The position numbers were made by a program, and so were the translations under genes. Under the pieces are notes generated by a model. The model worked only from the letters and a program-made list of their open reading frames with translations. It did not search any database and was not told the origin of the DNA. This document shows, one piece after another, positions 1 through 64,000 of a stretch of DNA of 64,000 nt; position 1 is the first letter of the stretch, and every line of letters begins with the position of its first letter. This DNA comes from Gammaproteobacteria bacterium (GTDB taxonomy: Bacteria; Pseudomonadota; Gammaproteobacteria; SZUA-140). The DNA is taken from NCBI GenBank assembly GCA_016712635.1, contig JADJQS010000006.1, positions 511,216 to 575,215 of the forward strand, read 5' to 3'.

Positions 1-2
1 AG

Positions 3-1046
3 ATGCACGGCATGGCGATCCCGCCCACGCTGAAGGCGGTCGGCCGCGCCGGCGCCGGGGTGAACAATATCCCGGTGGCCGACATGAGCAAGCTCGGCAT
101 CCCGGTGTTCAACGCCCCGGGTGCGAACGCCAACGCCGTGAAAGAGCTGGTGGTCGCGGGCATGCTGCTCGCCTGCCGCAACATCTGCCAGGCGTGGGAT
201 TTCGCGCGCAACCTTGAGGGCGACGACGAATCCATCGGAAAACAGGCCGAGGCGGGCAAAAAGGATTTCGTCGGCTTCGAACTGCCGGGCCGTACCCTGG
301 GCGTGATCGGGCTGGGGGCGATCGGCATCAAGGTTGCCAACGTCGCCATCGACCTCGGCATGCGCGTGATCGGCTACGACCCCAAGATTACCGTACAGAG
401 CGCCTGGCGCCTGTCGTCCGAGGTGCAGCAGGCCGTGAGCCTGGACGACATGCTGTCCAAGGTGGATTTCGTCACCTTCCATGTGCCGCTCACCGACGAG
501 ACCCGCAACATGATCAATGCGGACCGCCTCAAGCGCATGAAGAACGGCGCGGTAATCCTGAATTTCGCGCGCGAAGGCATTGTCGACACCGCCGCGGTGA
601 GTGCTGCGATCGACGCCGGCAGGATCTACGCCTATGTGTGCGACTTTCCGGGTAAACAGCTCAAGAATCACAAGCGCGTGATCGCCCTGCCACATCTCGG
701 CGCCTCCACCGACGAGGCGGAGGAGAACTGTGCCGTCATGGTGGCGGACCAGGTGCGTGACTATCTCGAGAACGGCAATATCTTCAACGCGGTCAACTTC
801 CCCGAGGTGCACATGCCGCGCACCGAGGGCTTCCGCATCGCCATCGCCAACGCCAACGTGCCCAACATGGTCGGCCAGATCTCGACCGCAATGGCGAAGG
901 CGGGGCTGAACATCATCGACCTGCTCAACAAGTCGCGCGGCGAGATCGCCTATACCCTGGCCGATGTGGACCGCAAGATCCCGGCCGAGGTTGTGGAAGG
1001 CATACGCAAGATCGACGGCGTGCTGAATGTGCGGGTGATTGATTAG
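3..1046 (+). CDS. serA: D-3-phosphoglycerate dehydrogenase, 5'-truncated by the window edge. Has a 2-hydroxyacid dehydrogenase NAD-binding GxGxxG region and a C-terminal ACT domain.
   Basis: ORF track translation: GVIGLGAIGIKVA NAD motif, catalytic region, C-terminal ACT-like tail. The stop TAG is immediately followed by a repeat. Confidence 0.75.
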   Translation: MHGMAIPPTLKAVGRAGAGVNNIPVADMSKLGIPVFNAPGANANAVKELVVAGMLLACRNICQAWDFARNLEGDDESIGKQAEAGKKDFVGFELPGRTLGVIGLGAIGIKVANVAIDLGMRVIGYDPKITVQSAWRLSSEVQQAVSLDDMLSKVDFVTFHVPLTDETRNMINADRLKRMKNGAVILNFAREGIVDTAAVSAAIDAGRIYAYVCDFPGKQLKNHKRVIALPHLGASTDEAEENCAVMVADQVRDYLENGNIFNAVNFPEVHMPRTEGFRIAIANANVPNMVGQISTAMAKAGLNIIDLLNKSRGEIAYTLADVDRKIPAEVVEGIRKIDGVLNVRVID

Positions 1047-1165
1047 TGAGGAGAGAGGCGTGAGGAGTGAGGCGTAAGAGAATAAGATGTAATCATCCTG
1101 GCGAGGGGAGCTTCCCTGATTCCAGGTTTTTCGCGCCTAGCACCTCACCCCTCACGCCTCACGTT
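1047..1165. repeat. Heptamer-arm palindromic element copy A. Left arm GTGAGG(A/C) repeats, loop of about 60 nt, right arm CCTCAC repeats.
   Basis: gtgaggagagaggcgtgaggagtgaggcg ... cacctcacccctcacgcctcacg read directly. Starts 1 nt after the serA stop. Confidence 0.8.
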
Positions 1166-1178
1166 TACTGGATCTGAA

Positions 1179-2288
1179 ATGTCCGAAGACGCGAAACTGA
1201 AGTCCATCCGCGCGCGCATCGATCAGATCGACGGGAAGCTGCAGGATCTGATCAGCGAGCGGGCCCGCTGCGCGCTCGAGGTGGCGCGGCTGAAGCAGAC
1301 ATCCGGCGACCTCGACTACTATCGGCCGGAGCGCGAGGCACAGGTCCTGCAGACCGTGATCGGTCGCAATCAGGGTCCGCTCGACGACGAGGTCGTGGCG
1401 CGCCTGTTCCGGGAGATCATGTCGGCCTGCCTGGCGCTGCAGCGTCCGATCGCCGTCGCCTACCTTGGGCCGGAAGGAACGTACACCGAGGCTTCGGTCT
1501 TCAAGCATTTCGGCCAGGAGGTGACGGCACGGCCTCTCGCCGCCATCGACGAGGTTTTCCGCGATGTCGAGGCGGGCGCCGTCGACTACGGCGTGGTCCC
1601 GATCGAGAATTCCTCTGAAGGGGCGGTCGACCACACGCTCGACATGTTCATGAGCTCGCCGCTCAAGATCTGCAGCGAGATCGAGCTGCGCATCCACCAC
1701 AACCTGCTGGGCAAGGCCGCGGACCTGGGTACCGTGAACCGGGTCTACGCGCATCAGATGGCGCTGGCGCAATGCCGCGAGTGGCTCAATGCGCACCTCT
1801 CCGGCGTCGAATGCGAGGCGGTCAGCAGCAATGCCGGGGCCGCGCGGCGCGCGCAGGACGAACCGGGCGCCGCGGCCATCGCCGGCGTCAATGCGGCCGC
1901 CATCTACGGACTGGATATCCTGGCGGCGAATATCGAGGACAAACCGGACAACACCACCCGCTTCCTGGTGATCGGGCGCAAGATCCCCGCGCCGAGCGGA
2001 CGGGACAAGACGTCACTGCTCGTCTCGACCACCAACCGGCCCGGCGCGCTCTTCCGGCTTTTGAAACCACTGGCCGAGCATGGTATTTCGATGACGCGCA
2101 TCGAATCACGGCCGTCGCGGCGGGAAATGTGGGAATATGTGTTCTTCATCGACATCGAGGGGCACGCGCAGGAAGAGAAGGTGGCCTCGGTGATCGGGAT
2201 CCTGGAAAATGAGGCCGCCATGCTCAAGGTGCTCGGTTCGTATCCGTGTGCGGTAGGGGACGGATTTCAAATCCGTCCCCATAAATGA
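1179..2288 (+). CDS. pheA: Bifunctional chorismate mutase / prephenate dehydratase with C-terminal ACT domain.
   Basis: N-terminal chorismate-mutase coiled-coil region, PDT domain (ESRPSRRE...), ACT domain. The last ~11 aa (GDGFQIRPHK) are encoded by a hairpin repeat. Confidence 0.9.
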   Translation: MSEDAKLKSIRARIDQIDGKLQDLISERARCALEVARLKQTSGDLDYYRPEREAQVLQTVIGRNQGPLDDEVVARLFREIMSACLALQRPIAVAYLGPEGTYTEASVFKHFGQEVTARPLAAIDEVFRDVEAGAVDYGVVPIENSSEGAVDHTLDMFMSSPLKICSEIELRIHHNLLGKAADLGTVNRVYAHQMALAQCREWLNAHLSGVECEAVSSNAGAARRAQDEPGAAAIAGVNAAAIYGLDILAANIEDKPDNTTRFLVIGRKIPAPSGRDKTSLLVSTTNRPGALFRLLKPLAEHGISMTRIESRPSRREMWEYVFFIDIEGHAQEEKVASVIGILENEAAMLKVLGSYPCAVGDGFQIRPHK

Positions 2289-2320
2289 GTCTGGGACAGA
2301 TTTTAATCTGTCCCAGACAC
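2256..2320. repeat. Two tandem GGGAC(A/G)GAT-family hairpins (ggggacggatttcaaatccgtcccc and ctgggacagattttaatctgtcccag). The first overlaps the pheA 3' end.
   Basis: Perfect 10-bp stems with TTCAAA / TTTTAA loops read directly. Likely terminator / REP-like. Confidence 0.7.
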
Positions 2321-2333
2321 CTTAATTAATCGG

Positions 2334-3362
2334 GTGCAACAAATGATCGTCATCATGAAGGCCAATTCGACCGACGCGCAGATCGAAGCCGTAGAGGGCC
2401 ATCTGCGCTCGCTCGGACTGCAGCCCCACACCTCGCGCGGCATGCAGCGCACCGTCGTCGGAGCGATCGGCGACGAACGCGAGATCGACCTTGACCGTGT
2501 CGGGGTGCTGGACGGCGTCGAGCGCGTCGTGCGCGTGATGAAGCCCTACAAGTTCGTCTCGCGCGAGTCGCACGAGCGCGATTCGGTCATCGACGTGAAG
2601 GGCATCCCGATCGGCGGCAGGACGATCCAGATCATCGGCGGACCCTGCTCGGTGGAGACGCCGGAACAGATGGAGGCCGCCGCCGCCGGCGTTGCCGCGG
2701 CCGGCTGCCGCCTGATGCGCGGCGGTGCCTTCAAGCCGCGCACCAGCCCGTATGCCTTCCAGGGCAAGGGCGTCGAAGGGTTGAGCATGTTCAAGGAGGC
2801 CGCGGGGCGCCACGGGCTGCCCATCGTCACCGAACTGATGGACGTGCGCATGCTGGATGTATTCCTGGAGCACAAGGTCGACGTGATCCAGATCGGCACG
2901 CGCAACATGCAGAACTTCGACCTGCTGAAGGAGGTCGGACGCAGCACCCACACCCCGGTGATCCTCAAGCGCGGCCTGTCGGCGACGATTTCCGAATGGC
3001 TGATGGCGGCCGAGTACATCGCCGCCGGCGGCAACCACAACATCATCTTCTGCGAACGCGGCGTGCGCACCTTCGAGGACGCCTATCGCAACATGCTCGA
3101 CGTCACCGCCGTGCCGATGCTGAAGCGCGAGACCCACCTGCCGGTGCTGATCGATCCCAGCCACGCCGGCGGCAAGGCCTGGATGGTGCCGGCGCTGTCG
3201 CGCGCGGCGATCGCCGCCGGCGCGGACGGCCTGCTGGTGGAGATGCATCCCAATCCGCCCGCGGCGTGGTCGGACGCCGACCAGGCGCTCAATCCCCAGG
3301 AACTCGCCGCCCTGATGGGTGAGCTGCGCGGCATCGCAAGTGTGCTCGGACGCGAGCTCTGA
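2334..3362 (+). CDS. 3-deoxy-7-phosphoheptulonate (DAHP) synthase, class I-beta (KDO8P/DAHP family) with an N-terminal ferredoxin-like regulatory domain.
   Basis: Translation shows the N-terminal regulatory domain followed by a TIM-barrel with the GPCSVE and KPRTSPY motifs typical of Thermotoga/Aquifex-type DAHPS. Confidence 0.8.
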   Translation: MQQMIVIMKANSTDAQIEAVEGHLRSLGLQPHTSRGMQRTVVGAIGDEREIDLDRVGVLDGVERVVRVMKPYKFVSRESHERDSVIDVKGIPIGGRTIQIIGGPCSVETPEQMEAAAAGVAAAGCRLMRGGAFKPRTSPYAFQGKGVEGLSMFKEAAGRHGLPIVTELMDVRMLDVFLEHKVDVIQIGTRNMQNFDLLKEVGRSTHTPVILKRGLSATISEWLMAAEYIAAGGNHNIIFCERGVRTFEDAYRNMLDVTAVPMLKRETHLPVLIDPSHAGGKAWMVPALSRAAIAAGADGLLVEMHPNPPAAWSDADQALNPQELAALMGELRGIASVLGREL

Positions 3363-3400
3363 CGCGCCTTGCCAGGCCGACCGACCATTGCGCCCCGAAC

Positions 3401-4297
3401 ATGTCCCCTGACGCGCCAACCAGACGGCTGACCATCATCGGCGTCGGCCTGATCGGCGGATCGCTGGCGCGGGCGCTCAGGCGCGCATTCCCCGGCACCG
3501 AGATCATCGGCTCCGGGCGCCAGTTGCCCAACCTGCGGCGTGCGCTGGAGCTCGGCGTCATCGACCGCCACGAGACCGATCCGGCGCGCGCGGTAGAAGG
3601 AGCGGATCTGGTCGTGATTGCCGTACCGGTCGGGGCGATCGAATCCGTATTCGCCGCGATCGACGGGCATCTCGCGGCGGACGCGGTCATCACCGATGTC
3701 GGCAGTACGAAAGGCAATGTGGTCAGCTCTGCGCGGCGACGGCTCGGCGATCACCTGGCCGACTTCGTTCCCGGGCACCCGATCGCGGGCACGGAGCGCA
3801 GCGGCGTCGAGGCCTCGTTCGCCGAGCTGTTTCACGGCTGCCGGGTGATCCTGACGCCGCTCTCCGAGACGCGCCGCGCGGCGGTCGAACGCGTGCGCGC
3901 CGTATGGGAATGCGCCGGTGCGCGCGTGACCGAGATGGACGTGCGGCATCACGACGAGGTCCTGGCCGCCACCAGCCATCTGCCGCACCTGCTGGCCTAT
4001 ACGCTGGTCGACACCCTGGCGCGCATGGACGACAGCGAGGAGATCTTCGATTATGCCGCCGGCGGCTTCCGCGACTTCACGCGGATCGCCTCGTCGGACC
4101 CGGTGCTGTGGCGCGACATCTGCCTGGCCAATCGTGAGGCGATGCTCGGCATACTCCAGCGCTTCAGCGCAGACCTTGCCGGCATAGCCGAGGCCGTGCG
4201 CCGCGCCGACGGCGATCAACTGATGAAGGTGTTCGCGCACGCGAAGGAAGTGCGGGACCGGTTTTCCAAGAAAGGAACAGTGAGGAGTGAGGAGTGA
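3401..4297 (+). CDS. tyrA: Prephenate / cyclohexadienyl dehydrogenase.
   Basis: IIGVGLIGGSLARAL Rossmann motif and PDH domain. The stop lies within the repeat (..VRSEE*). Confidence 0.85.
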   Translation: MSPDAPTRRLTIIGVGLIGGSLARALRRAFPGTEIIGSGRQLPNLRRALELGVIDRHETDPARAVEGADLVVIAVPVGAIESVFAAIDGHLAADAVITDVGSTKGNVVSSARRRLGDHLADFVPGHPIAGTERSGVEASFAELFHGCRVILTPLSETRRAAVERVRAVWECAGARVTEMDVRHHDEVLAATSHLPHLLAYTLVDTLARMDDSEEIFDYAAGGFRDFTRIASSDPVLWRDICLANREAMLGILQRFSADLAGIAEAVRRADGDQLMKVFAHAKEVRDRFSKKGTVRSEE

Positions 4298-4378
4298 AGT
4301 GTGAGGCGCATAATATGGTGAGTGATATTGAGCATATTTCCTGTGTCGCCTCACTCCTCACGCCTAACGCCTCACCAA
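4280..4378. repeat. Heptamer-arm element copy B between tyrA and aroA.
   Basis: agtgaggagtgaggagtgaagtgtgaggcg ... gcctcactcctcacgcctaacgcctcacc. Supplies the tyrA stop codon. Confidence 0.8.
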
Positions 4379-4385
4379 TGCTGCG

Positions 4386-5762
4386 ATGACCACGAAAGAA
4401 CACATCTTCGATATCAGCCCCGGCGGCCGTCTAACCGGCGACATCCGCGTCCCCGGCGACAAATCCATCTCGCACCGCTCCATCATGTTCGGTTCGCTGG
4501 CGGAGGGCGTGACCGAAGTGGAAGGATTCCTCGAGGGCGAGGACAGCCTGGCGACCCTGGCGGCGTTTCGCCGCATGGGGGTCGTCATCGACGGGCCCGA
4601 ACGGGGCAGGGTCACCATTCACGGCGTCGGCCTGCGCGGCCTGCGGGCGCCCGATGGCCCGCTCGATCTAGGCAACTCCGGCACATCGATGCGTCTCATG
4701 TCTGGCCTGCTCATCGCGCAAGCTTTCGACACGGAACTGACCGGCGACGCCTCGCTGTCACGCCGGCCGATGCGCCGTGTGACGCAGCCGCTGGCATCGA
4801 TGGGGGCGCGCATCGAGACCGGGGATTCGGGTACGCCACCGCTGCGGATCCGTGGCGGATCCAGGCTGCACGGAGTGCGTTATGACATGCCGGTGGCGAG
4901 CGCCCAGGTCAAGTCAGCGCTGCTGCTTGCCGGACTCTATGCCGAAGGGGAGACCTGCGTGACCGAGCCCGCGCCGACGCGCGACCATACCGAACGCATG
5001 CTCACCGCCTTCGGCTATCTGGTCACGCGCCACCACAACACGGTCTGTGTGAAAGGGGGAGGTAGACTCAATCCGACCCGCATCGAGATCCCGGCGGACA
5101 TATCCTCGGCGGCATTCTTTATGGTCGGCGCCGCGATCGCGCCGGATTCTGACGTGACGCTGACAGGCGTCGGCATCAACCCGACACGCATCGGGGTCAT
5201 CAATATCCTGCAGCAGATGGGCGCGCGGATCGAGTTGATCGACAAACGCATGTACGGCGGCGAACCGGTGGCCGACCTGCGCGTGCGCACGAGCGCCCTC
5301 AAGGGGATCGAGATCCCGCTTGAACAGGTCCCGCTGGCGATCGACGAATTTCCCGCCCTCTTCATCGCCGCGGCCTGCGCCGAAGGGCGGACGGTCCTGG
5401 CCGGCGCGGAGGAACTGCGCGTCAAGGAGAGCGACCGCATCCAGGTCATGGCTGACGGGCTGCAGCTGCTGGGCATTGATGCGGAACCGACACCGGACGG
5501 GATCATTATTCACGGAAAGGGCGGAGCCGATGCCAGGGGGACGGATGTAAAATCTGTCCCCGAGGATGAAGCGGTGTTTTCCGGCGGCGAGATCCAGAGC
5601 CACGGCGACCACCGCATCGCCATGGCCTTCGCCATAGCCGCACTGCGCGCCTCGAGTCCGATCCGCGTCCGTGACTGCAAGAATGTCGATACCTCGTTCC
5701 CGGAGGTTGTGGAGTTGGCAAGGGGGGCAGAGCTGGGGGTACGTATGAGGGGTGAGGCGTGA
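4386..5762 (+). CDS. aroA: 3-phosphoshikimate 1-carboxyvinyltransferase (EPSP synthase). At 458 aa it is longer than typical; it contains a hairpin-derived internal insertion and a repeat-derived C-terminal tail.
   Basis: Conserved LGNSGTSMRL, RPMRR and HGDHRIAMAFA motifs. An internal GGGGACGGAT..ATCTGTCCCC hairpin sits at about 5535-5561 in frame. The tail ..VRMRGEA* is encoded by the repeat. Confidence 0.9.
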   Translation: MTTKEHIFDISPGGRLTGDIRVPGDKSISHRSIMFGSLAEGVTEVEGFLEGEDSLATLAAFRRMGVVIDGPERGRVTIHGVGLRGLRAPDGPLDLGNSGTSMRLMSGLLIAQAFDTELTGDASLSRRPMRRVTQPLASMGARIETGDSGTPPLRIRGGSRLHGVRYDMPVASAQVKSALLLAGLYAEGETCVTEPAPTRDHTERMLTAFGYLVTRHHNTVCVKGGGRLNPTRIEIPADISSAAFFMVGAAIAPDSDVTLTGVGINPTRIGVINILQQMGARIELIDKRMYGGEPVADLRVRTSALKGIEIPLEQVPLAIDEFPALFIAAACAEGRTVLAGAEELRVKESDRIQVMADGLQLLGIDAEPTPDGIIIHGKGGADARGTDVKSVPEDEAVFSGGEIQSHGDHRIAMAFAIAALRASSPIRVRDCKNVDTSFPEVVELARGAELGVRMRGEA

Positions 5763-5855
5763 GGAGTGAGGAGAAAGAGTACGTCGAGTGGATTCAGCCT
5801 TCTGCCAATCAGATTCCGGTTTTTCGCCTCACGCCTACCCCTCACGCTTCACCTG
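5745..5855. repeat. Heptamer-arm element copy C between aroA and cmk.
   Basis: atgaggggtgaggcgtgaggagtgagg ... cgcctcacgcctacccctcacgcttcacc. Confidence 0.8.
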
Positions 5856-5898
5856 TAGTTTCGATATATAATGCAGTAAGTTACACTGAATTCTTGAT

Positions 5899-6585
5899 AT
5901 GGATACTCAAGACAAGGCGCCAGTCATCACGGTCGACGGTCCCGGCGGAGTCGGGAAGGGGACGGTCAGCCGGATCCTGGCCGGCAGGCTGGGCTGGCAC
6001 TTGCTCGACAGCGGCGCCCTCTATCGCCTGGTCGGCCTGAGCGCGCTGAGACGGGGTGTTGCACTCGCGAACGAGGCGGCGGTGGCCGCGCTCGCCATGA
6101 ATCTGGATGTGAATTTCACCGGTAACAGCGATGAGAACGCGGTTATCACTCTTGGTAACGCCGACGTGAGCGATGCAATCCGCGCTGAAAATGTCGGATC
6201 GGCCGCTTCCCGGGTCGCCGCCTTGCCCGCCGTTCGCCAGGCCTTGCTGGAGCGGCAGCGCCGGTTTCGCCAGCCCCCGGGGCTCGTGGCCGATGGCCGC
6301 GATATGGGGACAGTGGTCTTTCCGGATGCCCAGCTCAAGGTGTTTCTCCAGGCCAGCCCGGATGAGCGCGCATCAAGGCGCTATAAACAGTTGAAGGACA
6401 AGGGAATCAGTGTTAGTCTAAGTGCCCTTCTGAAGGAAATTGAAGAACGTGACATGCGGGACAGCGGTCGTCGGATAGCACCGATGAAGCCGGCAGAGGG
6501 CGCCGTCATGATCGATACCACCCATATGGGTATCGAAGAAGTGGTGGACAGTATCCTGCAGGCGTGGGAAATCCGCACGTCATGA
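5899..6585 (+). CDS. cmk: Cytidylate kinase.
   Basis: P-loop [11 protein letters not shown]. Conserved position upstream of rpsA. Confidence 0.9.
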
Positions 6586-6752
6586 AAAACCGGGAAACCG
6601 TATTCTTCAAGCCGTTTCTGAAGCTTAGATAAAGGTGCCCACCGCCGGGACATGCATCCCGCGGCGAGGCGTATGTTAAATCGTCTGCATTCGCAGATAT
6701 AACCAAGGGAATTGCCCGTCGCCAGCCGCCGCGGCAAGGAAACGTAAACCCA

Positions 6753-8429
6753 ATGAGTGAAAGCTTCGCACAACTTTTTGAACAGACCCAGGTAGAAAAG
6801 CAGATGCGTCCCGGTTCCATCGTGATCGGGATCGTCGTCAGCGTCGGCCCTGATGTCGTCGTGGTCAATGCCGGCCTTAAATCCGAGGGCGTCATCCCGA
6901 TCGAGCAGTTCTTCAATGACAGCGGCGTCGCCGATGTGCGCGTCGGCGACTCGATCGAAGTCGCGCTCGACGCCGTCGAGGACGGCACCGGAGAAACCCG
7001 CCTCTCCCGCGAGAAGGCCCGCCGCATCAAGCAGTGGGACATTCTCGACCAGGTCATGGCCAACGGCGACAAGGTCGTCGGCCGCATCAGCGGCAAGGTC
7101 AAGGGCGGCTTCACAGTCGACATCGGCGATATCCGCGCGTTCCTGCCCGGCTCGCTGGTCGACATCCGCCCGGTGCGCGACCTGTCCCACCTGGAAGGCA
7201 AGGATCTCGAATTCAAGATCGTCAAGACCGACCGCAAGCGCAATAACGTCGTCGTGTCGCGCCGCGCCGTGGTCGAGAGCGAAGGCAGCGCCGAGCGTGA
7301 TGCCCTGCTGTCCAACCTGGAGGAAGGCCAGGTGGTCAAGGGCGTGGTGAAGAACCTGACCGATTACGGCGCGTTCATCGACCTCGGCGGCATCGACGGC
7401 CTGCTGCACATCACCGACATGGCGTGGAAGCGCATCAAACAGCCGGCGGACATCGTCAATATCGGCGACGAGATCAACGTCAAGATCCTCAAGTTCGACC
7501 GCGAACGCAATCGCGTGTCGCTGGGACTCAAGCAACTGGGCGAGGATCCGTGGGAGAACCTCACGCGGCGCTACCCGGTCGGCTCCAAGGTGTTCGGCAA
7601 GGTCACCAATATCGCCGACTACGGCTGCTTCGTCGAGATCGAGGAGGGCGTGGAAGGCCTGGTGCACGTGTCGGAGATGGACTGGACCAACAAGAACATG
7701 CATCCCTCGAAGGTGGTGCATCTGGGCGACGAGATCGAGGTCATGGTGCTCGACATCGACGCCGACCGCCGCCGCATCTCGCTCGGCATCAAGCAGTGCC
7801 AGTCGAATCCGTGGGAGGATTTCGCGGGCCGCCACAACAAGGGCGACAAGATTGCGGGCGTGATCAAGTCAATCACCGACTTCGGCATCTTCGTCGGACT
7901 GGAAGGCGGCATCGACGGCCTGCTGCATCTGTCGGACCTGTCCTGGAACGCCGTAGGGGAAGAGTCGGCTCACAACTTCAAGAAGGGCGACGAGATCGAG
8001 ACCGTTATCCTGGCGATCGATCCGGAGCGCGAGCGCATCTCGCTCGGCATCAAGCAGCTCGAGCGTGATCCGTTCGAACTGTACGTGGCGGAGCATCCCA
8101 AGGGCAGCATTGTCACCGGCAAGGTCACCGCGATCGACGCCAAGGGCGTGACAGTGACGCTGGCGGACAGCGTGGAAGGTTATATCCGCTCGGCAGACCT
8201 GTCGCGCGAACGGGTGGAGGACGCCCATTCCGTGGTCACCGTCGGACAGGACGTGGAGGCGAAGTTCACCGGCGTGAACCGCAAGAACCACACCATCATG
8301 CTTTCGATCAAGGCGAAAGACGAGCATGAGGAGGCCGAAGCGGTCAGGGAATACAGCCGTTCCTCTTCCGAATCCGGTGGGGCAACGACGCTGGGGGATC
8401 TGATCAAGGAGCAGCTCGACAACAAATAA
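6753..8429 (+). CDS. rpsA: 30S ribosomal protein S1 (six S1 domains).
   Basis: 558 aa with repeated S1 motifs. Starts [10 protein letters not shown]. Confidence 0.95.
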
Positions 8430-8533
8430 GCGATGCGATGAACCCACAGGGACGTGGGTATCCGCGCGGGTGGTGCAGGGTTTCGTTGGATAACGGGTTG
8501 TTAGGGATAATTCCGGTATTGGGGGCCACTGTA

Positions 8534-8872
8534 ATGACGAAATCAGAACTAATAGAAATAATCGCGCAACGACAGAAACACCTTTCCTACAAGGACATCG
8601 AGTTCGCTGTAAAGACGATGATCGAACAGATGGCGCAGTCGCTTGCGAGCGGCGAGCGCATCGAAATACGCGGCTTCGGCAGTTTTTCCCTGCATTTCCG
8701 CCCCCCCAGAATGGGGCGTAATCCCAAGACCGGCGAGGCCGTGCCTCTGGCCGGCAAGCACGTGCCGCATTTCAAGCCGGGAAAGGAACTGCGCGAACGC
8801 GTCAACCGCGGTGCGGCGCAGGAAAAGACCAAGACTGCCGGCCAGCAGGCGATGACAAGGGAAATGCAGTAG
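8534..8872 (+). CDS. ihfB: Integration host factor beta subunit (HU/IHF family) with a C-terminal extension.
   Basis: [11 protein letters not shown]...[15 protein letters not shown] motif. The internal ATG at about 8534 is preferred over the ORF-track start 8438. Confidence 0.8.
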
Positions 8873-8928
8873 GGCATTGTCACTGCCCGGCCGCCGCGCC
8901 GGTCGCAAACCCGTGTCGATGAGGGCGG

Positions 8929-9222
8929 ATGAAGCGCATAATCAGTCTGGTATTCTTCCTGATCGTGCTGATCTGCGGCCTTTTCTTCGGATTGCTGAAC
9001 GCGGATTCCGTCAGGATCGACTATTACATCGGTGCGCGTGAACTCCCCCTCTCGCTGGTCCTCGTCCTCGCGCTCCTTGCGGGCGCCGTGTGCGGAGTGC
9101 TGGCCGCGCTGGGGATGATCTTCAGGAAGAACCGCGAGATCGCGCGGTTGCGCAAGGAGATCAAGATCACCGGCAAGGAACTCAGCAACCTTCGCGCGCT
9201 CCCCTACCAAGACGAACGCTGA
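8929..9222 (+). CDS. lapA: LPS assembly protein LapA (DUF1049 inner-membrane protein).
   Basis: Two TM helices plus a basic C-terminus. Immediately upstream of lapB, overlapping it as TGATG. Confidence 0.7.
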   Translation: MKRIISLVFFLIVLICGLFFGLLNADSVRIDYYIGARELPLSLVLVLALLAGAVCGVLAALGMIFRKNREIARLRKEIKITGKELSNLRALPYQDER

Positions 9223-10364
9223 TGCCGCTTGAACTGTTGTGGCTGCTGCTGCCGTTGGCCGCCGCCTCAGGCTGGTATACGGCCAGCCGCGTCAAGAGCC
9301 GCGCGCCGGACATCCGTGTCGAGCCTGAATATTTCAAGGGCATCAACTACCTCCTCAACGAACAGCCGGACAAGGCGATTGAGGTGCTGCTGCAGATCGT
9401 GCAGATCGACAGCGAGACGGTGGAGCCGCATTTCGCCCTGGGCAACCTGTTCCGACGCCAGGGTGAGGTGGATCGCGCCATCCGTATCCACCAGAATCTC
9501 ATCGCCCGTCCGCAGCTGACGCGTGCGCAGCGCAACCGTGCCCTGTTCGAGCTCGGACGCGACTATCACCAGGCCGGCCTGCTGGACCGCGCAGAGAACC
9601 TGTTCCGGGAGCTCGTCGAGCGCGATCCGAAGCATGTCGATGCCTTGCGCCTGCTGGGCGGCATTTACGAGCAGGAAAACGAATGGGAGAAGGCGATCGC
9701 CGTCACGGTCGCGCTTGACGGAAACCGGCCGGTGCTCGCCAACTACTATTGCGAACTGGCGGCACAGGCGATGGCGGCGGGCGATCACGATCGCGCTAAG
9801 AAGATGCTGCGGCGCGCCTACTTCAAGGATCGCAGGTGCGTGCGCGCGAGCCTGCTGGCGGCCACCGTCGCATGCACGGAAGGCAAGTACAAGGCGGCCA
9901 TCAAGTCGCTGCAGAGGGTGAGCCGGCAGGACCCGCTGTACCTGTCGGAGGCGGTCGTTCCGCTGCTGGATTGCCACGACAAGATCGGCCGCCCCGACCA
10001 GGCGATCGAATTCCTTGCCGCGGCACTGCGCCGGCAGGGTTCCTTTCAGCCGGTCATGCTGTTCGTGCAATACCTGGCGCGACAGCGCGGCGAAGCGGAG
10101 GCACGGCTTTACCTGGAGAGCTATCTGCAATCGCATCCCTCGCTGCCGGGCCTGGCGTATCTGCTAGAATCGCTCGGGCAGGGCGAAGGCGCCGGCGGCA
10201 GGGAATCGGTCGAGGTCGGGCTTCGCATAATTAATAAATTACTTGAGAATATCCCAATGTATCATTGTTCAAATTGCGGATTTCGAGGGAAAAGCCTGCG
10301 CTGGCAGTGTCCGGGATGCCGGCAGTGGAATACCGTCAGGCCCTATCAGGGACAGCCGGCATGA
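9222..10364 (+). CDS. lapB: LPS assembly protein LapB (TPR repeats plus a C-terminal rubredoxin-like zinc ribbon).
   Basis: N-terminal TM, TPR repeats, C-terminal CSNCGF...CPGC. The start is reassigned to the ATG overlapping the lapA stop. Confidence 0.85.
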
Positions 10365-11095
10365 ATCAAGGCGGGGCGGGGGCCCGGCCGGCGGATGCAA
10401 AACGCATCATCGTGGCATTGGATTATCCGGATGCGGGAAGGGCGCTGGCGGCGGCGGATCGGCTGGACAAGGAGCTGTGCCGGGTCAAGGTCGGCAAGGA
10501 ACTGTTCACCCGCGCCGGTCCGGCACTGGTCGAGCGCCTTGTCGGGCGCGGTTTCGACGTCTTTCTGGACCTGAAATTTCACGACATCCCCAATACGGTC
10601 GCCGCCGCCTGCACCGCCGCGGCCGAACTCGGCGTATGGATGGTGAACGTCCACGCCCAGGGCGGGCGACGCATGCTGGGTGCCGCCCGGGAAAGCGTGG
10701 AACGCTTTACGCCGCGACCGCGGCTGATCGCGGTGACGGTGCTGACCAGCCTGGACGACGGCGACCTCCGCGAAATCGGGTTTCAGGACGGCACGGAGCA
10801 ACTGGTGGAACGGCTGGCGGCATTGACCGCGGATGCGGGCCTGGATGGCGTCGTCTGTTCACCGCGCGAGGCCGCGTCAATGCGCCGCAGGCACGGGGCC
10901 GGATTCCTGCTGGTCACGCCGGGGATCCGCCCGGGGGGGAGTGCGCAGGACGACCAGCAGCGGGTGATGACCCCGTCCGAGGCCGTGCGCAACGGCTCTG
11001 ATTATCTCGTCATCGGCCGCCCGATTACCGGCGCCGCCGACCCTGTGGCCGCCTTGCGGGCCATCCAGGAGGAGATCGCCGGATCCTGTAATTGA
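10361..11095 (+). CDS. pyrF: Orotidine-5'-phosphate decarboxylase.
   Basis: [20 protein letters not shown] and LVIGRPI motifs. Probable start MNQGG overlapping the lapB stop (ATGA). Confidence 0.85.
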
Positions 11096-11190
11096 CCCCG
11101 CAATATTTTGTGCTAGGCTGGATCGCGCTTTACTACTGCGTGGCGGCAGGATGCCGCTTATCCATTCACCAGGTTAAAAGGAGTTAACCT

Positions 11191-11487
11191 ATGAAAACCC
11201 TGCACAGCATTATCCTTGGTCTTGTCCTCACGGCCGTCAGCCTCGGGGCGTGGGCGGGCAAAGTCAACATCAACGAAGCCGATGCCGCCGCCCTGGGCAG
11301 CCTCAACGGGATCGGCAAGGCCCGCGCGGAGGCCATCATCGCCTACCGGGAGGCGCACGGCCCCTTCAGGAGCGTCGAAGATCTCGTCAAGGTGAAGGGC
11401 ATCGGGCCCGCCTTCCTCGACAAGAACCGGGACCAGTTGTCCGTGGGTGATACCGGGAAATCGGCGCAGAAAGCCTCCGCGGACTGA
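11191..11487 (+). CDS. ComEA-like periplasmic helix-hairpin-helix DNA-binding protein.
   Basis: Signal peptide followed by VNINEADAAAL..GIGKARAEAII..HGPF HhH motifs. Confidence 0.7.
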   Translation: MKTLHSIILGLVLTAVSLGAWAGKVNINEADAAALGSLNGIGKARAEAIIAYREAHGPFRSVEDLVKVKGIGPAFLDKNRDQLSVGDTGKSAQKASAD

Positions 11488-11507
11488 TTCGGGCGCAGAT
11501 AACACAT

Positions 11508-11546
11508 GGCATGACGGCCCCGCCAAGGCGGGGCCGTTTTTTTATC
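11508..11546 (+). terminator. Rho-independent terminator after the comEA-like gene.
   Basis: cggccccgccaaggcggggccg followed by a T7 run. Confidence 0.65.
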
Positions 11547-11641
11547 CAGGGGTGGCATTTGCTCCACCGGTCCAATACAATACCTCGCCATATTGGATTA
11601 ACTGATTGATTCTGAATTATTCTTCCCTGGATCTGGCAGGA

Positions 11642-12706
11642 ATGAACAAGGACCATAATTTACCCATCGAAAGTTCCGCACCGGGCGCCTACCCGCATTA
11701 TCCCGCCGTGCCGCCGGATGACGAGATCAGTCTGGTGGATCTCTGGCTCGTGCTGGCGCGGCACAGGCGCCTGATCGCAGCCATCGTGGCACTGACTGTT
11801 GTGCTGGGCATCGCCATCGCCGCATTGAAAACCGATAGCTATTCCTATACCACGACGATCCAGATCGCCCGCGTCGGTGATGGATTGCTGGAGGAACCGG
11901 TAACACTGCTCGCCAAACTGAATGAAAGCTACATACCGTTTATTTCACAGCAGCGCCTGCAGGCCGAACCGGATACCAGGCGTATCAAAGTCAGTGCCGA
12001 GATCCCCAAGGACAGTACTCTCATCCTGATGCGCAGTGAAGGTGACCTGGCCGATCAGGAGATCCACTTCAATGTGCATAAGCAGATCCTCGACAGATTG
12101 GCCCAGGACCATAATCCGGAGGTCGATGTCATCAAGCTCAGCATGGAGAACGACCTGAACCGCATCCGCAACCAGCTCGACAAGCTCAAGGACGAGGCCT
12201 TGTCGCTGCAGGCGCAGGGAAAGCGTCTGGACGAGCAGGAGATCCTGCTGAGGGAACAGCTCAAGGGTATGCAGAAGCTGATCGATATTTCCGAATCCAA
12301 TCGCAGCAAGGCGCTGACCGAGGTGGAGGGCGAGGCCAAGGCCATGACCCTGATGCTGATCGACACCGAGACCAGGAAGTATATGGATCGCGAGGGCGAG
12401 ATCAAGGAACGCCTGCTGGTCGGAATGTCTGCCGACCGGGACAGACTGAAGAACGATGTAGCCGACAACCTGCGCAGGCAGACGGAACTGCAGGAGAAGC
12501 TGCGGGAGGCTCAGGCGAAGATCGTGAATATACGATATACGCGTCCCATCGTGCCCACTCTGCGTTCACTTGAACCACACGAGGTTGGGAGACTGTTTGT
12601 TGTCCTTATCGCCGGCATCCTTGGACTGTTGCTGGGCATATTAACCGCCTTGCTGGCCGAGTTCCGGCTCAAAATCAAAGAGAGGATGCATGAGCAGGTT
12701 CGCTAG
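11642..12706 (+). CDS. wzz: Polysaccharide co-polymerase (Wzz-type O-antigen chain-length determinant).
   Basis: N- and C-terminal TM helices flanking a long coiled-coil periplasmic domain. Start taken at MNKDHNL; the ORF track begins at 11606. Confidence 0.65.
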   Translation: MNKDHNLPIESSAPGAYPHYPAVPPDDEISLVDLWLVLARHRRLIAAIVALTVVLGIAIAALKTDSYSYTTTIQIARVGDGLLEEPVTLLAKLNESYIPFISQQRLQAEPDTRRIKVSAEIPKDSTLILMRSEGDLADQEIHFNVHKQILDRLAQDHNPEVDVIKLSMENDLNRIRNQLDKLKDEALSLQAQGKRLDEQEILLREQLKGMQKLIDISESNRSKALTEVEGEAKAMTLMLIDTETRKYMDREGEIKERLLVGMSADRDRLKNDVADNLRRQTELQEKLREAQAKIVNIRYTRPIVPTLRSLEPHEVGRLFVVLIAGILGLLLGILTALLAEFRLKIKERMHEQVR

Positions 12707-12858
12707 GCGCGTGATATGGCGGAGGAACAACGTGGGGGGGCACTTGATACCCTGGAAAAGCCTAATTAGAGCCTGCCCTCGCCTTGCCAATGATTGCGTC
12801 ACATACAGTTCACACAGCCACGAACGCCGATAATAGCTTCCTCTGGTAAGATAAGCTC

Positions 12859-14388
12859 ATGATCATCCAACCGGTCATCCTGTCAGGCGGCTCGGGTACC
12901 CGTCTGTGGCCGCTGTCGCGGGAACATTATCCCAAGCAGTTACTGGCCCCTGTCAGCGACCTGACCCTGCTGCAGTCCACTGTCAACCGCCTGGATCACC
13001 TTGAGGCGATGCAGGATGTCCGGATCGCCGCCCCGCTGGTCATCTGCAACGAGGAACACCGTTTTCTGGTGGCCGAGCAATTACGCCAACTGGGTAAGCC
13101 GCCTGGCCAGATCCTGCTCGAGCCGGTCGGACGGAATACCGCGCCGGCGGCCACCCTGGCGGCCCTGCATGCCGGGGACAGGGGCGCCGTGCTGTTGATC
13201 ATGCCGGCCGACCACCTGATACGCGACGAGGCGGCCTTTAGCCGGGCTGTAATCATTGGTGCGCGGCTGGCTTCGGCTGGCCAGGTCGTCACCTTCGGTA
13301 TCCTGCCGACACGCGCCGAGACCGGTTATGGCTACATCCACAAGGGCGCTGCCCTTGCGGGTGAGGCGTCAGGCGCGAGGCGTGAAGCGGTAGGGAAGGG
13401 AGCACTTTCACCTGACACCTCTCGCCTGACGCCTCACCTCATAGAACAGTTCGTTGAAAAGCCGGATGCCGCCACGGCGCAATCCTATCTCGACTCCGGA
13501 GAATATCTCTGGAACAGCGGCATCTTCATGGTGCGCGCCGCGGTGTGGCTGGAAGCGATCATGCGCCACCGCCCGGACATTTATTCCGCTGCGGAGCAGG
13601 CGTACACGAGCGGCAAGCAGGACGGAGACTTCTACCGCGTGGACAAGAAACTGTTCGCCACGTGCCCCAGCGACTCCATCGACTACGCCGTCATGGAAAA
13701 GCTCACCGCCTCCATCTCCTCACCCCTCACGCCTGACGCCTCACCGATAACCGCGGCGGTGATCCCGCTGGATGCCGGCTGGTCGGACGTCGGCGCCTGG
13801 TCCAGCCTGTGGGAGGTCTCGCCGCAGGACGCCGACGGCAATATCCTGCGTGGCGACGTCATCGCTGAAGACACTCGCAATTCCCTCCTGTACGCCGAGC
13901 ACCGCCTGCTCGCCGGCGTAGGCCTTGATAACATTATTGCGATCGAGACCGCCGACGCCATCCTGGTCGTGCACAAGGACAAGGCGCAGAACGTGAAGGA
14001 TATCGTCGCCCACCTGAAGAAGCAGGGGCGCAGCGAGCACCAGATCCACCGCCGCGTACATCGTCCATGGGGCAGCTACGAAGGCATTGACAAGGGGGAA
14101 CGTTTCCAGGTCAAGCGTATCACGGTCAAGCCGGGTGCTTCGCTCTCCCTGCAGATGCACCACCATCGCGCCGAGCACTGGATTGTCGTGAAGGGGACCG
14201 CCCGCGTCGTGCGCGGGGACGATGAATTCCTGCTCAGTGAAAACGAGTCCACCTATATCCCGATCGGGGTCACCCACCGCCTGGAGAATCCGGGAACGCT
14301 CCCGCTCGAACTGATCGAGGTTCAGTCGGGATCATATCTTGGGGAAGACGATATCGTCAGGTTCGAGGATCACTACGGAAGGAAGTGA
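12859..14388 (+). CDS. manC: Bifunctional mannose-1-phosphate guanylyltransferase / mannose-6-phosphate isomerase (ManC/CpsB type). Carries two in-frame repeat-derived insertions.
   Basis: N-terminal nucleotidyltransferase (ILSGGSGTRLWPLS) and C-terminal cupin (QMHHHRAEHWIVV). 509 aa versus about 480 typical. Confidence 0.9.
   Translation: MIIQPVILSGGSGTRLWPLSREHYPKQLLAPVSDLTLLQSTVNRLDHLEAMQDVRIAAPLVICNEEHRFLVAEQLRQLGKPPGQILLEPVGRNTAPAATLAALHAGDRGAVLLIMPADHLIRDEAAFSRAVIIGARLASAGQVVTFGILPTRAETGYGYIHKGAALAGEASGARREAVGKGALSPDTSRLTPHLIEQFVEKPDAATAQSYLDSGEYLWNSGIFMVRAAVWLEAIMRHRPDIYSAAEQAYTSGKQDGDFYRVDKKLFATCPSDSIDYAVMEKLTASISSPLTPDASPITAAVIPLDAGWSDVGAWSSLWEVSPQDADGNILRGDVIAEDTRNSLLYAEHRLLAGVGLDNIIAIETADAILVVHKDKAQNVKDIVAHLKKQGRSEHQIHRRVHRPWGSYEGIDKGERFQVKRITVKPGASLSLQMHHHRAEHWIVVKGTARVVRGDDEFLLSENESTYIPIGVTHRLENPGTLPLELIEVQSGSYLGEDDIVRFEDHYGRK
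13360..13440 (+). repeat. Complete heptamer-arm element inserted in frame inside manC (about 81 nt, encodes GEASGARREAVGKGALSPDTSRLTPHL).
   Basis: ggtgaggcgtcaggcgcgaggcgtgaagcg..cctgacacctctcgcctgacgcctcacctc. TGA triplets of the left arm are mutated or out of frame. Confidence 0.75.
13727..13746 (+). repeat. Right-arm (CCTCAC) fragment in frame inside manC (encodes SSPLTPDASP).
   Basis: tcctcacccctcacgcctgacgcctcacc. The corresponding segment is absent from typical ManC between the MEK and VIPLDAGWSD blocks. Confidence 0.65.
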
Positions 14389-14566
14389 GGCGTGAGGGGG
14401 CAGGTGTGAGGCGAAAATACTAACTATGGGAGGTCTGATTAATTCGTCATGCCCGCGCAGGCGGGCATCCAGGTCCTTGAATTACTGGTTTCCCGCTTTC
14501 GCGGGAATGACAACCAGGTAATTATTCAGGTTTCCCTAACGCCTAACACCTAACGCCTCACCAACA
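14385..14566. repeat. Composite element between manC and gmd. Heptamer-arm element (arms at 14385-14418 and 14535-14566) with a CCCGC double-hairpin element nested in its loop (14446-14511).
   Basis: agtgaggcgtgagggggcaggtgtgaggcg ... gtcatgcccgcgcaggcgggcat..ttcccgctttcgcgggaatgac ... cctaacgcctaacacctaacgcctcacc. Confidence 0.8.
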
Positions 14567-14578
14567 AAGAGGTTAGCC

Positions 14579-15664
14579 ATGTCAAAAACAGCCTTAATCA
14601 CCGGCATCACCGGCCAGGACGGGGCCTATCTGGCGGAATTTCTGCTGAAGAAGGGCTATGTCGTGCACGGGATCAAGCGGCGCACTTCGCTGTTCAACAC
14701 CGACCGCATCGACCATCTGTATCAGGATCCGCACGTCGACAACCGCCGGTTCATCCTGCACTACGGCGACATGACGGATTCGAGCAGCCTGATCCGGATC
14801 GTGCAGGAGGTGCAACCGGACGAGATCTACAACCTGGCTGCGCAAAGCCACGTCGCGGTGTCATTCGAGGAGCCGGAGTACACGGCGGATTCCGACGCCC
14901 TGGGGGCTCTGCGTCTGCTCGAGGCGATCCGGATCCTCGGCCTGGAGAAGAAGACCCGCTTCTACCAGGCCTCGACCTCCGAATTGTACGGACTGGTGCA
15001 GGAAGTGCCCCAGAGGGAGACGACGCCATTTTATCCGCGCTCGCCCTATGCCGTGGCAAAGCTCTACGCCTACTGGATCACGGTCAATTACCGCGAGGCC
15101 TATGGCATCTATGCCTGCAACGGAATCCTGTTCAATCATGAAAGCCCGATCCGGGGCGAGACCTTCGTCACGCGCAAGATCACGCGCGCGCTGGCGCGCA
15201 TCAAGCTTGGCCTGCTCGACTGCCTGTATCTCGGCAACCTGGACGCGCGCCGCGACTGGGGGCACGCACGCGATTACGTCGAGGCGCAGTGGCTGATGTT
15301 GCAACAGAAATCAGCGGAAGATTTCGTCATCGCAAGCGGAATTCAGTACAGTGTGCGCGATTTCGTCGACGCCGCCGCGAGTGAACTCGGGATGCGCATC
15401 TCATGGAAGGGACAGGGTGCCGAGGAGAAGGGCTATGATGCAGCCGGCCGCTGCATCGTGGCAGTCGATCCGCGCTATTTCCGTCCGACCGAAGTGGAAA
15501 CCCTGCTCGGTGATCCGAGCAAGGCCAGGGATAAGCTGGGCTGGACGCCGCGCACCAGCTTCAAGGAACTCGTCGCTGAAATGGTGCGCGAAGACCTCAA
15601 GGTAGCCGAACGGGATGAACTGTGCAGGAGAGAAGGGTTCAGGACGTTTGATTACCATGAATAA
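14579..15664 (+). CDS. gmd: GDP-mannose 4,6-dehydratase.
   Basis: [29 protein letters not shown]. 361 aa. Confidence 0.95.
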
Positions 15665-15667
15665 AAT

Positions 15668-15703
15668 ATGTGAAGTGTGAGGAGTGAGGTGTTAGGCGTA
15701 TGA
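15668..15703. repeat. Left arm of the heptamer element that carries the four-helix-bundle gene.
   Basis: tgtgaagtgtgaggagtgaggtgttaggcg immediately after the gmd stop. Confidence 0.7.
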
Positions 15704-15733
15704 GCTTACAGAATTTCCACGGAGGGAAATCCA

Positions 15734-16096
15734 ATGAGCAGAATACATCACGGACTCTTGGCGTGGCAGCACGCTATGAAGTTTGTAAAGGATATTTATG
15801 AGGTCACATCGGCATTCCCAAAATGTGAAATGTACGGGCTGACAAGTCAAATGAGGCGTGCCGCGGTTAGCGTGCCATCCAACATCGCGGAAGGTGCCGG
15901 AAGGGCCAGTTTCAGGGAGTTTGGGCAATTTCTCACGATAGCTCGTGGCTCTCTGTGCGAGCTCGAGACCCAGGTTGTCCTGGCTAAAGAGTTAGGCTAT
16001 ATCGCAGAGAACGATGATTTACTATCCAAAATGGAAAAACTGTTCGCTTTACTGGGTGGACTGATCAATTCTATCGGGAAACGATATCAGCAATGA
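15734..16096 (+). CDS. Four-helix-bundle protein (23S rRNA intervening-sequence protein / Avd-like family). Low-GC cargo inside the repeat element.
   Basis: 120 aa. [46 protein letters not shown] are hallmark motifs. Local GC is visibly lower (about 47%) than the neighbours. Confidence 0.8.
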
Positions 16097-17088
16097 CGCT
16101 TCACGCCTCACACCTAACACCTGACCTCTCTATCTACGTTGCCGGCCATCGCGGCCTGGTCGGTTCCGCCCTGATGCGTCGATTTCAAGCAGCAGGATAC
16201 AGCAATCTGGTTACACGGACGCATCGTGAGCTGGATCTCACCGACCAGGCGGCGGTGCGCGAATTTTTCCGGACGGAGAAACCGCGGCGGGTGCTCCTGG
16301 CCGCGGCGAAGGTCGGCGGGATACTGGCCAACGACACCTATCCGGCGGAATTCATCCGCGAGAACCTTGCCATCCAGACCAACGTAATTCACGAGGCCTG
16401 GCGCTCCGGCGTCGAGCGGCTCCTGTTTCTGGGATCTTCCTGCATCTATCCGCGCGAGTGCCCGCAGCCGATGAAGGAAGAGTATCTGCTTACCGGCCCG
16501 CTGGAGAAGACCAACCGCGCCTACGCGGTGGCGAAGATCGCCGGCATCGAGATGTGCCGCTCCTACAATCAGCAGTACGGAACCCGTTACCTTGCCGTGA
16601 TGCCGACCAACCTGTACGGTCCGGGTGACAACTTCGACCTGCAGAACTCCCATGTGCTGCCCGCACTGATACGCAAGATGCACGAGGCAAAGCTCGCCGG
16701 ATCACCCGCGGTCACGGTATGGGGAACAGGGACGCCGCGCCGGGAATTTCTGCACAGCGACGACCTCGCCGACGCCTGCCTGTTCCTGCTGAGCCTGCCG
16801 GAAGAGCAATACGCCTCACTCCTTACGCCTCACGCCTCACCGCCGTTGATCAACGTCGGATGCGGTCAGGACGTCACCATCCGCGAGCTGGCCGAGACCG
16901 CGCAGCGTGTCGTCGGATACCCGGGCCGCCTGGAGTTCGACACCAGCAAGCCTGACGGGACGCCGAGAAAGCTGCTGGACGTATCGCGCCTGAGCGCGCT
17001 TGGCTGGACGCCGCGCATCGGCCTGGCCGACGGAATCGCGCAGGTATATCGCTGGTACCTGGATCAACCCGCCTCGCAGGCGCATTGA
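16093..17088 (+). CDS. fcl: GDP-L-fucose synthase (GDP-4-keto-6-deoxymannose 3,5-epimerase/4-reductase). The true start is probably near 16129. Contains one in-frame right-arm insertion at 16813-16841.
   Basis: [14 protein letters not shown], the YPAEFI motif and the C-terminal domain. The first ~12 codons of the ORF-track model ([12 protein letters not shown]) are repeat-encoded. The internal [10 protein letters not shown] insert is absent from E. coli Fcl. Confidence 0.85.
16098..16128. repeat. Right arm (CCTCAC repeats) closing the element around the four-helix-bundle gene. Overlaps the annotated 5' end of fcl.
   Basis: cgcttcacgcctcacacctaacacctgacctc. Confidence 0.7.
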
Positions 17089-17139
17089 TCCGGAGGCTGG
17101 AATCTGTTTCAAAATTGATGATAGGCGGAAACAGCAGGC

Positions 17140-17222
17140 GTCGTCCCCGCGAAAGCGGGGATCCAGTGGCTTTAAGCCGATGAAAAGCAGAAACACTGGA
17201 TTCCCGCTTTCGCGGGAATGAC
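17140..17222. repeat. CCCGC double-hairpin inverted element, copy 2, between fcl and gmhB.
   Basis: gtcgtccccgcgaaagcggggatccag ... tggattcccgctttcgcgggaatgac. The same termini and architecture as 14446-14511. Confidence 0.75.
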
Positions 17223-17276
17223 GCATTTATCTTTCATTGCAAACATGCATTTCCAATTTTGAGATAGGTTCCAGTT

Positions 17277-17822
17277 ATGGCAGGCAGGGCGCTGATACTC
17301 GATCGGGACGGCGTGGTCAATATCGACAGGGACTATGTCCACAAGATCGAAGATTTCGAGTTCGTCGACGGCCTGTTCGAGCTGTGCCGCATGGCGGCCG
17401 GTCAGGGCTACCGCATCATCATCATCACCAACCAGTCCGGAATTGGACGCGGCTATTACACCGAGGATGATTTTCACCTCCTCACCGGCTGGATGAAGGC
17501 CAGATTCGAGGAGGAGGGTATTACGGTGGCGCAGGTCTATTACTGCCCGTATCATCCCGTGCACGGCATCGGGAAGTACAAGCAGGACTCCTACGACCGC
17601 AAACCCAACCCCGGCATGATCATCAAGGCGGCGCAGGACTTCGATTTGGACCTTTCAAACTGTATACTCGTCGGAGACCGCGAATCCGATATGAAGGCCG
17701 CACAGACCGCGGGTGTCGGCCATAAGGTCCTGTACCGTCCGGAAGGCGGCATTGATGCCCCGACGCGGGCGGACTACGTCGTCAACGAGCTGAACACCGT
17801 GCTCGAATTGGTCACGGATTGA
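17277..17822 (+). CDS. gmhB: D-glycero-beta-D-manno-heptose-1,7-bisphosphate 7-phosphatase (HAD family).
   Basis: [13 protein letters not shown] motif [23 protein letters not shown]. Confidence 0.85.
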
Positions 17823-17945
17823 GCATGCGAGGGTGCATGTTGTGCCGGGCAGACCAGGCACAACGGGCGTCATGATCCCGGGTGAGCGTTACGGCGTTCA
17901 CCACAGGCTACGGCATATTGTAGAAAGGCGTTGATTCACTGAACC

Positions 17946-18518
17946 ATGAGTGACCGTATCGTAAAAGCGCTGGAAGACCACGAGAACGTCCTTGCGGCCG
18001 TGCGGGATAACCTCGTCGCCGATATCGAGCAGGTGGCGCAATGCCTGATCGACTGCCTCGGCCGGGGCCACACCATCTTCTGGTGCGGTAACGGCGGAAG
18101 CGCGGCGGACGCACAACACATCGCCGCGGAACTTGTCGGCCGCTTCGAGCGCGAACGGAAAGCGCTCGCCTCCATCGCGCTGTCCACTGATACCTCAATC
18201 CTGACCAGCGTGGGAAACGACTATGGCTTCGACAGCATCTTCAAGCGCCAGGTCGAAGCACTGGTTCGTCGGGGTGATGTGCTCGTGGGCCTGTCCACCT
18301 CGGGCAACAGCCCGAACGTGGTGCGCGCCATCGAACAGGCGAACGGCCAGGGCGCCACCACGATCGGCGTGCTGGGCAGAGACGGCGGCCGGATAATAAA
18401 ACTTTGCCGCCTGTCGATAGTTGTGCCGGCGGAAAACACCGCGCGCATCCAGGAGATGCACGGGCTAATCGGGCACATACTGTGCGATCTGATTGAAAAG
18501 AGCAGGACTGAGGACTGA
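17946..18518 (+). CDS. gmhA: Phosphoheptose isomerase (SIS domain).
   Basis: IFWCGNGGSAADAQHIAAE, LSTSGNSPNV. The stop lies in the repeat (..RTED*). Confidence 0.85.
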   Translation: MSDRIVKALEDHENVLAAVRDNLVADIEQVAQCLIDCLGRGHTIFWCGNGGSAADAQHIAAELVGRFERERKALASIALSTDTSILTSVGNDYGFDSIFKRQVEALVRRGDVLVGLSTSGNSPNVVRAIEQANGQGATTIGVLGRDGGRIIKLCRLSIVVPAENTARIQEMHGLIGHILCDLIEKSRTED

Positions 18519-18630
18519 GTGCTCAGGACTGAGTAAAAGACAAAATCTACCCGAGCCAGATAAGCTAAGTTTAAATAGAAATAATGTTTATGGGTTTTCA
18601 CTCAGTCCTAAGACCTCAGTCCTCAATCCT
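18506..18630. repeat. Variant heptamer-arm element with ACTGAGG / CCTCAGT arms between gmhA and cysC.
   Basis: ggactgaggactgagtgctcaggactgag ... cactcagtcctaagacctcagtcctcaatcc. Confidence 0.75.
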
Positions 18631-18648
18631 ATTATTTAGGAGTTCATC

Positions 18649-19260
18649 ATGAGCGGTAATAAGAGTACCAACGTCGTCTGGCACCAGGCCACCATCGACC
18701 GTCAGAAGCGCGAAGCCATGAACGGGCACAAGAGCGCGATCCTGTGGTTCACAGGGTTGTCCGGTTCGGGAAAATCCACGCTGGCGCATGCGGTGGAAGA
18801 AAAGCTCCACGGACTGAAGTGCCGCACCTTCGTGCTCGACGGCGACAACATCCGCCACGGACTGTGCGGTGACCTTGGTTTCTCCGATGAGGACCGCGTG
18901 GAGAACATCCGCCGCATCGGCGAAGTCTCCAAGCTGTTCATAGAGGCCGGCGTGATCGCCATGACCGCGTTCATCTCGCCGTTCCGTGCCGACCGCGAGC
19001 GCGTGCGCAGCCTGGTCATGCATGGCGACTTCATCGAGATCTACTGCAAGGCCTCGCTCGAAGTGTGCGAGCAGCGTGACGTGAAGGGTCTGTACAAGAA
19101 GGCGAGGGCAGGGGAGATCAAGGCCTTTACCGGAATCTCCTCGCCGTATGAGGCGCCCGACAAGCCCGAGATCATCGTCGAGACCGGGGCCGATTCGCTG
19201 GACAAGTGCGCCGACCAGGTGCTCGCCTTCCTGCGCGAGCGCGGCATTCTGAAGGGCTGA
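18649..19260 (+). CDS. cysC: Adenylyl-sulfate (APS) kinase.
   Basis: [14 protein letters not shown]-loop, [10 protein letters not shown], 203 aa. Stand-alone; no cysN/cysD in the window. Confidence 0.9.
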
Positions 19261-19269
19261 CACAGGATT

Positions 19270-19348
19270 GGGGACAGATTTTTATCTGTCCCCCGATATC
19301 GCAATGATGCCAGTACGCCTCACACCTAACGCCTCACACCTCACGCTC
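19270..19348. repeat. GGGGACAGAT hairpin (19270-19294) followed by a right-arm-only CCTCAC repeat block (19315-19348).
   Basis: ggggacagatttttatctgtcccc ... gcctcacacctaacgcctcacacctcacgctcg. Confidence 0.75.
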
Positions 19349-19353
19349 GAGCC

Positions 19354-21120
19354 ATGAGCCTTGAAGCCTGGTTTACCGTTGCCGTCATCGGCCTCTGCCT
19401 CGGGCTGCTGATACACGGGCGCACGGCGCCGGACATCGTCATGATGGCCGGCCTGACCCTTCTGCTGGTGTCCGGCATACTGACGCCAACGGAAGCTCTT
19501 TCCGGTTTGTCGAATGAGGGCATGGTCACGGTGGGCATCATGTTCGTCATCGTGACCGGCCTGCGCGATACCGGCGCCATCGCCTGGATCGTGCAGCACC
19601 TGCTCGGTGTGCCGCGCTCGACCGCCCACGCCCAGATGCGCCTGATGACCCCGGTCGCCGCCATGAGCGCCTTCCTCAACAACACTCCGGTGGTCGCGAT
19701 GATGATCCCGGCGGTGCAGGACTGGGCGCGCCGCCACCGGATCTCCGTCTCCAAGCTGATGATCCCGCTGAGCTATGCCACCATCGCCGGCGGCACCTGT
19801 ACCCTGATCGGCACCAGCACGAATCTCGTTGTGAACGGCATGCTGATCAAGGAGACCGGCCACGGACTCAAGATGTTCGAGCTCGCCTGGGTGGGTATCC
19901 CGCTGGTGGTGGTGGTCTTCCTCGGCATCGTCCTGCTTAGCCGCTGGCTGCTGCCAGAGCGCAAGCCGGCCATCAGCCAGTTCGAGGAATCGCGCGGCTA
20001 TACCGTGGAGATGATGGTGGACTCCAGCGGGCCGCTGGTCGGCAAGACAGTGGAGCAGGCCGGCCTGCGCCACCTGCCGGGTCTGTATCTGATCGAGATC
20101 GACCGCGGCGAGCAGGTGCTGCCGGCCGTTTCGCCGCTCGAGCGGCTGCAGGCGAACGACCGGCTGATCTTCGCCGGGGCGGTGGAATCGGTCATCGACC
20201 TGCAGAAGATCCACGGCCTCTCCCCGGCCACCGACCAGATCTTCAAGCTGGGCATGCCACGGCCGGAACGCTGCCTGATCGAGGCGGTGATCTCCAACAG
20301 CGCCCCGCTGGTGGGCAAGAGCATCCGCGAGGGGCGCTTCCGCACCCTCTACAACGCGGCGGTCATCGCCGTCTCGCGCAGCGGCGAGCAGATCAAGGGC
20401 AAGATCGGCGACATCGTGCTGCGTCCGGGCGACACCCTGCTGCTGGAAGGGCACCCGTCCTTTGTTGAGCAGCAGCGCAATTCGCGTGACTTCTATCTGG
20501 TGAGCCGTCTGGCGGGCTCGACCCCGCTCAATCATGACAAGGCGCCGATCGCACTCGCGATCATGACCGCCATGGTGGCCGCCGCCGCCTTCGGCTGGCT
20601 CAGCATGCTGCAGGCGGCGCTGCTGGCCGCCGGCGCGATGTTGATTACCCGCTGTACGCGCGGCAGCAATGCGCGCGCAGCGGTGGACTGGCAGATCCTG
20701 ATCGTGATCGCCGCCTCGCTCGGCATCGGCAAGGCGCTGGAGACCACGGGTGCGGCGCAGGCAATGGCTGACGGTTTCCTGTCCTTCACCGGGGCAGGCC
20801 CGCTGATGGCGCTCTTCGTGGTCTACGTCATGACTGTGCTGTTCACCGAGATCGTGACCAACAATACCGCTGCTGCACTGATGTTTCCCATCGCGCTTGC
20901 GCTCAGCAAATCACTCGATGTGAGCTACATGCCCTTCATCATCACCATCACGGTGGCGGCTTCGATGAGCTTCGCCACTCCGATCGGGTACCAGACCAAC
21001 CTGATGGTGCTGGGTCCGGGCGGTTATCGCTTCACCGACTACATGAAACTTGGTATCCCGCTGACCGTCATGGTCGGGATACTGATTATGCTGATTGTCC
21101 CGCGGGTGTGGGCGTTCTGA
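19354..21120 (+). CDS. SLC13/DASS-family anion permease with two central TrkA-C (RCK_C) domains. Candidate sulfate or dicarboxylate transporter.
   Basis: 588 aa. N- and C-terminal multi-TM halves around two repeated roughly 70-aa TrkA-C-like segments (GKTVEQAGLRHLPGLYLIEIDRGEQ.. and GKSIREGRFRTLYNAAVIAVSRSGEQ..). Confidence 0.7.
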   Translation: MSLEAWFTVAVIGLCLGLLIHGRTAPDIVMMAGLTLLLVSGILTPTEALSGLSNEGMVTVGIMFVIVTGLRDTGAIAWIVQHLLGVPRSTAHAQMRLMTPVAAMSAFLNNTPVVAMMIPAVQDWARRHRISVSKLMIPLSYATIAGGTCTLIGTSTNLVVNGMLIKETGHGLKMFELAWVGIPLVVVVFLGIVLLSRWLLPERKPAISQFEESRGYTVEMMVDSSGPLVGKTVEQAGLRHLPGLYLIEIDRGEQVLPAVSPLERLQANDRLIFAGAVESVIDLQKIHGLSPATDQIFKLGMPRPERCLIEAVISNSAPLVGKSIREGRFRTLYNAAVIAVSRSGEQIKGKIGDIVLRPGDTLLLEGHPSFVEQQRNSRDFYLVSRLAGSTPLNHDKAPIALAIMTAMVAAAAFGWLSMLQAALLAAGAMLITRCTRGSNARAAVDWQILIVIAASLGIGKALETTGAAQAMADGFLSFTGAGPLMALFVVYVMTVLFTEIVTNNTAAALMFPIALALSKSLDVSYMPFIITITVAASMSFATPIGYQTNLMVLGPGGYRFTDYMKLGIPLTVMVGILIMLIVPRVWAF

Positions 21121-21149
21121 GCGCTGGGTAGTAAGTATTGAGGCAGTGT

Positions 21150-21967
21150 ATGAAACTGAGCGCCATATTATTCAGGCGACAGAAAACAGATCTTTATGAG
21201 TGGCGGCGCATAAAAGCAGGTAGCCGAAATTTTATATAGCGTTTCTGCTATGGCTGATATCGTTGAGAAAATGCTCACACAAGTGCTGCATGGACTATCT
21301 GGTCTTCTGGAGAGTCAATTAATAAAGGTATTCACATGTTGATAGGTGGCCGTTCTGAGACCTTATTTCTGGTCTGCCTGAAGAAACTGCTCTGTGACTC
21401 AAAGAATATACTGGATATTGGAACGCCAGAAAGATTTGCCAAGGAATTACGGCGTTACGAGAGCTTGTTTCTGGAAAGAACTATCTCGCAGCAGGATTTA
21501 ATCCAGAAATGAACAAGGGTCAGTACAATTGCGACTTACATCAAGATATAGAAATGATGACATTTGATGATTCATCATTTGATGCGGTCATTTGCCTAGA
21601 GGTACTCGAGCATGTCGCAAATCCATTCCAAGCCGTCCATGAAATAAAGCGCGTGTTGATAAACGGCGGAAAACTTCTGCTAACGGTTCCATTTCTCAGC
21701 CAGTATCATGGAAAAAGCGCTTTATCGCATGATCATTTAAATTATCCCGATTATTGGCGTTTTACGCATGAGGGTTTACATAAGCTGTTTCATGATTTCA
21801 CGAATCTTGAAGTGTTACCCCTGGATGGACCGATCGAATTCAGACTAAAGCAATTTTATCTCACTCGCTGGATAAATTACCCTGCTATTCGGAGAATCAT
21901 AGATCTAATAGACAAACCGGAGCGCGGCAAGGCCACAACGAGACATCTTGTTTACGGCATCAAATAA
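21150..21967 (+). pseudogene. Class I SAM-dependent methyltransferase broken into several short frames. Only the C-terminal 152-aa ORF (21509-21967) is intact.
   Basis: The C-terminal ORF has the post-motif-I region (FDAVICLEVLEHVANP..GGKLLLTVP). The N-terminal ILDIGT-containing piece is in another frame and ends in a stop at about 21507. Confidence 0.45.
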
Positions 21968-21972
21968 ACAAG

Positions 21973-23098
21973 ATGAAGATTCTAGTAGTGACGGGAATAT
22001 TCCCTCCGGATCATGGTGGTCCGGCGAGCTATGTGCCGGAGATTGCACAGGCGTTGTCTGTGAAACATACAATAGTGTCAGTAATAACCTTGAGTGACTT
22101 GTTGAACCACAGCGATGAAAACTATACGTTTCCGATCTTGAGAATTTTACGGAAAGCTAACAAGATTTCTCACATTTAGAATAGTTAATACCATAAGAAA
22201 ATATTCCAAAGAGGCAGATGTCATATTCGTCAATGGACTGATCTTCGAAAGCATCGTTGCATGCAAATTATTCTCAAGGAAACCGTTAGCCATAAAAATC
22301 GTTGGTGACCTGATTTGGGAAAAGGCGAAACTATCATCACCTGACACGGTATCCATCGATGAATTCCAGAGAAATGTGGCGGGTATAAAGTGGAAAATTT
22401 TGAAATGGATCTACAATAAGCTGATCAATCAGTGCGATGCCATTATCGTACCAAGCCTATATCTATGCAGGATTGTTAAAGGTTGGGGAATCGATACTGC
22501 AAAAATTAACGTCGTATACAACTCCGTGAAACCACAGTCTCTTCCATATGCTAATTATGGAGAAGGCGGCAATGTCGATTGCGTTACAGTGGCGAGATTG
22601 GTGCCTTGGAAGGGAATTAGTGAGCTTATAGATGTCGTTTGTGAAAACAAGTGGACTTTAAATGTTATCGGTGACGGCCCCCTAAAGGAGGATCTTGTAT
22701 GCAGAGCGCTCAAGCACAGTAATAATTCTGTACAATTTCTTGGTTATGTACCTCGTGATCAGGTGCATTCTGAAATTTCCAAAGCCAAGATATTCATCCT
22801 TAACTCGACATATGAGGGATTGCCACACATTGTTCTCGAGGCGAAACAAGCCGGAGTAGCCGTTATTGCAACCGCTGTTGGTGGAACACCTGAGACAATA
22901 ACAGATGGCGTAGATGGATATCTTATTCCCCCGGGGGACAATGCCATGCTAAGAGAGAAAATCGGATATTTGCTATCCAACAATGATAAGCGCACTCAGG
23001 TAGCATCGAAAGGTAGAGAACAGGTTTTGCATAACTTTTCATTTGAAACCATGGCTACCAAAACTGAGAAAATCCTTGAAAATACCCTGAATAGGTAA
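21973..23098 (+). pseudogene. GT4-family glycosyltransferase interrupted by a single frameshift near 22140-22180 (ORFs 21973-22179 and 22376-23098 plus an unlisted bridging segment).
   Basis: The N-terminal piece is KILVVTGIFPPDHGGPASYV. The C-terminal piece has EGLPHIVLEAKQAGVAVIATAVGGTPE. The bridging segment IVNTIRKYSKEADVIFVNG.. reads in the frame of the second ORF. Confidence 0.55.
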
Positions 23099-23106
23099 AC
23101 CGGCTG

Positions 23107-24306
23107 GTGCATATCATGGGTCATCCGATAAATATCCTCCTTCTCAGCAAAGATCCCACCTTATTCGAGCAAAATGATGCTGTCATCGGTGACACAAGAA
23201 AGCGACACATCGCCTACTCGAATATACTGCAATCAAGGTACCCCGGAAGCCAAATAAAAGTCATAACCTACACAAAGAGAACTTCGCTACTTCAGCATGA
23301 GAAAATCAATCAATCTCTCTCGATTTTCGGGACCGCCTCTGCTCACCGCATCACCTATTTGGCCGGTGTGATAAGAATGCTGCCTAAAACGCTGGAGGAT
23401 GGATGGCGGCCAGATATCGTCACTGCTCAGACCCCATGGGAAGAAGGCATCGTCGGATACGTGATATCAAGAATATTCAATGCTAAGTTCATACTGCAAA
23501 TCCATTTCGATTTGTTTTCTGAGCACTGGCGAAAAGAAAACAGATTTAACCTGTGGCGTAACTTGATTGCGCGCGCATTGATCAAACGATCTGATGCTGT
23601 TCGAGTAGTTTCAGAATTCCAAAAACACCAACTGGTGGATTGCCTCGGAAAACCATCCGGCACGATCCGGGTTATACCTGTAGGGGTGAATTTTCAGCCA
23701 TTAGATGGTGAAAAGTCTGCATTCAAACGAAAGATAGCTATTTCATTGGAGGCTAAAAAAGTTGTCTTGTTTGTTGGTAAATTTTATGCACCAAAAAATC
23801 TCCAACTATGGATTGATGTTGCGCAGCTTATTAGCCGTGATAACCCAGACGTAATGTTTGTCATGGCAGGCAACGGGCCCATGTTTGGTGAGATAAGGGA
23901 GGCGGTCATCAACCGTGGACTATCAGATAGATTTATTTTCTTGGGTTATGTCAAGCATGAGGAATTGCCCGGAATATATGCGGCCGCCGATGTCTTTCTA
24001 CTTACCTCATATTATGAGGGATTTGGCAGAGTCGTCCTTGAGGCCTATCTAGCCAAAATCCCTGTTGTGAGTACCAAATGCGCCGGAACACTCGACCTCA
24101 TCGAATCAGGTGTCACTGGAATATTAGCTCCTGTTGGTGATGCACAAACGTTAGCAGATGGTGTGATAAACCTGCTCTCCGCTGATGAACTGAGGATGTC
24201 TTATGGGACTAAGGGACATGCGAGAGTGAATGTGAAATATGGTTTTGCTAACTTATCAAATAAGTTAGTCGACTTCTGGGGAAGTGTTTGCGATGAGTCA
24301 ACCTGA
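23107..24306 (+). CDS. GT4-family glycosyltransferase.
   Basis: 399 aa. EGFGRVVLEAYLAKIPVVSTKCAGTLDLIESGVTG motif. Confidence 0.8.
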   Translation: MHIMGHPINILLLSKDPTLFEQNDAVIGDTRKRHIAYSNILQSRYPGSQIKVITYTKRTSLLQHEKINQSLSIFGTASAHRITYLAGVIRMLPKTLEDGWRPDIVTAQTPWEEGIVGYVISRIFNAKFILQIHFDLFSEHWRKENRFNLWRNLIARALIKRSDAVRVVSEFQKHQLVDCLGKPSGTIRVIPVGVNFQPLDGEKSAFKRKIAISLEAKKVVLFVGKFYAPKNLQLWIDVAQLISRDNPDVMFVMAGNGPMFGEIREAVINRGLSDRFIFLGYVKHEELPGIYAAADVFLLTSYYEGFGRVVLEAYLAKIPVVSTKCAGTLDLIESGVTGILAPVGDAQTLADGVINLLSADELRMSYGTKGHARVNVKYGFANLSNKLVDFWGSVCDEST

Positions 24307-25150
24307 TTTTATCGGTATAGGAGCGCAAAAATCAGGTACTTCATGGATTTATGCGTGCCTACATGTACATCCTCAGGTTTGTATACCGCGTAAGGAAATA
24401 CATTTTTTCAGCAGAGAGCGAAACTGGTCTAAAGGATATGATTGGTATGCAGGAAACTTTGACGGCTGTCATGCGGGGCAGGTAATCGGTGAATTCTCAA
24501 CTTCATACTTGGCGGATGAGTACACGCCTGCGAGGATCCATAATAAATTTCCTGATGTGAAACTGGTCGTGTCTCTACGCAATCCAATTGACAGAGCCTA
24601 TTCCAATTATATTAACGATATCAAAACAGGTATTGTGTCCAGTTCTACGGACTTTCTGGATGCGTTGGATAGCCATCCTGAATACATGAACCAAGGTCAG
24701 TACGCGCGCCAAGTAAATCGTTACCTAGATTATTTTAAGCCAGCTCAATTGCTGATATTAATCTACGAGGATAGTTTGATCGATCCCGGGGACTATATAA
24801 AAAAAATATACAGATTTCTCAATATTGACCATGAATTTATACCTGAATTTATTCGTACAAAGATAAATCCTGCCAGGATTCCACGTCATGTCTGGATTGA
24901 TTCCGGGATAAGGGCTGTCTCCAGTTACCTGAGATCAAACGGGTTTCGTACTCTATTCTGGCAAATAAAAAAATCAGGCCTCGCGGAAAGAATTCGGACA
25001 CTGAATACAAGAATGGATATCAGACGCGCTGATGTGATAGACACTCAAACTAGACATTATTTGTATGAGAAATATGATATCCAGTCAGAAATTTCTGCTA
25101 TTTCAAAAATAATTGGAAGAGATCTTATCGAGTGGCGCATTCAAACATAA
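24293..25150 (+). CDS. Carbohydrate sulfotransferase (PAPS-dependent sulfotransferase domain).
   Basis: 5'-PSB motif IGIGAQKSGTSW and 3'-PB motif VVSLRNPIDRAYSNY. The start is probably the second ATG (MSQPDF) overlapping the upstream GT stop. Confidence 0.8.
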   Translation: MSQPDFIGIGAQKSGTSWIYACLHVHPQVCIPRKEIHFFSRERNWSKGYDWYAGNFDGCHAGQVIGEFSTSYLADEYTPARIHNKFPDVKLVVSLRNPIDRAYSNYINDIKTGIVSSSTDFLDALDSHPEYMNQGQYARQVNRYLDYFKPAQLLILIYEDSLIDPGDYIKKIYRFLNIDHEFIPEFIRTKINPARIPRHVWIDSGIRAVSSYLRSNGFRTLFWQIKKSGLAERIRTLNTRMDIRRADVIDTQTRHYLYEKYDIQSEISAISKIIGRDLIEWRIQT

Positions 25151-26204
25151 CAGTGATTTGCCAGGTTGTTGACGAGCATGATCCTATTAATGCAACAGCT
25201 GTCAGATGGATTCGTGTTCTGTCACAAAAGAATCAGGTAGGGAAAGTAACTGTCCTGGCATTAAAAGTCGGTGAATATAACTTGCCTGATAATACGAGAG
25301 TGTTCTCGTTTAGAGGAAGAAATCGCATTTCTACTTTGATTAAGTTCTATTCCCTGATAATAAAAGGAGTGATGGTAAATAAAACGGATTATTATTTTAT
25401 CTATCAGGGTGGCCCATATCCGTTGCTACTTTTACCATTTAAGCTTTTGGTGGTAAAAACGTATACCATTGGAAAGCACATCCACATATTACCTTTATGA
25501 TGAAATTATACGCGCGTTACTGCGACACCGTTGTATTTACTTCAACAACCAATGCATTTCCCATGCAATTACCCAATCTCAGAGTTATTGGGCAGGGCGT
25601 TGATACAGAAAAATTTCGGGTGTTGGGAAAGGAAAGAAATAAAGATCTTGTCATTGTTGGCAGGATTGCCCCGGTCAAGCGCTTGGAAAGCATAATTTTC
25701 ATATTGACGCATTTGAATCTCAAGTACGGAATAGCTCCGAAAGTAGATTTATATGGTCCGATATCAGGACAGGATAAGAAATATAAGGAGCACATAGACC
25801 ATCTAATCTGTGAGCAGAAATTGAATGATCAGATTATTTTTCATGGGCCAGTTAGGCAGGATGCCCTCCCGGAGATATTTAATACCCACAAGCTCCTTGT
25901 CAACTTTTCTGATACTGCATTGGATAGAGTTGTCGTCGAAGCTATGGCCTGTGGATTGCCAGTGTTCTCGACGAATAACTGCGTTAGAGAGATCATCCCC
26001 GACGCTTATCATGATATTCTGACTTGTGTTGACCAACACGAAAACCATGCGCTGCTTGCTGAATTGATCTACTCACTGCTTTTGCTGCCTGATGCCATCA
26101 GAACCCATATCGGCAGGGACCTAAGAGAAATTATATTACATCATCATAGTGATATAACCCTGTTCGACAGAATGTTAGCCGAAATCGGAAACTATGAAAA
26201 ATAA
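25132..26204 (+). pseudogene. GT4-family glycosyltransferase split over two frames (25132-25500 and 25497-26204).
   Basis: The N-domain piece ends ..GKHIHILPL*. The C-domain piece (VVEAMACGLPVFSTNN) starts in a different frame. Together about 357 aa, the size of a whole GT4. Confidence 0.5.
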
Positions 26205-26994
26205 ATTCTCGATAAAAATTGGCGTCAGAAACTCATTCATCATTGCCAATGGAATGTATAAAAACATCAGAAACTCACTGCCTGATAAGCGGATTGTCGC
26301 AATTCACGATATCAATGACTCGATCAGATTCCGAGATAAAATGCATTGGCTGCGCGAAACATATGACATTCTTAGTTTGGGCGATTTGCTCGAAACTAGC
26401 ATAGGCAACAAAACACAGATCGCCATAACATTTGATGACGGCTATCTGTCATGGCGTGATAATGTTATTCCGGTGCTGGTGGATCTCAATATTCCTGCCA
26501 CTTTTTTTATTTGCTCTGGTTTTGTTGGTCTTGATGAAATTGATGCAAGAAAGTTTGCTGTTAATTGCTTCAGGAGAAAACAGAAGCTGCTTCCACTTCA
26601 AGCAGAGCACATCAGATCGATATCTGATCATAAATTGTTCGAGATAGGTGGACACACGGCGCATCACCTGGATCTCGGAAAAGAGTATCCCACAGAAATT
26701 CTGATAGATGAAATTATAAGAGACCGTGAACTATTAGAGGATTGGACAGGCGATGATGTACGATGGTTCGCATATCCATTTGGAGGAAGAATTAATGTCT
26801 GTAATCAGACAAAAGAATTTGTCAGAAATACTGGTTATAGCGCTGCGTTTACTATCATTCCTAGATCAGCGAACGAGATCGAGGATTTCTATGAAATAGG
26901 GAGGGATAGCCTGGACATCTATGCATCAGATCTTTTATGGAGAAACTGGCTTAACGGCGGTTACGACATGATTAAGAAAACAAGGATTTCGTAA
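26194..26994 (+). CDS. Polysaccharide deacetylase (NodB homology, CE4 family).
   Basis: ITFDDGY, FFICSGFVG, GGHTAHH motifs. Confidence 0.8.
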   Translation: MKNKFSIKIGVRNSFIIANGMYKNIRNSLPDKRIVAIHDINDSIRFRDKMHWLRETYDILSLGDLLETSIGNKTQIAITFDDGYLSWRDNVIPVLVDLNIPATFFICSGFVGLDEIDARKFAVNCFRRKQKLLPLQAEHIRSISDHKLFEIGGHTAHHLDLGKEYPTEILIDEIIRDRELLEDWTGDDVRWFAYPFGGRINVCNQTKEFVRNTGYSAAFTIIPRSANEIEDFYEIGRDSLDIYASDLLWRNWLNGGYDMIKKTRIS

Positions 26995-27602
26995 TGAACA
27001 AGTTTGAATATGTGAGGAATATTATCCTTTCTGAACCAGTGAATAACAAAAGTCTGCTCGATGTCGGATGCAGAGGATGTGAATTAAAGTCTTATGTCGG
27101 AGATGTGGTTGCATACAAAGGTGTGGACCTATTCCAAAATCCATCGAATAGCGTTGACTACGTGTTGGATGTAGAAAATGGACTTCCCATGGAAAATAGT
27201 TCAAGTGACTATGTCGTAGCCTTGGATTTGGTTGAACATCTTAATGATTTTCAAGGCGGCTTAGAAGAATTACTGAGGGTGGCGCGAGAGAAACTCATCG
27301 TAATGCTTCCAAATATGGCTCACTGGGTTTTCAGGAAGGAATTCCTTTTTCATGGAAGGATCGGTGCAAAATATGATCTTTCATATGGAATGGGAAAAGA
27401 CCGACATCGCTGGTTCACTGTGTTGCCACAGACGGATGAATATATAAAAAGGTTTTGTGACGAAAATAATCTCGAGTTACAGGTCATCTGGTTTAATGGA
27501 GGAAGAAAGAAAGAACTATTCTATCGAGTAACGAAATTCCTGGGTTTTCCGCCATCAATAGGCGTGTGGGCATCACTTTATATAATGAAAAAAATGTCAT
27601 AA
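26994..27602 (+). CDS. Class I SAM-dependent methyltransferase.
   Basis: LLDVGCRGCE motif I, VVALDLVEHL. 202 aa. Confidence 0.7.
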   Translation: MNKFEYVRNIILSEPVNNKSLLDVGCRGCELKSYVGDVVAYKGVDLFQNPSNSVDYVLDVENGLPMENSSSDYVVALDLVEHLNDFQGGLEELLRVAREKLIVMLPNMAHWVFRKEFLFHGRIGAKYDLSYGMGKDRHRWFTVLPQTDEYIKRFCDENNLELQVIWFNGGRKKELFYRVTKFLGFPPSIGVWASLYIMKKMS

Positions 27603-27796
27603 ATATATCGTGCGTACACCATCATGCATGATGGAAACGAGAGCAGAGTTTCGTCGTAGAATTGAGTCGTTATCTGCGTCTAAGCACACCTTTACTATTC
27701 ATGGATTGTCTGTGTCGCATTAATCGATGCATTTACCCATCGCATATGGTCACTGGTCTCTCTCTTTTGATTCTTACTGGAAAATAAGAGAATCAA

Positions 27797-29059
27797 ATGC
27801 GTAAGATAGTATCAGATGTTGGGTACATGGGGTTCTCACAACTCCTTGTCGCACTGTCGCAGATAGCGCTCCAAGTCTATGTGGTCAGGACCACGACAGT
27901 TTATGAATATGGTGAGTACATAGGCAGTCTAGTCATAGTGACGTTAGTTGAAGCAATTTTTGTCGCAAGAGGCGGTGAACTGGCTTTGCGATATGTCGGC
28001 ACGCACTGGAATAAGAGTGATTTCATCACTGCTCGGCAATACGCAACAGCGATAATACGCATCGATAAATATGTAAACTGGTTACTTTATATCTTGCTCG
28101 TTACTTTGGCATTTGCGACCTATGAGGTGCTGAATTTAAATCTATATTACGTGATATTTCTTTCGCTTGTTATTCCAGCTCAGGTAGGTTACGGAGTGTA
28201 TAAAAGTCTATTCATAATTTCATCTAGACTCAGGGGGCAATCTGTATTTGAAATAATCTTCGCCGTCGTGCAGATATCTACAGGAGCCATTGGCGTTTAT
28301 TTATTCAGCATCCCTGGTTTGATTGCATCAGTTATTGGAACAGCTATGGTGAAGACTGTTTTAGCTAGGGTTATGACGGAAAGTTGGTGGCCTGATAACG
28401 TCAAAGGTCTGGATTCCCTTTCCACAAATAATAATATCAATATAACAACCTGGTGGAGCGACAGTATACATTCTATTATGCGAAATTCATTTTTCTCTGG
28501 GTCTAATCAAATAGACATAATCTTGCTCAATATATTCAGAGGTGCAGAAACAGTAGCTTTGTATAAAGTCGCAAAATCGTTATCTGCAATTCCTATAAAA
28601 ATTGCCGCCCCTGTCTGGGCGGCCTTACGTCCTCGAATCATGAAATCATGGAACAACGGCGACAGGGCGAGATTAGTCAAGATAATATTGACACCTTCAT
28701 TATCCATGCTGGCAGTTCTTCCCGTTATGCTGCTGCCTGCTTCGCTGTATGGTGATAAGTTTATTGCCATTATATACGGGCCTGACTATGCGTCCGCGAT
28801 AGACTCTATTCTTGTATTGCTCGTCGGTGTATGGATCTTTAATGTGACTACAGGTTGGTTCAGGTTCTGGATATTAATAATTAAGGATAGATTAGCAAGT
28901 ACAAATATATCGGCAATCCAGTTTTTTATGCTGCTAGTTCTAGGTCTGCTGTACGGAAAGGAAACAATTGTTTCAATGTCCGAGGTTGTGAGCGTAACCA
29001 TGATTGTCGTCAGCGTGATGTGCTGGTTTGAATTATTCAGAAAACTAAAAACGCTGTGA
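27797..29059 (+). CDS. wzx: Wzx-type O-unit flippase (MOP / polysaccharide biosynthesis protein family).
   Basis: 420 aa, about 12 predicted TM segments, hydrophobic throughout. Position within a GT cluster. Confidence 0.65.
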   Translation: MRKIVSDVGYMGFSQLLVALSQIALQVYVVRTTTVYEYGEYIGSLVIVTLVEAIFVARGGELALRYVGTHWNKSDFITARQYATAIIRIDKYVNWLLYILLVTLAFATYEVLNLNLYYVIFLSLVIPAQVGYGVYKSLFIISSRLRGQSVFEIIFAVVQISTGAIGVYLFSIPGLIASVIGTAMVKTVLARVMTESWWPDNVKGLDSLSTNNNINITTWWSDSIHSIMRNSFFSGSNQIDIILLNIFRGAETVALYKVAKSLSAIPIKIAAPVWAALRPRIMKSWNNGDRARLVKIILTPSLSMLAVLPVMLLPASLYGDKFIAIIYGPDYASAIDSILVLLVGVWIFNVTTGWFRFWILIIKDRLASTNISAIQFFMLLVLGLLYGKETIVSMSEVVSVTMIVVSVMCWFELFRKLKTL

Positions 29060-29184
29060 ACTCTCGTATTCAATGGCGAGAGAAGCTGCTATCGGCCATT
29101 GTTGGGTATCTAGAGGTCAATCAATCATGAGAAATCTGGCCATTAGTAACCCATTGTTTGTCTCATTAGTTCTCCCTCGTAGTA

Positions 29185-30315
29185 TTGATTGGTAATGTCC
29201 TTCTCAGCATTTCGAATACTGTATCCATGTTAAATATTATGTTCATTGTGCTAGCACATCTACTTGTCATTTACTCATTATTTAATAACGGTGTGCAACA
29301 GCGTGACTGGCTGAATCCAATAAACATAATTCTTCTGATTGGAATGGTGCGATTCAGTCTGCCTCTGCTTCTACTTCAATTTGGATCTCCAAGTATCGAG
29401 ATGTTCCAAAAGATGAATATCGGGCAAGGTGAGAACTGGCGTCATGCAAATATTCTTGCACTAGTCGGGTTGCTGGGCGTCGCTGCCGGTTGGAACATAA
29501 CGATTAGACCTTGGAGAAAAGCATGTCCCCATAGGCGGGAACTACCAAAGAGCGTTGCTTATTTGGCTGTGACAGGGATGCTAGCAGGCGCAATATTTTT
29601 GTCAGTTTTTATAGAAAGTAATTCTACACTCGAGGAAGCCATATTGACAGGCAGCTTCAGAGGTACTGATATACAGGCAGGCACCGGCAAGTATTTCCAT
29701 CTAGGCTTAATGTTAATTTCATGTAGCGTAATCCTCTCTTCGTATCTCATTAAACGAGGAAATGTATCCTATATGGTCGCACTCCTACCCGTGCTCATCG
29801 CCACGATTTTTTATTTCATTCTCGGTGGCAGGACCAGAGCGATTACACCGTTAATAGCTGGACTACTTGTAATTTGGTATGAAAGAGAAAATTCAACATT
29901 TACAGCAAAGAATACGTTTGTTTTGTTTATTCTTTTTCTTGGTTTGCTCATGTTTTATAGCGGGTCAGTGCTTTATCGTGCACGACTCGGATTGGAAGGG
30001 TTTGCTCATGGCCTGTCTTTTATAGGTCTTGTGCAATATCTGTCTACAGCGATATGGATGGAAATAGGTCAGTTGCATGCATTGGCCGGGTCTCTTCTAG
30101 TTGGGCCTGGCGTACTGGGAGGGTTGACATTTACCAAATTGCTTTGGCCTATCAGTGAGTTTCTCAATATACCCGGTAATAGTACAGGCATATATCTTGC
30201 GGAGACGCTTGTTTATCACAGCATACGCAGTCGGTGTATTTTTCCTGTCGAAGCTGCTAGGGTCACTGATAAAAAAATCATAATGATGAAGCAGAATATG
30301 ATTGTCAGAAAATAA
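29185..30315 (+). CDS. Wzy-like O-antigen polymerase (multi-TM membrane protein).
   Basis: 376 aa, highly hydrophobic with a larger loop region. Adjacent to wzx. No firm motif, so the assignment is by context. Confidence 0.5.
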   Translation: MIGNVLLSISNTVSMLNIMFIVLAHLLVIYSLFNNGVQQRDWLNPINIILLIGMVRFSLPLLLLQFGSPSIEMFQKMNIGQGENWRHANILALVGLLGVAAGWNITIRPWRKACPHRRELPKSVAYLAVTGMLAGAIFLSVFIESNSTLEEAILTGSFRGTDIQAGTGKYFHLGLMLISCSVILSSYLIKRGNVSYMVALLPVLIATIFYFILGGRTRAITPLIAGLLVIWYERENSTFTAKNTFVLFILFLGLLMFYSGSVLYRARLGLEGFAHGLSFIGLVQYLSTAIWMEIGQLHALAGSLLVGPGVLGGLTFTKLLWPISEFLNIPGNSTGIYLAETLVYHSIRSRCIFPVEAARVTDKKIIMMKQNMIVRK

Positions 30316-30349
30316 AATGGCTTCCAAATGACCAGTAAGGTTCGCCACG

Positions 30350-31303
30350 TTATGTGAGAATATCGTCATCGCTATTCTTCAAATATTCGAATGATTTCCT
30401 AATGCCATCCTCTAACTTGATAAGTTCTCTTTTTAACATCGATCTCATTATCGAGTTATCAGGCTTTCTTCGCGACATATCGCCTTCCTTCAATGGAGGG
30501 TAGTGTACAATCCTTGATCTTGAGTTTGTGATTTTCAAAACGAGCTTGGCCAGTTCTAAAATGGTGATTTCATTATCACTGCCGACATTCACCACGTCGT
30601 TTATACACAAATCGTTGGTGATAACGGTTTCGGTAAAATCAAGATTATCGTCAATGTAGCAGAATGTTCGTGTTTGTGAGCCATCACCATAAATGATCAA
30701 ATCCTCATTTCTTGACGCCCAATAGATAAATCTTGAAACGACAAAATCCTTGCTTTGAAGAGGCCCATATGTGTTGAAGAATCTGAAGATTGTGTACTTC
30801 AATCCATATTCTTTCTCATAAGTGCGGCAAAACGCCTCGCCGATATTCTTAACGATCGCATAAGGGAGCCTGGAATTCAGCGGTGTGGTTGCTTCTCTTT
30901 GTGGAATCTCAACCGGCTCACCATAGACTTCAGAGGAAGATGAGTATATGACACGTTCTACTCCCGTATTTTTTGCCAAGTCCAGTATATTTTTAATTCC
31001 TTCTATATCGTTTAAGACTAGTTTGGGGTTGGTCAATGTGCGCTGGACACCCACTACTGCGGCATAATGAAAAATTAAATCGAAATTGCCAGAAATAACC
31101 ACTGGAGCGATGTCGTTAAAATCATTGACATTGGCCTTGATAAATTTCCAATTATTATATGTACGGTCTGGCAATTTACCGGCCATGCCCGTAGAGAGAT
31201 CGTCGACGATAACGACCTTGTATTCTTGGTTTTGTACAAGGCGTCTGGCCAAGCTTCCGCCAATGTTACCCGCGCCACCGGTTATTAGAATGTTTTTTCT
31301 CAT
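30350..31303 (-). CDS. NAD-dependent epimerase/dehydratase (extended SDR; UDP-sugar 4-epimerase / UDP-glucuronate decarboxylase-like).
   Basis: ILITGGAGNIGGSLARRL Rossmann motif and a YxxxK-type catalytic region (YAIVKNIGE). 317 aa. Confidence 0.75.
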   Translation of the reverse strand: MRKNILITGGAGNIGGSLARRLVQNQEYKVVIVDDLSTGMAGKLPDRTYNNWKFIKANVNDFNDIAPVVISGNFDLIFHYAAVVGVQRTLTNPKLVLNDIEGIKNILDLAKNTGVERVIYSSSSEVYGEPVEIPQREATTPLNSRLPYAIVKNIGEAFCRTYEKEYGLKYTIFRFFNTYGPLQSKDFVVSRFIYWASRNEDLIIYGDGSQTRTFCYIDDNLDFTETVITNDLCINDVVNVGSDNEITILELAKLVLKITNSRSRIVHYPPLKEGDMSRRKPDNSIMRSMLKRELIKLEDGIRKSFEYLKNSDDDILT

Positions 31304-31467
31304 AATGTTTCCTGTTAATAGTTTATGGTTTTTCTCTTAACTCCAGTATGTACTTGTAGACTTTCATTGTCTCGGTGTACATCTTTTCGCGCTGAATTTT
31401 CCCGTCACAAGCTCTTTTCCCTTGCTACCGTATCCGAAGCGGATCGCCTGGCTTCCCGCCAGAATAC

Positions 31468-32457
31468 TCAGCTTCCTGCGAACGATTCAGGATCGTTGGG
31501 TGGTATCAACATCCCGCTCTCGTTATCAGCGACAATTTCAGGTATTGCGCTCACATTGGTTGCGATAACTGGCTTTCCTGAGGACATAGCTTCAAGTAGT
31601 ACTAGACCAAATCCCTCGGTAACTGAGGTTAGGGCAAATATATCGAATGCATTAATAACCAGAGGAATGTCTTGACGAAAGCCAGCCCAGATCACATGAT
31701 CCTTGAGTCCAAGCTTCTCAGAGTGACTTCTTAGCTTTTCGTGAAGCGGACCTGATCCCACGATTACTAGTTTTGTCTTGGGGGTAGTCACCTGATTTAT
31801 GAATTTGGCATAACCGGTTAGCATGACGTCGATTGCTTTGGCTGGCACCAAGCGTGCTACGCTTCCAATTAATAATGTCGGGCCGTTGCCCCCCCACTCA
31901 GCGCGGAGATTTTCTACTTTTTCTCGATCAACATTCTGGAAGCAGTGAGGATTAAGACCATAATGTACTACAGTGATTCGCCGGTTGGTTGAGGCTGGCC
32001 AGCGCTTTGAGTAGTATCGTTTGACTGAATCCGAGATCGCGATGATCCCGTCTGCACGACTGACCACCCACCTTTCAAGCATGTTTGCTCCCGGACCACC
32101 ATAAAAACGAGATTCGTTATGCCTCGAGATCAGGAATGGCAACTGCGGGGATTTCAATAATGCAATGCGAGCGTATAATTCGGCGGGCGCCAAATGAGCA
32201 TGAACGATATGAGGAGCGAAACTTGCAATCGCATTTTTGAGTCTCCAAAGAGGCCCGAGTTCCCCGTACTGCGATAATCCCAGAGGAAAGACGTGCACCC
32301 CAAGACTCTCTAGTTCTGCTTTCCAATAGCCATCACCCTTTAGATATGCGCAAGCGACTTCGCAGCCAAAATTCCTGATTTGTCCTTCGATCAAATCTCG
32401 TAGATGATTCTCTGCGCCGCCGCGGTTTATCGTTGTAATAATATGCAATATTCTCAT
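31468..32457 (-). CDS. GT4-family glycosyltransferase.
   Basis: MRILHIITTINRGGAENHL N-terminus and EGFGLVLLEAMSSGKPVIATNVSAIPEIV C-terminal motif. Confidence 0.8.
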   Translation of the reverse strand: MRILHIITTINRGGAENHLRDLIEGQIRNFGCEVACAYLKGDGYWKAELESLGVHVFPLGLSQYGELGPLWRLKNAIASFAPHIVHAHLAPAELYARIALLKSPQLPFLISRHNESRFYGGPGANMLERWVVSRADGIIAISDSVKRYYSKRWPASTNRRITVVHYGLNPHCFQNVDREKVENLRAEWGGNGPTLLIGSVARLVPAKAIDVMLTGYAKFINQVTTPKTKLVIVGSGPLHEKLRSHSEKLGLKDHVIWAGFRQDIPLVINAFDIFALTSVTEGFGLVLLEAMSSGKPVIATNVSAIPEIVADNESGMLIPPNDPESFAGS

Positions 32458-32551
32458 GATAAATAGCCTTATCTCCTGTTTCTATATTAGTATAAATCAT
32501 AAGACGATGTCATTGTGCTGATCAAGATTTGCACGGCAACGAGATAAGAAC

Positions 32552-33397
32552 ATGCAGATTCCTTGGTGGGCGAAACTCTGTGCAAAAATGGCTCTATCTA
32601 GATTGCCATTTGGGTATTCCGTCTGGCAGAAACTTGGTCTGTTCCGGCATGGCAATATGGATGCTGGTGAGTATGCAATCCGGATTTTTCAAAGCCATAT
32701 GGAGAAATCGTGTTTTCAACAACGGCTTGCTGGAAAGACAATTCTAGAACTAGGTCCGGGTGACAGTCTCGCGACCGCAATAATTGCCGCAGGATATGGC
32801 GCGCGGTCTATACTCATTGATAGTGGTCGGTTTATACGTAAGGATATCAACTCCTATGTTGAATTAGTGGGCGCGCTTGCCAAGAGAAACTTGCCTCACA
32901 TAGACATCTCATGCTGTCGTGATGTAGATGAAATTCTTGAACTGTGCAATTCCAGGTATATGACAGAGGGGTTGGACAGCCTCAGAATGATCGAAAAGGA
33001 ATCAGTAGACCTAATTTTCTCCCAAGCCGTGCTTGAACATATAAGAAGATACGATTTTCTGGAGACAATGAGAGAATGCCGTAGAATCCTCCGGGAAGGC
33101 GGGGTCTGTTCGCACCAAGTTGATCTTCGCGATCATCTGGGTGGATCCCTGAATAATCTGCGCTTCAGTGAACGGGTCTGGGAGTCTGCTTTTTTTTCAA
33201 AGTCAGGATTCTATACCAACCGGATCCAATACAGCGAAATGATTGGGCTATTTGCGCAGGCTGGTTTTAAAGTTGAAGTAACCGATATCTGTCGTTGGGA
33301 CACACCGCCAACTCGGAGAAGCCGGCTTTCTACGGAGTTCATCAGAATACCGGATGAAGAACTGTGTATATCTATGTTCGACGTATTGCTACGCTAA
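32552..33397 (+). CDS. Class I SAM-dependent methyltransferase.
   Basis: ILELGPGDS motif I, DLIFSQAVLEHI. Confidence 0.7.
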   Translation: MQIPWWAKLCAKMALSRLPFGYSVWQKLGLFRHGNMDAGEYAIRIFQSHMEKSCFQQRLAGKTILELGPGDSLATAIIAAGYGARSILIDSGRFIRKDINSYVELVGALAKRNLPHIDISCCRDVDEILELCNSRYMTEGLDSLRMIEKESVDLIFSQAVLEHIRRYDFLETMRECRRILREGGVCSHQVDLRDHLGGSLNNLRFSERVWESAFFSKSGFYTNRIQYSEMIGLFAQAGFKVEVTDICRWDTPPTRRSRLSTEFIRIPDEELCISMFDVLLR

Positions 33398-34543
33398 CTA
33401 TGATTCTCCGTATATGAAAGCAAACAGAGAAAAAAAACTTCTGTACTATATAACAGAAGACTGGTATTTCGTTTCTCATCGACTTCCATTGGCGATTTCT
33501 GCAAAGAATGCTGGATACGATGTTTGCATCGTGACGCGTGTGAGAAACTACGGAAATATTATACGTTCCTCTGGATTAAAACTCATTCCTTTTGAAAATT
33601 CACGAAGCAGTATAAATCCTCTGAGAGAACTTCTGACCCTGTTCAGGTTGATTGCATTGTTTATGCGCGAAAAGCCGGATATCGTTCACAACGTTGCCAT
33701 AAAACCCGTTCTGTACGGTGGAATAGCCGCACGCTTGGTTAAGACACCACAAGTAGTCAATGCGCTCGCGGGCATGGGTTGATATTCGCATCTAGCACCG
33801 GCTTGGCCCGCTGGATTAAGCCTGCAGCTCGCCAAATGCTCAGGTTCGTGCTTACCTCTGGAACCGTACTAGTACAGAATCAAGATGACGCAGCATTTCT
33901 AACCCAGATAGGTGTGCCTCGGGCGAATATACGACGTATCGCTGGTGCCGGGGTTGATCTGACACTGTTCCACGCAAGCCCCGAGAAGACTGGATTGATT
34001 ACGGTTGTTCTACCAGCACGATTGCTCTGGGATAAAGGCGTGGGGGAGTTTGTCGAGGCTGCGCGCATCATCAGAAAGCAGGGAATAAACGCGCATTTTG
34101 CGCTTGCAGGAGAATCCGACCATGCCAATCCCGCATCGGTCTCACCGAAGACTATTGCTGAGTGGGTTTTGGAAGGAGTTGTTGACCATCTCGGGTGGGT
34201 TGAAAACATGCCGTCTCTATTTGCTCAGAGCCATATAGTATGCTTGCCTTCGTATTATGGTGAAGGAATCCCGAAATCGCTGATTGAGGCTGCAGCGTCT
34301 GGACGGCCTATCGTCACGACCGATATGCCAGGATGTCGTGAGATCGTCCGGCATAATGAAAATGGATTTCTGGTCCCCCCCCGCAATGCTAAAGCACTCG
34401 CGAAAGCGCTGGTGCGCCTAATAGAAGACCCCGTGCTTCGACAACAGATGGGGGCGCAGAGTCGCATTCGCGCCGAGAAAGAGTACGGAGTGGAAACAGT
34501 CAATCGGCAGACGCTAGCACTCTATGAGGAGGCTCTGAGTTGA
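33354..34543 (+). pseudogene. WbuB-like GT4 glycosyltransferase interrupted by one frameshift at about 33775-33782 (ORFs 33354-33782 and 33779-34543).
   Basis: ..NALAGMG* in one frame continues as IFASSTGLARW.. in the next, matching the conserved GLGY(I)F block of this GT subfamily. The C-terminus has EGIPKSLIEAAASGRPIVTTDMPGCREIV. Confidence 0.55.
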
Positions 34544-35505
34544 GGGTGTTAGTTACCGGTGCTACTGGGTTTGTCGGTTCTTCATTGGTAGACCAGCTGG
34601 TTCGTGATGGGATTCACGATGTCAGGGTTGCATTGAGGAGAGACAGGCCTAGTTTGAGCGATCAAGTTGAGCATGTCATCGTCGGTGAAGTCGCCGGGGA
34701 AACAGTTTGGCGACAGGCGCTGCGCGGTATCGATACAGTGATTCATCTCGCCGCCCGGGTACACGTCATGACAGACAGCGTAGCGAATTCTTCCGCAGAA
34801 TATCACCGCGTAAATGTTGATGGCACCCTTAACCTCGTTCGCCAGGCAGTAGATGCTGACGTCAAGCGTATTATTTATCTGAGCTCAATCAAGGTGAACG
34901 GGGAAGAGACATTGGCAGGCCAGCCGTACTATGCAGATGATCAACCTTCGCCAGCAGGATCATATGCTGTATCCAAATATCGAGCAGAGGAAGGGATCCG
35001 TCGATTAATTTCGGGGGCTGATATGAGTGCTGTAATAATTCGCCCTACTTTGGTATACGGAGCTGGAGTGAAGGGAAATTTTCTCAACATGATGCACTGG
35101 CTATCCCGCGGTATACCTATGCCTTTAGGATCGATTCACAATAGCCGCAGCCTTGTAGCGCTCGATAATTTGGTAGATCTAATTATCAAATGTATTGAGC
35201 ATCCTGCAGCTGCAGATCAAGTATTCCTCGCTGGAGATGGCGAGGACTTATCCACTACAGAACTTCTTCGACGGCTTGGGGGTTTTCTTGGCAAACCCGC
35301 CCGTCTCGTGCCGTTTCCACATGCGGTCTTGAACATGATTGCTCGCGTATCCGGAAGACGTGATGTTGCACAACGATTGCTGACCTCGCTACAGATCGAT
35401 ATCAGGAAAAACTGGGAAATCCTCGGCTGGAAACCGCCGGTCACTCTGAATCAGGGTTTGGAAACTGTCACACGCTGGTACTTAAATGAATCACGAAGTT
35501 ACTGA
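34540..35505 (+). CDS. NAD-dependent epimerase/dehydratase (WbpV/WbpK-like UDP-sugar epimerase or reductase).
   Basis: VLVTGATGFVGSSLVDQL Rossmann, YAVSKYRAE catalytic YxxxK. Position before wbpL-wbpM as in Pseudomonas O-antigen loci. Confidence 0.75.
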   Translation: MRVLVTGATGFVGSSLVDQLVRDGIHDVRVALRRDRPSLSDQVEHVIVGEVAGETVWRQALRGIDTVIHLAARVHVMTDSVANSSAEYHRVNVDGTLNLVRQAVDADVKRIIYLSSIKVNGEETLAGQPYYADDQPSPAGSYAVSKYRAEEGIRRLISGADMSAVIIRPTLVYGAGVKGNFLNMMHWLSRGIPMPLGSIHNSRSLVALDNLVDLIIKCIEHPAAADQVFLAGDGEDLSTTELLRRLGGFLGKPARLVPFPHAVLNMIARVSGRRDVAQRLLTSLQIDIRKNWEILGWKPPVTLNQGLETVTRWYLNESRSY

Positions 35506-35559
35506 GATAATGGCGAAAATAATCTTCAGTTGCATGCCCACTATTCAAGAGACATGTGA

Positions 35560-36744
35560 ATGATCATAGGCGTAATTCTCATCACGTTTTGTACGGCAGG
35601 ACTTGTAACTTATCTTCTGACACATGCTAGCGGTCGATTTCAGATAATAGATTACCCTAATAACCGCTCTCTTCATAGCACACCTATCCTACGTACTGGC
35701 GGACTGGCGATCTGGGCTGGGATGATCACTGGAACCGCAACTGTAGTCCTGATGCTTGAATGGAAGTACGAAATCGCATGGATTGCATGTGCGGCGACTG
35801 TCGTCGGACTTGTCTCGTTCTTCGATGACCGCGCACACGTCCCGGCATATATCAGATTAGCTATCCATCTCATCGCCGCTGCATTGTTATTGAGCGGACA
35901 GTTGGATCTGACATCGATTGAAATTCCTGGTATCAGCACCGAATTGGCCCTCGGAACAGGAATGTTGATTATTGCGCTGTTCATCACCTGGAATATCAAT
36001 CTGTACAACTTTATGGATGGAATGGACGGCATTGCAGGCGGCATGACGATAGCCGGTTTTGTAACTCTGGGGCTGCTCGGTCATCTCGCGGGCGATGACT
36101 ATTACGCGGTGATCTGCTGGGTAATCGCCGCCGCTTCTGCAGGTTTCCTGGTATGGAACTTCCCGCCTGCGCGGATATTCATGGGCGATGTCGGATCATC
36201 CACCTTGGGTCTGCTGGTTGCCGCGATGTCTCTATGGGCGGATCGGGCCGATCTTTTCCCGCTTTGGCTGTCCGTCCTCATCTTTTCTCCTTTTGTGGTT
36301 GACGCCACCCTGACGCTCGCGCGCCGGACCCTGAAAGGCGAACGCATCTGGGAGGCGCATCGCGATCATTACTACCAGCGCCTGGTCCGGGCGGGATGGA
36401 GCCATCGCCGTACTGTCTTGTGGGAATATGGCCTGATGGTGATATGCAGTGCCTGCGCACTGCTGGCCTTTCACGCGCCCGTGGTGATGCAATGGTCGAT
36501 CCTGGGGGCGATGGCGTGCGTTTATATTGCAGCGATAGTTGCGGTGCGCCGTATCGAGGTGCGTAGAGCGATCGGGCAGGGTTCAGAAGTTCCTCGTAGC
36601 TCATACGTGGAGGATTTTTGGATGGAAACCCTACTGGGCAATCTATCGTGTTCTACTGAAGTATTAGTCCGAATATCCAATATCCCTTCGTTTCAGATTC
36701 AAATTAACATCCGGGTTGTATTGCAGTACAATACGCGCCACTGA
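35560..36744 (+). CDS. wbpL: Undecaprenyl-phosphate HexNAc-1-phosphate transferase (WbpL/WecA, MraY-like GT family). The C-terminal end of the model is uncertain.
   Basis: Multi-TM. NLYNFMDGMDGIAGG and FMGDVGSSTLG motifs. Confidence 0.8.
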   Translation: MIIGVILITFCTAGLVTYLLTHASGRFQIIDYPNNRSLHSTPILRTGGLAIWAGMITGTATVVLMLEWKYEIAWIACAATVVGLVSFFDDRAHVPAYIRLAIHLIAAALLLSGQLDLTSIEIPGISTELALGTGMLIIALFITWNINLYNFMDGMDGIAGGMTIAGFVTLGLLGHLAGDDYYAVICWVIAAASAGFLVWNFPPARIFMGDVGSSTLGLLVAAMSLWADRADLFPLWLSVLIFSPFVVDATLTLARRTLKGERIWEAHRDHYYQRLVRAGWSHRRTVLWEYGLMVICSACALLAFHAPVVMQWSILGAMACVYIAAIVAVRRIEVRRAIGQGSEVPRSSYVEDFWMETLLGNLSCSTEVLVRISNIPSFQIQINIRVVLQYNTRH

Positions 36745-36797
36745 AGCTTCAATAATAAAAAAACCCAAACCAAATCAGTCAGTACGGTTGGGATTAT

Positions 36798-38681
36798 ATG
36801 GTCCAAGAGGAAAAGGCTTTGGCAGCAAGACGCCGTGTGGCAATTGTTGTACATGATATAAGCATGGTCGCGGCTGCCTGGTTTCTGGCATACCTGACCC
36901 GCTATAACTTCAATATTCCAGCAGTAGTCTGGCCCATCCTGGGGCAAACCCTGCCCTTGGTATTGGCGATACAGGGTCTGATCCTGTGGCGTTTCGGCCT
37001 CTACCGCGGGGTGTGGCGTTTCGCCAGCATACCCGACCTGTGGAACATCATCCGGGCCGTGGCGATCGGTGTATTCATCGTCGCTCTGGTGGAATTCCTG
37101 GTCAACCGGCTGGAAGGCATACCCCGCACGATACTCCTGCTCTACCCGGTATACCTCGTGCTTTTCCTGGGTGCGCCGCGCCTGACTTATCGCATCTGGA
37201 AAGATTACCGCCTCGGCTTACTGAACGGTGCCGACCGCAAGCGGGTGCTGATCCTGGGCGCCGGCCGGGCAGGGGAGATGCTGGCCCGCGACATGCGGCG
37301 CGACGGGAGCTACCAGCCGATCGGCTTCCTTGACGATCAACCCTCCCTCAGAGGATCCAAGGTGCACGACCTGCCGGTGCTGGGCGTAATCGAACGCCTG
37401 CCCGAAGTCGTCCATAGTCATGCCCTGGATCTGGTCATCATCGCGCTGCCATCGGCGACCAATAACCAGATGCGGCGGGTGGTGGAGATCTGCGAGCGGG
37501 CGGAGGTTGAATTCCGCACACTGCCGCGCCTGCAGGACCTGGTCTCGGGGCAGCCCACCGTCTCCGAGCTGCGCGAGGTCAAGATCGAAGACCTGCTCGG
37601 ACGCACGCCTATCACCCTGGACTGGAACCGCATCAGCAAGGGCCTGGCCGGACAGACGGTGCTGGTGAGCGGCGGCGGCGGGTCGATCGGCTCCGAGCTG
37701 TGCCGCCAGATCGCGCGCCTGCGGCCCGCCGCCCTGGTCCTGTTCGAGAACAACGAGTACAACCTGTTCGAGATCGAGCGCGAGCTGCGCGGCAAGCATC
37801 CCAACCTGGTGCTGCACGCCTATCTCGGCGACGTGCGCGACCGTGCCTCGGTGGTGCGCGCCTTTGAACGCTTCCAGCCCCAGGTCGTTTTCCATGCCGC
37901 CGCCTACAAGCATGTCCCCATGCTGGAATCCCAGGCCCGGGAGGCGGTGCGCAACAACGTGCTCGGCACCCGCCTGATGGCGCAGACCGCCGACCGTTTC
38001 GGCTGTAACGCCTTTGTCATGATCTCCACCGACAAGGCCGTGAACCCGGCCAACGTCATGGGCGCAACCAAGCGGGTGGCGGAGATCTACTGCCAGGCCT
38101 TCGCCCAGCGTTCGCGCACCCGCTTCATCACGGTGCGCTTCGGCAACGTCCTCGGCTCCGCCGGGAGTGTGATCCCGATCTTCCAGCAGCAGATCAAGGC
38201 CGGCGGGCCGGTGACCGTGACCCACCCGGACATCACGCGCTACTTCATGACCATTCCGGAGGCGGCGCAGCTCATCATGCAGGCGGCGGTAATGGGCGAG
38301 GGCGGGGAGATCTTCGTGCTCGACATGGGCGAGCCGGTCCGGATCGGATACCTGGCCGAGCAGATGGTCCGCCTGTCCGGCAAGACCCCCGGCGAGGACA
38401 TAGAAATCGTCTATACCGGGCTCCGGCCCGGCGAAAAATTCTACGAGGAATTGTTTTACGCGCAGGAGCAATATAAATCCACCGGGCATGATAAAATCCT
38501 GCTCGCGCATTCCGTCGTGGTGGACTGGCCCCTCCTGACGGCCGACGTGCGCGCAATCGAGGAAGCGGTGGAGCAGTATGATGAGGGGGAGGTTCACCGC
38601 CTGCTCGAACGGATTGTACCTGAGCTCGCCGCTCAACAATCGGTTTCCAATGTCATCCCCTTCGAACGTGCGAGCGTATGA
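36798..38681 (+). CDS. wbpM: Membrane-anchored UDP-GlcNAc 4,6-dehydratase (WbpM/CapD/PglF family).
   Basis: N-terminal 4-5 TM, then VLVSGGGGSIGSELCRQ Rossmann and MISTDKAVNPANVMGATKR. 627 aa. Confidence 0.85.
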   Translation: MVQEEKALAARRRVAIVVHDISMVAAAWFLAYLTRYNFNIPAVVWPILGQTLPLVLAIQGLILWRFGLYRGVWRFASIPDLWNIIRAVAIGVFIVALVEFLVNRLEGIPRTILLLYPVYLVLFLGAPRLTYRIWKDYRLGLLNGADRKRVLILGAGRAGEMLARDMRRDGSYQPIGFLDDQPSLRGSKVHDLPVLGVIERLPEVVHSHALDLVIIALPSATNNQMRRVVEICERAEVEFRTLPRLQDLVSGQPTVSELREVKIEDLLGRTPITLDWNRISKGLAGQTVLVSGGGGSIGSELCRQIARLRPAALVLFENNEYNLFEIERELRGKHPNLVLHAYLGDVRDRASVVRAFERFQPQVVFHAAAYKHVPMLESQAREAVRNNVLGTRLMAQTADRFGCNAFVMISTDKAVNPANVMGATKRVAEIYCQAFAQRSRTRFITVRFGNVLGSAGSVIPIFQQQIKAGGPVTVTHPDITRYFMTIPEAAQLIMQAAVMGEGGEIFVLDMGEPVRIGYLAEQMVRLSGKTPGEDIEIVYTGLRPGEKFYEELFYAQEQYKSTGHDKILLAHSVVVDWPLLTADVRAIEEAVEQYDEGEVHRLLERIVPELAAQQSVSNVIPFERASV

Positions 38682-39559
38682 CTTACAAGGTTACCAAGGC
38701 CGTATTCCCCGTGGCGGGAATGGGCACCCGCTTCCTTCCGGCCACCAAGGCCAATCCGAAGGAGATGCTCCCGATCGTCGACAAGCCGCTGATCCAGTAC
38801 GCCGCGGAAGAGGCGATCGCGGCCGGGATCAAGCAGCTGATCTTCGTCACCAGCAGCGCCAAGCGCTCCATTGAAGACCATTTCGACAAGAACTACGAAC
38901 TCGAATCCGAACTGATCGCGCGCAACAAGCGCAACCTGTTGCGCATGGTGCAGGACATCCTGCCCAATGGCGTTTCCTGCGCCTACATCCGCCAGCCCGA
39001 GGCGCTGGGACTCGGACACGCGGTGCTGTGCGCCCGCCCTGTGGTCGGCAACGAGCCTTTCGCGGTGATCCTCGCCGACGACCTGATCGACAACGGGAAC
39101 CACAGCTGCCTGTCGCAGATGGTGGACCTGTTTTCGGAGCGCGGCTGCAGCCTGCTGGGCGTGGAACAGATCGATCCGGCCGAGACGGACAAGTACGGCA
39201 TCATCACACCCAGGCCCTTGTCAGAGCGTATTTACCAGGCGGAGGCCATCGTGGAAAAGCCGCGTCCGGACGAGGCGCCGTCGGCGCTGGCGGTGGTCGG
39301 CCGCTACATCCTGACTCCCGGGATCTTCGATTACCTTGAGAACCTCGGCAAGGGGACCGGCGGCGAGATACAGCTCACTGACGCCATCGCACAGCTGATG
39401 GGCAGCGAAACGGTGCTGGCTTACGAATTCGACGGCATACGCTACGACTGCGGCAGCAAGCTCGGCTACCTCCAGGCGACGGTCGAATATGCCCTCAAGC
39501 ATCCCGACCTGCAGCAGCCGTTCCGCGAATACCTGCAGAAATTCAGCCTGATGGAATGA
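38678..39559 (+). CDS. galU: UTP-glucose-1-phosphate uridylyltransferase.
   Basis: KAVFPVAGMGTRFLPATKANPKEMLPIVDKPLIQY. Confidence 0.9.
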   Translation: MTYKVTKAVFPVAGMGTRFLPATKANPKEMLPIVDKPLIQYAAEEAIAAGIKQLIFVTSSAKRSIEDHFDKNYELESELIARNKRNLLRMVQDILPNGVSCAYIRQPEALGLGHAVLCARPVVGNEPFAVILADDLIDNGNHSCLSQMVDLFSERGCSLLGVEQIDPAETDKYGIITPRPLSERIYQAEAIVEKPRPDEAPSALAVVGRYILTPGIFDYLENLGKGTGGEIQLTDAIAQLMGSETVLAYEFDGIRYDCGSKLGYLQATVEYALKHPDLQQPFREYLQKFSLME

Positions 39560-39566
39560 AGAAGCG

Positions 39567-39597
39567 CGATGGGGACGGATCCAAATCCGCCCCCCAT
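39567..39597 (+). terminator. GGGGACGGAT-family hairpin after galU (imperfect palindrome gatggggacggatccaaatccgccccccatc).
   Basis: Read directly. No T-run, so it may be a REP-like or convergent terminator for galU/rne. Confidence 0.45.
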
Positions 39598-39610
39598 CGC
39601 GCCTGATACC

Positions 39611-42169
39611 CTAGTCCGACTCGCGGTCCTGTCGCGGACTTTCCGCCGGTGAGCGGGATTCAGCGGAGGGGGATGCCTGCGCCGGGGCAGCCGCCGCGGG
39701 TCGCTCTTGTTCCCGCTGTGAGGTGACCGCGGAGTGGAGCGAGTTGGGCCTGAAGTCCGGCTTGACCGGCTCCACCATGGAACCCGTCGGCGCCGCGAAG
39801 GTGATGGACGGGGCTGTATGCGGGGATGGTGCAGGTGCCTGAACCGCCGCCATCGGGGCCGTACTGATCACCGGCATGGATGCGGGTACCGCCGGGAGGT
39901 CGTTCCGTTCCGTCCGCACGCTTGCAGCAGACTCGACACCCTCAGCAGCGGCGCGCGCCGGTTCGGGCCGCGATTGCCCCGACGATTGGGGACGCGGACC
40001 GCCGCCGCCTTCCCCGGATCTGCCGGCAGCGTCACCGGAACCCTCGCGGCTCTGGGATCGGCGGCGTCCCCCGCGGCGTGAGCGCTGCCGGCCGGTACGC
40101 CCGCCGGAACCCTGCGCTCCATCGGCCGGGCGTTCACCCTGGCCCGGGCGTGTCTGGTCTGTCTGCACTTGCAACTGCTGCTGCACGGGCTCGGGCGAAG
40201 CCTCCTCTGCCGCAGCCTCATGCCGCGGCTCCGCCGGCGCTTTCTGGCGCGACGGATGTTCCCCGCTGTGCCGCCCGCCCGAGGCCGCTTGTCCGCCGCC
40301 GCGCCGCTGCTGCTGCGTACGTCCTCCGCGTCCCCCGCGCGTGCCCTGCCGGTCAGCGGAGCCTTCGCCGTTGCGCCGTTCTTTGCGCTCAGGGGAGGCG
40401 GTGGGCTGAACCACGGGTACCTCCGGCTTCGGGCTGCCGAACAGGGAAGTCCACATCTGTTTGATGAAACCGCCGCGCACCTCCACCTTGGGCGCGGTCT
40501 CCCGGGGCTGCTCACGGTATTCCATCGAATCTTCCGGGCGGCTGGCCGGGGCCGGCGTACGCGGCATGATGCCCCTCACGAGGGGGGCTTCCGCCACCGG
40601 CTTGGGCTGGGCCAGAGGAATGACGTCGGCCTTGACCTCGATCTCGCTGGCGAGCTCGTAGCTGGCCTTTTCCTCGGTTTCTGCCGGCAAATCCTCCTTG
40701 CGGAGGCGCTTGACCTCGAATTTGGGCGTCTCAAGGGCGGAGTTGGCGATGAGCAGGATCTTGATGCCCTGCCGCTTCTCGACCCGGCCGATCGCCTCGC
40801 GCTTCTCGTTGAGGAGGAAGGTCGCGACGTTGACCGGGACCTGGATGATCAGGCGGGCGGTGTTCTCCTTCATGGCCTCTTCCTCGATCACGCGCAGGAT
40901 CGACAGTGCGAGGGATTCGACGTTACGGATCGTGCCGAGCCCGTTGCAGCGCGGACAGATGCTGTAGGCGGACTCGCCCAGCGAAGGCCGCAGGCGCTGG
41001 CGCGACATCTCGAGCAGGCCGAAGCGGGAGATTCGCCCCATCTGGACGCGGGCACGGTCTTTCTTCAGCGCCTCCTTGAGGCGGTTCTCGACCTCGCGCT
41101 GGTTGCGCGCGGGGGTCATGTCGATGAAATCGATGACGATCAGGCCGCCGAGGTCGCGCAGCCGGAGCTGGCGGGCGATCTCGTCCGCTGCTTCCAGATT
41201 GGTGTTGAGGGCGGTTTCCTCGATGTCGCCGCCCTTGGTGGCGCGGGCGGAGTTGATGTCGATGGCGACCAGCGCCTCGGCGTGGTCGATGACCACGGCG
41301 CCGCCCGACGGAAGGCGGATCTCGTGGTGAAACGCCGCCTCGATCTGGCTTTCGATCTGAAAGCGGGTGAAGAGGGGGATCTCTTCCTGGTACAGCTTGA
41401 GCTTGGACAGGTTCTGCGGCATGACCTGCTGCATAAAATCGCGTGCGCGCTGGTACACCGCCGGGTCGTCGATGAGGATCTCGCCGATGTTCGGCCGCAG
41501 ATAGTCGCGGATAGCCCGGATGATGATGTCGCTTTCCTGGTAGATCAGGTAGGGGGCGCGGGTCTCATCGGAGCTGGAGGCGGCCTCGATGGCCTCCCAC
41601 ACGCGCACCAGATAGTCGAGGTCCCACTGGATCTCCTCGGCGCTCTTGCCGATGCCGGCGGTGCGCACGATGATCCCCATGCCGTCGGGGATCTCCAGGG
41701 CGTTGATGGCCTCGCGCATCTCGTTGCGGTCGTCACCCTCGATGCGGCGGGAGATGCCGCCGGCGCGCGGGTTGTTCGGCATCAGGACCAGGTAGCGACC
41801 GGCCAGGCTGATGAAGGTGGTGAGGGCGGCGCCCTTGTTGCCGCGCTCTTCCTTGACCACCTGGACAACGACTTCCTGTCCTTCTTTCAGGGCTTCGCGG
41901 ATTTCCACCCGGCGGTTGTCGTCCGGGCCGGCGTCGAAGACTGTGGGGGAGACTTCCTTCAGGGGGAGAAAACCGTGGCGGTCCGCACCGTAATCGACGA
42001 AGGCCGCTTCCAGGCTGGGCTCGACACGGGTGATGCGGGCCTTGTAGATGTTTGACTTTTTCTGTTCCCGCGACGGGGTTTCTATATCGAGATCGTAAAG
42101 ATACTGTCCGTCAACCAGCGCGACCCGCAACTCTTCCGGTTGAGTCGCATTAATCAGCATTCTTCTCAT
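39611..42169 (-). CDS. rne: Ribonuclease E (conserved N-terminal catalytic half; Arg/Pro/Gly-rich scaffold C-terminal half).
   Basis: 852 aa. N-terminus MRRMLINATQPEELRVALVDGQYLYDLDIE, S1 domain, DNase-I-like region. The C-terminal region is low-complexity RGG-rich. Confidence 0.9.
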   Translation of the reverse strand: MRRMLINATQPEELRVALVDGQYLYDLDIETPSREQKKSNIYKARITRVEPSLEAAFVDYGADRHGFLPLKEVSPTVFDAGPDDNRRVEIREALKEGQEVVVQVVKEERGNKGAALTTFISLAGRYLVLMPNNPRAGGISRRIEGDDRNEMREAINALEIPDGMGIIVRTAGIGKSAEEIQWDLDYLVRVWEAIEAASSSDETRAPYLIYQESDIIIRAIRDYLRPNIGEILIDDPAVYQRARDFMQQVMPQNLSKLKLYQEEIPLFTRFQIESQIEAAFHHEIRLPSGGAVVIDHAEALVAIDINSARATKGGDIEETALNTNLEAADEIARQLRLRDLGGLIVIDFIDMTPARNQREVENRLKEALKKDRARVQMGRISRFGLLEMSRQRLRPSLGESAYSICPRCNGLGTIRNVESLALSILRVIEEEAMKENTARLIIQVPVNVATFLLNEKREAIGRVEKRQGIKILLIANSALETPKFEVKRLRKEDLPAETEEKASYELASEIEVKADVIPLAQPKPVAEAPLVRGIMPRTPAPASRPEDSMEYREQPRETAPKVEVRGGFIKQMWTSLFGSPKPEVPVVQPTASPERKERRNGEGSADRQGTRGGRGGRTQQQRRGGGQAASGGRHSGEHPSRQKAPAEPRHEAAAEEASPEPVQQQLQVQTDQTRPGQGERPADGAQGSGGRTGRQRSRRGGRRRSQSREGSGDAAGRSGEGGGGPRPQSSGQSRPEPARAAAEGVESAASVRTERNDLPAVPASMPVISTAPMAAVQAPAPSPHTAPSITFAAPTGSMVEPVKPDFRPNSLHSAVTSQREQERPAAAAPAQASPSAESRSPAESPRQDRESD

Positions 42170-42780
42170 GTTTCAGCAATCCTTAAGTGGAACCATTCAC
42201 GCTGTTCAGCGCGGAATTGCTGAATCGTAACTGTATGCGGTGATCTTATGACATTACGTTTGCGCCAGCCTGTGTGCGAACATCATGATCGTGCACCGTA
42301 TCGTCTCAAATCGGTCAACAGTTCGTATTCAGCCTCACCCGCGCACGATGACGTGGATGGTTGTGTTAACTTTCCCGTTCGAAACACTGGGCTTCGAACA
42401 TCTTGTGCATTCATGTACCACATCGGACTCCCGGCACCATCCATCGTGAGGATGTGCCGCTGAATCCCTCTATAATCATTACATTGATTAGGAATGTTGA
42501 AGTTGTATTCAACCTTCCCGGTGACTGTTCCGCGTTTCCTCCCCAGCTCTGCGAAGGCGGCCGCGGACAGACGGGTCTCGGCCTCAGGACACTCGACCAC
42601 GCCTGTCACAAAGTCTTTCCAATGCACGTGTACCATGGCTGGCGAGGTGTCGGGCCGGCGTCCAAGGGACGGCCGGGCGGACAAATTTTATCCCACCCGC
42701 GATAAACGCCCTGCTAATATAGCAATGTTTTAAAGCAGCTTCAAACAGTTATCGTATACGGGCGGAGATACCCAAGGGAG
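42170..42780 (-). promoter_or_regulatory. Long rne 5' leader / divergent rne-rluC promoter region (about 610 nt).
   Basis: Non-coding gap between divergent rne (-) and rluC (+). By analogy with the E. coli 361-nt autoregulatory rne 5' UTR. Confidence 0.5.
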
Positions 42781-43734
42781 ATGAAAGAATCGAAGGCGGC
42801 GGCCCCCGCCGTGCGGGTGGTGGAAATCGAGCGCAGTCGCGGCGGGCAGCGCATCGACAATTTTCTGTTGACGCTGTTCAAGGGCGTACCGCGCAGCCAT
42901 GTCTACCGCCTGCTGCGCACCGGACAGGTGCGCGTCAACAAGGGGCGCATCAAACCCACCTACCGGCTCAACGTCGGGGACCAGGTGCGGATCCCTCCCG
43001 TGAGCTACTCCGAGTCCATGCCGGTGCGGGTCGATGATGACCGCAGGGCGGCCATCGAGGCGGTAGTGATCCACGAGGACGAAGACATCATGGTCCTCGA
43101 CAAGCCGGCCGGGATGGCGGTACACGGGGGCAGCGGCCTGCGCTTCGGGCTGATCGAGGCGTTGAAGTTGATGCGGCCCGACAGCCCTGACATCTCCCTG
43201 GTACACCGGCTGGACCGCTTCACCTCCGGCTGCCTGCTGGTGGCGAAGAACCGTGCCATGCTGCCCGCGCTGCAGGAACAATTCCGCACTGAACGCGTGG
43301 AAAAACAATATCTGACCCTGGTGAAGGGTCGCTGGCAGGGCGGAGCCCGTACGGTGACTCTGTCCCTGCACAAGGGCCGCCTGCAATCCGGAGAACGCAT
43401 GGTCCTGGTCGATGACGAGGAGGGGAATGATGCAGAAAGCCGTTTCATCCCCGTCGAGACCTTTGCCGTCGCCAGTCTGATGCAGGTGATGCTGAAGACC
43501 GGGCGCATGCACCAGATCCGCGTACACGCGGCCGGCGTGGGGCATCCGGTCGCCGGCGACGAGAAATACGGCGACCCTGACTTCAATCGCAGCATGCGCG
43601 ACTTCGGCCTGAAGCGGATCTTCCTCCACGCCCAGGCGCTCAGTTTTTACCATCCGCGCACCGGGCGCCTGATGAGCCTGTCCACCCCGCTGCCGGACAC
43701 CCTGCGCCAGGTGCTGGAGCGACTCCAGCAATAA
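42781..43734 (+). CDS. rluC: 23S rRNA pseudouridine synthase RluC (S4 domain plus RluA-family catalytic domain).
   Basis: RIDNFL S4 region, HRLDRFTSGCLLVAK catalytic Asp motif. Divergent from rne as in other gammaproteobacteria. Confidence 0.85.
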   Translation: MKESKAAAPAVRVVEIERSRGGQRIDNFLLTLFKGVPRSHVYRLLRTGQVRVNKGRIKPTYRLNVGDQVRIPPVSYSESMPVRVDDDRRAAIEAVVIHEDEDIMVLDKPAGMAVHGGSGLRFGLIEALKLMRPDSPDISLVHRLDRFTSGCLLVAKNRAMLPALQEQFRTERVEKQYLTLVKGRWQGGARTVTLSLHKGRLQSGERMVLVDDEEGNDAESRFIPVETFAVASLMQVMLKTGRMHQIRVHAAGVGHPVAGDEKYGDPDFNRSMRDFGLKRIFLHAQALSFYHPRTGRLMSLSTPLPDTLRQVLERLQQ

Positions 43735-43735
43735 A

Positions 43736-43848
43736 ATGGGGACAGATTTATTTATTGCGTGAAAAGGGGCGGATCCTGATCCGCCCCCTAATGTAATGTC
43801 GGTCAGTGTGCAAATTCATATTCAATAAATAAATCTGTCCCCATTTAA
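43736..43848. repeat. Nested inverted-repeat structure. A 24-nt perfect inverted repeat (aaatggggacagatttatttattg / caataaataaatctgtccccattt) encloses a GC hairpin (ggggcggatcctgatccgcccc).
   Basis: Read directly. Shares the GGGGACAGAT core with the hairpin family. Likely terminator / REP-like. Confidence 0.7.
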
Positions 43849-43867
43849 GACTTTAGGGTTATTGTGA

Positions 43868-44536
43868 ATGGTGCTTCCGTATAAGCTTCTCGTGTTCGAC
43901 TGGGATGGGACCTTGATGGATTCGGAGGCGCGCATCGTCAGTTGCCTGTCGATGACCTTATCCGATCTCGCCTTGCCCGCGCTCGGGCGCGATGAACTGC
44001 TCAACGTGATCGGGCTCGGACTGCCGGAGGCGGTTGCCACGCTGCTGCCGGAGGCCGATGCGGGACTGATCCGCCGCTTCATCGATCGTTACCGTTACCA
44101 TTTCCTGTCCGACCATCACGCCGCCGCGGTTTTGTTCCCGGGTGCGAAGGAGACCCTCACCGCGCTCGATCGCCGCGGCTACCTGCTGGCGGTTGCAACC
44201 GGCAAGGGCAGACGGGGGCTGGACCAGTCCCTGGAGGACACCGGCTGCGGCGGCCTGTTCTCGCTCTCGCGTTGCGCGGATGAAACCGCTTCCAAGCCGA
44301 ATCCGCGTATGCTGATCGAGATCATGGATGTGCTCGGCATCGCCCCGGACGAGACCCTGATGATCGGCGATACCGAATATGACATGCAGATGGCGCACAA
44401 TGCGGGCGCGCGCGCGCTGGCGGTGAGCTACGGCGTCCATGCGCGTGAACGCCTGCTCGCCTGCGAACCGCTCGGGTGCCTGGACGTGATCACCGATATA
44501 CTTCCCTGGCTCGAAGGCGTGAGGCGTGAGGCGTGA
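43868..44536 (+). CDS. HAD-superfamily hydrolase (phosphoglycolate-phosphatase-like).
   Basis: LLVFDWDGTLMDS motif I, VATGKGRRG, MIGDTEYDM. The C-terminus (..VRREA*) and stop are contributed by the heptamer array. Confidence 0.7.
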   Translation: MVLPYKLLVFDWDGTLMDSEARIVSCLSMTLSDLALPALGRDELLNVIGLGLPEAVATLLPEADAGLIRRFIDRYRYHFLSDHHAAAVLFPGAKETLTALDRRGYLLAVATGKGRRGLDQSLEDTGCGGLFSLSRCADETASKPNPRMLIEIMDVLGIAPDETLMIGDTEYDMQMAHNAGARALAVSYGVHARERLLACEPLGCLDVITDILPWLEGVRREA

Positions 44537-44722
44537 GGCGTGAGGCGTGAGGCGTGAGGCGTGAGGCGTGAGGCGTGAGGCGTGAGGCGTGAGGCGTGAG
44601 GCGTGAGGCGTGAGGCGACAAGAGTTTGCTCGCCGCATTTTCCTTGTCCAGCACTTTTTTAAATTAGTATTTTTCTTCTTTTACCCCTAACTCCTCATCC
44701 CTCACGCCTAACCGAATACCCT
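44515..44722. repeat. Heptamer element copy K. A pure (GTGAGGC) array of about 14-15 units, a roughly 70-nt AT-rich loop and a CCTCAC right arm, upstream of sppA.
   Basis: gaggcgtgaggcgtgagg... x14 then gacaagagtttgctcgccgcattttccttgtccagcacttttt..ttttacccctaactcctcatccctcacgcctaacc. Confidence 0.85.
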
Positions 44723-44776
44723 TTCAGTGTCTCCATCCATTACAATCATGCATCGGGTAACAACAAGGACCGGGTA

Positions 44777-45784
44777 ATGTCTGACGAGAACAAACAGCAG
44801 GATCCATGGCTGGGTGAGGCGCAGGCGCCGCGCGCAGGTAACGGCAAGCAGGGCGCCGTGGAAGAGACGTGGGCACGCAGCGTGCTGGAAACGCTGGTAC
44901 AGGCTACCCTCAAGGAGCAGCGCAGCGCCCGCCGCTGGGGTGTCTTTTTCAAGCTGATGTTCCTCGGATATCTGTTTCTGATCCTGTACACCTACTGGCC
45001 GGGGAAGCTGGTCGACGAGAGCCTGTCGGGCCGGCATACCGCCCTGATCGACATCAACGGCGTAATCGCCGAGGACCGCGACGCCAGTGCGGACTACATC
45101 GTCGACAGCCTGCGTGAAGCCTTCGACAACAAGCACGCCGCCGCCATCCTGCTGCGTATCAACAGCCCCGGCGGCAGCCCGGTGCAGTCGGGCTATGTCA
45201 ACGACGAGATCGCGCGCCTGCGCGCGCAGCATCCCGACAAGAAGGTGTACGCCGTGATCACCGACATCTGCGCCTCCGGCGGCTATTACATCGCGGCGGG
45301 CGCTGACGAGATCTACGCGGACAAGGCAAGCATCGTGGGCTCCATCGGCGTGCTGATGGACGGCTTCGGTTTCGTGCAGACGCTCGACAAGCTCGGCATC
45401 GAGCGCCGCCTGATCACGGCGGGCGAGAGCAAGGGCTTCCTCGATCCGTTCTCGCCGATGAAACCCGATGACGAACACCATATCCGCACGATGCTGGCGA
45501 ACATACACCAGCAGTTCATCGATACCGTGAAGAAGGGGCGCGGGGACCGCCTCAAGGACGATCCCAGCCTGTTCACCGGGCTGGTGTGGACCGGCGAGGA
45601 AAGCCTCAAGCTCGGCCTGGTCGACGGCCTGGGGAGCCCCAGCTACGTCGCGCGCGAAATCATCGGCGCGGAAGACATCATCGACTACACCTATCAGCCG
45701 CCGTACTTCCAGCGCTTCGCCGAACGCATCGGCGCAGCGGCGGCACAGGGAGTGGCGGGGATGCTGAAGGTGGAACTGAGGTGA
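44777..45784 (+). CDS. sppA: Signal peptide peptidase SppA (36K type, ClpP/crotonase fold).
   Basis: ICASGGYYIAAGADEIYADKASIVGSIGV catalytic Ser region. TM near the N-terminus. The stop TGA lies in the first repeat unit. Confidence 0.85.
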   Translation: MSDENKQQDPWLGEAQAPRAGNGKQGAVEETWARSVLETLVQATLKEQRSARRWGVFFKLMFLGYLFLILYTYWPGKLVDESLSGRHTALIDINGVIAEDRDASADYIVDSLREAFDNKHAAAILLRINSPGGSPVQSGYVNDEIARLRAQHPDKKVYAVITDICASGGYYIAAGADEIYADKASIVGSIGVLMDGFGFVQTLDKLGIERRLITAGESKGFLDPFSPMKPDDEHHIRTMLANIHQQFIDTVKKGRGDRLKDDPSLFTGLVWTGEESLKLGLVDGLGSPSYVAREIIGAEDIIDYTYQPPYFQRFAERIGAAAAQGVAGMLKVELR

Positions 45785-45968
45785 GGCGTGAGGCGTGAGG
45801 CGTGAGGCGTGAGGCGTGAGGCGTGAGGCGTGAGGCGTGAGGCGTGAGGCGTGAGGCGTGAGGCGACAAGAGTTTGCTCGCCGCATTTTCCTTGTCCAGC
45901 ACTTTTTGAATTAGTATTTTTGTTCTTTTACCCCTGACACCTCACCCCTCACGCCTCACGACTCACTC
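45781..45968. repeat. Heptamer element copy L. A (GTGAGGC) array of about 12 units plus the same loop and right arm as copy K, between the convergent 3' ends of sppA and maf.
   Basis: Near-identical loop to copy K (a few substitutions). The array is 2-3 units shorter. The right arm runs into the maf stop. Confidence 0.85.
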
Positions 45969-46602
45969 AAAGTACCTTGACACCCTCCGCCTCGAGCATC
46001 CGCGCCAGCCGCATCAGCGGCAGGCCGATGAGCGCCGTCGGGTCGGGGCCTTCGATCCGTTCCAGCAGGGCGATGCCGAGCGATTCGGATTTGAAGGCTC
46101 CGGCGCAGTCATAGGGTTGCTCGCGCCGCAGATAGGACTCGATCGCCTCCGGGTCCAGCCTGCTGAACGTCACGCTGCAGGTCACGGCATCGACCTGGAG
46201 CCGGTTCTTAGCCGCATTCAACAGGCACAGCGCGGTATAAAACTGCATTGTCCGCCCCGAGGCGGCCGTCAATTGCGCGACAGCGGCGGAATGGCTGCCC
46301 GGTTTGCCAACCCGATGGCCGTCGAGCACCGCCACCTGGTCGGACCCGATGATGAGAGCCGCGGGATGGTCCGGGGCGATGCGCCGCGCCTTGGACTCCG
46401 CGAGCCGGCGCGCCTGGGCCTCCGGCGTTTCGCCGTCCAGCGCACGCTCGTCCACGTCGGGCGAGAGCGCGGTGAATTCCAGCCCCAGGCGCCGCAAGAG
46501 CGCCTGCCTGAAGCGCGAGCTGGAGGCGAGCACCAGGGGGGGTGGCGGGGCGGCGGGTGCCTGGGTCATGGCCTGATTCCGAATTCCTTGATCTGCCGTC
46601 AT
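45967..46602 (-). CDS. maf: Maf-like nucleoside triphosphate pyrophosphatase.
   Basis: LVLASSSRFR..LL.RLGL N-terminus. 211 aa. Conserved neighbour of yceD/rpmF. Confidence 0.8.
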   Translation of the reverse strand: MTADQGIRNQAMTQAPAAPPPPLVLASSSRFRQALLRRLGLEFTALSPDVDERALDGETPEAQARRLAESKARRIAPDHPAALIIGSDQVAVLDGHRVGKPGSHSAAVAQLTAASGRTMQFYTALCLLNAAKNRLQVDAVTCSVTFSRLDPEAIESYLRREQPYDCAGAFKSESLGIALLERIEGPDPTALIGLPLMRLARMLEAEGVKVL

Positions 46603-46692
46603 TTTAACCGGGTATCCTTGCGACGCCCGGCACAGCCCAATTTTGTTAATGGATTTTGACAGTTACGGCATCTGAGCCTATCATGTGCCGCT

Positions 46693-47223
46693 ATGTCTGG
46701 TCGACTTCCTGAGACTGTTCAGTGGGACCGTCTGACCGAGGGTGGTGAAACCCTGCGCGGCACCATTGCACTGCAGGGGATGACGCGCCTGGCAGGCTGC
46801 CTGCTGGATGATGAAGGCGAAGTGGACGTCGAGCTGGAGTCCGGCATAGACGCGCAGAAGGTCAGATACCTGCGCGGACACCTGCGTACGACCCTGAACC
46901 TGGTTTGTCAGCGCTGCCTGCAGCCGCTGTCGTACCCGCTCGACATCGACATCAGTCTGGGCCTTGTACTGACGGATGACGAGGCGGAAAGACTGCCGGA
47001 GGTCTATGACCCCTATGTCTTCGATCAGCGCACGGCGGAGCTGATGACGATTCTGGAAGACGAGCTGATGCTGGCGTTGCCGCTCGTCCCGATGCATGAT
47101 ACCGCGCGCTGTCGCATCGACCCGGCCTATGCCGTTGTCGAAGAGCCGGTGCAGCCGGTCGATACGGGGACGCGGCGGCCATTCGCCAGGCTGGATGCGC
47201 TGATGAAGGGAAAAGCGGGCTGA
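46693..47223 (+). CDS. yceD: YceD/DUF177 family protein (23S rRNA accumulation protein) upstream of rpmF.
   Basis: CQRCLQPL motif. Conserved yceD-rpmF-plsX arrangement. Confidence 0.8.
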   Translation: MSGRLPETVQWDRLTEGGETLRGTIALQGMTRLAGCLLDDEGEVDVELESGIDAQKVRYLRGHLRTTLNLVCQRCLQPLSYPLDIDISLGLVLTDDEAERLPEVYDPYVFDQRTAELMTILEDELMLALPLVPMHDTARCRIDPAYAVVEEPVQPVDTGTRRPFARLDALMKGKAG

Positions 47224-47288
47224 CCGGGACGCGTTCCCCTGCGGTCGGCGCCGCGATTGAATGGTAGTAACTATCAGGAGCTAGGAAA

Positions 47289-47474
47289 ATGGCGGTACAG
47301 AAATCCAAGAAATCCACTTCGCGGCGCGGCATGCGTCGCGCCCACGACAGCCTCACGGCGCCGACCTTGTCGATCGACCCCACTTCGGGTGAAACCCACC
47401 GCCGTCACCACGTGACGCCGGACGGCTATTACCGCGGCCGCAAGGTCATCGAGTCCAAGGAAGGGGAAGTCTAA
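47289..47474 (+). CDS. rpmF: 50S ribosomal protein L32.
   Basis: [20 protein letters not shown]. Confidence 0.9.
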
Positions 47475-47477
47475 GGC

Positions 47478-48503
47478 TTGAGTTTAACCATAGCCCTGGA
47501 CGCGATGGGCGGTGACCGCGGTCCTGCGGTAACCGTCCCGGCGTCGCTTTACGCCCTCAAGGACAATCCCGATCTGCACCTGATCCTGGTCGGCGACCAG
47601 CAGACGCTGCTGCACGAACTGCAGCAGCACAGCGCTTCGGTCGGCGATCGGCTCACGGTTCGGCATGCCTCGCAGCAGGTGAGCATGCAGGAGCTGCCGT
47701 CGCAGGCCCTGCGCACCAAGAAGGATTCCTCCATGCGGGTGGCGATCAACCTCGTCAAGGAGGGCGCGGCCGCCGCCTGCGTCAGCGCGGGCAATACGGG
47801 CGCGCTGATGGCCACCGCGCGCTATGTGCTGAAGACCCTGCCCGGGGTGGAGCGGCCGGCCATCATCTGCGCCCTGCCCACCATGCGCGGCCATACCCAT
47901 ATGCTCGATCTCGGGGCGAATGTCGACTCCAGTCCCGACCACCTGTTCCAGTTTGCCGTGATGGGCTCCGTGCTGACCAGCGCCGTCGACAGCATCGAGC
48001 GCCCCACCGTGGGACTGCTCAACATCGGGGAAGAGGAGATCAAGGGCAACGACCGGGTCAAGGAGGCCGCGCGCATGATAGCCGAAAGCGGTATCATCAA
48101 TTACGCCGGTTTCGTCGAAGGCGACGATATCTACAAGGGCACCGTGGACGTCGTCGTGTGCGACGGATACGTCGGCAACGTGGCCTTGAAGACCAGCGAG
48201 GGCGTCGCCCGCATGATCACGCATTTCCTGCGCGAGGAATTCACCCGCTCGCCGCTGACGAAACTGATCGCACTGGCGGCGAAACCGGTGCTGCGCGGCT
48301 TCCGGCGCAAGATCGATCCGCGCCGTTACAACGGCGCCAGCCTGATCGGCCTGCAGGGCATCGTCGTGAAAAGCCACGGCAGCGCGGACGAGGTTTCGTT
48401 CGCGAACGCGATCAAGGAAGCCGTGCTGGAAGTCAGGAAAAACATACCGCAACGCATCGGCAGCCAGCTCGAGGCGTTGCTGCTGGCCAGGAAGGCGGGC
48501 TGA
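47478..48503 (+). CDS. plsX: Phosphate acyltransferase PlsX (TTG start).
   Basis: [10 protein letters not shown]-terminus. 341 aa. Confidence 0.9.
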
Positions 48504-49468
48504 TGTACGCGCGCATCACGGGCACGGGCGGCTATCTGCCCGCCAGGGTGCTGTCCAACGCCGAACTCGAGCGTATGGTCGACACCACCGACCAGTGGAT
48601 CGTCGAGCGCACCGGCATCCGCACGCGTCATATCGCCGCCCATGGCGAGACCACCTGCGACTTGGCCGAGGCCGCGGCGCGCCGTGCGATCGAGGCAGCA
48701 GGCCTCGTGCCCGCCGACATCGACCTCATCATCGTCGCGACCACCACGCCGGACAAGGTGTTTCCCAGCACGGCCTGCCTGCTCCAGCAGCGGCTCGGCA
48801 TCCACGGTCCCGCCGCCTTCGACATCCAGGCCGTGTGCACCGGTTTCGTCTACGCACTCAGCGTGGCCGACAAGTTCATCCGCACCGGCAGCGCGCGCTG
48901 CGCACTGGTCGTCGGCGCTGACACCCTTTCGCGCATCATCGACTGGCAGGACCGGTCCACCTGCGTCCTGTTCGGCGACGGTGCCGGCGCGGTGGTCCTG
49001 GAGGCGGCCGCGGAGCCCGGCATCCTGTCGACGCACCTGCACGCCGATGGCCAGTACCAGGAGATGCTGATGGTTCCCGAAGGCGTCTCGCAGGGTTATG
49101 AAAGCGTGCAGGAAGGCAGCGCATTCATCAAGATGCAGGGCGGCGAGGTATTCAAATTCGCGGTGAACTCCCTGGAACAGCTCGTCGACGAGACGCTGGT
49201 GGCCAACGGAATGCAACGGGACGACATCGACTGGCTGGTCCCGCACCAGGCCAATATCCGCATCATCACCGCCACCGCGCGCAAGCTGAAGATGTCCATG
49301 GAGCGCGTCGTCGTGACCGTGGATACCCATGGCAACACCTCGGCGGCGTCGATACCCCTCGCGCTCGACGTCGCCGTTCGCGACGGCCGCATCAAGCGCG
49401 GCGAGACCCTGCTGTTCGAGGCTGTCGGCGGCGGCTTCACCTGGGGTTCTGCGCTGGTTAAATATTAG
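48503..49468 (+). CDS. fabH: 3-oxoacyl-ACP synthase III.
   Basis: The internal start [13 protein letters not shown] overlaps the plsX stop. The upstream 115 codons of the ORF-track model are spurious. Cys-His-Asn active-site context. Confidence 0.9.
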
Positions 49469-49540
49469 TGAGGCGTGAGGCGAGAGGCGTGAGGGGTAAA
49501 TTCTTTTTTCCGCCTCACACCTCACTCCTGACGCCTCACC
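49467..49540. repeat. Compact heptamer-arm element copy M between fabH and fabD.
   Basis: tagtgaggcgtgaggcgagaggcgtgagg ggtaaattcttttttcc gcctcacacctcactcctgacgcctcacc. Confidence 0.8.
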
Positions 49541-49568
49541 GGTGAATAAAGAACATAACGGCTGATCG

Positions 49569-50528
49569 ATGGACACAGACAACGAAACAACGGCACTAAA
49601 ACGACTGGCCTTCGTCTTCCCCGGCCAGGGTTCCCAGTCAGTCGGGATGCTTGCGGAACTGGCCCAGGCCTATCCGGGCGTGAAGGAAACCTTCAAGGAG
49701 GCCTCCGCGGCGCTCGGTTACGACCTGTGGGAGCTGGTCCAGCAGGGGCCGGAGGCGGATCTCAACCGTACCGACCGCACTCAGCCTGCGATGCTCGCCG
49801 CGGGTGTCGCGGTGTGGCGTGTCTGGAACAGCAACGGCGGTGCGACGCCCGAGATACTCGCCGGACACAGCCTGGGTGAATACACCGCGCTGGTGTGCGC
49901 GGAGGCGCTGGATTTCGCGGACGCGATACGGCTGGTGGCGGACCGCGGCCGTTTCATGCAGGAGGCCGTGCCGCAGGGGCAGGGCGCCATGGCGGCCATC
50001 CTCGGTCTTGAGGATGCGCAGGTCGCCGCCGTATGCAGGAAGGCCGAGCAGGGTGAGGTGGTCACGGCGGTGAATTTCAACGCACCGGGCCAGGTCGTGA
50101 TCGCCGGAACCGCCGCCGCGGTCGAGCGCGCGGTCGCGCTGGCGCGCGAGGCCGGCGCAAAGCGCGCGATCACCCTGCCGGTCAGCGTGCCCTCGCATTG
50201 CGCGCTGATAAAGCCCGCGGCGGAGCAGATGCGGCAGGCACTCGCCAGGGTGCCGCTGCGGAAGCCCGCACTGCCGGTGCTGCACAACGCGGACGTCGCG
50301 ACCCACACCGAGGCCGACCGGATACGCGATGCGCTGGTCAGACAGCTGTACAGCCCGGTGCGCTGGGTCGAAACGGTGCGCGAGATGGAGAGCCGCGGCG
50401 TGAACAGTGTCATCGAATGCGGCCCCGGCAAGGTGCTCGTCGGCCTCAACAAGCGCATCGGACGCGAACTCGTCACACTCTCGGTATACGATCCGGATTC
50501 GCTGGAAGAGGCCTTGTCGGTGGTATGA
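49569..50528 (+). CDS. fabD: Malonyl-CoA:ACP transacylase.
   Basis: FVFPGQGSQ, GHSLGEY motifs. The exact start is uncertain. Confidence 0.9.
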   Translation: MDTDNETTALKRLAFVFPGQGSQSVGMLAELAQAYPGVKETFKEASAALGYDLWELVQQGPEADLNRTDRTQPAMLAAGVAVWRVWNSNGGATPEILAGHSLGEYTALVCAEALDFADAIRLVADRGRFMQEAVPQGQGAMAAILGLEDAQVAAVCRKAEQGEVVTAVNFNAPGQVVIAGTAAAVERAVALAREAGAKRAITLPVSVPSHCALIKPAAEQMRQALARVPLRKPALPVLHNADVATHTEADRIRDALVRQLYSPVRWVETVREMESRGVNSVIECGPGKVLVGLNKRIGRELVTLSVYDPDSLEEALSVV

Positions 50529-50631
50529 CCGCGAGACACCGCGGCTTCATGGGGCCAGGCCGCGGAGAGTCGAATCCCGGCCTGGCTGCCGGGGCTTAGC
50601 CGGCCGCCGCTTTTCTCTGAGGAGACATGAC

Positions 50632-51378
50632 GTGCAAGCATTGGTAAACGATATTGCGCTGGTGACCGGCGCCACGCGCGGGATCGGACGCGCCATCGCC
50701 GATGAACTGGGGCGCATGGGCGCAACCGTGATCGGCACCGCCACCACGGCGGATGGCGCTGAGAAGATAGGCGCGCACCTGAAGGCGAATTCCATCAAGG
50801 GTTGCGGCCTGGTACTGGACGTCAGGGACGCGGCCTCGATCGAAACGACACTGAAGATCGCCGCCGAGCGTTACGGTGATCCCGGCATACTGGTCAACAA
50901 CGCCGGTATCACGCGCGACAATCTCCTCGTGCGCATGAAGGACGAGGAGTGGGCGGAAATCATCGAGACCAACCTGAGCTCGGTATTCCGGCTCTCGAAG
51001 GCATGCCTTCGCGCGATGATGAAGGCGCGCAAGGGCCGCATCATCAACATCGCCTCGGTGGTGGCGCTGACCGGCAATCCGGGGCAGAGCAACTACGCCG
51101 CTTCCAAATCCGGCATCATCGGTTTCAGCAAATCGCTCGCGCGGGAGGTCGCCTCGCGCGGCATCACCGTCAACGTCGTCGCGCCCGGCTTCATCGACAC
51201 CGACATGACGCAGGCGCTCCCTGAGGCACAGCATGAAACGCTGCTGGCGCAGATCCCGCTCGGACGCCTGGGAAGGCCGGAAGACATAGGCGCAGCTGTG
51301 GGCTTCCTCGCCTCGCCGGGCGCCGCCTACATCACCGGCGAAACGCTGCACGTCAATGGCGGTATGTATATGTCATGA
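50632..51378 (+). CDS. fabG: 3-oxoacyl-ACP reductase.
   Basis: ALVTGATRGIGRAIA, NAG, YAASKSG motifs. GTG start 8 nt after GAGGAG. The long upstream extension in the ORF track is rejected. Confidence 0.9.
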   Translation: MQALVNDIALVTGATRGIGRAIADELGRMGATVIGTATTADGAEKIGAHLKANSIKGCGLVLDVRDAASIETTLKIAAERYGDPGILVNNAGITRDNLLVRMKDEEWAEIIETNLSSVFRLSKACLRAMMKARKGRIINIASVVALTGNPGQSNYAASKSGIIGFSKSLAREVASRGITVNVVAPGFIDTDMTQALPEAQHETLLAQIPLGRLGRPEDIGAAVGFLASPGAAYITGETLHVNGGMYMS

Positions 51379-51519
51379 TGGGTTTTTTTAGCCATATCAG
51401 GAGATTATCGGGTGGCTCCGGGGGCGTGTTTTTTCACTGGCATATCTCGGATCTTTCCAATAAAATAGCCGCTCGCAGCTACGGGCTACCATATTTTGTG
51501 TAGGGAGGAAATCAACACC

Positions 51520-51759
51520 ATGAGTAATATCGAAGAACGCGTCAAAAAGATCGTCATAAAGCAATTGGGAGTCAAGGAAGAAGAGGTCACCCGGGAAGCA
51601 TCCTTCGTCGACGATCTGGGCGCGGATTCTCTGGATACCGTAGAGCTGGTGATGGCCCTCGAAGAGGAATTCGAGTGCGAAATCCCCGATGAGGAAGCGG
51701 AGAAGATCACCACGGTGCAGCAGGCCATCGACTACATCACTAACCATCAAAAAGGATGA
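51520..51759 (+). CDS. acpP: Acyl carrier protein.
   Basis: [12 protein letters not shown]...[18 protein letters not shown]. Confidence 0.95.
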
Positions 51760-52017
51760 TCATCCGCCGCAGGTCCGAAACCCGCGCGTACGCTGATGGA
51801 TGGCATCCTTGCAACCCCATCGAGGGTGCATCAGTAATCCTCACTTCGCATTGATGTTCAACTGGCTTGTCACCGGGCCTTTCACCACAGACATTCATAG
51901 CAAAATGGGCTGCGCCGGCACTGTCACCGCAGTTGTCCCGGTCGCGGCCCTGGTGGGCGTGATGTCCGCCGGGTACCCCTGGCGGACATTGCCTTCAATC
52001 GACAGGAAGCAGAACCC

Positions 52018-53262
52018 TTGAATACCAAACGTCGCGTCGTAATCACAGGGCTGGGCATGGTCGCGCCCGTCGGGCTCAGCGTGAACGAAAGCTGGGAGAA
52101 CATCCTGGCGGGCAGGAGCGGCATCGGACCGATCGATCGCTTCGACGTGTCCGCCTTTCCGACACGGATCGGCGGCGCGGTCAAGGGCTTCGAGCCTGCG
52201 GATTACATTCCGGCCAAGGACATCAAGAAGATGGACCCGTTCATCCATTACGGCGTCGCCGCAGGCGTGCAGGCGATCCGCGATGCGGGCCTGGAGGTGA
52301 CGGAACGGAACGCCCCCCGCATCGGCGTCGCGATCGGTTCCGGCATCGGCGGCCTGCCCGGCATCGAGAAGGGCTATGATGCCTATCAGAACGGCGGACC
52401 GCGCAAGATCTCCCCGTTCTTCGTGCCGAGCAACATCATCAACATGATCTCCGGCAACCTGTCCATCATGTATGGCATGAAAGGGCCGAATATCGCCATC
52501 GTCACCGCCTGCTCCACCGGCACGCACAGCATCGGCGAGGCCGGCCGCCTGATCGAGTACGGCGACGCCGACGTGATGGTGGCGGGCGGAGCGGAGATGG
52601 CCACATCACCGACCTGCCTGGGAGGATTCTGCGCCGCACGCGCATTGTCGAGCCGGAACGATGATCCCGTCGCGGCCAGCCGGCCGTGGGATCGCGACCG
52701 TGACGGTTTTGTGCTGAGCGACGGCGCCGGCGTCGTGGTGCTGGAGGAGTATGAACACGCCCGGGCGCGCGGCGCGCGCATCTACGCTGAACTGATCGGC
52801 TACGGCATGAGCGGCGATGCCTACCATATGACGTCGCCGCCGGAGAACGGCGAGGGCGCAATGCGCTGCATGCTGAACGCGCTGCGCAACGCCGGCCTCA
52901 ATCCTGACGCGGTGGATTACATCAACGCGCACGGCACCTCGACTCCGGCGGGCGACAAGGCGGAGACGCTGGCCGTCAAGACGGCCTTCGGCGCCCATGC
53001 CGCGCGCGTCGCCGTCAGCTCCACCAAGTCGATGACCGGCCATCTGCTCGGTGCTGCCGGTGGCATCGAGGCCATCTTTTCAGTACTCGCAATCCGCGAC
53101 CAGGTCGCACCGCCGACCATCAACCTCGACAATCCCGATCCCGACTGCGACCTGGACTACGTGCCGCACGTGGCGCGTCCGATGAAGATCGACGTCGCGA
53201 TCTCGAATTCCTTCGGCTTCGGCGGCACAAACGCGACCCTGGTGTTCAGGAAGCCGGGCTAG
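52018..53262 (+). CDS. fabF: 3-oxoacyl-ACP synthase II.
   Basis: [42 protein letters not shown]. Confidence 0.9.
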
Positions 53263-53298
53263 ACCGCCGGCGCAGTCCGCCTTTCGCCATCGGTCCGC

Positions 53299-54741
53299 GT
53301 GAACTCAATGGTGAGCAAGGCAAACCGGGACCTGCGCGATGGCACCGCGCATCCGCGCATCTCCGCCGATGGTGATGCGGTGGAGATATACCGCCTCGAG
53401 GATTTCCCCGATCTTCTGCCCTTGCACGAGGCGCATCCGGAGCGTTATCCCTGCCTGCTGGAGAGCGTCAGCCACGGCACGCCCTCGGCGCGCTTCGATA
53501 TCCTGTTCGCCGCGGTAGACGAACGCCTGACCCTGCATCGGGACGGCCTGACGGCGCATGGCGTCGCCGCCGAAGGCGGGGATTTCCTCGTCCGGCTCGA
53601 TCACTGGTGGCAGCAGCAGCGGAGGCCCCAGGACGTCCACGCGGAGCTCCCTTTCACCGGCGGCTGGTTCGTGTTCCTGGGCTACGAGCTGGCCACGCGG
53701 ATCGAACCCCGGCTGGCCGGTCTCCCTCCCCCGGACGGAGACCTTCCGCTCGCCGCGGCGATACGTTGTCCAGGCGCACTGATACGCGACCATGCGGCGG
53801 GCTGCACCTATCTCGTGGCGGAGGCTGGCCACGCCGGATTGTCCACGCGGATGCTGAACGATCTCGCGGCCGGCGCTGTGCCTGCCGGAGCACCGCCGGC
53901 CTGGAACGCCGACCTGCAGGAAGACGACCCCGGCTGCTTTCTGTCCGGCGTCGAACGCATCAAGCGCTATATCGTCGACGGCGACGTATTCCAGGTCAAT
54001 TTGTCACGCGCCTGGACAGGGGACATCGATCAGGCCGTCAGCGATGCGGCCATCTACCGCCGCCTGCGGTGGAGCAATCCGGCGCCGTTTTCGGCCATCG
54101 CTCGCGTCGACGCGACGACGATCATCTGCTCCTCGCCCGAGCGGCTGTTCAGCGTCCGGGGCGACTGCATCGAAACCCGGCCGATCGCCGGCACCCATCC
54201 GCGCGGCAAGGACCCGGACAGCGACGCCGCGCTCTCGCGCCGCCTGATGCAGCATCCGAAGGAGCGTGCCGAACACATCATGCTGATCGATCTCGAGCGT
54301 AACGACCTCGGCCGCGTGTGCCGACCGGGCAGCGTGCGGGTCAGCGAGCTGATGACGCTGGAGTCGTACGCCCATGTTCACCATATCGTCTCGAACGTCG
54401 TCGGCACGCTGGATGTTCGCGCGACGCCAGGCGACGTGATCCGCGCCGTCTTCCCCGGCGGCACCATCACCGGGTGCCCGAAAATACGCTGCATGGAGAT
54501 CATCGGCGAGATTGAACAATGCGCGCGCGGCGCGTATACCGGGTCGATCGGTTACCTGGACACCAACGGCAATATGGACTTCAATATCCTGATCCGCACG
54601 CTCATGCGCCGGAACGGCCGCATCACCCTGCGCGCCGGCGCCGGCATCGTCGCCGATTCCGACCCGGAGCGCGAGCTGGCCGAGACCCGCGCCAAGGCAC
54701 GCGGCCTGCTGCGCGCCCTCGCCGCGGAGGAGAGCAGATGA
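53299..54741 (+). CDS. pabB: Aminodeoxychorismate synthase component I (anthranilate-synthase-like chorismate-binding enzyme).
   Basis: C-terminal chorismate-binding domain motifs (PGGTITGCPKIRCMEII, GAYTGSIGY). Co-located with pabC. Confidence 0.75.
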   Translation: MNSMVSKANRDLRDGTAHPRISADGDAVEIYRLEDFPDLLPLHEAHPERYPCLLESVSHGTPSARFDILFAAVDERLTLHRDGLTAHGVAAEGGDFLVRLDHWWQQQRRPQDVHAELPFTGGWFVFLGYELATRIEPRLAGLPPPDGDLPLAAAIRCPGALIRDHAAGCTYLVAEAGHAGLSTRMLNDLAAGAVPAGAPPAWNADLQEDDPGCFLSGVERIKRYIVDGDVFQVNLSRAWTGDIDQAVSDAAIYRRLRWSNPAPFSAIARVDATTIICSSPERLFSVRGDCIETRPIAGTHPRGKDPDSDAALSRRLMQHPKERAEHIMLIDLERNDLGRVCRPGSVRVSELMTLESYAHVHHIVSNVVGTLDVRATPGDVIRAVFPGGTITGCPKIRCMEIIGEIEQCARGAYTGSIGYLDTNGNMDFNILIRTLMRRNGRITLRAGAGIVADSDPERELAETRAKARGLLRALAAEESR

Positions 54742-55609
54742 CTCCGTCGAGCCTGATCAACGGGCGGCCGGGAAACAGCGTCGACGTACGTGATCGGGGC
54801 CTGCTGTACGGCGACGGTCTGTTCGACACGCTGGCGGTGAGGGACGGCCGGCCGCAGCTCTGGGAGCGACACATGGGGCGCCTGCTGGAAGGCTGCCAAC
54901 GGCTGCGGCTCACGCCGGCGGAACCGTCCCTGCTGCGCGCAGAGGCCGACGCGCTCTGCGCGGACGCGGCGCGGGGAGTCCTGAAGATCGTGCTGACGCG
55001 CGGTCCCGGCGCGCGCGGTTACCGCTTCGATGCCGGCGCGCCCGGGACGCGGATCCTGACGCTGTCGGCGGCGGCAGATTATCCCGTCCGGCATTACCGC
55101 GACGGCATCGCCGTGCGCCTGTGCACGACCCGGCTCGGCTGCAACCCGGCGCTCGCCGGGATCAAGCATCTGAACCGCCTCGAGCAGGTGCTGGCCCGCG
55201 CCGAGTGGAACGACCCGGACATCGCCGAAGGCCTGATGCTCGATGCGGGCGGCCACATCATCGAGGGCACCATGAGCAACCTTTTTGCTGTGCTGGACGG
55301 AGTCCTCGTCACGCCTCGCCTCGACGAATGCGGCGTGGCCGGCGTCATGCGCGACATCATCATCGAGTGGGCTCATACCAGCGGACTGCCCGTGGCGGAA
55401 CGCCACCTGGTCGACGGCGATCTGCGGCGCACCAAGGAGGTATTCCTGTGCAACAGCCTGATCGGTGTGTGGCCGGTGCGGCTCATCGATGACATCGCAT
55501 TGCATCCCGGGCCGATCGCGGCGCGTGTCGCCGCCGCGGTCGGCGCCATAAGCCTGATGCCCGCGGCAGTGTTACAGGACGCGGATGCCGCCTGGCCCGC
55601 CGGAGAGGA

Positions 55610-55613
<4 letters not shown>
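54738..55613 (+). CDS. pabC: Aminodeoxychorismate lyase (fold-type IV PLP enzyme).
   Basis: LLYGDGLFDT. Start ATG overlaps the pabB stop (ATGA). The ORF-track upstream extension is rejected. Confidence 0.75.
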
Positions 55614-58274
<2,661 letters not shown>

Positions 58275-58324
58275 TTCACTGGATATTTATCCTATATCAT
58301 ATTGATTAATAAGTTATTTATAAT

Positions 58325-58705
58325 ATGAGCGACGCATCAGGAGCAAGTGAGCACCACGCCGCAGGCGCCCCGCGCCAGGGCATCCTCTCCCTGGCCATCA
58401 AGGACAAGGGCTCACTCTATTCCGCGTACATCCCCTTCTTCAAGGGTGGTGGCATCTTCATCCCGACGAACAAGAACTACGCCCTCGGCGACGAGGTGTT
58501 CATGCTGCTCACCCTGATGGAAGAGACTGAAAAGATGCCGGTGGTCGGCCGGGTGGCGTGGATCAACCCCAAGGGTGCGCAGGGTCACTTCGTACCCGGC
58601 ATCGGCGTGCAGTTCACCGACAAGGACGGCGAGGCGGTGCGGAACAAGATCGAGACCTACCTGGCGGGCGCGTTGAAATCCGACCGCATGACCCATACCA
58701 TGTAG
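58325..58705 (+). CDS. pilZ: Type IV pilus assembly PilZ protein (PilZ domain).
   Basis: 126 aa. Conserved holB-pilZ-tatD context as in Pseudomonas. Confidence 0.75.
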   Translation: MSDASGASEHHAAGAPRQGILSLAIKDKGSLYSAYIPFFKGGGIFIPTNKNYALGDEVFMLLTLMEETEKMPVVGRVAWINPKGAQGHFVPGIGVQFTDKDGEAVRNKIETYLAGALKSDRMTHTM

Positions 58706-58796
58706 CCTGATGAAGTGCAGGGCGGGTCATGACCGCCCCGGCCCTCAGGCTCATCCCTTCAAGACTGCGGAATATCCTCCAACCGGAACGAGGCCG

Positions 58797-59588
58797 ATGC
58801 TGCTCGTCGACTCCCATTGCCATCTGGACCTGCTCGACCTGCCCCAGCTCGGCGGAAGCCTTGACGCCGTCATCGACAACGCGCGCACGAACGCAGTGGG
58901 GCGGATGCTGTGCGTATCCATCACGCTGGAGGATTTTCCCCGCGTGCTGGCGCTCGCGAACGCGCGCGAGCATGTCTACGCATCGGTCGGGGTGCACCCC
59001 AACGAACGCGACGGCAAGGAACCCTCGGTAGAGGATCTGGTCGGCATCGCAAGCGCGGAACGCAAGGTGATCGCCATCGGCGAGACCGGGCTGGACTATT
59101 TTCGCGGCAGCGGCGACATGGGCTGGCAGCGCGAGCGCTTTCGCCGGCATATCGCTGCCGCGCGGCGGACCGGCCTGCCGCTCATCATCCACATGCGCGA
59201 CGCCACTGCTGATACCCTCGACATCCTGCGCGAGGAGGACAGTGCCGGCGTCAAAGGCGTCATGCACTGTTTCACCGGTGACCTCGCCACAGCGCTGGCG
59301 GCGATCGAGCTCGGTTTCTACATCTCGTTTTCCGGCATCGTCACCTTCAACAGCGCGGCGGACCTGCGCGCGGTCGCGGCGAGCATTCCCGAGGAATATC
59401 TGCTGGTCGAAACGGATTCGCCCTATCTGGCGCCGGTGCCGCACCGCGGCAAGCCCAATCAGCCGGGCTACGTGCGTTTCGTCGCGGAGTGCATCGCCGG
59501 TTTGCGCGGTGTTCCGGTGGAACGGATCGCGCAGGTCACCACGGAGAATTTCGCCCGTCTGTTCAATGTCAGGATTGTGGATGCCTGA
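58797..59588 (+). CDS. tatD: TatD-family metal-dependent DNase / hydrolase.
   Basis: MLLVDSHCHL start motif, GEIGLDY-like GETGLDYF. The ORF-track N-terminal extension is rejected. Confidence 0.85.
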   Translation: MLLVDSHCHLDLLDLPQLGGSLDAVIDNARTNAVGRMLCVSITLEDFPRVLALANAREHVYASVGVHPNERDGKEPSVEDLVGIASAERKVIAIGETGLDYFRGSGDMGWQRERFRRHIAAARRTGLPLIIHMRDATADTLDILREEDSAGVKGVMHCFTGDLATALAAIELGFYISFSGIVTFNSAADLRAVAASIPEEYLLVETDSPYLAPVPHRGKPNQPGYVRFVAECIAGLRGVPVERIAQVTTENFARLFNVRIVDA

Positions 59589-59601
59589 GTACCGCTCCCG
59601 T

Positions 59602-60744
59602 TCAGCCCGCCTCCAACGCCATCCGCATGGCATTTGCAAGGGCCTCCCGCCGCGTATAGAAATGCGGCGAGAAACGGATGCCGCCTCCGCGCATGGCGCA
59701 GACGACGCCCCGCTCGCGCAGCCCCCGGTAAAGCTGCGGCGTCGGAAGGGAGCGATGCAGGAAGGTGACGATACCCGAGCGGCGGGCCGGGTCCCGATCG
59801 GATATCAGCTCCAGAATTCCAGGATTGTCTTCAATGAAGTCGATCATGTAGGCACTATTATTCAACACCTTTCCTGATACCGTCTCCAGCCCGATCTCGA
59901 ACAGCAGAGAGAGGCTCGCCTGCAGTCCGTGGATGCCGAGGAGGTTCGGACTGCCGCATTCGAAACGCCGCGCGGAACGGGCAGGCACCCAGTCCTCCCG
60001 CTCGTAATCGCCCGCATCCTCGACCATACGCCAGCCGAACTGCCTCAGGGCAAGCCGCTCGCGCAGGGCGGGGCGTACGTATAGCAACGCAACGCCTTCG
60101 GGACCCAGCATCCATTTATGGCCGTCGGCCGCGACAAAGTCCGCACGCACGGTATCCAGGTCGAATTCCAGCGCACCGAGGCTCTGGATTGCATCAATGC
60201 AGAACAGGATGTCGTGTCGCCGACAGAACTCACCGATACGCACGAGATCCATGCGCAGGCCCGTCGAGTACTGGACCGAACTCACCGCGATCAGGCGCGT
60301 GCGGCTGTCCACGAGCTCGAACAAGGCATCCTCGGCGGATTTTTCCCGGGTTGGCGCGGCCCGGCGCAATTCCACACCTTGCGGCTCCAGGGATTGCCAG
60401 ACGATGCGGTTCGAGGGAAATTCCTGGTCTGTGGTAACAATGTTGTCGCCTCTGCGCCAGGTCAGTCCGTGAGCGACGACGGACAGCCCTTCCGAGGTAT
60501 TTTTCAGGAGCGCGATATCCTCGGGTGCTCCTGCGTTGATCAGCCGGCACATCTGCAGGCGCAGCTCCTGCTCCGTGCGCAACCATCGTTCGTAGGCGGG
60601 TGCGGATCCCGACAGGTTCTCGTCCGCGAAGCGGGTCACCGCGATGACGGCTCGCCTCGGCCAGGGTGACACACCGGCATGATTCAGATGAATGCTGGCA
60701 TCTTCAGCCGTGAATTCGCCTTCCAGGAGCGGATCGTTATCCAT
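59602..60744 (-). CDS. Class V aminotransferase-fold PLP enzyme (cysteine-desulfurase / isopenicillin-N-epimerase-like).
   Basis: 380 aa. HLNHAGVSPWP N-terminus and a PLP-Lys region (ADGHKWMLGPEG). Confidence 0.7.
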   Translation of the reverse strand: MDNDPLLEGEFTAEDASIHLNHAGVSPWPRRAVIAVTRFADENLSGSAPAYERWLRTEQELRLQMCRLINAGAPEDIALLKNTSEGLSVVAHGLTWRRGDNIVTTDQEFPSNRIVWQSLEPQGVELRRAAPTREKSAEDALFELVDSRTRLIAVSSVQYSTGLRMDLVRIGEFCRRHDILFCIDAIQSLGALEFDLDTVRADFVAADGHKWMLGPEGVALLYVRPALRERLALRQFGWRMVEDAGDYEREDWVPARSARRFECGSPNLLGIHGLQASLSLLFEIGLETVSGKVLNNSAYMIDFIEDNPGILELISDRDPARRSGIVTFLHRSLPTPQLYRGLRERGVVCAMRGGGIRFSPHFYTRREALANAMRMALEAG

Positions 60745-60776
60745 GGAATCATGTCATTGTCGTGCGTCGCACTCTG

Positions 60777-63700
60777 TTATTGCGATACATCGAATTCGCG
60801 CTCGCGGTTACCGTATGCGGCGGCAAAATCGCCGGCCTGTTTCATCAGCTTGCGCAGGCAGGTTGCCGCGCGCTCGTATTCCACACCGTCGGCGAGGAGT
60901 TTTTCCGCCTCGAGCACAGTGCGGGAAAGCTCAGATAATCCGAAGTAGCAGACCACACCCTTCATTTCATGAATGATTGAATGCAGTTCCTCGGATAATC
61001 CGTTGCGCAGCGCAAAATCCAGGCGTTCGCTCATCTCAACGAGCGAGGCGGCGAGCGCCGGCAGCATCTTGGTATTGTCCAGCACCTGCGGCCTGTAACG
61101 CACCACAGGTTGCGCCCCGTCACCCGATGTATCCGGAGGTACCGCCTGCGCAGTGCGCAATGAGCTGATCAATCTCCACAGCTTATCCTCGTTGAGCGGT
61201 TTCAGCAGACAGGCGTCAATGCCGCAACTCGCCAGGTTATCCGGCGTGTCGAAGAAGATATCCGCGGTCAGCGCGATTATCGGCATGGATCTATACTCGG
61301 GTTTCACGGCGCGGATGCGCCGCGCCGTTTCGCTGCCGTCCATGCCGGGCAGGTGTATATCCAGTATGGCGAGATCGTAGTATCCCTCCCGGGCCCGCTC
61401 GAGCGCCATCATGCCGTCGTCAACCTGGCTGACGACCAGCCCGCGGGTTTCCAGCACTGCAGTGATCAGCGCACTGTTGAACTCGTTATCCTCTGCGAGC
61501 AGGACACGGACGCCTTCGTAGCAACGGTTGTCATCAGGACCGCTCAGCGCCGGAGGAATCGGTCGCGCCACCTCCACGTCGAGCAGCCTGCATACATTGT
61601 AATAGAGTGCGTCGCGGCAGACGGGCTTCTCCATCACAGTCATTGCACTGCCATGGGGCGCATCCAGGTTCTTCATGTCCTGGCGATTCACCTGCAAGAG
61701 CAGCGGGATGTCATAGTTGTCCCGAATGATTCCCAGCAAAATATTTAATCCGATCGCACCAGGGGCACCCCCCAGGATACCCGCGCCGATGACTATCAGA
61801 TCATAGGGTTCGCCCGCAGCATTCGCCTCGTCGATCATCGTCTTCATCTGGCAGCGTGACCGGGCAAGGTAGATGTTCATCGACCACCCCAGCAGCAGGC
61901 CGCGGGTTGCTTTCAGGGCAGGCTGGTGGTCGTCATATACCAGCACCTTCCTGCCGCGGATCCTGTCATCGACGGGGAAGTCGTCCATCAGCTCCTGTTT
62001 GCGGCAATTGAGCGTGAAACAGAACCGTGACCCCTTGCCTGGCGCGCTCTCCACGGCAAGCTTACCTCCCCATAGTTCAACCACCCTGGATACTATGGAA
62101 AGACCGAGCCCGGTACCTCCGTAGCGGCGCGCAATGGATGCATCCCCCTGGTGGAATGCGTTGAATATATTTTTCACCGCATCCTGCGACATGCCGATTC
62201 CGGTGTCACTGACGCATAGCTCAATAACTGCGTAGTCACCTTGATCGTCTTTCGTTGAGACATGGACATCGACATATCCGGAATCGGTGAACTTGATCGC
62301 ATTGCTCAGGAGATTGAAAAGGACCTGGTTGATCCGGTTCGGGTCTCCGATGAGTTTCGTCGGAACGTCGGAATCGATCAGCAGTGAAAGCTCGATCCTC
62401 TTGTCGCCAGATTCCGAGCTCATCATTCTGATAACGTCCTCGAAATCGGCGCGCAGGTCGAACGGGACCTGTTCCAGCTGCACTGTGCCGGATTCCAGTT
62501 TTGAAAAACTCAGAATATCGTCAATGATGCGCTTCAGTTGTTCCGAGGCATGGCTGATAATTCGTGTGCACTCGCGGATCGCATCACCGTCCACTCCCGC
62601 ACCCAGTATCGATTCCATCTTCGAGGTATAACCGATGATCGAACTCAAGGGAGTCCTGATTTCGTGGCTCATGTTGGCGAGGAATACCGCCTTGTTACGC
62701 CCGGCATCGAGGGCCTCCTTGCGGGACTGATCGAGTTCGTGATTCTTTTCCCGCAGCGAGGTTATGGTATTCTTCAGCTGCTGTGACAACTTCTTGAACT
62801 CGGTGATGTCCTGTAACAGGCCGATCAGATGCGGTGAGGGCGCCTCGTTGGACCTGACATAACAGTAAAACCAGTGGTAACCCGCATCCTTCATCTCCCA
62901 GCGATATTCGAATTCATGCTGACCTGAGCTTTGAATTTCAGCCAGACCGGACAACACCTGATCCCTGTCGTCGGGGTGTATCCTGTCTATCCAGAGCGAG
63001 GCATCGTTTGTGAATTCCGGCGCATCGAAGCCCGTGATCTGCTTCACGCTCTGGGTCATGAAGAAGATCCTGTGGTGACCGGACAGCTCAGCGTGGAATA
63101 CGGCGACAGGCAATGATTCCAGCAGGAGCGACAGCTTGTTGGTGGCGTTCCTGATCTCTTCCTGAAGGTGTATTTGCGAGCGTTCCATGGCCGCGGCCAT
63201 GTCATTGAAGCCGTTCTCGAGCGCACCGATTTCACCTCCGGATGCGCATTTCACCCGGGTATCAAGCCCGCCTTTTCGGATACTGTCCACCGCACGGCTC
63301 AATTGCATGATCGGGAGCACGATGCCTTTCCCCATCCAGAAGGCCAGCAGTGCGCAGAGGAGGGAGGACCCGAGAGTCAGCAGGATGATGTTCTGTACAA
63401 TCTCCCGCTGGCGGGCGAGGGTCTCCGCGCGGGAGAGCCTCAGTTCGACCCAGCCGATGATCCGATCCCGCGCCAGCGCGGAATCGGTGTCCTCCCTGTA
63501 TTGTTCCGCATTGTCTGAGATCGCAACTCCCGAGCGGTAGACCGGGGCGACGAAGCGCAGAAGGAGATGATCCTTCTGCGACTCCTTGAGAAAGAACCTG
63601 TCCGGGTCAGCGGCACCCGCATAGGTGAGTATCTCCCTGTCGGCGTTCAGCACACTCACATCGTATACATCATCTTCCCGGGCGGCGATCCCTGTGAGTT

Positions 63701-63923
63701 CCTCTAATTGTTTTGTATCTTCTGAAAACAGGCCGAACTCGCTTTCCCGGGCAAGATGGCGCACGAGCACTTCGCCGCGCTCACGGAGCGTCGATTCACT
63801 GTCCTGGATGCGCGCCCTCGCCAGGTAGGAACCGAGGATGAGGCTGATGATCAGCAGCGGAACAAGGGTCAGCAGAAGCATCCGCGTTTTGATGCTTATG
63901 TTGCTCAATTCTGCGCCCTCCAT
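60777..63923 (-). CDS. Unorthodox hybrid sensor histidine kinase: TM sensor, HAMP, PAS, HisKA, HATPase_c, two receiver domains and a C-terminal Hpt.
   Basis: SHEIRTPLSSIIGY H-box, GTGLGLSIV G2 box, receiver LAILDIHLPGMDG with Asp, Hpt motif HEMKGVVCYFG. Confidence 0.8.
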   Translation of the reverse strand: MEGAELSNISIKTRMLLLTLVPLLIISLILGSYLARARIQDSESTLRERGEVLVRHLARESEFGLFSEDTKQLEELTGIAAREDDVYDVSVLNADREILTYAGAADPDRFFLKESQKDHLLLRFVAPVYRSGVAISDNAEQYREDTDSALARDRIIGWVELRLSRAETLARQREIVQNIILLTLGSSLLCALLAFWMGKGIVLPIMQLSRAVDSIRKGGLDTRVKCASGGEIGALENGFNDMAAAMERSQIHLQEEIRNATNKLSLLLESLPVAVFHAELSGHHRIFFMTQSVKQITGFDAPEFTNDASLWIDRIHPDDRDQVLSGLAEIQSSGQHEFEYRWEMKDAGYHWFYCYVRSNEAPSPHLIGLLQDITEFKKLSQQLKNTITSLREKNHELDQSRKEALDAGRNKAVFLANMSHEIRTPLSSIIGYTSKMESILGAGVDGDAIRECTRIISHASEQLKRIIDDILSFSKLESGTVQLEQVPFDLRADFEDVIRMMSSESGDKRIELSLLIDSDVPTKLIGDPNRINQVLFNLLSNAIKFTDSGYVDVHVSTKDDQGDYAVIELCVSDTGIGMSQDAVKNIFNAFHQGDASIARRYGGTGLGLSIVSRVVELWGGKLAVESAPGKGSRFCFTLNCRKQELMDDFPVDDRIRGRKVLVYDDHQPALKATRGLLLGWSMNIYLARSRCQMKTMIDEANAAGEPYDLIVIGAGILGGAPGAIGLNILLGIIRDNYDIPLLLQVNRQDMKNLDAPHGSAMTVMEKPVCRDALYYNVCRLLDVEVARPIPPALSGPDDNRCYEGVRVLLAEDNEFNSALITAVLETRGLVVSQVDDGMMALERAREGYYDLAILDIHLPGMDGSETARRIRAVKPEYRSMPIIALTADIFFDTPDNLASCGIDACLLKPLNEDKLWRLISSLRTAQAVPPDTSGDGAQPVVRYRPQVLDNTKMLPALAASLVEMSERLDFALRNGLSEELHSIIHEMKGVVCYFGLSELSRTVLEAEKLLADGVEYERAATCLRKLMKQAGDFAAAYGNREREFDVSQ

Positions 63924-64000
63924 GTTTCCGCCTGCTCCAGCTGAATGAGCGACTGGGCCAGATGCTGGCCGGGATGCAATGTCAGCTTGAGCGATCTCGC

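Follow-up and report, generated by a model that had tools for sequence, protein, structure and literature searches.

The window, the whole 64-kb stretch of DNA analyzed here, holds 13 sites of tandemly arrayed heptamers. Ten are complete hairpin elements, composed of a left arm, a loop of variable length, and a right arm, and three are solo right arms; all 13 copies recorded in an earlier note on this DNA thus exist, but they do not all have the single architecture described there. Most copies belong to family A, with GTGAGGN in the left arm and NCCTCAC in the right arm. The canonical arm has exactly four heptamers (28 nt), as seen in 23 of the 32 arms in the window and two close relatives, and not the 2 to 15 units first proposed for left arms; only two left arms in the window are longer, with 14 and 12 units (14.7 and 12.1 perfect units by TRF). 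When at most 1 mismatch is allowed, the two-unit pattern GTGAGGCGTGAGG has 57 occurrences in the window, against 0.12 expected. The window has 14 period-7 tracts, compared to 0 to 1 for periods 5, 6, and 8 to 11, and none was found in 20 shuffles of the window, bearing out the existence of a genuine palindromic element family. GTGAGGN arms are not restricted to one lineage; they are also found in Planctomycetota, Bacteroidota, Cyanobacteria, Acidobacteriota, Campylobacterota, and others.

The first gene of the window is serA, previously taken for pheA. A complete family A element in the serA-pheA spacer (positions 1046 to 1163; four GTGAGGN units, a 63-nt loop, and an NCCTCAC arm) begins with a G that is the final base of the serA TAG stop; its RNA fold has −56 kcal/mol (z −5.4). 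In the tyrA-aroA spacer (4280 to 4376; z −5.8), tyrA continues for 18 nt within the left arm, up to the TGA of unit 3, with GTVRSEE added relative to the distant relative L242, and in the aroA-cmk spacer (5745 to 5853; z −3.3), the unit-3 TGA is the aroA stop. The manC-gmd element (14385 to 14562) provides the manC stop in unit 1, and its loop holds two nested GC-rich REP-like hairpins. The gmhA-cysC spacer contains what had been recorded near 18506 as variant arms; this copy is complete and belongs to a second heptamer family, family B (GGACTGA / TCAGTCC; 18503 to 18632, right arm 18600 to 18632; −51.6 kcal/mol, z −7.6), and the gmhA stop is a TGA within its left arm. The two expanded copies lie close together: one in the HAD-sppA spacer (44519 to 44713), with 14 perfect left-arm units and the HAD stop at the unit-3 TGA, and the other between the convergent sppA (plus strand) and maf (minus strand) genes (45781 to 45967; z −8.5), with 12 perfect units, the sppA stop in unit 1, and the maf stop in right-arm unit 1 on the opposite strand. 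A minimal element in the fabH-fabD spacer (49468 to 49540) has 4 + 4 units around a 17-nt loop, and its first G is the final base of the fabH TAG (−45.4 kcal/mol, z −8.2).

Other copies lie inside genes. A complete 78-nt family A hairpin (13361 to 13438, plus strand; −50.1 kcal/mol, z −6.9) is in frame, as 26 codons, within manC; its sole in-frame TGA has changed to TCA, and the unit opposite reads CCTGAC. Farther along manC, a solo right arm of four NCCTCAC units (13718 to 13745, plus strand) is also in frame and encodes SSPLTPDASP; it is common to relatives and is 3 units (21 nt) longer in the related genome L125. Another solo right arm (16814 to 16841, plus strand), conserved among relatives, is in frame within fcl. 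The third, of family A (19318 to 19345), lies 8 nt upstream of the start of a CitMHS-type transporter gene and has no recognizable left arm.

Stop codon contact had been claimed for eight genes, serA, tyrA, aroA, manC, gmhA, the HAD gene, sppA, and fabH; all eight hold, and the minus-strand maf joins them, while the gmd stop lies 5 nt upstream of its element and the three in-frame copies fall within manC and fcl. In the window and close relatives, 20 of 30 arms are at stop codons. A wider set of ∼120 loci, drawn from many phyla, has 150 arms, of which 69 (46%) terminate an open frame ≥120 codons long, whereas only ∼3% of random positions do so; in most cases, the terminating codon is the TGA of one of the first three units (offsets +1, +8, and +15). 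At three spacers that lack the element in L242, the gene pairs are only 2 to 5 nt apart. Compared to these empty sites, which include the serA site, the window element starts at the ancestral stop of serA, whereas in tyrA and aroA it replaces the ancestral stop and adds a few codons from the arm. The proposals that the elements sit at gene 3′ ends and that they often supply the stop thus stand, and this placement may reflect either targeting or survivorship. With T-N-A (mostly TGA) in every unit and a repeat period of 7, three units are enough to close all three frames, whichever strand is read, so that an inserted cassette could not produce long fusion proteins. The complementary arm mostly leaves all frames open and is coding in manC, fcl, and the fcl N terminus; it was said to be stop-free in any frame, which is true of the consensus but not of the CCTGAC and CCTAAC variants, which contain TGA and TAA.

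When folded in full, the elements give long hairpins (z −3.3 to −8.5). Their position downstream of stop codons and their GC-rich stems could indicate intrinsic terminators or attenuators. However, the right arm is not followed by a T-run, none of the elements coincides with a terminator-like site, such sites are about as numerous as chance would give, and the elements are found within operons upstream of essential genes and, in some cases, inside ORFs; we consider this explanation the least probable of all. A host cis-regulatory RNA, in which the 28-bp stem at the stop would be an RNase III/decay-control site or would loop out the spacer to preserve termination-reinitiation coupling, with mobility secondary, is rather unlikely but has more in its favor. 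The hairpins are very stable, the 2- to 5-nt gaps at empty sites are consistent with translational coupling, and several downstream genes, pheA and aroA among them, lack an evident SD in the stretch from the right arm to the ATG. Liang, Rudd, and Deutscher reportedly observed in 2015 that a REP within 15 nt of a stop affects translation of the upstream gene. The 28-bp stem of the Coxiella intervening sequence (IVS) is cut by RNase III (PMC4990558). On the other hand, arm variation includes no compensatory changes, and sense-strand A:C mismatches exceed G:U-compatible ones (20 versus 7), giving no sign of selection for sense-RNA pairing. The in-frame copies are hard to square with obligatory cleavage, as is an arm that codes for the fcl N terminus, where efficient RNase III cleavage would be harmful. 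Finally, spacers with an element in one relative are empty in others (gmhB-gmhA in the window and the three L242 sites), implying that the element is dispensable.

The preference for four units might instead reflect G-quadruplex formation, as proposed for Xanthomonas GGGAATC repeats (PMC4692102), or titration of proteins such as CsrA or cold shock proteins: family B units (NAGGAC) hold the GGA core of CsrA sites, and CspB binds heptamers (cited in PMC4679880). Yet GTGAGGN has only GG runs, and numerous arm heptamers elsewhere, such as GGTGATT, GTTAAAA, and CAACGTT, have none while the mode is still four, so the number four is not explained by G-quadruplexes; moreover, family A units are mostly GGC rather than GGA, and the motifs are base paired within the hairpin. 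We regard either version as very improbable.

Comparisons of orthologous spacers, which the earlier note had suggested for dating insertions, revealed both drift and replacement. Arms of window copies are kept in L001, whereas the loops have diverged to about 50% identity; this is the case for the serA-pheA element, and the aroA-cmk loop is still recognizably homologous. In the manC-gmd spacer, the window has a family A element, L125 a family B element, and L002 a family C element, and unit 1 holds the stop in each. The L002 tyrA-aroA spacer retains an old A-type arm, now coding, followed by a C-type hairpin, and the gmhB-gmhA spacer, which has no element in the window, has one in a relative. 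One heptamer family has therefore been replaced by another at the same spacers of related genomes, and turnover is rapid. Whole units also spread by duplication: the copies at 44519 and 45781 are ∼95% identical through arms and loop, sharing a 70-nt loop, and the identity breaks off sharply where the right arm ends on its outer side. In the 64-kb window, neither a transposase nor a reverse transcriptase nor any other catalytic gene for mobility was found, and no target-site duplication was seen.

Could these arrays be local simple sequence repeats (SSRs), generated by slippage next to stop codons, made symmetrical by intrahairpin repair, and kept as useful cistron-end hairpins, e.g., for mRNA 3′ end protection or translation insulation, with neither transposition nor a dedicated protein? 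Array length does change by whole units, and slippage has also shaped the arms, as is evident from the 12- and 14-unit arrays and the 3 additional in-frame units of manC in L125. The native end of L242 aroA contains GTGAGCG, a possible seed, and heptamer SSRs are overrepresented in bacteria, which has been ascribed to polymerase slippage (PMC4692102). However, several findings speak against slippage: the same heptamer recurs across many phyla and at >10 unlinked sites within 64 kb, two copies have a loop in common with sharp outer boundaries, three unrelated families coexist and supplant one another at the same spacer, and the four-unit mode is sharp, in place of a broad length distribution; nor would slippage be expected to give the strong tie to one gene family. 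As the full account of the elements, local slippage is quite unlikely.

That gene family is represented in the gmd-fcl spacer. What had been listed as a copy at 15668/16098 is one element (15670 to 16126, plus strand) composed of a 4-unit left arm, an SD, an ORF of 120 amino acids (15734 to 16096, plus strand), and a 4-unit right arm; the gene had been missed and, with it, the link to IVS-type cassettes. The ORF matches PF05635 (Pfam; E, 7.7e-37), TIGR02436, and PDB 2GSC (E, 8e-31). PF05635 is the “23S rRNA IVS / four-helix-bundle” family, related to DGR Avd, and is not known to have enzymatic activity. The fcl ATG overlaps the stop of the ORF (ATGA), and the right arm codes for the fcl N terminus. 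The same arrangement is found in L125/L126 and, as a pseudogene with family B arms, in L002. Separately, positions 15160 to 17153 are reproduced in an independent assembly, L123, at 98.8% identity.

PF05635 genes are generally associated with heptamer arms and covary with them. Among 65 metagenome PF05635 loci with both flanks, a period-7 tract is present upstream in 40, downstream in 42, and on both sides in 32; tract density is 4.39 per kb near the ORF ends versus 0.19 per kb in distal flanks. The arrays are inverted, their modal length is 4 units, and their heptamers are locus specific: upstream and downstream units agree (distance of 0 to 1) at 38 of 51 loci, compared to 8.5% agreement between loci. 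Pairs of PF05635 proteins with ≥70% identity always have a common heptamer, whereas only 6 to 11% of pairs with 40 to 60% identity do, a correlation that shared host ancestry, rather than cognate recognition, could partly explain. Cassette ends adjoin the stop of a long ORF in 59% of cases versus 6.5% of random positions. On viral contigs, 22 of 30 PF05635 loci have an upstream tract and 14 have tracts on both sides. Gene carriers are rare among GTGAGG-pattern loci, with 1 in 120 in other genomes and 1 in 13 in the window, where the other 12 sites are gene-less.

Many noncoding copies alongside a few copies of a gene bracketed by repeats recall REPIN-RAYT systems. A REP is a roughly 35-nt imperfect palindrome, a REPIN consists of two REPs, and the bracketed gene is a Y1 HUH transposase. 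Like REP/BIME and REPIN populations as generally known, the window copies are extragenic, potentially hairpin-forming, genome-specific families at gene 3′ ends in operons. They might thus be a REP/REPIN-like system, or a MITE, moved by a conventional enzyme such as a RAYT-type Y1 transposase, with PF05635 as cargo or a neighbor; we saw 64 kb of the genome, and the enzyme could be encoded elsewhere. We think this unlikely: a single arm, composed of tandem heptamers, is not itself palindromic, no PF01797-type transposase or IS-type ORF is present in the window or in the gene lists obtained for relatives, and the arm-bracketed gene, which is diagnostic for RAYTs, encodes a 120-residue all-helical protein here and is PF05635 at dozens of unrelated loci with dozens of heptamers.

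On balance, we believe that the window copies are probably a family of mobile, hairpin-forming, IVS-like cassettes, mostly gene-less, that close reading frames on entry. The hairpins seem to be relatives, without the gene, of a cassette that is widespread in bacteria and carries a PF05635 gene. The two ends of a cassette would be inverted arrays of 28 nt, each composed of four heptamers (mostly GTGAGGN here); a complete cassette would have the gene between its arms, with most copies being gene-less derivatives. The cassette would lie in spacers that are transcribed, placed precisely on the stop codon of the preceding gene, and its complementary arm, usually stop-free, could be taken into coding sequence. 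Counting against this reading are the lack of a catalytic mobility gene in the window and of a target-site duplication, the rarity of gene carriers, the uncompensated arm variation, the coding right arm at fcl, and the part that slippage has played in the arms. We infer how it spreads and what the PF05635 protein does: the arms may be recognized in trans by the cassette’s own protein or, as RNA, by RNase III like rRNA IVSs; gene-less copies may rely on gene-carrying ones, in an autonomous/nonautonomous relationship like that of RAYT/REPIN or IS/MITE; and new copies may prefer existing hairpins or stop codon sites.

The 23S rRNA IVSs of Leptospira and Coxiella have the same gene family in the loop and are transcribed within a host RNA. 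IVSs replace tetraloops of rRNA helices 9, 25, or 45, whereas the present elements are at stop codons of mRNA operons, with no rRNA context found, and RNase III excision has been shown for IVSs only. The Coxiella IVS, in which the 28-bp stem is terminal, encodes S23p, and IVSs have long been suspected of being mobile elements whose ORF aids mobility (PMC4990558).

This kind of motif, which the earlier note did not recognize as described, has been reported in Xanthomonas (Rehm et al. 2015, PLoS One, PMC4692102) and in Beggiatoaceae and cyanobacteria (MacGregor 2015, PMC4679880). Xanthomonas GGGAATC repeats prefer four 7-nt units (28 nt), form 70 to 75 convergent inverted pairs per genome, and are ∼90% intergenic, much nearer the upstream ORF (mean, 28 nt) than the downstream one; related species occupy the same spacers with varied sequence and length and occasional long perfect arrays (PMC4692102). 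That study read them as G-quadruplex formers and connected them neither to PF05635 nor to mobile elements. They resemble the window elements in their four-unit mode, inverted pairs, closeness to the upstream ORF, and a PF05635 neighbor: XCC0516, the protein of PDB 2GSC and a PF05635 member, is adjoined by repeat #15, (GGGAATC-type) × 4 = 28 nt. Their heptamer is different, with no stop codon in either orientation, while GTGAGGN supplies TGA.

Short interspersed elements offer partial parallels. The terminal inverted repeats of MITEs (Neisseria Correia/nemis and Yersinia ERIC) also fold in transcripts, and Correia terminal inverted repeat hairpins were reportedly identified as RNase III substrates by De Gregorio in 2002. 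The resemblance to Rickettsia RPEs suggested earlier is apt for the copies at 13361, 13718, and 16814, which likewise lie in frame inside ORFs; to our knowledge, RPEs are confined to Rickettsia. Unlike the window family, Correia, ERIC, and RPE elements have conserved interiors, target-site duplications (TA in Correia), and no tandem-heptamer ends, and they have no sequence similarity to it.

The cyanobacterial STRR sequences are said to have been described as tandem heptamers by Mazel in 1990. Both they and the TAACTGA repeats resemble the window family in being tandem heptamers, mostly intergenic and patchy across phyla, which suggests horizontal spread. They differ in that most are direct arrays placed shortly before start codons, with other heptamers and no reported gene association. 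TAACTGA direct repeats provide a stop in each of the three frames and, in 13 cases, overlap the stop codon of the gene upstream; they include only one inverted pair (PMC4679880). Window family B (ACTGAGG) is one base off the reverse complement of cyanobacterial STRR1 (ACTGGGG).

The palindromic heptamer elements described in the earlier note are borne out by counts. The 64-kb window holds 57 matches to GTGAGGCGTGAGG with at most one mismatch, where shuffles predict 0.12. A motif-free detector found 14 tracts of 7-nt periodicity in the window but 0 to 1 at periods 5, 6, and 8 to 11, and 0 in 20 shuffles; among the many period-7 arrays reported by Tandem Repeats Finder are perfect ones with 14.7 and 12.1 units. 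Ten complete elements start at 1046, 4280, 5745, 13361, 14385, 15670, 18503, 44519, 45781, and 49468, and three solo right arms lie at 13718, 16814, and 19318; a left arm of GTGAGGN units and a right arm of NCCTCAC units define family A, and the element at 18503 belongs to family B (GGACTGA/TCAGTCC). Canonically, an arm has exactly four heptamers, or 28 nt (23 of 32 arms when the window is combined with two contigs of related genomes, L001 and L125), and, among the matches listed for ∼120 loci from many phyla, arms of four units (n = 58) outnumber those of five (n = 18). Loops in the window range from 17 to ∼400 nt and mostly lack mutual similarity; only 44519 and 45781 have an interior in common, while the arms are TIR-like and the remaining loops are unrelated. 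Each whole element folds as RNA into a single long hairpin (z = −3.3 to −8.5). The stretch at 15160-17153 was recovered in an independent assembly at 98.8% identity.

In this uncultured gammaproteobacterial MAG, Pfam assigns a first block of genes to serA, pheA, an aroF-type DAHP synthase, tyrA, aroA, cmk, and rpsA, continuing with manC, gmd, a PF05635 open reading frame (ORF), fcl, gmhB, gmhA, and cysC. A second block comprises rluC, a HAD gene, sppA, maf (on the minus strand), yceD, plsX, fabH, and fabD. The upstream stop codon lies within an arm or 0 to 5 nt from it, and the downstream start lies 9 to 64 nt past the right arm. The serA and fabH genes end with a TAG whose final G is the first base of the first GTGAGG. 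The TGA of unit 1 serves as the stop of manC and sppA, and that of unit 3 as the stop of tyrA, aroA, and the HAD gene; gmhA ends at a TGA within a family B arm, and the gmd stop is 5 nt ahead of its element. On the minus strand, maf terminates within the first right-arm unit of the sppA element; thus, both arms terminate convergent genes.

The earlier note had proposed that the elements start at stop codons, and both empty sites and frame counts support this idea. In a distant relative (L242; 83% rpsA identity) the sites are empty, and serA/pheA, tyrA/aroA, and aroA/cmk are only 2 to 5 nt apart. Relative to L242, the window element begins at the serA stop and leaves the C terminus VRVID conserved, and the tyrA and aroA stops have been replaced by the element, with both proteins running a few codons into the arm. 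When an open frame of ≥120 codons was required to close between −9 and +25 nt relative to the start of an arm, 20 of 30 arms from the window and close relatives closed a frame, as did 69 of 150 arms among the matches listed for ∼120 loci in other genomes, compared with ∼3% of random positions. The commonest stop offsets, +1, +8, and +15, are the TGAs of units 1 to 3.

Three copies lie in frame within coding sequence, at 13361-13438 and 13718-13745 in manC and at 16814-16841 in fcl; in the manC hairpin at 13361, the sole in-frame TGA reads TCA. A 7-nt period combined with a T-N-A core closes every frame on entry from either side. Such closure explains why the elements are tolerated in tightly coupled essential-gene operons and why the arms that survive inside ORFs are either complementary arms or left arms whose in-frame TGA is mutated; together with the start at a stop codon, it lets the elements colonize such operons and even coding sequence. 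In-frame insertion into coding genes is also the part of a suggested likeness to Rickettsia RPEs that holds, through the manC and fcl copies. Membership in an RPE family appears not to, judging by host range and Rfam: the elements occur in a gammaproteobacterial MAG and in many phyla, and the window has no Rfam match.

One copy carries a gene. The element at 15670-16126 encloses a 120-amino-acid ORF that belongs to PF05635 (23S_rRNA_IVP; E = 7.7e-37) and to TIGR02436 (“four helix bundle protein”), matches PDB 2GSC, Xanthomonas XCC0516 (E = 8e-31), and has a weak PHROG match to the DGR protein Avd. The structure of PF05635 has been solved, and we know of no role for the family outside DGRs. PADLOC returned 0 matches for this ORF, so membership in a defense system was not found, and an assignment to the HEPN families was set aside, as a HEPN survey paper makes no mention of PF05635. 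In relatives, the same spacer holds a PF05635 gene whose protein is only 68% identical, within family A arms (L125 and L126), or a PF05635 pseudogene of another lineage, within family B arms (L002). In the window, the fcl start codon lies on the stop of the PF05635 ORF in an ATGA overlap (16093-16130), and the right arm forms the first ∼12 codons of fcl; the fcl N terminus of L125 is likewise element encoded. Thus, a housekeeping gene has gained an element-encoded N-terminal extension, and fcl is apparently translationally coupled to the cassette gene. The remaining 12 of 13 window sites are without an ORF, and no remnants of a PF05635 ORF were detectable by HMM in the gene-less loops. Between the loop of the 1046 element (window 1074-1110, …AATCATCCTGGCGAGGGGAGC) and the region that comprises the 5′ leader and SD in front of the L002 pseudogene (18735-18780, …GATAATCCTGCGGGGAGGAGGC) there is a similarity, too short for statistics that hints that the gene-less serA-pheA copy may be an ORF-deleted derivative.

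The association of PF05635 with heptamer arms extends beyond the window. An alignment of 28 relatives was used to fetch 80 metagenome PF05635 loci, 65 of which had both flanks. Within 200 nt of the ORF, 40 of these 65 loci have a period-7 tract on the upstream side, 42 have one downstream, and 32 have both; tract density was 4.39/kb beside the ORF versus 0.19/kb farther out in the flanks of these loci. Four units are again the modal arm length. The arms are mutual reverse complements (heptamer distance of 0 to 1 in 38 of 51 loci versus 8.5% between loci), and their outer ends abut the stop of a long ORF in 59% of cases versus 6.5% of random positions. Among viral contigs, 22 of 30 have a tract upstream and 14 of 30 have tracts on both sides. 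The heptamer is locus specific, e.g., GGTGAGT, CGGTGAA, CCGGTAG, CAGTGGT, GGGAATA, or GGTGATT. Pairs of PF05635 proteins always share it at ≥70% identity, in 42% of cases at 60 to 70%, and in 6 to 11% at 40 to 60%, a correlation that could come partly from shared host ancestry. The family is large, with >7,900 relatives at E ≤ 1e-10 among 8,000 candidates scored. Conversely, the gene is present in 1 of 120 GTGAGG-pattern loci among the matches listed, and loops are bimodal: most are <100 nt, and a minor mode of ∼380 to 450 nt contains the gene. At four loci from other phyla (L048, L056, L069, and L117), inverted heptamer pairs surround 230 to 275 nt without similarity to PF05635, which may be other cargo or decayed genes.

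The exact three-unit GTGAGG-type pattern is present in at least 120 stretches of species-representative genomes, from Planctomycetota, Bacteroidota, Cyanobacteria, Acidobacteriota, Campylobacterota, Chloroflexota, Gemmatimonadota, and several proteobacterial classes; many of these matches are 4+4 hairpins with short loops. Closer to the window, where comparisons drew on relatives and two short independent contigs, the same spacers hold hairpins at 92 to 97% rpsA identity, with several heptamer families per genome: A (GTGAGGN), B (ACTNAGG), C (GGTNATG), and, in the related contig L241, D (GTTAAAA). The manC-gmd spacer has family A in the window, B in L125, and C in L002, and the first unit provides the stop in every case (TGA, TAA, and TAA, respectively). 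In L002, the tail of tyrA is an old A-type arm with a C-type hairpin behind it, an arrangement that points to nesting or replacement of elements. In the orthologous serA-pheA copies of the window and L001, the arms are ∼80% conserved and the loop is ∼50% identical, with flanks at 91 to 93%. Elements 44519 and 45781 are ∼95% identical across the loop and right arm, and the likeness stops exactly at the outer end of the arm, a signature of whole-unit duplication. Left arms are expanded in two window elements, to 14 and 12 units; generation of the arrays purely by local slippage is the less well supported explanation.

Watson-Crick pairing between the arms is 74 to 99% at unit positions 1 to 6 and 47% at position 7. 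Variation at position 3 is uncompensated, arm variation is one-sided, and the arm comparison revealed no compensatory covariation in the stem. In elements with plus-strand host genes, A:C mismatches (20) outnumber G:U-compatible ones (7). This asymmetry runs the wrong way for a constraint on sense RNA, so what is maintained or regenerated seems to be the heptamer sequence itself, not sense-RNA pairing. That the hairpins act mainly as regulatory RNA is less well supported. The Rfam comparison suggested in the earlier note yielded no match to a known family: a gathering-threshold scan of the whole window gave 0 matches, including none to rRNA, and an E-value scan of 900-6100 gave only chance-level microRNA and snoRNA matches. 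No tRNA or tmRNA was found in the window. Intrinsic terminators were rejected as an identity for the elements, 0 of which coincide with a terminator-like site.

Tandem heptamers have been known in bacteria since 1990 (STRR; Xanthomonas and Beggiatoa repeats), their origin and function unexplained. To call the present elements an undescribed kind was an overstatement, because Xanthomonas has repeats of this kind and cyanobacteria and Beggiatoaceae partly share it. The GGGAATC repeats of Xanthomonas prefer four units, form 70 to 75 convergent pairs per genome, are ∼90% intergenic, lie on average 28 nt from the upstream ORF, and recur in the same spacers of two species with varying sequence (Rehm et al. 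2015, PMC4692102). The window elements share the 7-nt tandem unit, the four-unit mode, and convergent pairs (10 complete); they too are intergenic and closer to the end of the upstream ORF than to the downstream start. The Xanthomonas motif (GGGAATC/GGGANTN) is G-quadruplex capable, whereas GTGAGGN has only GG runs, making it a different sequence family of the same kind. Rehm et al., to whom the function of the repeats was unknown, ascribed the “four” to G-quadruplexes (PMC4692102). We reject this cause: the same mode occurs in heptamers without G runs, so the four-unit rule is independent of G-quadruplex potential. Supplementary repeat 15 of that study (28 nt, four units) abuts XCC0516, the PF05635 protein of PDB 2GSC, on which its authors are silent (PMC4692102). 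TAACTGA direct repeats supply stop codons in every frame and overlap the stops of upstream genes (MacGregor 2015, PMC4679880). PF05635-type proteins and heptamer repeats were never mentioned together in a literature search that covered mostly nonsubscription journals, and searches for bare heptamer strings returned only primer noise.

The nature of rRNA intervening sequences (IVSs) has been in question since the early 1990s. In Coxiella, RNase III cuts the 28-bp terminal stem of the 23S IVS, which encodes an S23p (PF05635) ORF; the same paper cites an old proposal that the IVS ORF serves mobility (Warrier et al. 2016, PMC4990558). Copy 15670-16126 matches IVSs in the PF05635 ORF within the loop, and arms of 4 × 7 = 28 nt match the ∼28-bp terminal stem. 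IVSs sit in 23S helix 9, 25, or 45, whereas every window copy is in an mRNA spacer or an ORF. A search with three conserved 23S motifs, from the flanks of helix 45 and from within the adjacent GTPase-associated-center region, gave only scattered matches with 1 to 2 mismatches at the PF05635 loci, one motif per locus and never paired around the element. The IVS link thus rests on a common gene family and a 28-bp stem, and location lends it no support.

Other mobile repeats differ more. A REP is a short imperfect palindrome and a REPIN is two inverted REPs, whereas a single arm here is a direct tandem array without self-complementarity, and the arm-flanked gene is PF05635 rather than the Y1 transposase of RAYTs. 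MITEs have a target-site duplication and a parent IS transposase; the gene-carrying form here encodes PF05635 instead, and no direct repeats flank the elements at the window sites or in the comparison with the empty sites of L242. Mobilization by a conventional transposase encoded elsewhere is less well supported, with no transposase-like ORF seen within the 64 kb of genome covered. Integrons combine attC sites (RYYYAAC ... GTTRRRY cores), cassette ORFs, and an integrase; the GTGAGGN arrays lie beside core housekeeping genes, and the window contains no integrase.

The best-supported reading is a mobile family of IVS-like hairpin cassettes whose ends are inverted arrays of four heptamers, with PF05635 in the full form and most copies gene-less. 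Recognition of the arms by the PF05635 protein and processing of the hairpins by RNase III are putative steps, as is the mode by which copies would spread. The GTGAGGN family, its cross-phylum spread, and, above all, the PF05635/IVS cassette link appear to be new. The evidence ties together three puzzles, namely, heptamer repeats, PF05635, and rRNA IVSs, with the repeats as the ends of a gene-carrying cassette that has a common 28-nt arm. We propose more tentatively, and think it rather unlikely, that PF05635 lineages are trans-acting partners, each recognizing its own heptamer array to mobilize, home into, or maintain hairpins. If so, four units per arm would perhaps match a protein oligomer, and cyanobacterial STRRs, Xanthomonas GGGAATC repeats, GTGAGGN elements, and 23S rRNA IVSs would form one cassette class, parallel to RAYT/REPIN but based on a non-HUH relative of Avd, the accessory protein of DGRs. 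Xanthomonas campestris, with both XCC0516 and GGGAATC repeats, is a cultivable organism for a direct test of this hypothesis.

The elements are unevenly spread, clustering at 1 to 20 kb and 44 to 50 kb of the window. The last 14 kb (50000-64000) has 0 heptamer tracts despite its native GC content and ∼12 genes. A ∼15-kb block at 21500-36750 has 41 to 46% GC, against ∼60 to 68% in most of the remaining window, and its genes, for glycosyltransferases, a sulfotransferase, a polysaccharide deacetylase, methyltransferases, and epimerases, suggest an O-antigen or polysaccharide island gained by horizontal transfer; the block has 0 heptamer elements across ∼15 gene junctions. A 27-nt tandem repeat (2.3 copies, 71% match) lies at 36983-37043, the 5′ end of a Polysacc_synt_2 (WbpM-like) gene.

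Directly inside the last left-arm unit, GTAARAG (GTAAAAG, GTAAGAG, or GGAAAAG) is frequent in families A and B, e.g., at 1074-1080 and 18534-18540 of the window and at 8685-8691 and 9965-9971 of L125. Its complement CTTTTAC, or a T run, precedes the right arm on the opposite side, and this type of inner junction is common to gene-carrying and gene-less copies. GC-rich hairpins of another repeat (TCCCGCTTTCGCGGGAATGAC, CCCCGCGAAAGCGGGGATCC, and GCCCGCGCAGGCGGGC) occur at 14451-14511, nested inside the loop of the 14385 element, and at 17140-17222, where the fcl-gmhB spacer carries a 175-nt insertion that L125 and L002 lack (spacer of 14 nt). Finally, hairpins of the form GGGACAGATTTT(A/T)ATCTGTCCC directly follow the pheA and cysC stop codons at 2293-2314 and 19271-19292, and related GGGGACGGATTTCAAATCCGTCCCC hairpins occupy the pheA-aroF spacer of relatives (L001 5695-5770; L002 5475-5560); the GGGACAGATTTT(A/T)ATCTGTCCC hairpins look like a separate REP-like family.

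Follow-up and report, generated by a model that had tools for sequence, protein, structure and literature searches.

The closest described systems are short palindromic repeats of bacteria. In the REP/BIME–RAYT system RNA hairpins stabilise the upstream mRNA (PMC3479197, PMC3116915, PMC12306157), and recognition by the Y1 transposase needs a mismatch or bulge in the stem (PMC3479197). Superfamilies tagged with GTAG or CGTC have been described from several phyla, where they sit between ORFs that are unidirectional or convergent, with some intragenic copies in frame in uvrA, recB and other genes (Di Nocera et al. 2013, PMC3733652). The same paper notes REP-like families that carry no tag and have not been classified. 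REPs have been documented close to 3′ ends, within ORFs and with an mRNA-stabilising role (PMC3733652, PMC12306157). Rickettsia palindromic elements (RPEs; Ogata et al. 2000, as summarised in PMC10969869) are selfish palindromic DNA found in frame in unrelated housekeeping genes and tolerated in surface regions of the proteins; they are ∼100–150 bp long, encode 30–50 residues and are restricted to Rickettsia. The known REP-like systems are lineage-specific.

The window (the whole 64-kb stretch of DNA that was analysed) contains seven copies of a REP-like perfect palindrome of 24–26 nt, copy 5 being degenerate. The consensus of the unit is GGGGACRGATTT(N0-2)AAATCYGTCCCC, with sharp bounds and perfect symmetry. 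Neighbouring genes were identified by Pfam (pheA, aroA, APS kinase/cysC, galU-like and rluC-like). The copies and an adjacent deletion junction are as follows (unstranded, no strand assigned; energies are for RNA folds).

2250..2255, plus strand: deletion junction, 5 nt (GTGTT) missing in the alignment with contig L001
2256..2280, unstranded: copy 1, GGGGACGGATTTCAAATCCGTCCCC, arms GGGGACGGATTT-C-AAATCCGTCCCC; −18.7 kcal/mol
2287..2320, unstranded: copy 2, core CTGGGACAGATTTTAATCTGTCCCAG = CTGGGACAGATT-TT-AATCTGTCCCAG, in tandem with copy 1; stem extended (GAGTCTGGG.../...CCCAGAC) to 15 pairs, −23.8 kcal/mol
5537..5561, plus strand: copy 3, GGGGACGGATGTAAAATCTGTCCCC, inside aroA and in frame
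19270..19293, unstranded: copy 4, GGGGACAGATTTTTATCTGTCCCC = GGGGACAGAT-TTTT-ATCTGTCCCC; −17.5 kcal/mol
39567..39599, unstranded: copy 5, degenerate, GCGATGGGGACGGATCCAAATCCGCCCCCCATCGC, core GGGGACGGATCCAAATCCGCCCCC at 39571–39594; −19.4 kcal/mol
43734..43846, unstranded: split long form, arms AAATGGGGACAGATTTATTTATTG (43734–43757) and CAATAAATAAATCTGTCCCCATTT (43823–43846), 65-nt interior; −53.9 kcal/mol
43764..43789, unstranded: variant hairpin, AAGGGGCGGATCC-TG-ATCCGCCCCCT, inside the long form

All hairpins listed in the first-pass annotation were found at about the positions it gave, and a window scan for GGG...CCC hairpins with at least eight pairs returned, besides these copies, one weak unrelated site and nothing else. 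The motif also exceeds the shuffled-sequence expectation: GGGACRGAT occurs 11 times in the window against 1.28 ± 1.05 expected from 100 dinucleotide-preserving shuffles, none of which reached 11. The window stems fold as RNA at −17 to −24 kcal/mol. Copy 4 lies 10 nt past the stop of the APS-kinase gene (cysC), with a co-directional gene for a CitMHS transporter downstream; copy 5 has additional palindromic flanks (GCGAT/ATCGC) and is located between convergent galU-like and rne genes. The copy after rluC had been described as a 24-nt inverted repeat enclosing a separate hairpin; the 24-nt arms of this long form, situated between the rluC-like and HAD genes, are indeed 100% complementary and enclose the hairpin at 43764–43789. 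In its ortholog in L125 the outer arms are kept, and the interior is different, with extra half-units. A T-run on the sense side follows none of the window copies, which bears out the earlier remark that they lack a T-tract, in contrast to the canonical terminator with a T-tract at 11513–11538. No Rfam 15 family matched at gathering score across the whole window, and permissive scans reached at most 24 bits, well short of the gathering scores, with generic hairpins only. The window also carries CGTC-tagged REP dimers (14445–14512 and 17139–17223), a family apart, and since these are present, REP machinery probably exists in the organism.

A contig scan of 596 Gb with an unconstrained loop revealed the same 25-mer in more than 120 stretches among the matches listed; by our own arithmetic, chance would yield ∼0.03 occurrences of the strict pattern in that amount of DNA. 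According to record titles, the hosts are Gammaproteobacteria, Syntrophia/Syntrophales, Desulfobacteraceae, Nitrospirota/Nitrospirae, Coprothermobacterota, Entotheonella, Chloroflexota, Omnitrophota and others, with a locus GC from 0.29 to 0.68; gammaproteobacterial isolates (Marinobacter gelidimuriae, Marinobacter sp. ELB17 and Halorhodospira abdelmalekii) are among the carriers. The hosts outside the Gammaproteobacteria are mostly MAGs, and binning errors may account for some of their taxonomic labels; several MAGs carry the palindrome on 3–6 separate contigs. A lambda-like phage has at least 13 copies, between head genes. The distribution is not universal: 5,426 E. coli genomes and 50,697 cultured phages gave no match, there was one true match among 72,556 plasmids, and RluC relatives at ∼50% identity had no hairpins in 795 kb of their contigs.

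Among the scan matches listed, 102 of 133 read TT-N0-2-AA at unconstrained positions, which sets the arms at 12 nt. At the two free arm positions the R:Y pairs were A:T in 96 copies, G:C in 31 and mixed in six, against ∼51 mixed expected with independent arms; these positions are complementary in 127 of 133 copies, and the consensus stem is a perfect 12 bp. Information content drops from ∼2 bits to ∼0 outside GGGG/CCCC (345 half-units). Copies are scattered, for the most part in the spaces between genes and close to gene ends; crude intergenic space, ∼8% of the DNA, holds at least 75 of 128. Longer forms, with 19–24-nt arms GGGGACAGATTTATTTATT round 40–70 nt (window 43734–43846, L087 2820–2920 and 6117–6215, L125), arrays of half-units in direct and inverted order (L125, L017, L039 and L259) and solo ends AAAATAAATCTGTCCCC occur as well. 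Gain of copies is lineage-specific: the aroA insertion is limited to the close clade, ahcY–metF spacers are filled in some species and empty in others, and L262 has no copies after pheA. Orthologous copies persist across ∼18% nucleotide divergence, and a comparison of 12 kb of the window with relatives at 82% identity showed no filled/empty polymorphism; activity, if any, would be slow.

The first-pass annotation regarded the pheA copy as translated. The ORF at 1179–2288 does end ...YPCAVGDGFQIRPHK*, with copy 1 making its codons G-D-G-F-Q-I-R-P, but insertion of a repeat into coding sequence is ruled out: all 120 of 120 PheA homologs end in ...YPxAVL* or similar (AVL*-type termini), and in six relatives (L001, L002, L257, L258, L259 and L260) copy 1 is intergenic, the hairpin starting at the G of the pheA TAG stop. 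From L001, a contig with identical PheA, the window differs by the GTGTT deletion, and because this deletion removes the conserved terminal Leu codon together with the TAG stop, the ORF runs into the pre-existing hairpin. The reading of pheA into copy 1 is a secondary accident of this 5-nt deletion. Partly decayed orthologs of copy 2 are present in L002, L257, L258 and L260, and the pheA-side orthologous copies of L257 and L259 have a compensatory T:A to C:G change.

For aroA the proposed in-frame extra residues were confirmed. AroA reads ...ARGTDVKSVPEDEA..., where copy 3 encodes (R)GTDVKSVP (residues 384–392); the insertion (GTDxKSVP) is present in relatives with at least 83% identity and falls in a loop that the closest EPSP synthase of known structure has in a shorter form. 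An ancestral origin, which the same residues in unrelated AroA orthologs would have indicated, fails as an objection because the residues are confined to a close clade (they are absent from ∼100 homologs at 73% identity or less) and the loop is shorter in the solved structure. The aroA copy is a genuine clade-specific in-frame insertion. In eight genomes the codons of the copy stay GGG, GAT, AAA, GTC and CCC, usage in the same aroA genes being 25% for GGG, 33% for GAT and 26% for CCC. Of four strictly comparable codons three are invariant, whereas in the rest of aroA the third base is kept in only 33% of the codons whose amino acid is invariant; this is only suggestive of a constraint at the nucleotide level, and the frozen synonymous sites could reflect a selected host function or a protein-binding site. 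Stem-breaking A:C combinations are tolerated.

In-frame copies also occur in RecG, cytochrome b, FlgJ (two copies), a FabF-like protein and a VIT-VWA protein, each time with Pfam domains to either side of the copy. The peptide written by the palindrome has eight residues (GTDLKSVP, GDRFxICP or GQISNLSP). Two of the three reading frames of the palindrome have no stop codon, or all three if the centre base is C, and for this reason an in-frame copy can persist within the surface loops and linkers of proteins.

We lean towards the explanation that the hairpins are an uncharacterised, untagged REP-like repeat, a non-autonomous palindrome spread by a trans-acting enzyme and forming a stable 3′ RNA hairpin; both the mobilising factor and the RNA-level role are what we infer. 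The earlier label of a REP-like family stands as far as the copies are short, palindromic, numerous and mostly intergenic near 3′ ends, and does not extend to a GTAG or CGTC tag or an imperfect stem. The co-option as 3′ stabilisers or terminators that the first-pass annotation proposed may hold: the stems are stable, but they have no T-tract behind them in the window. The intermediate in the spread of the palindrome would be a single-stranded hairpin, processed by a sequence-specific enzyme encoded elsewhere. Enzymes of the HUH/Y1 type insert without target duplication, and an enzyme of this type is on that ground the most likely one. The enzyme, or the palindrome itself, may have moved horizontally between phyla, possibly on phages. 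When transcribed, the stem of 10–12 bp would impede 3′ exonucleases or attenuate read-through, as in E. coli REPs, rather than act as a canonical intrinsic terminator. Several points count against this explanation: no mobilising enzyme was found in the 2.2 Mb searched, no filled/empty polymorphism was seen in the 12 kb compared, the frozen synonymous sites of aroA may have another cause, letter-for-letter identity across phyla is unlike vertically inherited REPIN–RAYT systems, and the perfect stems are unlike the mismatched ones that Y1 transposases need.

A bolder reading, which we hold to be possible though rather doubtful, is that GGGGACRGATTT(N)AAATCYGTCCCC is a selfish palindrome not described before, or else a site recognised by a mobile protein, transferred horizontally across many phyla by a mechanism distinct from those of RAYT/REP and DDE MITEs. 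Such a mechanism would work with no tag, a perfect stem and no target duplication, would let palindromes grow nested or flush, and would have colonised a phage genome densely. Essential proteins would time and again receive an 8-residue peptide (GTDLKSVP or GDRFxICP) from the element.

It is unlikely that the copies are canonical REP/BIME serviced by a vertically inherited RAYT (TnpA-REP), one per genome. Short, palindromic, multi-copy and extragenic sequences in tandem clusters, such as the two copies after pheA, and without target duplication are what such a system would produce; REPs inside ORFs are documented (PMC3733652), and the window has the CGTC-tagged dimers. However, tags within 7 nt are at background (GTAG at 4/166 copies against 2.7 expected at matched random positions, CGTC at 1/166 against 6.8), the stems are perfect though RAYT binding requires a mismatch or bulge, and the same sequence occurs in many phyla whereas REP classes are lineage-specific and vertical. 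A phmmer search of 2.2 Mb with IS200 TnpA and E. coli RAYT queries gave no Y1/RAYT match (less than one expected by chance), which is weak evidence since a single-copy gene would rarely fall in a 2.2-Mb sample.

Equally unlikely, in our estimate, is that these are duplex binding sites (12-nt half-sites, inverted pairs and arrays) of a horizontally mobile or widely conserved DNA-binding protein, serving as roadblock, nucleoid or phage regulatory sites and not as selfish DNA. The exact sequence, beyond pairing, is conserved across phyla and at the aroA synonymous sites, stem-breaking A:C combinations are tolerated, and both the direct and inverted half-site arrays and the phage copies between head genes would suit a binding protein. 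Against it, the copies follow unrelated housekeeping genes and enter coding regions with no common regulon, covariation between arms and the compensatory change favour a hairpin or copy mechanism, and there is no candidate protein.

Still less probable are extreme deletion derivatives, reduced to the terminal inverted repeats, of a DDE-type IS or MITE with ends GGGGACAGATTT... / GGGGACAGATTTATTT.... The longer forms with 19–24-nt arms and the solo ends would fit such relics, but flush target-site duplications (k≥3) flank 7/166 copies against ∼4 expected, and no IS sharing the palindrome ends was found in 72,556 plasmids or beside any copy. The interiors of the long forms are mutually unrelated, even at the orthologous site, so the long forms are not copies of one MITE. 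At 25 bp the unit is also too small for a DDE transposase to form a synapse. Among 143 flanking proteins (186 families) there was no recurrent neighbour gene, no family with more than two members and no transposase.

Ordinary factor-independent terminators sharing a stem by chance would account for the position of most copies at gene 3′ ends, for the 42/166 copies that have five or more T (or A) in a run within 8 nt to one side (7.6% at random positions) and for copy 2 being flagged by a terminator scanner on the minus strand, yet this is very improbable: 124/166 copies family-wide (75%) have such a run on neither side and the window copies lack a sense-side T-tract that the terminator at 11513–11538 has, copies lie within operons (pheA–aroG, and the liu operon in Marinobacter) and in frame in essential genes, and 25-mers identical across phyla are not explicable by convergence.

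A palindrome that is identical at 29–68% GC in many phyla, lacks every hallmark known for the mobilisation of REPs or MITEs and is accepted inside AroA, RecG and cytochrome b points either to a trans-acting enzyme that has escaped recognition or to a nucleic-acid-binding function that is widely shared. In MAG annotation it gives rise to spurious small ORFs and shifts the ends of genes, as in the extended pheA, and in conserved marker proteins it marks indels specific to a lineage. The cultured carriers (Marinobacter strains and Halorhodospira abdelmalekii) are feasible experimental hosts; if the reading of a horizontally spreading palindrome is true, mobilisation would be tractable in Marinobacter.

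In comparison with known systems, the repeat resembles REP/BIME and REPINs of E. coli and Pseudomonas (20–40 nt) in being palindromic, present in many copies, mostly extragenic near 3′ ends, often clustered and free of target duplication. It differs from REP/BIME–RAYT in having no unpaired GTAG tag, a perfect stem, no flanked RAYT found in the 2.2 Mb searched and identity across phyla, and from the GTAG/CGTC superfamilies in carrying neither tag. Like the bacterial MITEs (Correia, ERIC, RUP and Nezha), it is non-autonomous, has inverted repeats, folds as RNA and may lie inside genes; unlike them, it shows no 50–500 bp length, conserved interior (the short forms have none, and the long-form interiors are unrelated), target duplications or parent IS. 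Like RPE, it stands in frame inside unrelated protein genes (AroA, RecG, cytochrome b, FlgJ, FabF-like and VIT-VWA), whereas it is only 24–26 nt long, writes eight residues and is found in many phyla.

The GGGGAC/GTCCCC hairpins of the window form a real, sharply bounded and dispersed palindromic repeat that is non-coding by origin, with lineage-specific gains, tolerance of in-frame positions and a very wide host range. Every hairpin copy listed in the first-pass annotation, which worked from the sequence alone, is present in the window, and the interpretation given there proved right in part. A scan for GGG...CCC hairpins of at least 8 pairs returned these sites and one weak unrelated site, nothing else; the window thus holds six short hairpins, along with one split form:

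2256-2280, short hairpin
2287-2320, short hairpin
5537-5561, short hairpin
19270-19293, short hairpin
39567-39599, short hairpin
43764-43789, short hairpin
43734-43757 and 43823-43846, the two arms of the split form, 24 nt each and 100% complementary

Genes adjacent to the copies (by Pfam) are pheA, DAHP synthase, aroA, APS kinase, a CitMHS transporter, a galU-like gene, rne (minus strand), an rluC-like gene and a HAD hydrolase. In the 64-kb window the 9-mer GGGACRGAT is found 11 times, as opposed to 1.28 ± 1.05 times in dinucleotide-preserving shuffles, none of which (0/100) reached 11. This enrichment, together with the hairpin scan, rules out a chance origin. An assembly or adapter artefact is ruled out because independent assemblies have copies at orthologous sites and because the aroA copy is in frame.

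To define the unit, one genome per GTDB species was scanned with GGGGACRGAT-N(3-8)-ATCYGTCCCC, and at least 120 stretches matched. Although the scan left the loop free, 102 of the 133 matches listed have TT-N(0-2)-AA there, and the true unit is therefore a perfect palindrome with 12-nt arms, GGGGACRGATTT(N0-2)AAATCYGTCCCC. Among 345 oriented half-units (single arms), information content is ~2 bits inside the arm and falls to ~0 just outside GGGG, the flanks having only a slight tendency to be A-rich on the 5' side and T-rich on the 3' side. The two free arm positions covary in the 133 matches listed (A:T 96, G:C 31, mixed 6). The palindrome is stop-free in two frames, and in the third as well if the centre base is C.

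Carriers, named here from record titles among the matches listed, include many uncultured Gammaproteobacteria, Thiohalobacter, Thioalkalivibrio, Thiogranum, Woeseiaceae and Halieaceae, and the isolates Marinobacter gelidimuriae, Marinobacter sp. ELB17 and Halorhodospira abdelmalekii. Further carriers are Syntrophales/Syntrophaceae, Desulfobacteraceae, several Nitrospirae, Entotheonella, a Coprothermobacterota MAG (six contigs with the element) and single MAGs of Chloroflexota, Omnitrophota, Thermoanaerobaculia, Salibacteraceae and Clostridia; the non-gammaproteobacterial carriers are mostly MAGs, and any one label could thus stem from misbinning. Matches also fall on the complete chromosomes OZ252091.1, OZ244846.1, OZ242265.1, OZ242169.1 and CBDEUD010000003.1. 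Loci with the element range in GC content from 0.29 to 0.68. By an arithmetic estimate, about 0.03 matches to the strict pattern are expected by chance in 596 Gb. The distribution has gaps: no copy occurred in 5,426 genomes of E. coli or in 50,697 records of cultured phages, and 72,556 plasmids gave one true match, between two liu-operon genes of a Marinobacter sp. M3C plasmid. Metagenome contigs that encode RluC relatives (~50% identity) had no hairpin in 795 kb, only eight stray half-sites.

The exact 25-mer was found in 15 IMG/VR stretches. One 54-kb contig (IMGVR_UViG_3300033489_000011; loci L207, L208 and L214) belongs to a genuine lambda-like phage and encodes a portal protein, S49 protease, gpD, capsid E and neck protein. 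In the 18 kb covered, at least 13 copies match the palindrome exactly or nearly so, most of them between head genes, a density about six times that of the window. A phage protein encoded between two of the copies (L207 5916-6959) has no PDB or Pfam match and looks structural, judging by its composition. The long arm GGGGACAGATTTATTT had 36 matches in viral contigs, which for a 16-mer is, by estimate, not clearly above chance, two repetitive loci excepted.

Copies are mainly intergenic: crude ORF calls leave ~8% of the sequence between genes, yet 75 of 128 copies fall there, and many of the rest are no more than 100 nt from the end of an ORF. Some are nevertheless in frame inside genuine genes, with Pfam domains on both sides:

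RecG (locus L055), VGTDLKSVP, between the wedge and helicase domains
Cytochrome b (locus L016), LGTDLKSVP
FlgJ (locus L017), two copies, in the linker
FabF-like synthase (locus L100), GDRFQIRPQ
VIT-VWA protein (locus L098), in-frame copy

Eight syntenic relatives (L002 and L257-L263) were recovered. All eight have the aroA copy, largely decayed in L262; the two pheA-side copies are present in most, with one in L259 and none in L261 and L262. A 12-kb comparison of the window with L002, at 82% nucleotide identity, showed no site filled in one and empty in the other, so these window copies are old. Across species, orthologous spacers may be filled or empty, e.g. ahcY-metF in L081, L071 and L115.

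The earlier reading of the aroA copy as in frame, with extra residues, holds. AroA relatives at 83-97% identity (448-469 aa) have ...(R/K)GTD(L/V/F/I/P)(K/N)SVP... at the insertion position, with substitutions in two of them (GADIKS; KSAP). In the L262 protein, P0128, the motif is largely decayed (EATSVPA), and only GTCCCC is left of the palindrome. The ~100 homologs at ≤73% identity (433-443 aa) lack the motif and have a short G-G-x-x-G loop there, or in a few cases an intermediate GKGxxE..AVFSGGE loop. Compared with 5buf, the closest EPSP synthase of solved structure, the window's AroA has ~10 extra residues exactly at the motif. As judged from these alignments, the aroA copy is a clade-specific in-frame palindrome insertion into a pre-existing loop. 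L257 (11152-11197; GCA_016716465.1) has an additional right arm on its own, TCTGTCCCC, which is in frame and 12 nt past the aroA hairpin (...KSVPNGATSVPEH...), a half-unit duplication within the coding region; P0126 has it too.

Synonymous positions of the aroA palindrome pair with one another, which makes nucleotide-level constraint testable. Across eight genomes the codons GGG, GAT, AAA, GTC and CCC are kept, and Thr/Ser are kept as ACR/TCY; in the same genes, usage is 25% for GGG, 26% for CCC, 33% for GAT and 4% for TCT. Elsewhere in aroA the third base is kept in only 33% of amino-acid-invariant codons. These values suggest, though not decisively with only four strictly comparable codons, that the palindrome is under nucleotide-level constraint or homogenisation.

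The pheA copy had been taken for a repeat within coding sequence that supplies the final residues GDGFQIRPHK. These residues are indeed extra, being found in none of the 120 best PheA homologs, all of which end in ...LGSYPxAVL* or a close variant; the cause is a deletion, not an insertion. In the metagenome contig L001, whose PheA is identical to the window's over 359 residues, pheA ends ...GCGGTGTTGTAG and GGGACGGATTTCAAATCCGTCCCC follows directly. Aligned to it, the window reads ...GCG-----GTAGGGGACGG...: 5 nt were deleted, taking out the terminal Leu codon and the stop, and the ORF consequently continues into the pre-existing hairpin. On the homolog C-termini and this alignment, insertion into coding sequence was discarded. 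In L001, L002 and the relatives L257, L258, L259 and L260 the first base of the hairpin is the G of the pheA TAG stop, and the pheA-side copy of L257 and L259 has a compensatory T:A to C:G change. In L261 the place of the hairpins, between pheA and the DAHP synthase gene, is taken by a called ORF of 152 aa (961-1419) that has no recorded Pfam hit.

Onion-like or arrayed half-units are seen in L017 (2810-2885), L075 and L125, and L259 (7593-7640) has 'pheA stop codon + left arm' duplicated in tandem (GCTATAGGGGGCGGACT / GCTGTAGGGGACGGACT), which suggests that half-site arrays arise by hairpin-promoted slippage. The orthologous rluC-HAD spacer of L125 (2458-2660; RluC 87% identical) keeps the outer 24-nt arms of the split form around a completely different interior of three left and two right half-units and a GC-rich hairpin; by this comparison, the interior is subject to fast turnover. 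L249 (3640-3915) has the solo unit AAAATAAATCTGTCCCC four times, interleaved with long runs of TTTTGTCC, and GGGGAC/GTCCCC words cluster around hairpins in the carrier loci L039, L006 and L118.

At least 6 extra palindromic nt stand flush with the element in 17 of 166 copies, compared with 3 of 3,320 controls. A longer-armed subfamily, local half-unit duplication (as in L259, L257 and L125) or template switching at the hairpin is at least as likely a source of this palindromy as insertion of the element in loops of pre-existing hairpins. Leftover loop bases were not seen, and several flanks are alike (GAAAWT).

Predicted RNA stems of the window copies range from -17 to -24 kcal/mol, with -54 kcal/mol for the split form. 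The window copies were correctly described as lacking a T-tract; a canonical intrinsic terminator at 11513-11538 (GACGGCCCCGCC-AAGG-CGGGGCCGTT plus T-run) has one. It is kept in L002 (20468-20491) with compensatory stem changes, and thus T-tract terminators are in use in this organism. Family-wide, a T or A run lies beside 25% of copies versus 7.6% of random positions. In transcripts the palindrome may behave like a REP hairpin.

The search for a mobiliser gave no candidate. All-against-all clustering of 3,509 ORFs produced housekeeping families only (ABC ATPases, IF-2, TonB receptors) and no linked transposase; ORFs between hairpin pairs are ordinary genes, and no family has more than two members among 143 nearest-neighbour genes. 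A phmmer search of 2.2 Mb of collected DNA with IS200 TnpA and RAYT found no match, a weak test that used approximate query sequences. No parent IS was found in the plasmids, cultured phage records or E. coli genomes. In L063 (143-1629; MAG SJ243, of the window's clade) a RES-toxin/Xre-antitoxin-like pair, judged by eye, lies between two palindrome copies. No flush target-site duplication and no GTAG or CGTC tag occur at the copies examined. The palindrome may have been mobilised, now or formerly, in trans via a hairpin intermediate, and the missing target duplication fits HUH/Y1-type chemistry. It would also have moved horizontally between phyla.

A different REP-like hairpin, tagged with CGTC, occurs as two dimers (CGTCGTCCCCGCGAAAGCGGGGAT... 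opposite ...ATTCCCGCTTTCGCGGGAATGACG) at 17139-17223 and 14445-14512 and fits the CGTC superfamily of PMC3733652; the organism thus has at least three interspersed repeat families. GTGAGGC heptamer arrays facing inverted GCCTCAC arrays form long imperfect inverted repeats in the window, one pair bracketing a CGTC REP dimer:

4280-4375, heptamer array
13360-13438, heptamer array
14386-14415/14537-14561, heptamer arrays
44547-44712, heptamer array
45788-45966, heptamer array
49468-49539, heptamer array

Such arrays fill the spacer after pheA in L262 and L002. A 392-aa ORF between heptamer arrays (44708-45886, minus strand) was set aside as probably spurious antisense, a low-complexity repeat-derived translation overlapping a 335-aa plus-strand ORF.

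Literature searches with the DNA strings and encoded peptides returned nothing relevant, Rfam has no family matching the palindrome, and the main text of the REP surveys PMC3733652 and PMC12306157 does not mention GGGGAC/GTCCCC. The 'REP-like' label of the first-pass annotation is apt for a dispersed palindromic repeat, but not in the canonical sense: to be recognised by a RAYT, a hairpin needs mismatches in its stem and GTAG as a 5' tag (PMC3479197), and the palindrome has neither. What sets it apart is a sequence kept letter for letter from phylum to phylum and in a phage, without an identifiable mobiliser. Di Nocera et al. (PMC3733652) place tagged REP superfamilies in eight phyla and describe intragenic in-frame REPs, a precedent for translated palindromes, of which RPEs are the extreme case (PMC10969869). 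They also note untagged, unclassified families. The palindrome, whose function and movement we infer, is best classed as a new REP-like palindromic repeat without a tag.

Follow-up and report, generated by a model that had tools for sequence, protein, structure and literature searches.

The window analysed here, a stretch of 64,000 nucleotides (64 kb) from a free-living, activated-sludge gammaproteobacterial lineage, carries on its forward strand the gene manC as a single uninterrupted ORF. Its product is a bifunctional mannose-1-phosphate guanylyltransferase/mannose-6-phosphate isomerase in which Pfam recognizes NTP_transferase (residues 5-325), ManC_GMP_beta-helix, MannoseP_isomer and Cupin_2. 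The best PDB sequence match of the protein and the best Foldseek match of its model are the same entry, 2x5s, the GMP of T. maritima. Two repeat segments lie in frame within this gene, and their parts are as follows.

12859..14388, forward strand: manC, 509 aa, with both in-frame repeat segments inside it (ORF and Pfam)
13360..13440, forward strand: complete heptamer-repeat hairpin, codons 168-194, in frame, reading GEASGARREAVGKGALSPDTSRLTPHL
13360..13390, forward strand: left arm of the hairpin, G followed by four GTGAGGC-like units (GTGAGGC, GTCAGGC, GCGAGGC, GTGAAGC) and GG
13369..13371, forward strand: TCA (Ser171), the sole position where the consensus unit places an in-frame TGA
13391..13408, forward strand: loop of the hairpin, coding part of VGKGAL
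13409..13438, forward strand: right arm of the hairpin, four GCCTCAC-like units, written CACCTGA, CACCTCT, CGCCTGA, CGCCTCA and CC
13717..13746, forward strand: second in-frame segment, of right-arm type only (TCCTCAC, CCCTCAC, GCCTGAC, GCCTCAC), codons 287-296, SSPLTPDASP

The first segment follows the layout (GTGAGGC)4, 18-nt loop, (GCCTCAC)4 over 81 nt; its units are imperfect, with four different ones in each arm. The outer 16 bp of the stem pair perfectly, and the predicted RNA fold of the region has an energy of -55.5 kcal/mol (z = -5.3), which 0 of 200 shuffles equalled. An earlier note on this DNA had proposed that a complete arm-loop-arm copy is translated in frame within manC after its stop codons were purged. 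The frame is as proposed, 13360 being a first codon position and the segment part of one ORF. The purging concerns one codon only: the TGA of unit 2 falls in frame and reads TCA, here and in all the orthologs that have the whole hairpin (4/4: the window, L173, L081 and L085). The other changes are not stop removals, neither the T>C of unit 3 nor GAG>GAA, and the TGA of unit 4 is intact and out of frame. The right arm has no stop in any frame of this strand. Moreover, the open frame of the manC copy may predate its insertion, since intergenic copies with one stop-free frame exist in the window (E11, at 49468-49539, and E7).

The hairpin sits in the linker joining the GYGYI and FVEKP motifs, with Pfam domains on either side and the frame unchanged. 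The earlier note had put this linker at roughly 20 aa less in homologs, and this holds: its length here is 37 aa, whereas 106 homologs have a median of 20 aa and a range of 10-37, the length being intrinsically variable in the family. The alignment with T. maritima GMP has a gap at the insert. When mapped onto the AlphaFold model, residues 170-188 have a pLDDT below 50 and stand between two confident strands (E159-165 and E193-199); the second segment behaves similarly, with a pLDDT below 50 at residues 287-293. Going by this model, the insert would probably be a disordered surface loop of about 27 residues, carried by a functional ManC. The gene itself is intact and, as judged from substitution rates, under strong purifying selection (dN/dS of 0.12-0.16 without the inserts for the window, L081 and L085). 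The open frame and its conservation suggest that the insert is translated, and peptides like EAVGKGALSPDTSR, coded within 13360-13440, would be the protein-level mark of it.

The earlier note also placed a second, right-arm-only insertion at 13727-13746. This insertion is present and reads SSPLTPDASP as announced, with corrected coordinates of 13717-13746, the array itself spanning 13717-13744. At 26 aa, the corresponding loop 2 of ManC exceeds the median of 19.5 aa, the shortest such loop having 12 aa, and alignment with orthologs confirms extra segments in both loops. In the relative L082, the second segment has undergone a perfect tandem duplication of 21 nt, or three units.

The repeat family in the 64-kb window

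The segments in manC belong to a family that is dispersed over the window. A search for the 21-mer (GTGAGGC)3 with up to 3 mismatches gave 49 matches for 0.00 expected, and about 12 loci have an arm-loop-arm plan. The arms are inverted repeats of 28-31 nt, the elements measure 72-194 nt and the loops 16-126 nt, apart from one that encloses a whole IVP gene. The loci outside the manC reading frame are listed below, with the strand where one was assigned.

1046..1162: intergenic copy between a 2-hydroxyacid dehydrogenase gene and pheA; left arm begins on the last base of the TAG stop
4280..4375: intergenic copy, tyrA / aroA; upstream stop within the left arm
5745..5852: intergenic copy, aroA / cmk; upstream stop within the left arm
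14385..14561, forward strand: manC-gmd intercistronic copy; its first TGA (14386-14388) is the manC stop, and its loop contains an unrelated palindromic repeat (14446-14520)
15670..16125: arm pair (left 15670-15697, right 16098-16125) around a 23S_rRNA_IVP four-helix-bundle ORF (15734-16096)
16813..16840, forward strand: right-arm-type array in fcl, 2 aa longer than the matching loop of E. coli Fcl
18497..18637: hairpin of like architecture with ACTGAGG units, gmhA / cysC
19317..19344: right-arm-only array; its end lies 10 nt before the start of a transporter gene
44519..44712: intergenic copy with 14 perfect GTGAGGC units
45781..45966: intergenic copy, sppA-like / maf (convergent genes); 12 perfect units, a stop codon adjoining each arm
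49468..49539: smallest intergenic copy, fabH / fabD; 4 + 4 units, 16-nt loop, 72 nt, one frame stop-free

Every intergenic copy extends from a stop codon and ends shortly ahead of the ribosome-binding site that follows, and all left-arm units contain TGA or TAA (GTGAGGC, ACTGAGG, ACTAAGG and GGTAATG). The 4 + 4 units of the manC copy match the plan of the smallest intergenic copy. Within the window, manC and fcl are the only genes with coding arrays, and both serve surface sugars. All coding arrays have the C-rich orientation except the TCA-repaired left arm of manC. The earlier note had both proteins tolerating their inserts if these are retained: for manC the insert is indeed retained in relatives, and for fcl the array adds 2 aa only. 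In the fcl ORF as called, residues 1-11 also come from a family arm, the right one at 16098-16125.

The copy that follows manC is replaced from one relative to another. The manC-gmd stretch holds an (ACTGAGG)n hairpin in L173 and L081, (AGGACTA)n in L082 and L087 and (ATGGGTA)n in L084. Between the window and L173 the swap is wholesale, whereas neighbouring spacers are 93-99% identical and manC 91%. A fresh insertion splitting gmd in L173 was considered and rejected, the run of N at that place being a scaffold gap.

The elements had been described in the earlier note as MITEs, and this identity could not be upheld. Target-site duplications were looked for at 9 copies and none was seen: the flanks share no direct repeat, and a stop codon at the left end is their only regularity. 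The copies have no common internal sequence, except for the pair 44519-44712 and 45781-45966, and no transposase was detected among 15 ORFs scanned against Pfam, nearly all of those flanking elements, which are all housekeeping or IVP genes. Some traits of MITEs are nevertheless present: terminal inverted repeats, small size, no transposase inside (the IVP ORF of one copy is not a transposase), replacement polymorphism at manC-gmd between the window and L173, and presence or absence of the array, which is found in the homolog P0034 and not in its sister P0060. An Rfam scan of the whole window gave no family at threshold, and a literature search for the exact repeat sequence gave no papers.

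Descent among relatives and constraint on the arms

Close manC relatives were gathered via exact-protein look-ups, and the tree of homologs was built with both loops masked. ManC scans of genome and metagenome contigs added no hairpin-bearing orthologs; among the matches listed, the best relatives were 71% and 65% identical and the nearest named one was a Chromatiales MAG (71% identity). The whole hairpin is found at identical codons in the window, L173 (91% DNA identity), L081 and L085 (both about 80%), so that four lineages kept it across a dS of about 0.8-0.9, and the same in-frame structure is seen in five independent assemblies. In the tree, the carriers are paraphyletic inside one clade of uncultured Gammaproteobacteria, where other members have in-frame shortened versions: by 7 codons in P0004 and by 14 codons in P0007 and P0005/6/8, P0007 retaining only the outer arm codons, GEA(R)G...PH. 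L088 retains the right-arm peptide DTSRLTPH with 5 synonymous changes and 1 non-synonymous change. The sister clade P0009-16 has a linker of 19 aa and no array. This distribution points to one gain in the clade of uncultured Gammaproteobacteria, which we infer to have been single, followed by at least three in-frame trimmings.

The earlier note had reasoned that the same segment in orthologs from unrelated lineages would make it an ancestral linker, and such orthologs were found in part. A separate clade, P0012/P0013 (69-71% identity), has ...DTSRLTPH at the same site, and P0012 (69% identity) bears a decayed full-length version with equal linker length, which could mean an older gain and several losses, a second gain, or the transfer of the segment. 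Yet most homologs and the solved structures do not have the segment, so it is not the ancestral linker of the ManC family. Furthermore, peptides coded by heptamers recur at both ManC loops in at least five clades, with differing units. The sequences therefore indicate that the ManC loop is a recurrent acceptor and not the site of a single event.

The nucleotide-level comparisons use the four hairpin-bearing sequences only. Third codon positions vary at 4 of 20 sites in the arms versus 278 of 472 elsewhere (p = 0.0008), and 27 of the 31 positions of the left arm are invariant. The loop shows the opposite behaviour: 15 of its 18 positions vary, compared with 30% for the remainder of the gene (p = 6e-6). 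When L081 is compared with L085, the arms are the two longest identical runs within manC. In this alignment, then, the arms are conserved at synonymous sites and the loop drifts freely. The four orthologs also share the predicted fold, at -55 to -69 kcal/mol (z of -5 to -6.6). In a covariation test of the stem, 86.7% of cells were paired with 0 two-sided pair changes, no better than shuffles. Since the stem has no compensatory pair changes, the conservation of the arms cannot be assigned to base pairing; it could come from structure, from sequence or from homogenisation by other copies. Third-position variability is also low at site 2, where there is an array only (3/10). In the window, the changes CTC>CTG and CCC>CGC restore two outer-stem pairs; we did not count them as evidence for the stem, because four other right-arm changes break inner pairs.

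Origin of the manC segment

We consider it probable that manC acquired the segment long ago, from a lineage-specific family of hairpins built of heptamer repeats, and that this copy is translated in frame. An element of the family consists of tandem GTGAGGC units, a loop and tandem GCCTCAC units, and it normally occupies the gap that separates a stop codon from the ribosome-binding site of the following gene. A copy of about 80 nt would have entered the region of manC that codes the exposed GYGYI-FVEKP loop of the nucleotidyltransferase domain, in the ancestor of the clade of uncultured Gammaproteobacteria. There it could persist because its length keeps the frame, its C-rich arm is stop-free and its single in-frame TGA reads TCA. 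In-frame deletions then trimmed the segment in some descendants. Four lineages kept the whole hairpin, with arms constrained at the nucleotide level and a drifting loop. We infer both the copying-in route and the functional neutrality of the peptide. Two other readings were rejected: translational bypass or RNA excision of the insert, since the frame is open and conserved with no stop at the take-off site, and a split-gene or former intercistronic origin, since the site is inside the nucleotidyltransferase domain.

The segment could alternatively have grown in place, with nothing inserted. Arrays would have been seeded at the native T-P-H (ACGCCTCAC) or S-P-Y (AGTCCTTAT) codons, by template switching or ectopic gene conversion from other arrays of the genome followed by size steps of 21 nt, and the phenomenon would be one of simple sequence repeats and not of a mobile element. 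The variable linker and the recurrence of heptamer-coded peptides with different units make such growth conceivable, and several observations agree with it: many array-free homologs have [ST]P[HY] right before the xIxxFVEKP strand, arrays of GCCTCAC, CCTCACC and CAGTCCT share one spot in different clades, both loops of L170 hold perfect arrays, each of a different unit, and L082 has its perfect 21-nt duplication. The internal array of fcl substitutes a native loop with a gain of 2 aa only, no target-site duplication was seen, and published heptamer families are handled as simple sequence repeats (PMC4692102, PMC4679880). However, slippage of a C-rich seed cannot yield a G-rich left arm and a loop, the manC copy shows the complete 4 + 4 plan of the intergenic copies, and steps of a single unit would break the reading frame. 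The sister clade, with a linker 18 aa shorter, is array-free, and the exchange of the entire manC-gmd hairpin between genomes that are 91% identical shows elements that move or are replaced as units. We thus hold growth in place to be rather unlikely.

A function at the nucleic-acid level appears quite unlikely to us, be it an mRNA fold adjusting ManC production or marking a site of processing, or a slippage-prone heptamer tract acting as a phase switch that turns manC, and hence the GDP-mannose/fucose surface polysaccharide, on and off. It would account for the synonymous-site conservation of the arms next to a diverging loop and flanks, for the very stable fold in four orthologs and for the restriction of the window's coding arrays to two surface-sugar genes; the literature also ties heptanucleotide tracts to phase variation (PMC4679880). 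But several lineages have lost the hairpin by deletion and still have an intact manC, the stem does not covary, imperfect units, four different per arm, suit slippage poorly, and the low variability at site 2 suggests a general property of arrays (e.g., homogenisation) rather than one of this hairpin. As for an artefact or a dead gene (an assembly error in the repeat, a wrong frame or a manC that is a pseudogene), the DNA comes from a metagenome-assembled genome, repeats are prone to errors, and L173 has its scaffold gap in the neighbouring gmd; against this, the five independent assemblies agree, homology continues past the insert without a change of frame and purifying selection is strong (dN/dS 0.12), which makes this explanation extremely improbable. 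A more far-reaching reading seems rather doubtful: instead of passive repeats, the family would be a replaceable, stop-anchored hairpin system, with stops in all three frames of one arm, written or swapped from stop to ribosome-binding site and at times into permissive protein loops, and selection would keep the manC copy as a working nucleic-acid hairpin within coding sequence, under a dual constraint on coding and on structure.

Relation to known repeat systems

Translated palindromic repeats are already a known kind of element; what is new here is a tandem-heptamer version in a free-living gammaproteobacterial lineage. The closest analogues are the Rickettsia palindromic elements (RPEs), which Ogata et al. 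are said to have reported in 2000 and 2002. As far as the review used here describes them, RPEs are short palindromic repeats found between genes and in frame in unrelated housekeeping genes, where they are translated (PMC10969869). The earlier note had drawn this analogy, and it appears sound insofar as an in-frame copy is kept by relatives in a constrained manC: in both cases a palindromic repeat is intergenic as well as in frame in a housekeeping gene, is kept by related species and adds a peptide, which in the modelled ManC may be one that the fold can accommodate. The differences are nonetheless numerous. Our segment has about 80 nt against about 100-150 for RPEs, its arms are tandem heptamers of which one type has a stop in every frame and the other none, its peptide is of low complexity and modelled as disordered, and 64 kb hold manC only (arguably fcl) whereas dozens of genes are concerned in Rickettsia. 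The host lineage also differs, being gammaproteobacterial and free-living, and the family is set apart from RPEs by description. We therefore regard RPEs as an analogue and not as the family itself, given the tandem heptamers, which the review used here does not mention (PMC10969869), the lack of an Rfam hit and the host.

A nearer resemblance is found in the G-rich heptamers (GGGAATC)n of Xanthomonas and (GGGGAYT)n of Nostoc, which include convergent inverted pairs (Rehm et al. 2015, PMC4692102). Like the present family, they are tandem heptamers, most often of four units and mostly between co-directional ORFs; their G-rich tract lies at the stop codon or overlaps it, many form inverted pairs capable of a stem-loop, and a minority are intragenic (PMC4692102). 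Here, in contrast, the units are GTGAGGC, ACTGAGG, ACTAAGG and GGTAATG, with TGA or TAA, and G-runs of at most 2-3 make G-quadruplexes unlikely. Positional conservation between Xcc and Xac reaches 83% (PMC4692102), whereas orthologous spacers bear different units in our case, and a translated complete inverted pair inside a gene is not described in that paper. Because its copies run from the stop codon to just before the ribosome-binding site, the family is closer to these inverted pairs than to classic MITEs.

The TAACTGA direct repeats of marine Beggiatoaceae, Cyanobacteria and Bacteroidetes (MacGregor 2015, PMC4679880) share other features with it: one orientation has stops in three frames, the repeats overlap the upstream stop and lie just before starts, and the open orientation is occasionally translated inside ORFs, the "reverse" arrays giving a small number of ORFs repeated 7-aa peptides that lie mainly at the protein periphery (PMC4679880). 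Those repeats, however, are almost all direct, with one inverted case among 170 and no predicted structure (PMC4679880), whereas here inverted pairs that make long hairpins are the rule (z <= -5) and the coding copy has both arms in the middle of a protein. Finally, REP/BIME and the classic bacterial MITEs (ERIC, Correia, BOX) are dispersed non-coding hairpin repeats (PMC10969869, PMC2229807) that resemble the family by their position between genes in operons and by occasional intragenic in-frame fusions. They differ from it in that our elements have no GTAG-type REP head, conserved core or target duplication, that their arms are tandem heptamers, and that their loop is whatever separates two genes, up to the whole IVP gene.

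This case would thus extend translated palindromic repeats, known mainly from Rickettsia, to an activated-sludge gammaproteobacterial lineage. It offers an example in which the conversion of a repeat into protein can be dated, from a probable single gain through four lineages with the full hairpin and at least three trimmings, and it suggests that such repeats can become lasting parts of proteins. Why the synonymous sites of the arms stay conserved as the loop drifts is a testable question. The window also brings to view a poorly described class of elements, hairpins that stretch between a stop codon and the following ribosome-binding site and that have different heptamer units when close relatives are compared at orthologous spacers. 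Where they enter coding regions, such segments lengthen proteins and leave low-complexity peptides of the "PHPSPLT" or "QSSVLSP" type in databases.

The hairpin in the manC reading frame

At positions 13360-13440 the gene manC holds a heptamer-repeat hairpin which begins at a first codon position and codes for GEASGARREAVGKGALSPDTSRLTPHL. Its parts are the following:

12859-14388, plus strand: manC, a single ORF of 509 aa with NTP_transferase, ManC beta-helix, mannose-6-P isomerase and cupin domains
13360-13390: left arm of the hairpin, four GTGAGGC-like units
13391-13408: hairpin loop, 18 nt
13409-13438: right arm of the hairpin, four GCCTCAC-like units

The frame, the arm-loop-arm plan, the fold (-55.5 kcal/mol, z = -5.3) and the 49 matches in the window to three consensus units with up to three mismatches, versus 0.00 expected, confirm the earlier note, which had described a complete repeat element in the manC frame. 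Its further claim that the stop codons had been purged can concern only unit 2, the sole unit with an in-frame TGA position in the left arm, which reads TCA (13369-13371); the other changes it had listed remove no stop. This TCA is common to the four orthologs with a full hairpin, those of the window and of the loci L173, L081 and L085 of relatives. In most intergenic copies of the family, stops interrupt each of the three forward frames; in two of them (49468-49539 and 18505-18631) one forward frame is already open through unit variants, so that the TCA of manC could be older than the insertion.

A second segment, SSPLTPDASP, lies at 13717-13746, which corrects its previous coordinates. Among 106 homologs with recognisable anchors, loop 1 (the GYGYI-FVEKP linker holding the hairpin) has 10-37 aa with a median of 20, versus 37 aa in the window ManC, and loop 2 (holding the second segment) has 12-36 aa with a median of 19.5, versus 26 aa. 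The GMP of T. maritima (2x5s), which is the closest structural match of the AlphaFold model of the window ManC, presents gaps opposite both segments. In this model (29 sequences as input, mean pLDDT of 73.8), the pLDDT falls below 50 at residues 170-188 and 287-293, flanked by confident strands. Linker lengths, gaps and low pLDDT between confident strands show that both segments are additions to variable loops, which are probably exposed.

The arms are conserved at the nucleotide level. Across the four hairpin-bearing orthologs, 4 of 20 third codon positions vary in the arms versus 278 of 472 in the rest of manC (Fisher p = 0.0008), and the hairpin loop varies at 15 of 18 positions (p = 6e-6). 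Between L081 and L085, the two longest identity runs in the whole manC are the two arms (31 and 39 nt) and windows of 30 nt free of differences exist only there, the hairpin loop and the codons immediately upstream of the left arm both carrying differences. No compensatory double changes were found in the stem among the four orthologs, and the pattern in these aligned sequences is one of conservation, not covariation. At loop 2, an array-only site, third-position variability is likewise low (3/10). The conservation of the arms could be due to selection, acting either on the hairpin or on the repeat sequence, or else other copies could have homogenised them.

The heptamer family and its turnover

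The family occupies about twelve loci in the window, among them eight full intergenic hairpins:

1046-1162
4280-4375
5745-5852
14385-14561, manC-gmd spacer
18497-18637, hairpin of like plan with a second unit, ACTGAGG
44519-44712
45781-45966, between a convergent sppA-like / maf pair
49468-49539

In these eight copies the G-rich arm takes its start at, or overlaps, the stop codon of the preceding gene (the element after manC, for instance, has the manC stop, 14386-14388, as its first TGA), and 10-65 nt separate the end of the C-rich arm from the following start codon; for the convergent pair, a stop codon adjoins each arm. The neighboring genes are housekeeping ones (pheA, tyrA, aroA, cmk, fabH, fabD, gmhA, cysC). 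All G-rich units seen include a TGA or a TAA, with the result that three in tandem stop every frame, and these units are rich in GGAG/GAGG, while the GCCTCAC arm is stop-free in all frames. Loops measure 16-126 nt and their sequences are unrelated save for one near-identical pair. Rfam gave no match.

The manC-gmd spacer was compared among relatives, and all the hairpins listed start at the manC stop codon.

Heptamer units of the manC-gmd spacer
window, 14385-14561: GTGAGGC
L173, 1732-1905, and L081, 9530-9680: ACTGAGG
L082, 9536-9736, and L087, 9473-9698: ACTAAGG
L084, 9485-9578: GGTAATG

Between the window and L173 this spacer is replaced over its entire length, which starts at the stop codon and ends shortly ahead of the Shine-Dalgarno sequence, amid other spacers of which four of the five compared (gmd-IVP, IVP-fcl, fcl-gmhB and gmhA-cysC) are 93-99% identical; the elements therefore behave as replaceable units. 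The earlier note had called them MITEs, a label that is not supported for elements with neither target duplication nor shared body and no transposase among the ORFs scanned near them.

In the gmd-fcl spacer, a left and a right heptamer arm (together spanning 15670-16125) enclose one further ORF:

15734-16096: 23S_rRNA_IVP (PF05635) four-helix-bundle ORF (IVP), 120 aa

The same arrangement exists in L173 and, with other heptamers, in L082 and L087. An in-frame insert had also been proposed for fcl. The array region inside this gene (16813-16840), conserved in four of five aligned loci, exceeds the loop of E. coli Fcl by just 2 aa and is hence no clear insertion. At the N-terminus, 8 extra residues of Fcl derive from the right arm and hinge on the start ATG 16093, which overlaps the IVP stop; in relatives with a TAG in the arm, the fcl start lies past it.

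Origin of the manC hairpin

The syntenic loci of nine relatives were compared. The complete hairpin is found at identical codons in the window, in L173 (91% DNA identity in manC) and in L081 and L085 (about 80%). L082, shorter by 7 codons, lacks the left arm; L086, shorter by 14 codons, retains nothing of the two arms but their outermost codons; and the right arm alone remains in L084 and L087. A neighbour-joining tree, for which the two loops were masked, places the carriers of the full hairpin in one clade as a paraphyletic group with the shortened forms nested among them, and the sister clade has a 19 aa linker without arrays. The simplest reading is that the hairpin was gained once and then reduced in frame at least three times. 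At 8513-8542, loop 1 of the L084 manC (protein P0005) reads (CAGTCCT)3 where the window has GCCTCAC units, and the heptamer unit at one coding site thus differs between related genomes.

At least five separate ManC clades have heptamer-coded peptides (PHPSPLTPH, QSSVLSPQS and SRVTSHESPVTSYE) in one or both of the two loops, which shows that these loops accept arrays repeatedly. The manC of L170 (535-2022, protein P0020) combines a perfect (CCTCACC)3 in loop 1 with a perfect (CAGTCCT)4 in loop 2, and loop 2 of L082 (8841-8893) contains a perfect 21-nt tandem duplication, three heptamers coding SPLTPHA twice, so coding arrays can change length by frame-preserving three-unit steps. The homolog P0012, of a separate clade (69% identity), has a decayed full-length version which kept DTSRLTPH across five synonymous and one non-synonymous changes, and loop 1 of many array-less homologs has at its right edge [ST]P[HY], the codons of which resemble a heptamer unit. 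All these observations speak for arrays grown in place from native seed codons, a scenario we nevertheless regard as unlikely: slippage of a C-rich seed cannot yield a G-rich arm and a loop. We consider it quite probable that manC acquired its hairpin long ago as a copy of a heptamer hairpin of the kind running from stop to RBS, that this copy is in frame and translated, that a functional ManC tolerates it as a disordered loop at the surface, and that a nucleic-acid constraint on it persists in four lineages. Co-option of the hairpin for regulation or as a phase-variation tract seems decidedly unlikely, and an artefact or pseudogene is hardly credible; the dN/dS of manC outside the inserts, 0.12-0.16, indicates a functional host gene.

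The analogy with Rickettsia palindromic elements drawn earlier applies to behavior, since the manC element acts likewise, yet it is not itself one of them. Closest in kind are the heptamer-repeat inverted pairs reported for Xanthomonas and Nostoc (PMC4692102), whose placement and make-up agree with those of the window elements. The same agreement holds for the TAACTGA repeats of Beggiatoaceae, which overlap stops and of which a few ORFs contain translated 'reverse' copies (PMC4679880). For published heptamer-repeat inverted pairs, we found no described case of a complete pair translated within a gene. In a set of 172 loci surrounding manC homologs of diverse bacteria, only 12 had at least two heptamer arrays; the phenomenon is restricted to certain lineages.

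Additional observations

In L026, from a more distant Gammaproteobacteria MAG, TGGTGAA TGATGAA TGATG directly follows the manC stop TAA (~7405-7440) and has the look of a comparable heptamer tract anchored at a stop, here in another lineage. In the window, a peptidase S49 gene (44777-45784) is flanked by the copies 44519-44712 and 45781-45966, in which the perfect GTGAGGC units number 14 and 12 and the loops are almost the same (99% over 130 nt); this suggests that units are actively expanding and that a duplication or conversion took place recently. Another palindromic repeat, unrelated to the heptamers and of the GTCATKCCCGCG...CGCGGGAATGAC type, has two copies, at 17141-17225 and at 14446-14520, of which the latter lies within the manC-gmd heptamer hairpin, in its loop. 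Downstream of the sugar-nucleotide genes, a low-GC stretch (20001-36000, 41-49% versus ~62% elsewhere) without heptamer arrays is probably a laterally acquired polysaccharide island. Finally, the FabH-like ORF 48158-49468, 436 aa as listed, has Pfam matches only from about residue 150 and may carry an N-terminal extension or a mis-set start.

Follow-up and report, generated by a model that had tools for sequence, protein, structure and literature searches.

The elements at 14.4 and 17.1 kb of the window (the whole stretch of 64,000 nucleotides analysed here) are best explained as head-to-head (HH) dimers of a hairpin already known as CGTC-1 REP, dRS3, NTS or SRM, forming REPIN-like units linked to single-stranded DNA; we put the probability of this reading at roughly 75%. 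Membership in the family is indicated by the arms themselves, because one of them is an exact NTS and three of the four fit the SRM motif. The original prediction that an element recurs at the two loci, each time as two inverted CCCGC/GCGGG-type hairpins, is confirmed: the four arms were found, each folding as a hairpin, within 14445-14512 and 17139-17223, limits that were widened by 1 nt per side so that the full CGTC/TGTC tag is included. The accompanying claim of a third, new repeat family is not upheld, as the arms correspond to the known hairpin (PMC3733652, PMC11893778).

Each element consists of two inverted 28-nt hairpins of the form CGTC-ATTCCCGC-GAAA-GCGGGAAT-CCAG, arranged HH with the CGTC tags pointing outward (Table 1). 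The tags of the four arms are CGTC, TGTC, CGTC and CGTC, the loops are GCAG or GAAA, and the stem starts with AT in three arms and with GT in one; the unpaired tag and the CCAG tail are kept in all four. Folded as single-stranded DNA, each arm alone gives a GC-rich stem of 7-8 bp closed by a loop of 4 nt (-8.6 to -10.3 kcal/mol, z -4 to -5.5), and the inverted arm pair of the 14.4-kb element (27-28 nt) is 81% complementary. Variation between the arms preserves the hairpin through compensatory changes; in the related genome L239, the counterpart of arm 17139-17166 has its closing T replaced by C, which restores a G-C pair. In the fold of the complete 17.1-kb element, the ends of the spacer are paired as well (-34 kcal/mol, z -9.7).

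Table 1. Coordinates of the dimers and of the surrounding repeats in the window
Feature	Position	Strand	Remarks
Heptamer element, left arm GTGAGGC GTGAGGG GGCAGGT GTGAGGC	14385..14412	+	overlaps the manC stop codon (14386-14388)
Middle inverted repeat, left half GGGAGGTCTGATTAATT	14428..14444	+	abuts the NTS dimer (0 nt); paired to 14520-14536 when folded as RNA
NTS-like arm, variant: CGTC-ATGCCCGC-GCAG-GCGGGCAT-CCAG	14445..14472	+	2 mismatches to the NTS definition; SRM motif matched; G-C replaces T-A at stem position 3 (compensatory); loop GCAG; single-stranded DNA hairpin -10.3 kcal/mol, z -4.2
12-nt spacer GTCCTTGAATTA	14473..14484		between the arms of the 14.4-kb dimer
NTS-like arm: TGTC-ATTCCCGC-GAAA-GCGGGAAA-CCAG	14485..14512	-	2 mismatches to the NTS definition; SRM motif matched; hairpin -8.6 kcal/mol, z -4.8
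Middle inverted repeat, right half AATTATTCAGGTTTCCC	14520..14536	+	7 nt (ACCAGGT) from the dimer
Heptamer element, right arm CCCTAAC GCCTAAC ACCTAAC GCCTCAC	14534..14561	+	complementarity to the left arm 78%; its end and the gmd start codon are 17 nt apart
NTS-like arm, variant: CGTC-GTCCCCGC-GAAA-GCGGGGAT-CCAG	17139..17166	+	3 mismatches to the NTS definition; C-G at stem position 3 (compensatory), G.T pair at position 1; SRM motif failed at one position; hairpin -9.2 kcal/mol
29-nt spacer with complementary ends	17167..17195		between the arms of the 17.1-kb dimer
Canonical NTS arm CGTCATTCCCGCGAAAGCGGGAATCCAG	17196..17223	-	identical to the NTS definition as published, CGTCATTCCCGCGMAVGCGGGAATCYRG (0 mismatches)

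The two elements align over their arms only, with 44 invariant columns, and their spacers, GTCCTTGAATTA (12 nt) at 14.4 kb and TGGCTTTAAGCCGATGAAAAGCAGAAACA (29 nt) at 17.1 kb, are unrelated. The view that these are two copies of one element thus holds for the shared 28-nt arms and not for a unit of 66-83 nt. The shorter spacer resembles, in length and in part in sequence, the 12-13-nt dimer spacers at loci L171, L129, L195 and L043. A search with the 27-mer consensus GTCATTCCCGCGAAAGCGGGAATCCAG, allowing at most 3 mismatches, returned three matches in the window, with 0.00 expected from 100 shuffles; the 28-nt NTS definition at up to 6 mismatches retrieves exactly these four arms and no other match in 64 kb. 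A chance likeness of GC-rich hairpins, for which only the GC-rich background (60-67% GC) could be adduced, is vanishingly improbable, considering the 3-4 observed matches against 0.00 in shuffles, the exact identity of one arm with an independently published 28-nt motif and the conservation of the unpaired tag and tail in 4/4 arms. Mere GC-hairpin resemblance, which the original prediction had named as the alternative to a true repeat, is ruled out by this result together with the alignment of the arms.

NTS/SRM is the target motif of SsnA, a single-strand nuclease of the GIY-YIG group cd10448 that recognizes sequence as well as structure and does not act on RNA (Nat Commun 2025, PMC11893778). 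Under the strict rule that the authors used in their own search (at most 1 mismatch to CGTCATTCCCGCGMAVGCGGGAATCYRG), arm 17196-17223(-) is the only NTS in the window, with the other three arms failing at 2, 2 and 3 mismatches, which are mostly paired stem changes. The degenerate SRM motif (HGTCWY N0-2 YYVSBRH N0-5 WNVSBRG N0-2 RNCYNB; shuffle mean 0.68 per window) matches three of the four arms, and arm 17139-17166 fails owing to a G in place of W. The positions critical for SsnA cleavage and binding, GTC 5' of the palindrome and C directly 3' of it, are present in all four. Stem changes of the kind seen in the two variant arms abolished SsnA activity in Neisseria assays (PMC11893778), and the two arms altered at stem position 3 may perhaps not serve as Ssn substrates. 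The core of the Neisseria dRS3 repeat, ATTCCC-N8-GGGAAT, is exact in arm 17196-17223 only; the window contains no RS/NIME arrays, further dRS3 cores or clustering, and a link to filamentous prophage integration, as in dRS3/NIME, was not seen here.

The elements equally fit the CGTC-1 REP family, defined by a CGTC/TGTC tag, an 8-bp stem starting from AT, a 4-nt loop and a CCA tail, in which copies are numerous per genome, tags-outward dimers located between co-directional or convergent ORFs are the predominant organization, and both heterodimers and complementary-ended spacers are on record (Di Nocera, De Gregorio & Rocco 2013, PMC3733652). Tag, stem, loop and tail agree with this description, the HH dimers lie downstream of ORFs between co-directional genes, and a heterodimer and a complementary-ended spacer occur here as in the family. 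With REPINs and BIMEs the elements share the inverted doublet of short hairpins, the unpaired 4-nt tag, the lack of target-site duplications and a presumed single-strand biology. They differ from the REPIN-RAYT system in the tag, which is CGTC/TGTC here and GTAG there, and in the associated enzyme family, GIY-YIG (Ssn), whose role in mobility is only putative.

As in REPINs and BIMEs, the doublet appears to be the conserved unit. Along all of its 68 nt, the dimer at 14.4 kb shares 83-84% identity with dimers in L171 (a Hydrogenophilus MAG) and L195 (a Gallionellales MAG), the former having the same heterodimer make-up. The occurrence of a short-spacer heterodimer of 68-69 nt in several genera suggests that the dimer rather than the monomer is transmitted. 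Other arrangements were also found: among 305 arms in a viral-contig sample there were 48 HH pairs, 40 tail-to-tail (TT) pairs, 27 head-to-tail (HT) pairs and 135 singles, and a scan of viral contigs for short-spacer dimers gave only two further genuine dimers, both of which lack flanking inverted repeats.

These arrangements bear on the possibility that the elements are classical MITEs, that is, non-autonomous elements derived by deletion from an insertion sequence and moved as double-stranded DNA by a cut-and-paste transposase that recognizes 27-nt terminal inverted repeats. The 27-nt inverted ends, the small size and the intergenic sites would suit such elements; each supposed terminal repeat, however, folds on itself and elsewhere occurs also as a single, tail-to-tail or tandem copy, and the interiors are unrelated and of unequal length (12 versus 29 nt). 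The original prediction had called for a search for target-site duplications, and direct repeats were looked for at the junctions (slash) of both dimers, ..TTAATT/CGTC and GACA/ACCAGG at 14.4 kb and ..AGCAGG/CGTC and GACG/CATTTA at 17.1 kb; there were none. Nor was a RAYT (Y1_Tnp) or other transposase domain detected among 59 ORFs of the window scanned against Pfam or NCBIfam, some of which had no match at all, in line with the report that CGTC repeats have no associated transposase (Di Nocera et al., PMC3733652). We therefore regard a MITE origin as very unlikely.

ORFs of the enzyme family linked to the hairpin are found in other loci. The same 27-mer occurs in >120 viral-contig stretches, and in 5 of these loci ORFs with a GIY-YIG domain (PF01541) adjoin NTS arms. 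In one of them, L064, the GIY-YIG ORF at 7823-8134 has NTS arms on both sides, the same layout as the published NTS-ssnA-NTS arrangement, which looks like an insertion sequence and for which Ssn-driven transposition is a published hypothesis only. An HMM built from the 5 NTS-adjacent GIY-YIG ORFs revealed no ssnA homologue in the 64-kb window (best E = 1.2), and none was found in the related loci. A YhbQ-like match at 57584-57835, obtained by phmmer with an approximate query, was rejected as an out-of-frame ORF within holB that carries no Pfam domain. Compared with the NTS/SRM-SsnA system, the present elements have the same 28-nt hairpin, the directional CGTC head and the C right after the palindrome, and they too are mostly intergenic and bracket genes for cell-surface structures. 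The host, in contrast, is an uncultured gammaproteobacterial MAG and not Neisseria, ssnA is lacking from the window, and the apparent density is low, with 4 arms in 64 kb, present only as isolated HH dimers without large clusters, and 0 in three relatives.

The dimers are located in the manC/gmd and fcl/gmhB intergenic spacers, each just downstream of a stop codon and between co-directional genes, all on the plus strand. This setting raises the question of an RNA-level role, in which the inter-cistronic hairpins of the manC-gmd-fcl-gmhB operon would stabilize upstream mRNA, provide RNase III/RNase E sites or give rise to a small RNA as claimed for WsnRNA46. REPs are found chiefly downstream of ORFs, and their transcription is plausible (Di Nocera et al., PMC3733652), and the 14.4-kb spacer has a very stable predicted RNA fold, a single long nested hairpin that takes up the whole manC/gmd spacer (-83 kcal/mol, z -6.2). 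The Rfam model RF02625 (WsnRNA46) represents an HH dimer from Wolbachia that is built in the same way (GTCAT..CCAG / CTGG..ATGAC) but has different stem sequences. It aligns over its whole length with the 17.1-kb dimer (17121-17239; E 4e-6), but its 36.7 bits fall well short of the gathering score, 65.3. Furthermore, no intrinsic terminator was called at either dimer and no T-run follows, the sole nearby call (17089-17101) lying upstream of the 17.1-kb dimer, and SsnA is inactive on RNA. Between the window and L239, the closest other species (about 91% nucleotide identity), the fcl/gmhB spacer is about 95-97% identical, above its coding flanks (about 91%), which speaks for an RNA-level role. 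In three syntenic relatives, the same spacer measures 10-25 nt and has no NTS, so that no essential operon function is implied. An RNA-level role is compatible with the main explanation; as an account of the dimers in its own right, we consider it rather unlikely.

The two loci differ in their distribution among relatives. The 17.1-kb dimer is kept in L202 and in L239 with 3 changes over its 85 nt, and is thus conserved across about 9% nucleotide divergence; the canonical arm 17196-17223(-) has the same sequence in both. No NTS arms were detected in about 63 kb of syntenic sequence of L121, L237 and L238. At manC/gmd, all five related genomes have a heptamer element, and NTS arms are present there in the window only. 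In L239 the heptamer element is of another type (AGGACTG) and without NTS; it is orthologous to and 87% identical with that of L237, and the AGGACTG type is likely the ancestral state. The BLAST homology between the window and L239 ends at 14384 and restarts at 14568, which are the outer limits of the heptamer element, and the loop of the window gave no significant alignment with those of the relatives. Resemblance of the window loop flanks to the loops of L239/L237, with TCTGATT^GGGTATTATT as an empty site and TAATT as a 5-nt duplication, was dropped, since shuffle tests did not support it (p = 0.4-0.75).

In the window, the 14.4-kb dimer does sit inside the loop of a heptamer element, between its arms 14385-14412 and 14534-14561, as originally predicted. 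From the outside in, three layers can be distinguished, namely the heptamer arms, a 17-nt inverted repeat and the NTS dimer, with arm complementarities of 76-81%; within the middle repeat the dimer is off-centre, with 0 nt on one side and 7 nt on the other. A motif nearly identical to the left half of the middle repeat is found on the flanks of an NTS dimer in L195, and in L100 it makes up the terminal inverted repeats of an element of 270 nt. The right half also resembles the ATTCNGGTTT(T)C motif preceding the right arm of other heptamer elements, which makes its parent element ambiguous. In a scan of viral contigs with GGGAGSCTCTGATTAAG, the matches were mostly coding coincidences; one with (GTGAGGC)3 gave 18 loci, 0 of them with NTS arms, and so no basis for nesting statistics, and a literature search for the heptamer unit GTGAGGC yielded primer noise only.

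The nesting had been taken to give a relative order of insertion, and this order is not established. Searches of genome contigs with Gmd as query returned syntenic relatives only, whose spacers could not be aligned, and thus no clean empty site for either dimer; a metagenome-contig search with the manC 3' end led again to the L121 organism and nothing else. For the Gmd and ManC of the window, there were no exact-protein records, and those of GmhB, Fcl and the four-helix-bundle protein come from short contigs only, ending at or near the repeat. At manC/gmd, homology breaks at the heptamer ends. Because of this break and the loops that cannot be aligned, the 177-nt composite of heptamer arms, loop and NTS dimer may have arrived as a single cassette that took the place of the older AGGACTG-type element through recombination or gene conversion. 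The long quasi-palindrome could also stem from one inverted duplication of a half-unit, again with no sequential insertion on site; the similar arm complementarity of the three layers would agree with either route. Each layer, however, is found separately elsewhere: 10 heptamer elements in the window are without NTS, NTS dimers without heptamers are present at 17.1 kb and in L171 and L129, and GGGAGG..TGATTAA occurs without NTS in L100. A one-step inverted duplication would, moreover, be symmetric, in contrast to the off-centre dimer, and the arms form a heterodimer, with paired stem changes and a different loop, that recurs in another genus (L171). Taken together, the single-event origins are possible, though we think them somewhat improbable.

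A preference for loops, the other consequence drawn from the nesting, cannot be claimed from the window. Heptamer loops make up ~7.5% of its intergenic DNA, and the probability that at least one of two dimers falls into such a loop is therefore ~0.14, which is not significant; the 14.4-kb dimer itself was marginal in a test for flanking inverted repeats (p = 0.04). The idea is partly borne out elsewhere, where larger flanking hairpins enclose 4 of 22 isolated HH dimers in an off-centre position (binomial P ~0.002) and where, in Halothiobacillus neapolitanus, all CGTC-1 dimers are inside 41-bp palindromes (Di Nocera et al., PMC3733652). Nesting is ordinary for the CGTC-1/NTS family. Compared with H. 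neapolitanus, the embedding palindrome here is built from a tandem-heptamer inverted repeat and a 17-nt inverted repeat, and one of the two copies is embedded. Repeated hairpins can offer preferred targets in their apical loops, as for the IS1397/ISKpn1-type insertions into REP loops. There, a full insertion sequence with its transposase enters the REP loop, whereas here a REP dimer lies inside another palindrome.

On the reading as HH dimers of the NTS-type hairpin, the arms would fold when DNA becomes single-stranded during replication, transformation or conjugation, and a small Ssn-family GIY-YIG nuclease would bind the hairpin and cleave only the strand that carries it, a few nucleotides 5' of CGTC, as known from the literature. 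Since such a cut is strand-specific and 5' of the tag, an HH dimer would present one cut site per strand, one on each side of the dimer. The gmd, four-helix-bundle and fcl genes lie between the two dimers, an 'NTS-gene-NTS' arrangement that in Neisseria lowers recombination of incoming single-stranded DNA. We infer that the dimers may act as REPIN-like selfish units that spread via single-stranded intermediates and would persist best where a hairpin pre-exists or is tolerated; this preference would account for the 14.4-kb copy at the apex of a longer palindrome made of the heptamer arms and the 17-nt repeat. More speculatively, HH dimers, with or without an outer stem of ~17 bp, could be the unit that replicates in a REP system relying on Ssn instead of a tyrosine transposase, inserting preferentially into the single-stranded apical loops of existing hairpins, with the off-centre placement at 14.4 kb, in L123, L171 and L195 and in all dimers of H. 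neapolitanus as its footprint. We hold this proposal to be doubtful.

The analysis removes a false lead, in that the 'third repeat family' is the CGTC-1 REP/NTS hairpin, for which the partner nuclease was described in 2025. It adds low-density NTS-type dimers in an uncultured environmental gammaproteobacterium, a minority of dimers placed off-centre in larger hairpins and one dimer conserved with hairpin-keeping variation. If the proposal of loop insertion is true, three-layer nests would let insertion events be ordered. Should the loop preference hold genome-wide, it would be the first mechanistic hint as to how CGTC repeats, which have no known transposase, spread, and the published idea that NTS-ssnA-NTS resembles an insertion sequence would become testable.

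At both loci (14445-14512 and 17139-17223) the sequence description in the original prediction holds: each consists of two inverted arms of 27-28 nucleotides, and every arm forms a small palindrome of its own. The 14.4-kb arms are 27 nt long, 81% complementary and separated by 12 nt, and each holds a perfect 7-8-bp CCCGC/GCGGG hairpin. When both strands of the two loci were aligned four ways, all 44 invariant columns fell within the arms, the arm consensus GTCATTCCCGCGAAAGCGGGAATCCAG gave three matches at ≤3 mismatches where 0.00 were expected, and all four arms are predicted to form ssDNA hairpins (-8.6 to -10.3 kcal/mol, z -4 to -5.5), indicating that the two copies are truly related rather than merely similar GC-rich hairpins. 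A looser scan of the 64 kb returned exactly these four arms and no others. The dimers have only their arms in common, their spacers (GTCCTTGAATTA and TGGCTTTAAGCCGATGAAAAGCAGAAACA) being unrelated, and the inspected junctions revealed no target-site duplication at either copy.

The observation was thus correct, but the proposed third repeat family is one already described. CGTC-tagged REPs were defined by Di Nocera et al. (PMC3733652); their CGTC-1 family, identical with the dRS3 repeat of Neisseria, combines a CGTC/TGTC tag with an 8-bp stem starting with AT, a 4-nt loop and a CCA tail, and its members occur chiefly as HH dimers whose tags face outwards. Its longer oriented form was redefined in 2025 (Nat Commun) as the Neisseria Transformation Sequence (NTS), CGTCATTCCCGCGMAVGCGGGAATCYRG, alongside a degenerate Ssn-related motif (SRM) present across phyla; SsnA, a 94-aa GIY-YIG protein, binds NTS solely as ssDNA and cuts a few nucleotides upstream (PMC11893778). 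The window dimers are further instances of this NTS/CGTC-1 family: arm 17196-17223(-) agrees with the NTS definition at 28/28 positions, the remaining arms differ at 2, 2 and 3, three of the four fit SRM, and the positions reported as critical (GTC 5' of the palindrome, C directly 3') are kept in all. The variation preserves the hairpin, as arm differences are mostly paired, with stem position 3 being T-A in both minus-strand arms, G-C in 14445-14472 and C-G in 17139-17166. Both dimers are therefore 'heterodimers' in Di Nocera's sense, joining a canonical to a stem-variant arm.

Both dimers lie within an LPS/O-antigen region, one on each side of the gmd-to-fcl segment, and neither resembles an intrinsic terminator. 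A GC-poor island in the window (41-46% GC in a 60-67% background) encodes glycosyltransferases, a sulfotransferase, methyltransferases and a polysaccharide deacetylase, contains no NTS arms, and is probably an O-antigen cassette gained horizontally.

Coordinates of genes, NTS dimers and heptamer elements in the window and in syntenic loci
Feature	Sequence	Position	Strand	Unit or remark
manC	window	12859-14388	+	
in-frame heptamer elements in manC	window	13361-13437; 13717-13744		
manC-gmd heptamer element	window	14385-14561		GTGAGGC; arms 14385-14412, 14534-14561
middle repeat	window	14428-14444; 14520-14536		
14.4-kb dimer	window	14445-14512		arms 14445-14472(+), 14485-14512(-)
gmd	window	14579-15664	+	
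gmd-fcl heptamer element	window	15670-16125		arms 15670-15697, 16098-16125
four-helix-bundle gene	window	15734-16096	+	TIGR02436/PF05635 ('23S rRNA intervening-sequence protein')
fcl	window	16093-17088	+	
in-frame heptamer element in fcl	window	16813-16840		
17.1-kb dimer	window	17139-17223		arms 17139-17166(+), 17196-17223(-)
gmhB	window	17277-17822	+	then gmhA, cysC, also +
gmhA-cysC heptamer element	window	18497-18637		AGGACTG
GC-poor island	window	22000-36000		
(GTGAGGC)14	window	44515-44617		
(GTGAGGC)12	window	45781-45865		
manC-gmd heptamer element	L239	1729-1893		AGGACTG
manC-gmd heptamer element	L237	11531-11665		AGGACTG
manC-gmd heptamer element	L121	9802-9983		AGGACTA
manC-gmd heptamer element	L238	11486-11555		TGGGTGA

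The heptamer element hosting the 14.4-kb dimer fills the manC-gmd spacer and has a 121-nt loop; loops of the other window elements measure 16-68 nt, apart from one of 400 nt containing the four-helix-bundle gene. Folded as RNA (-83.1 kcal/mol, z -6.2), 14380-14570 forms a single extended, nested hairpin with a middle layer that the original prediction lacked, in which GGGAGGTCTGATTAATT pairs with AATTATTCAGGTTTCCC. The dimer directly adjoins the left half of this middle repeat, and 7 nt separate it from the right half. In L195, a Gallionellales MAG, the left-half motif again stands next to an NTS dimer (TAGGGAGGCTCTGATTAAGT..), and in L100 (5055-5325) it supplies the perfect terminal inverted repeats of a 270-nt element without NTS. 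Written (TA)GGGAG[GC](C)TCTGATTAA(GT), it is found in unrelated contigs, namely in the window, at L195 1364-1381, in this L100 element and at L225 1148-1164, and may be the terminus of a small mobile element. The right half also resembles the ATTCNGGTTT(T)C motif located 5' of the right arm in other heptamer elements, and its membership is ambiguous.

Five syntenic loci were compared with the window, whose ManC is NCBI MBK8163333.1. In L202, from the same species, fcl-gmhB holds an identical 17.1-kb dimer and manC-gmd falls outside coverage; in L239 (90-94% nt identity) the dimer is retained with three changes in 85 nt, one of which gives the variant arm a G-C pair in place of G.T. The fcl-gmhB spacer is better conserved than the adjacent coding DNA, a point in favour of a possible RNA-level role of the dimers. 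This spacer lacks NTS in L237 (ManC 86%; 25 nt), L121 (ManC 81%; ~10 nt) and L238 (ManC 81%; 13 nt), and no NTS arms occur in the ~63 kb of these three loci. Presence is thus lineage-specific, and the dimers are derived features of the window's lineage.

At manC-gmd, L239, L237, L121 and L238 all carry a heptamer element without NTS; that of L239 has a loop of ~95 nt and is orthologous (87% identical) to that of L237. Homology between the window and L239 stops at 14384 and restarts at 14568, a gap that coincides exactly with the outer boundaries of the heptamer element, and the window's loop has no significant similarity to those of the relatives. It appears from these alignments that the entire element was exchanged, beyond mere addition of a dimer. 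The nesting is real, but the inference drawn from it has partial support only: the insertion order is plausible but unproven, as the break at the element's ends keeps replacement of the whole element as a cassette a live rival to in-place insertion.

Within the window the heptamer elements are more unusual than the NTS dimers. In five related genomes a tandem-heptamer inverted repeat, with differing heptamer units, spans the interval between the manC stop codon and the gmd ribosome-binding site. The elements act like cassettes that can be exchanged at one fixed position. L121 has matching heptamer arms at the gmd-fcl site; the four-helix-bundle ORF keeps its full 120 aa in the window, L239, L202 and L204 and is truncated in L237 (85 aa) and L238 (75 aa). 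Heptamer elements also lie in frame within genes: ManC has ~30 extra residues (..GEASGARREAVGKGALSPDTSRLTPH..; 509 aa against a 467-position profile), and the heptamer-derived peptide TPHASP in Fcl is conserved in relatives. The perfect (GTGAGGC)14 and (GTGAGGC)12 arrays, 1.25 kb apart, each pair with a short inverted arm across nearly identical loops of 67-68 nt; such long arrays are slippage candidates. The gmhA-cysC spacer holds a second heptamer type as an inverted repeat with 42-nt arms (81% complementary), retained there in L239.

That loops are preferred targets finds no support in the window, where heptamer loops make up ~460 of ~6,100 intergenic nt and the probability of at least one of two dimers falling in a loop is ~0.14. 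Across all the loci sampled, 4 of 22 isolated HH dimers are flanked by a significant inverted repeat, each at p ≤ 0.007 (binomial P 0.002); the 14.4-kb dimer is marginal in this test (p = 0.04). In each dimer-in-hairpin case the implied loop extends further on one side of the dimer than on the other, a position more readily explained by insertion into a hairpin loop already present than by symmetric inverted duplication; the like is described for all CGTC-1 dimers of H. neapolitanus (Di Nocera et al., PMC3733652). With a small sample, selected in part by locus, the preference is a lead, short of a result.

The 14.4-kb dimer, one of a short-spacer class of 68-69 nt, is 84% identical to the dimer of L171, a Hydrogenophilus MAG, with common ATGCCCGC..GCGGGCAT / TTCCCGCTTTCGCGGGAA pairing, and 83% identical to that of L195, but just 67% identical to the 17.1-kb dimer of the same window, which suggests that the whole dimer is the inherited unit, as in REPINs. 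Rfam WsnRNA46 of Wolbachia is an HH dimer of like architecture that aligns end to end with the 17.1-kb dimer (36.7 bits, below the gathering threshold of 65.3). A 27-mer query with a free loop matched at least 120 viral-contig stretches; the 305 arms among the matches listed comprised 135 singles, with neighbours arranged as 48 HH, 40 TT and 27 HT. Also among the matches listed, a small GIY-YIG ORF (PF01541) stands beside an arm in five loci, one of which, L064, has arms on both sides and reproduces the published NTS-ssnA-NTS layout. A profile from these five ORFs found nothing in the window (best E = 1.2), and none of 59 window ORFs scanned has a transposase-type domain. In L026 (922-1263), L089 (3660-3995) and L090 (2922-3335), GIY-YIG stop-to-stop ORFs extend upstream into an NTS arm, translated as SFPRRRESS or SFPRKRESS; gene callers may produce spurious N-terminal extensions on such genes. 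Two short-read assemblies of the window's species break at or close to the repeat, L204 (end, 1881-1994) within the left NTS arm and L203 (start, 1-70) 9 nt past the right arm; the repeat is probably multi-copy or difficult to assemble in these samples.

By analogy with Neisseria (PMC11893778), the arms would be candidate sites for ssDNA-specific binding and cleavage by an Ssn nuclease, and an HH dimer would be cut outside the dimer, once per strand. The two dimers around gmd-fcl would mimic the 'NTS-gene-NTS' layout, which lowers transformation in Neisseria (PMC11893778). The dimers may spread as REPIN-like units via single-stranded intermediates and may be retained in hairpin-tolerant spacers.
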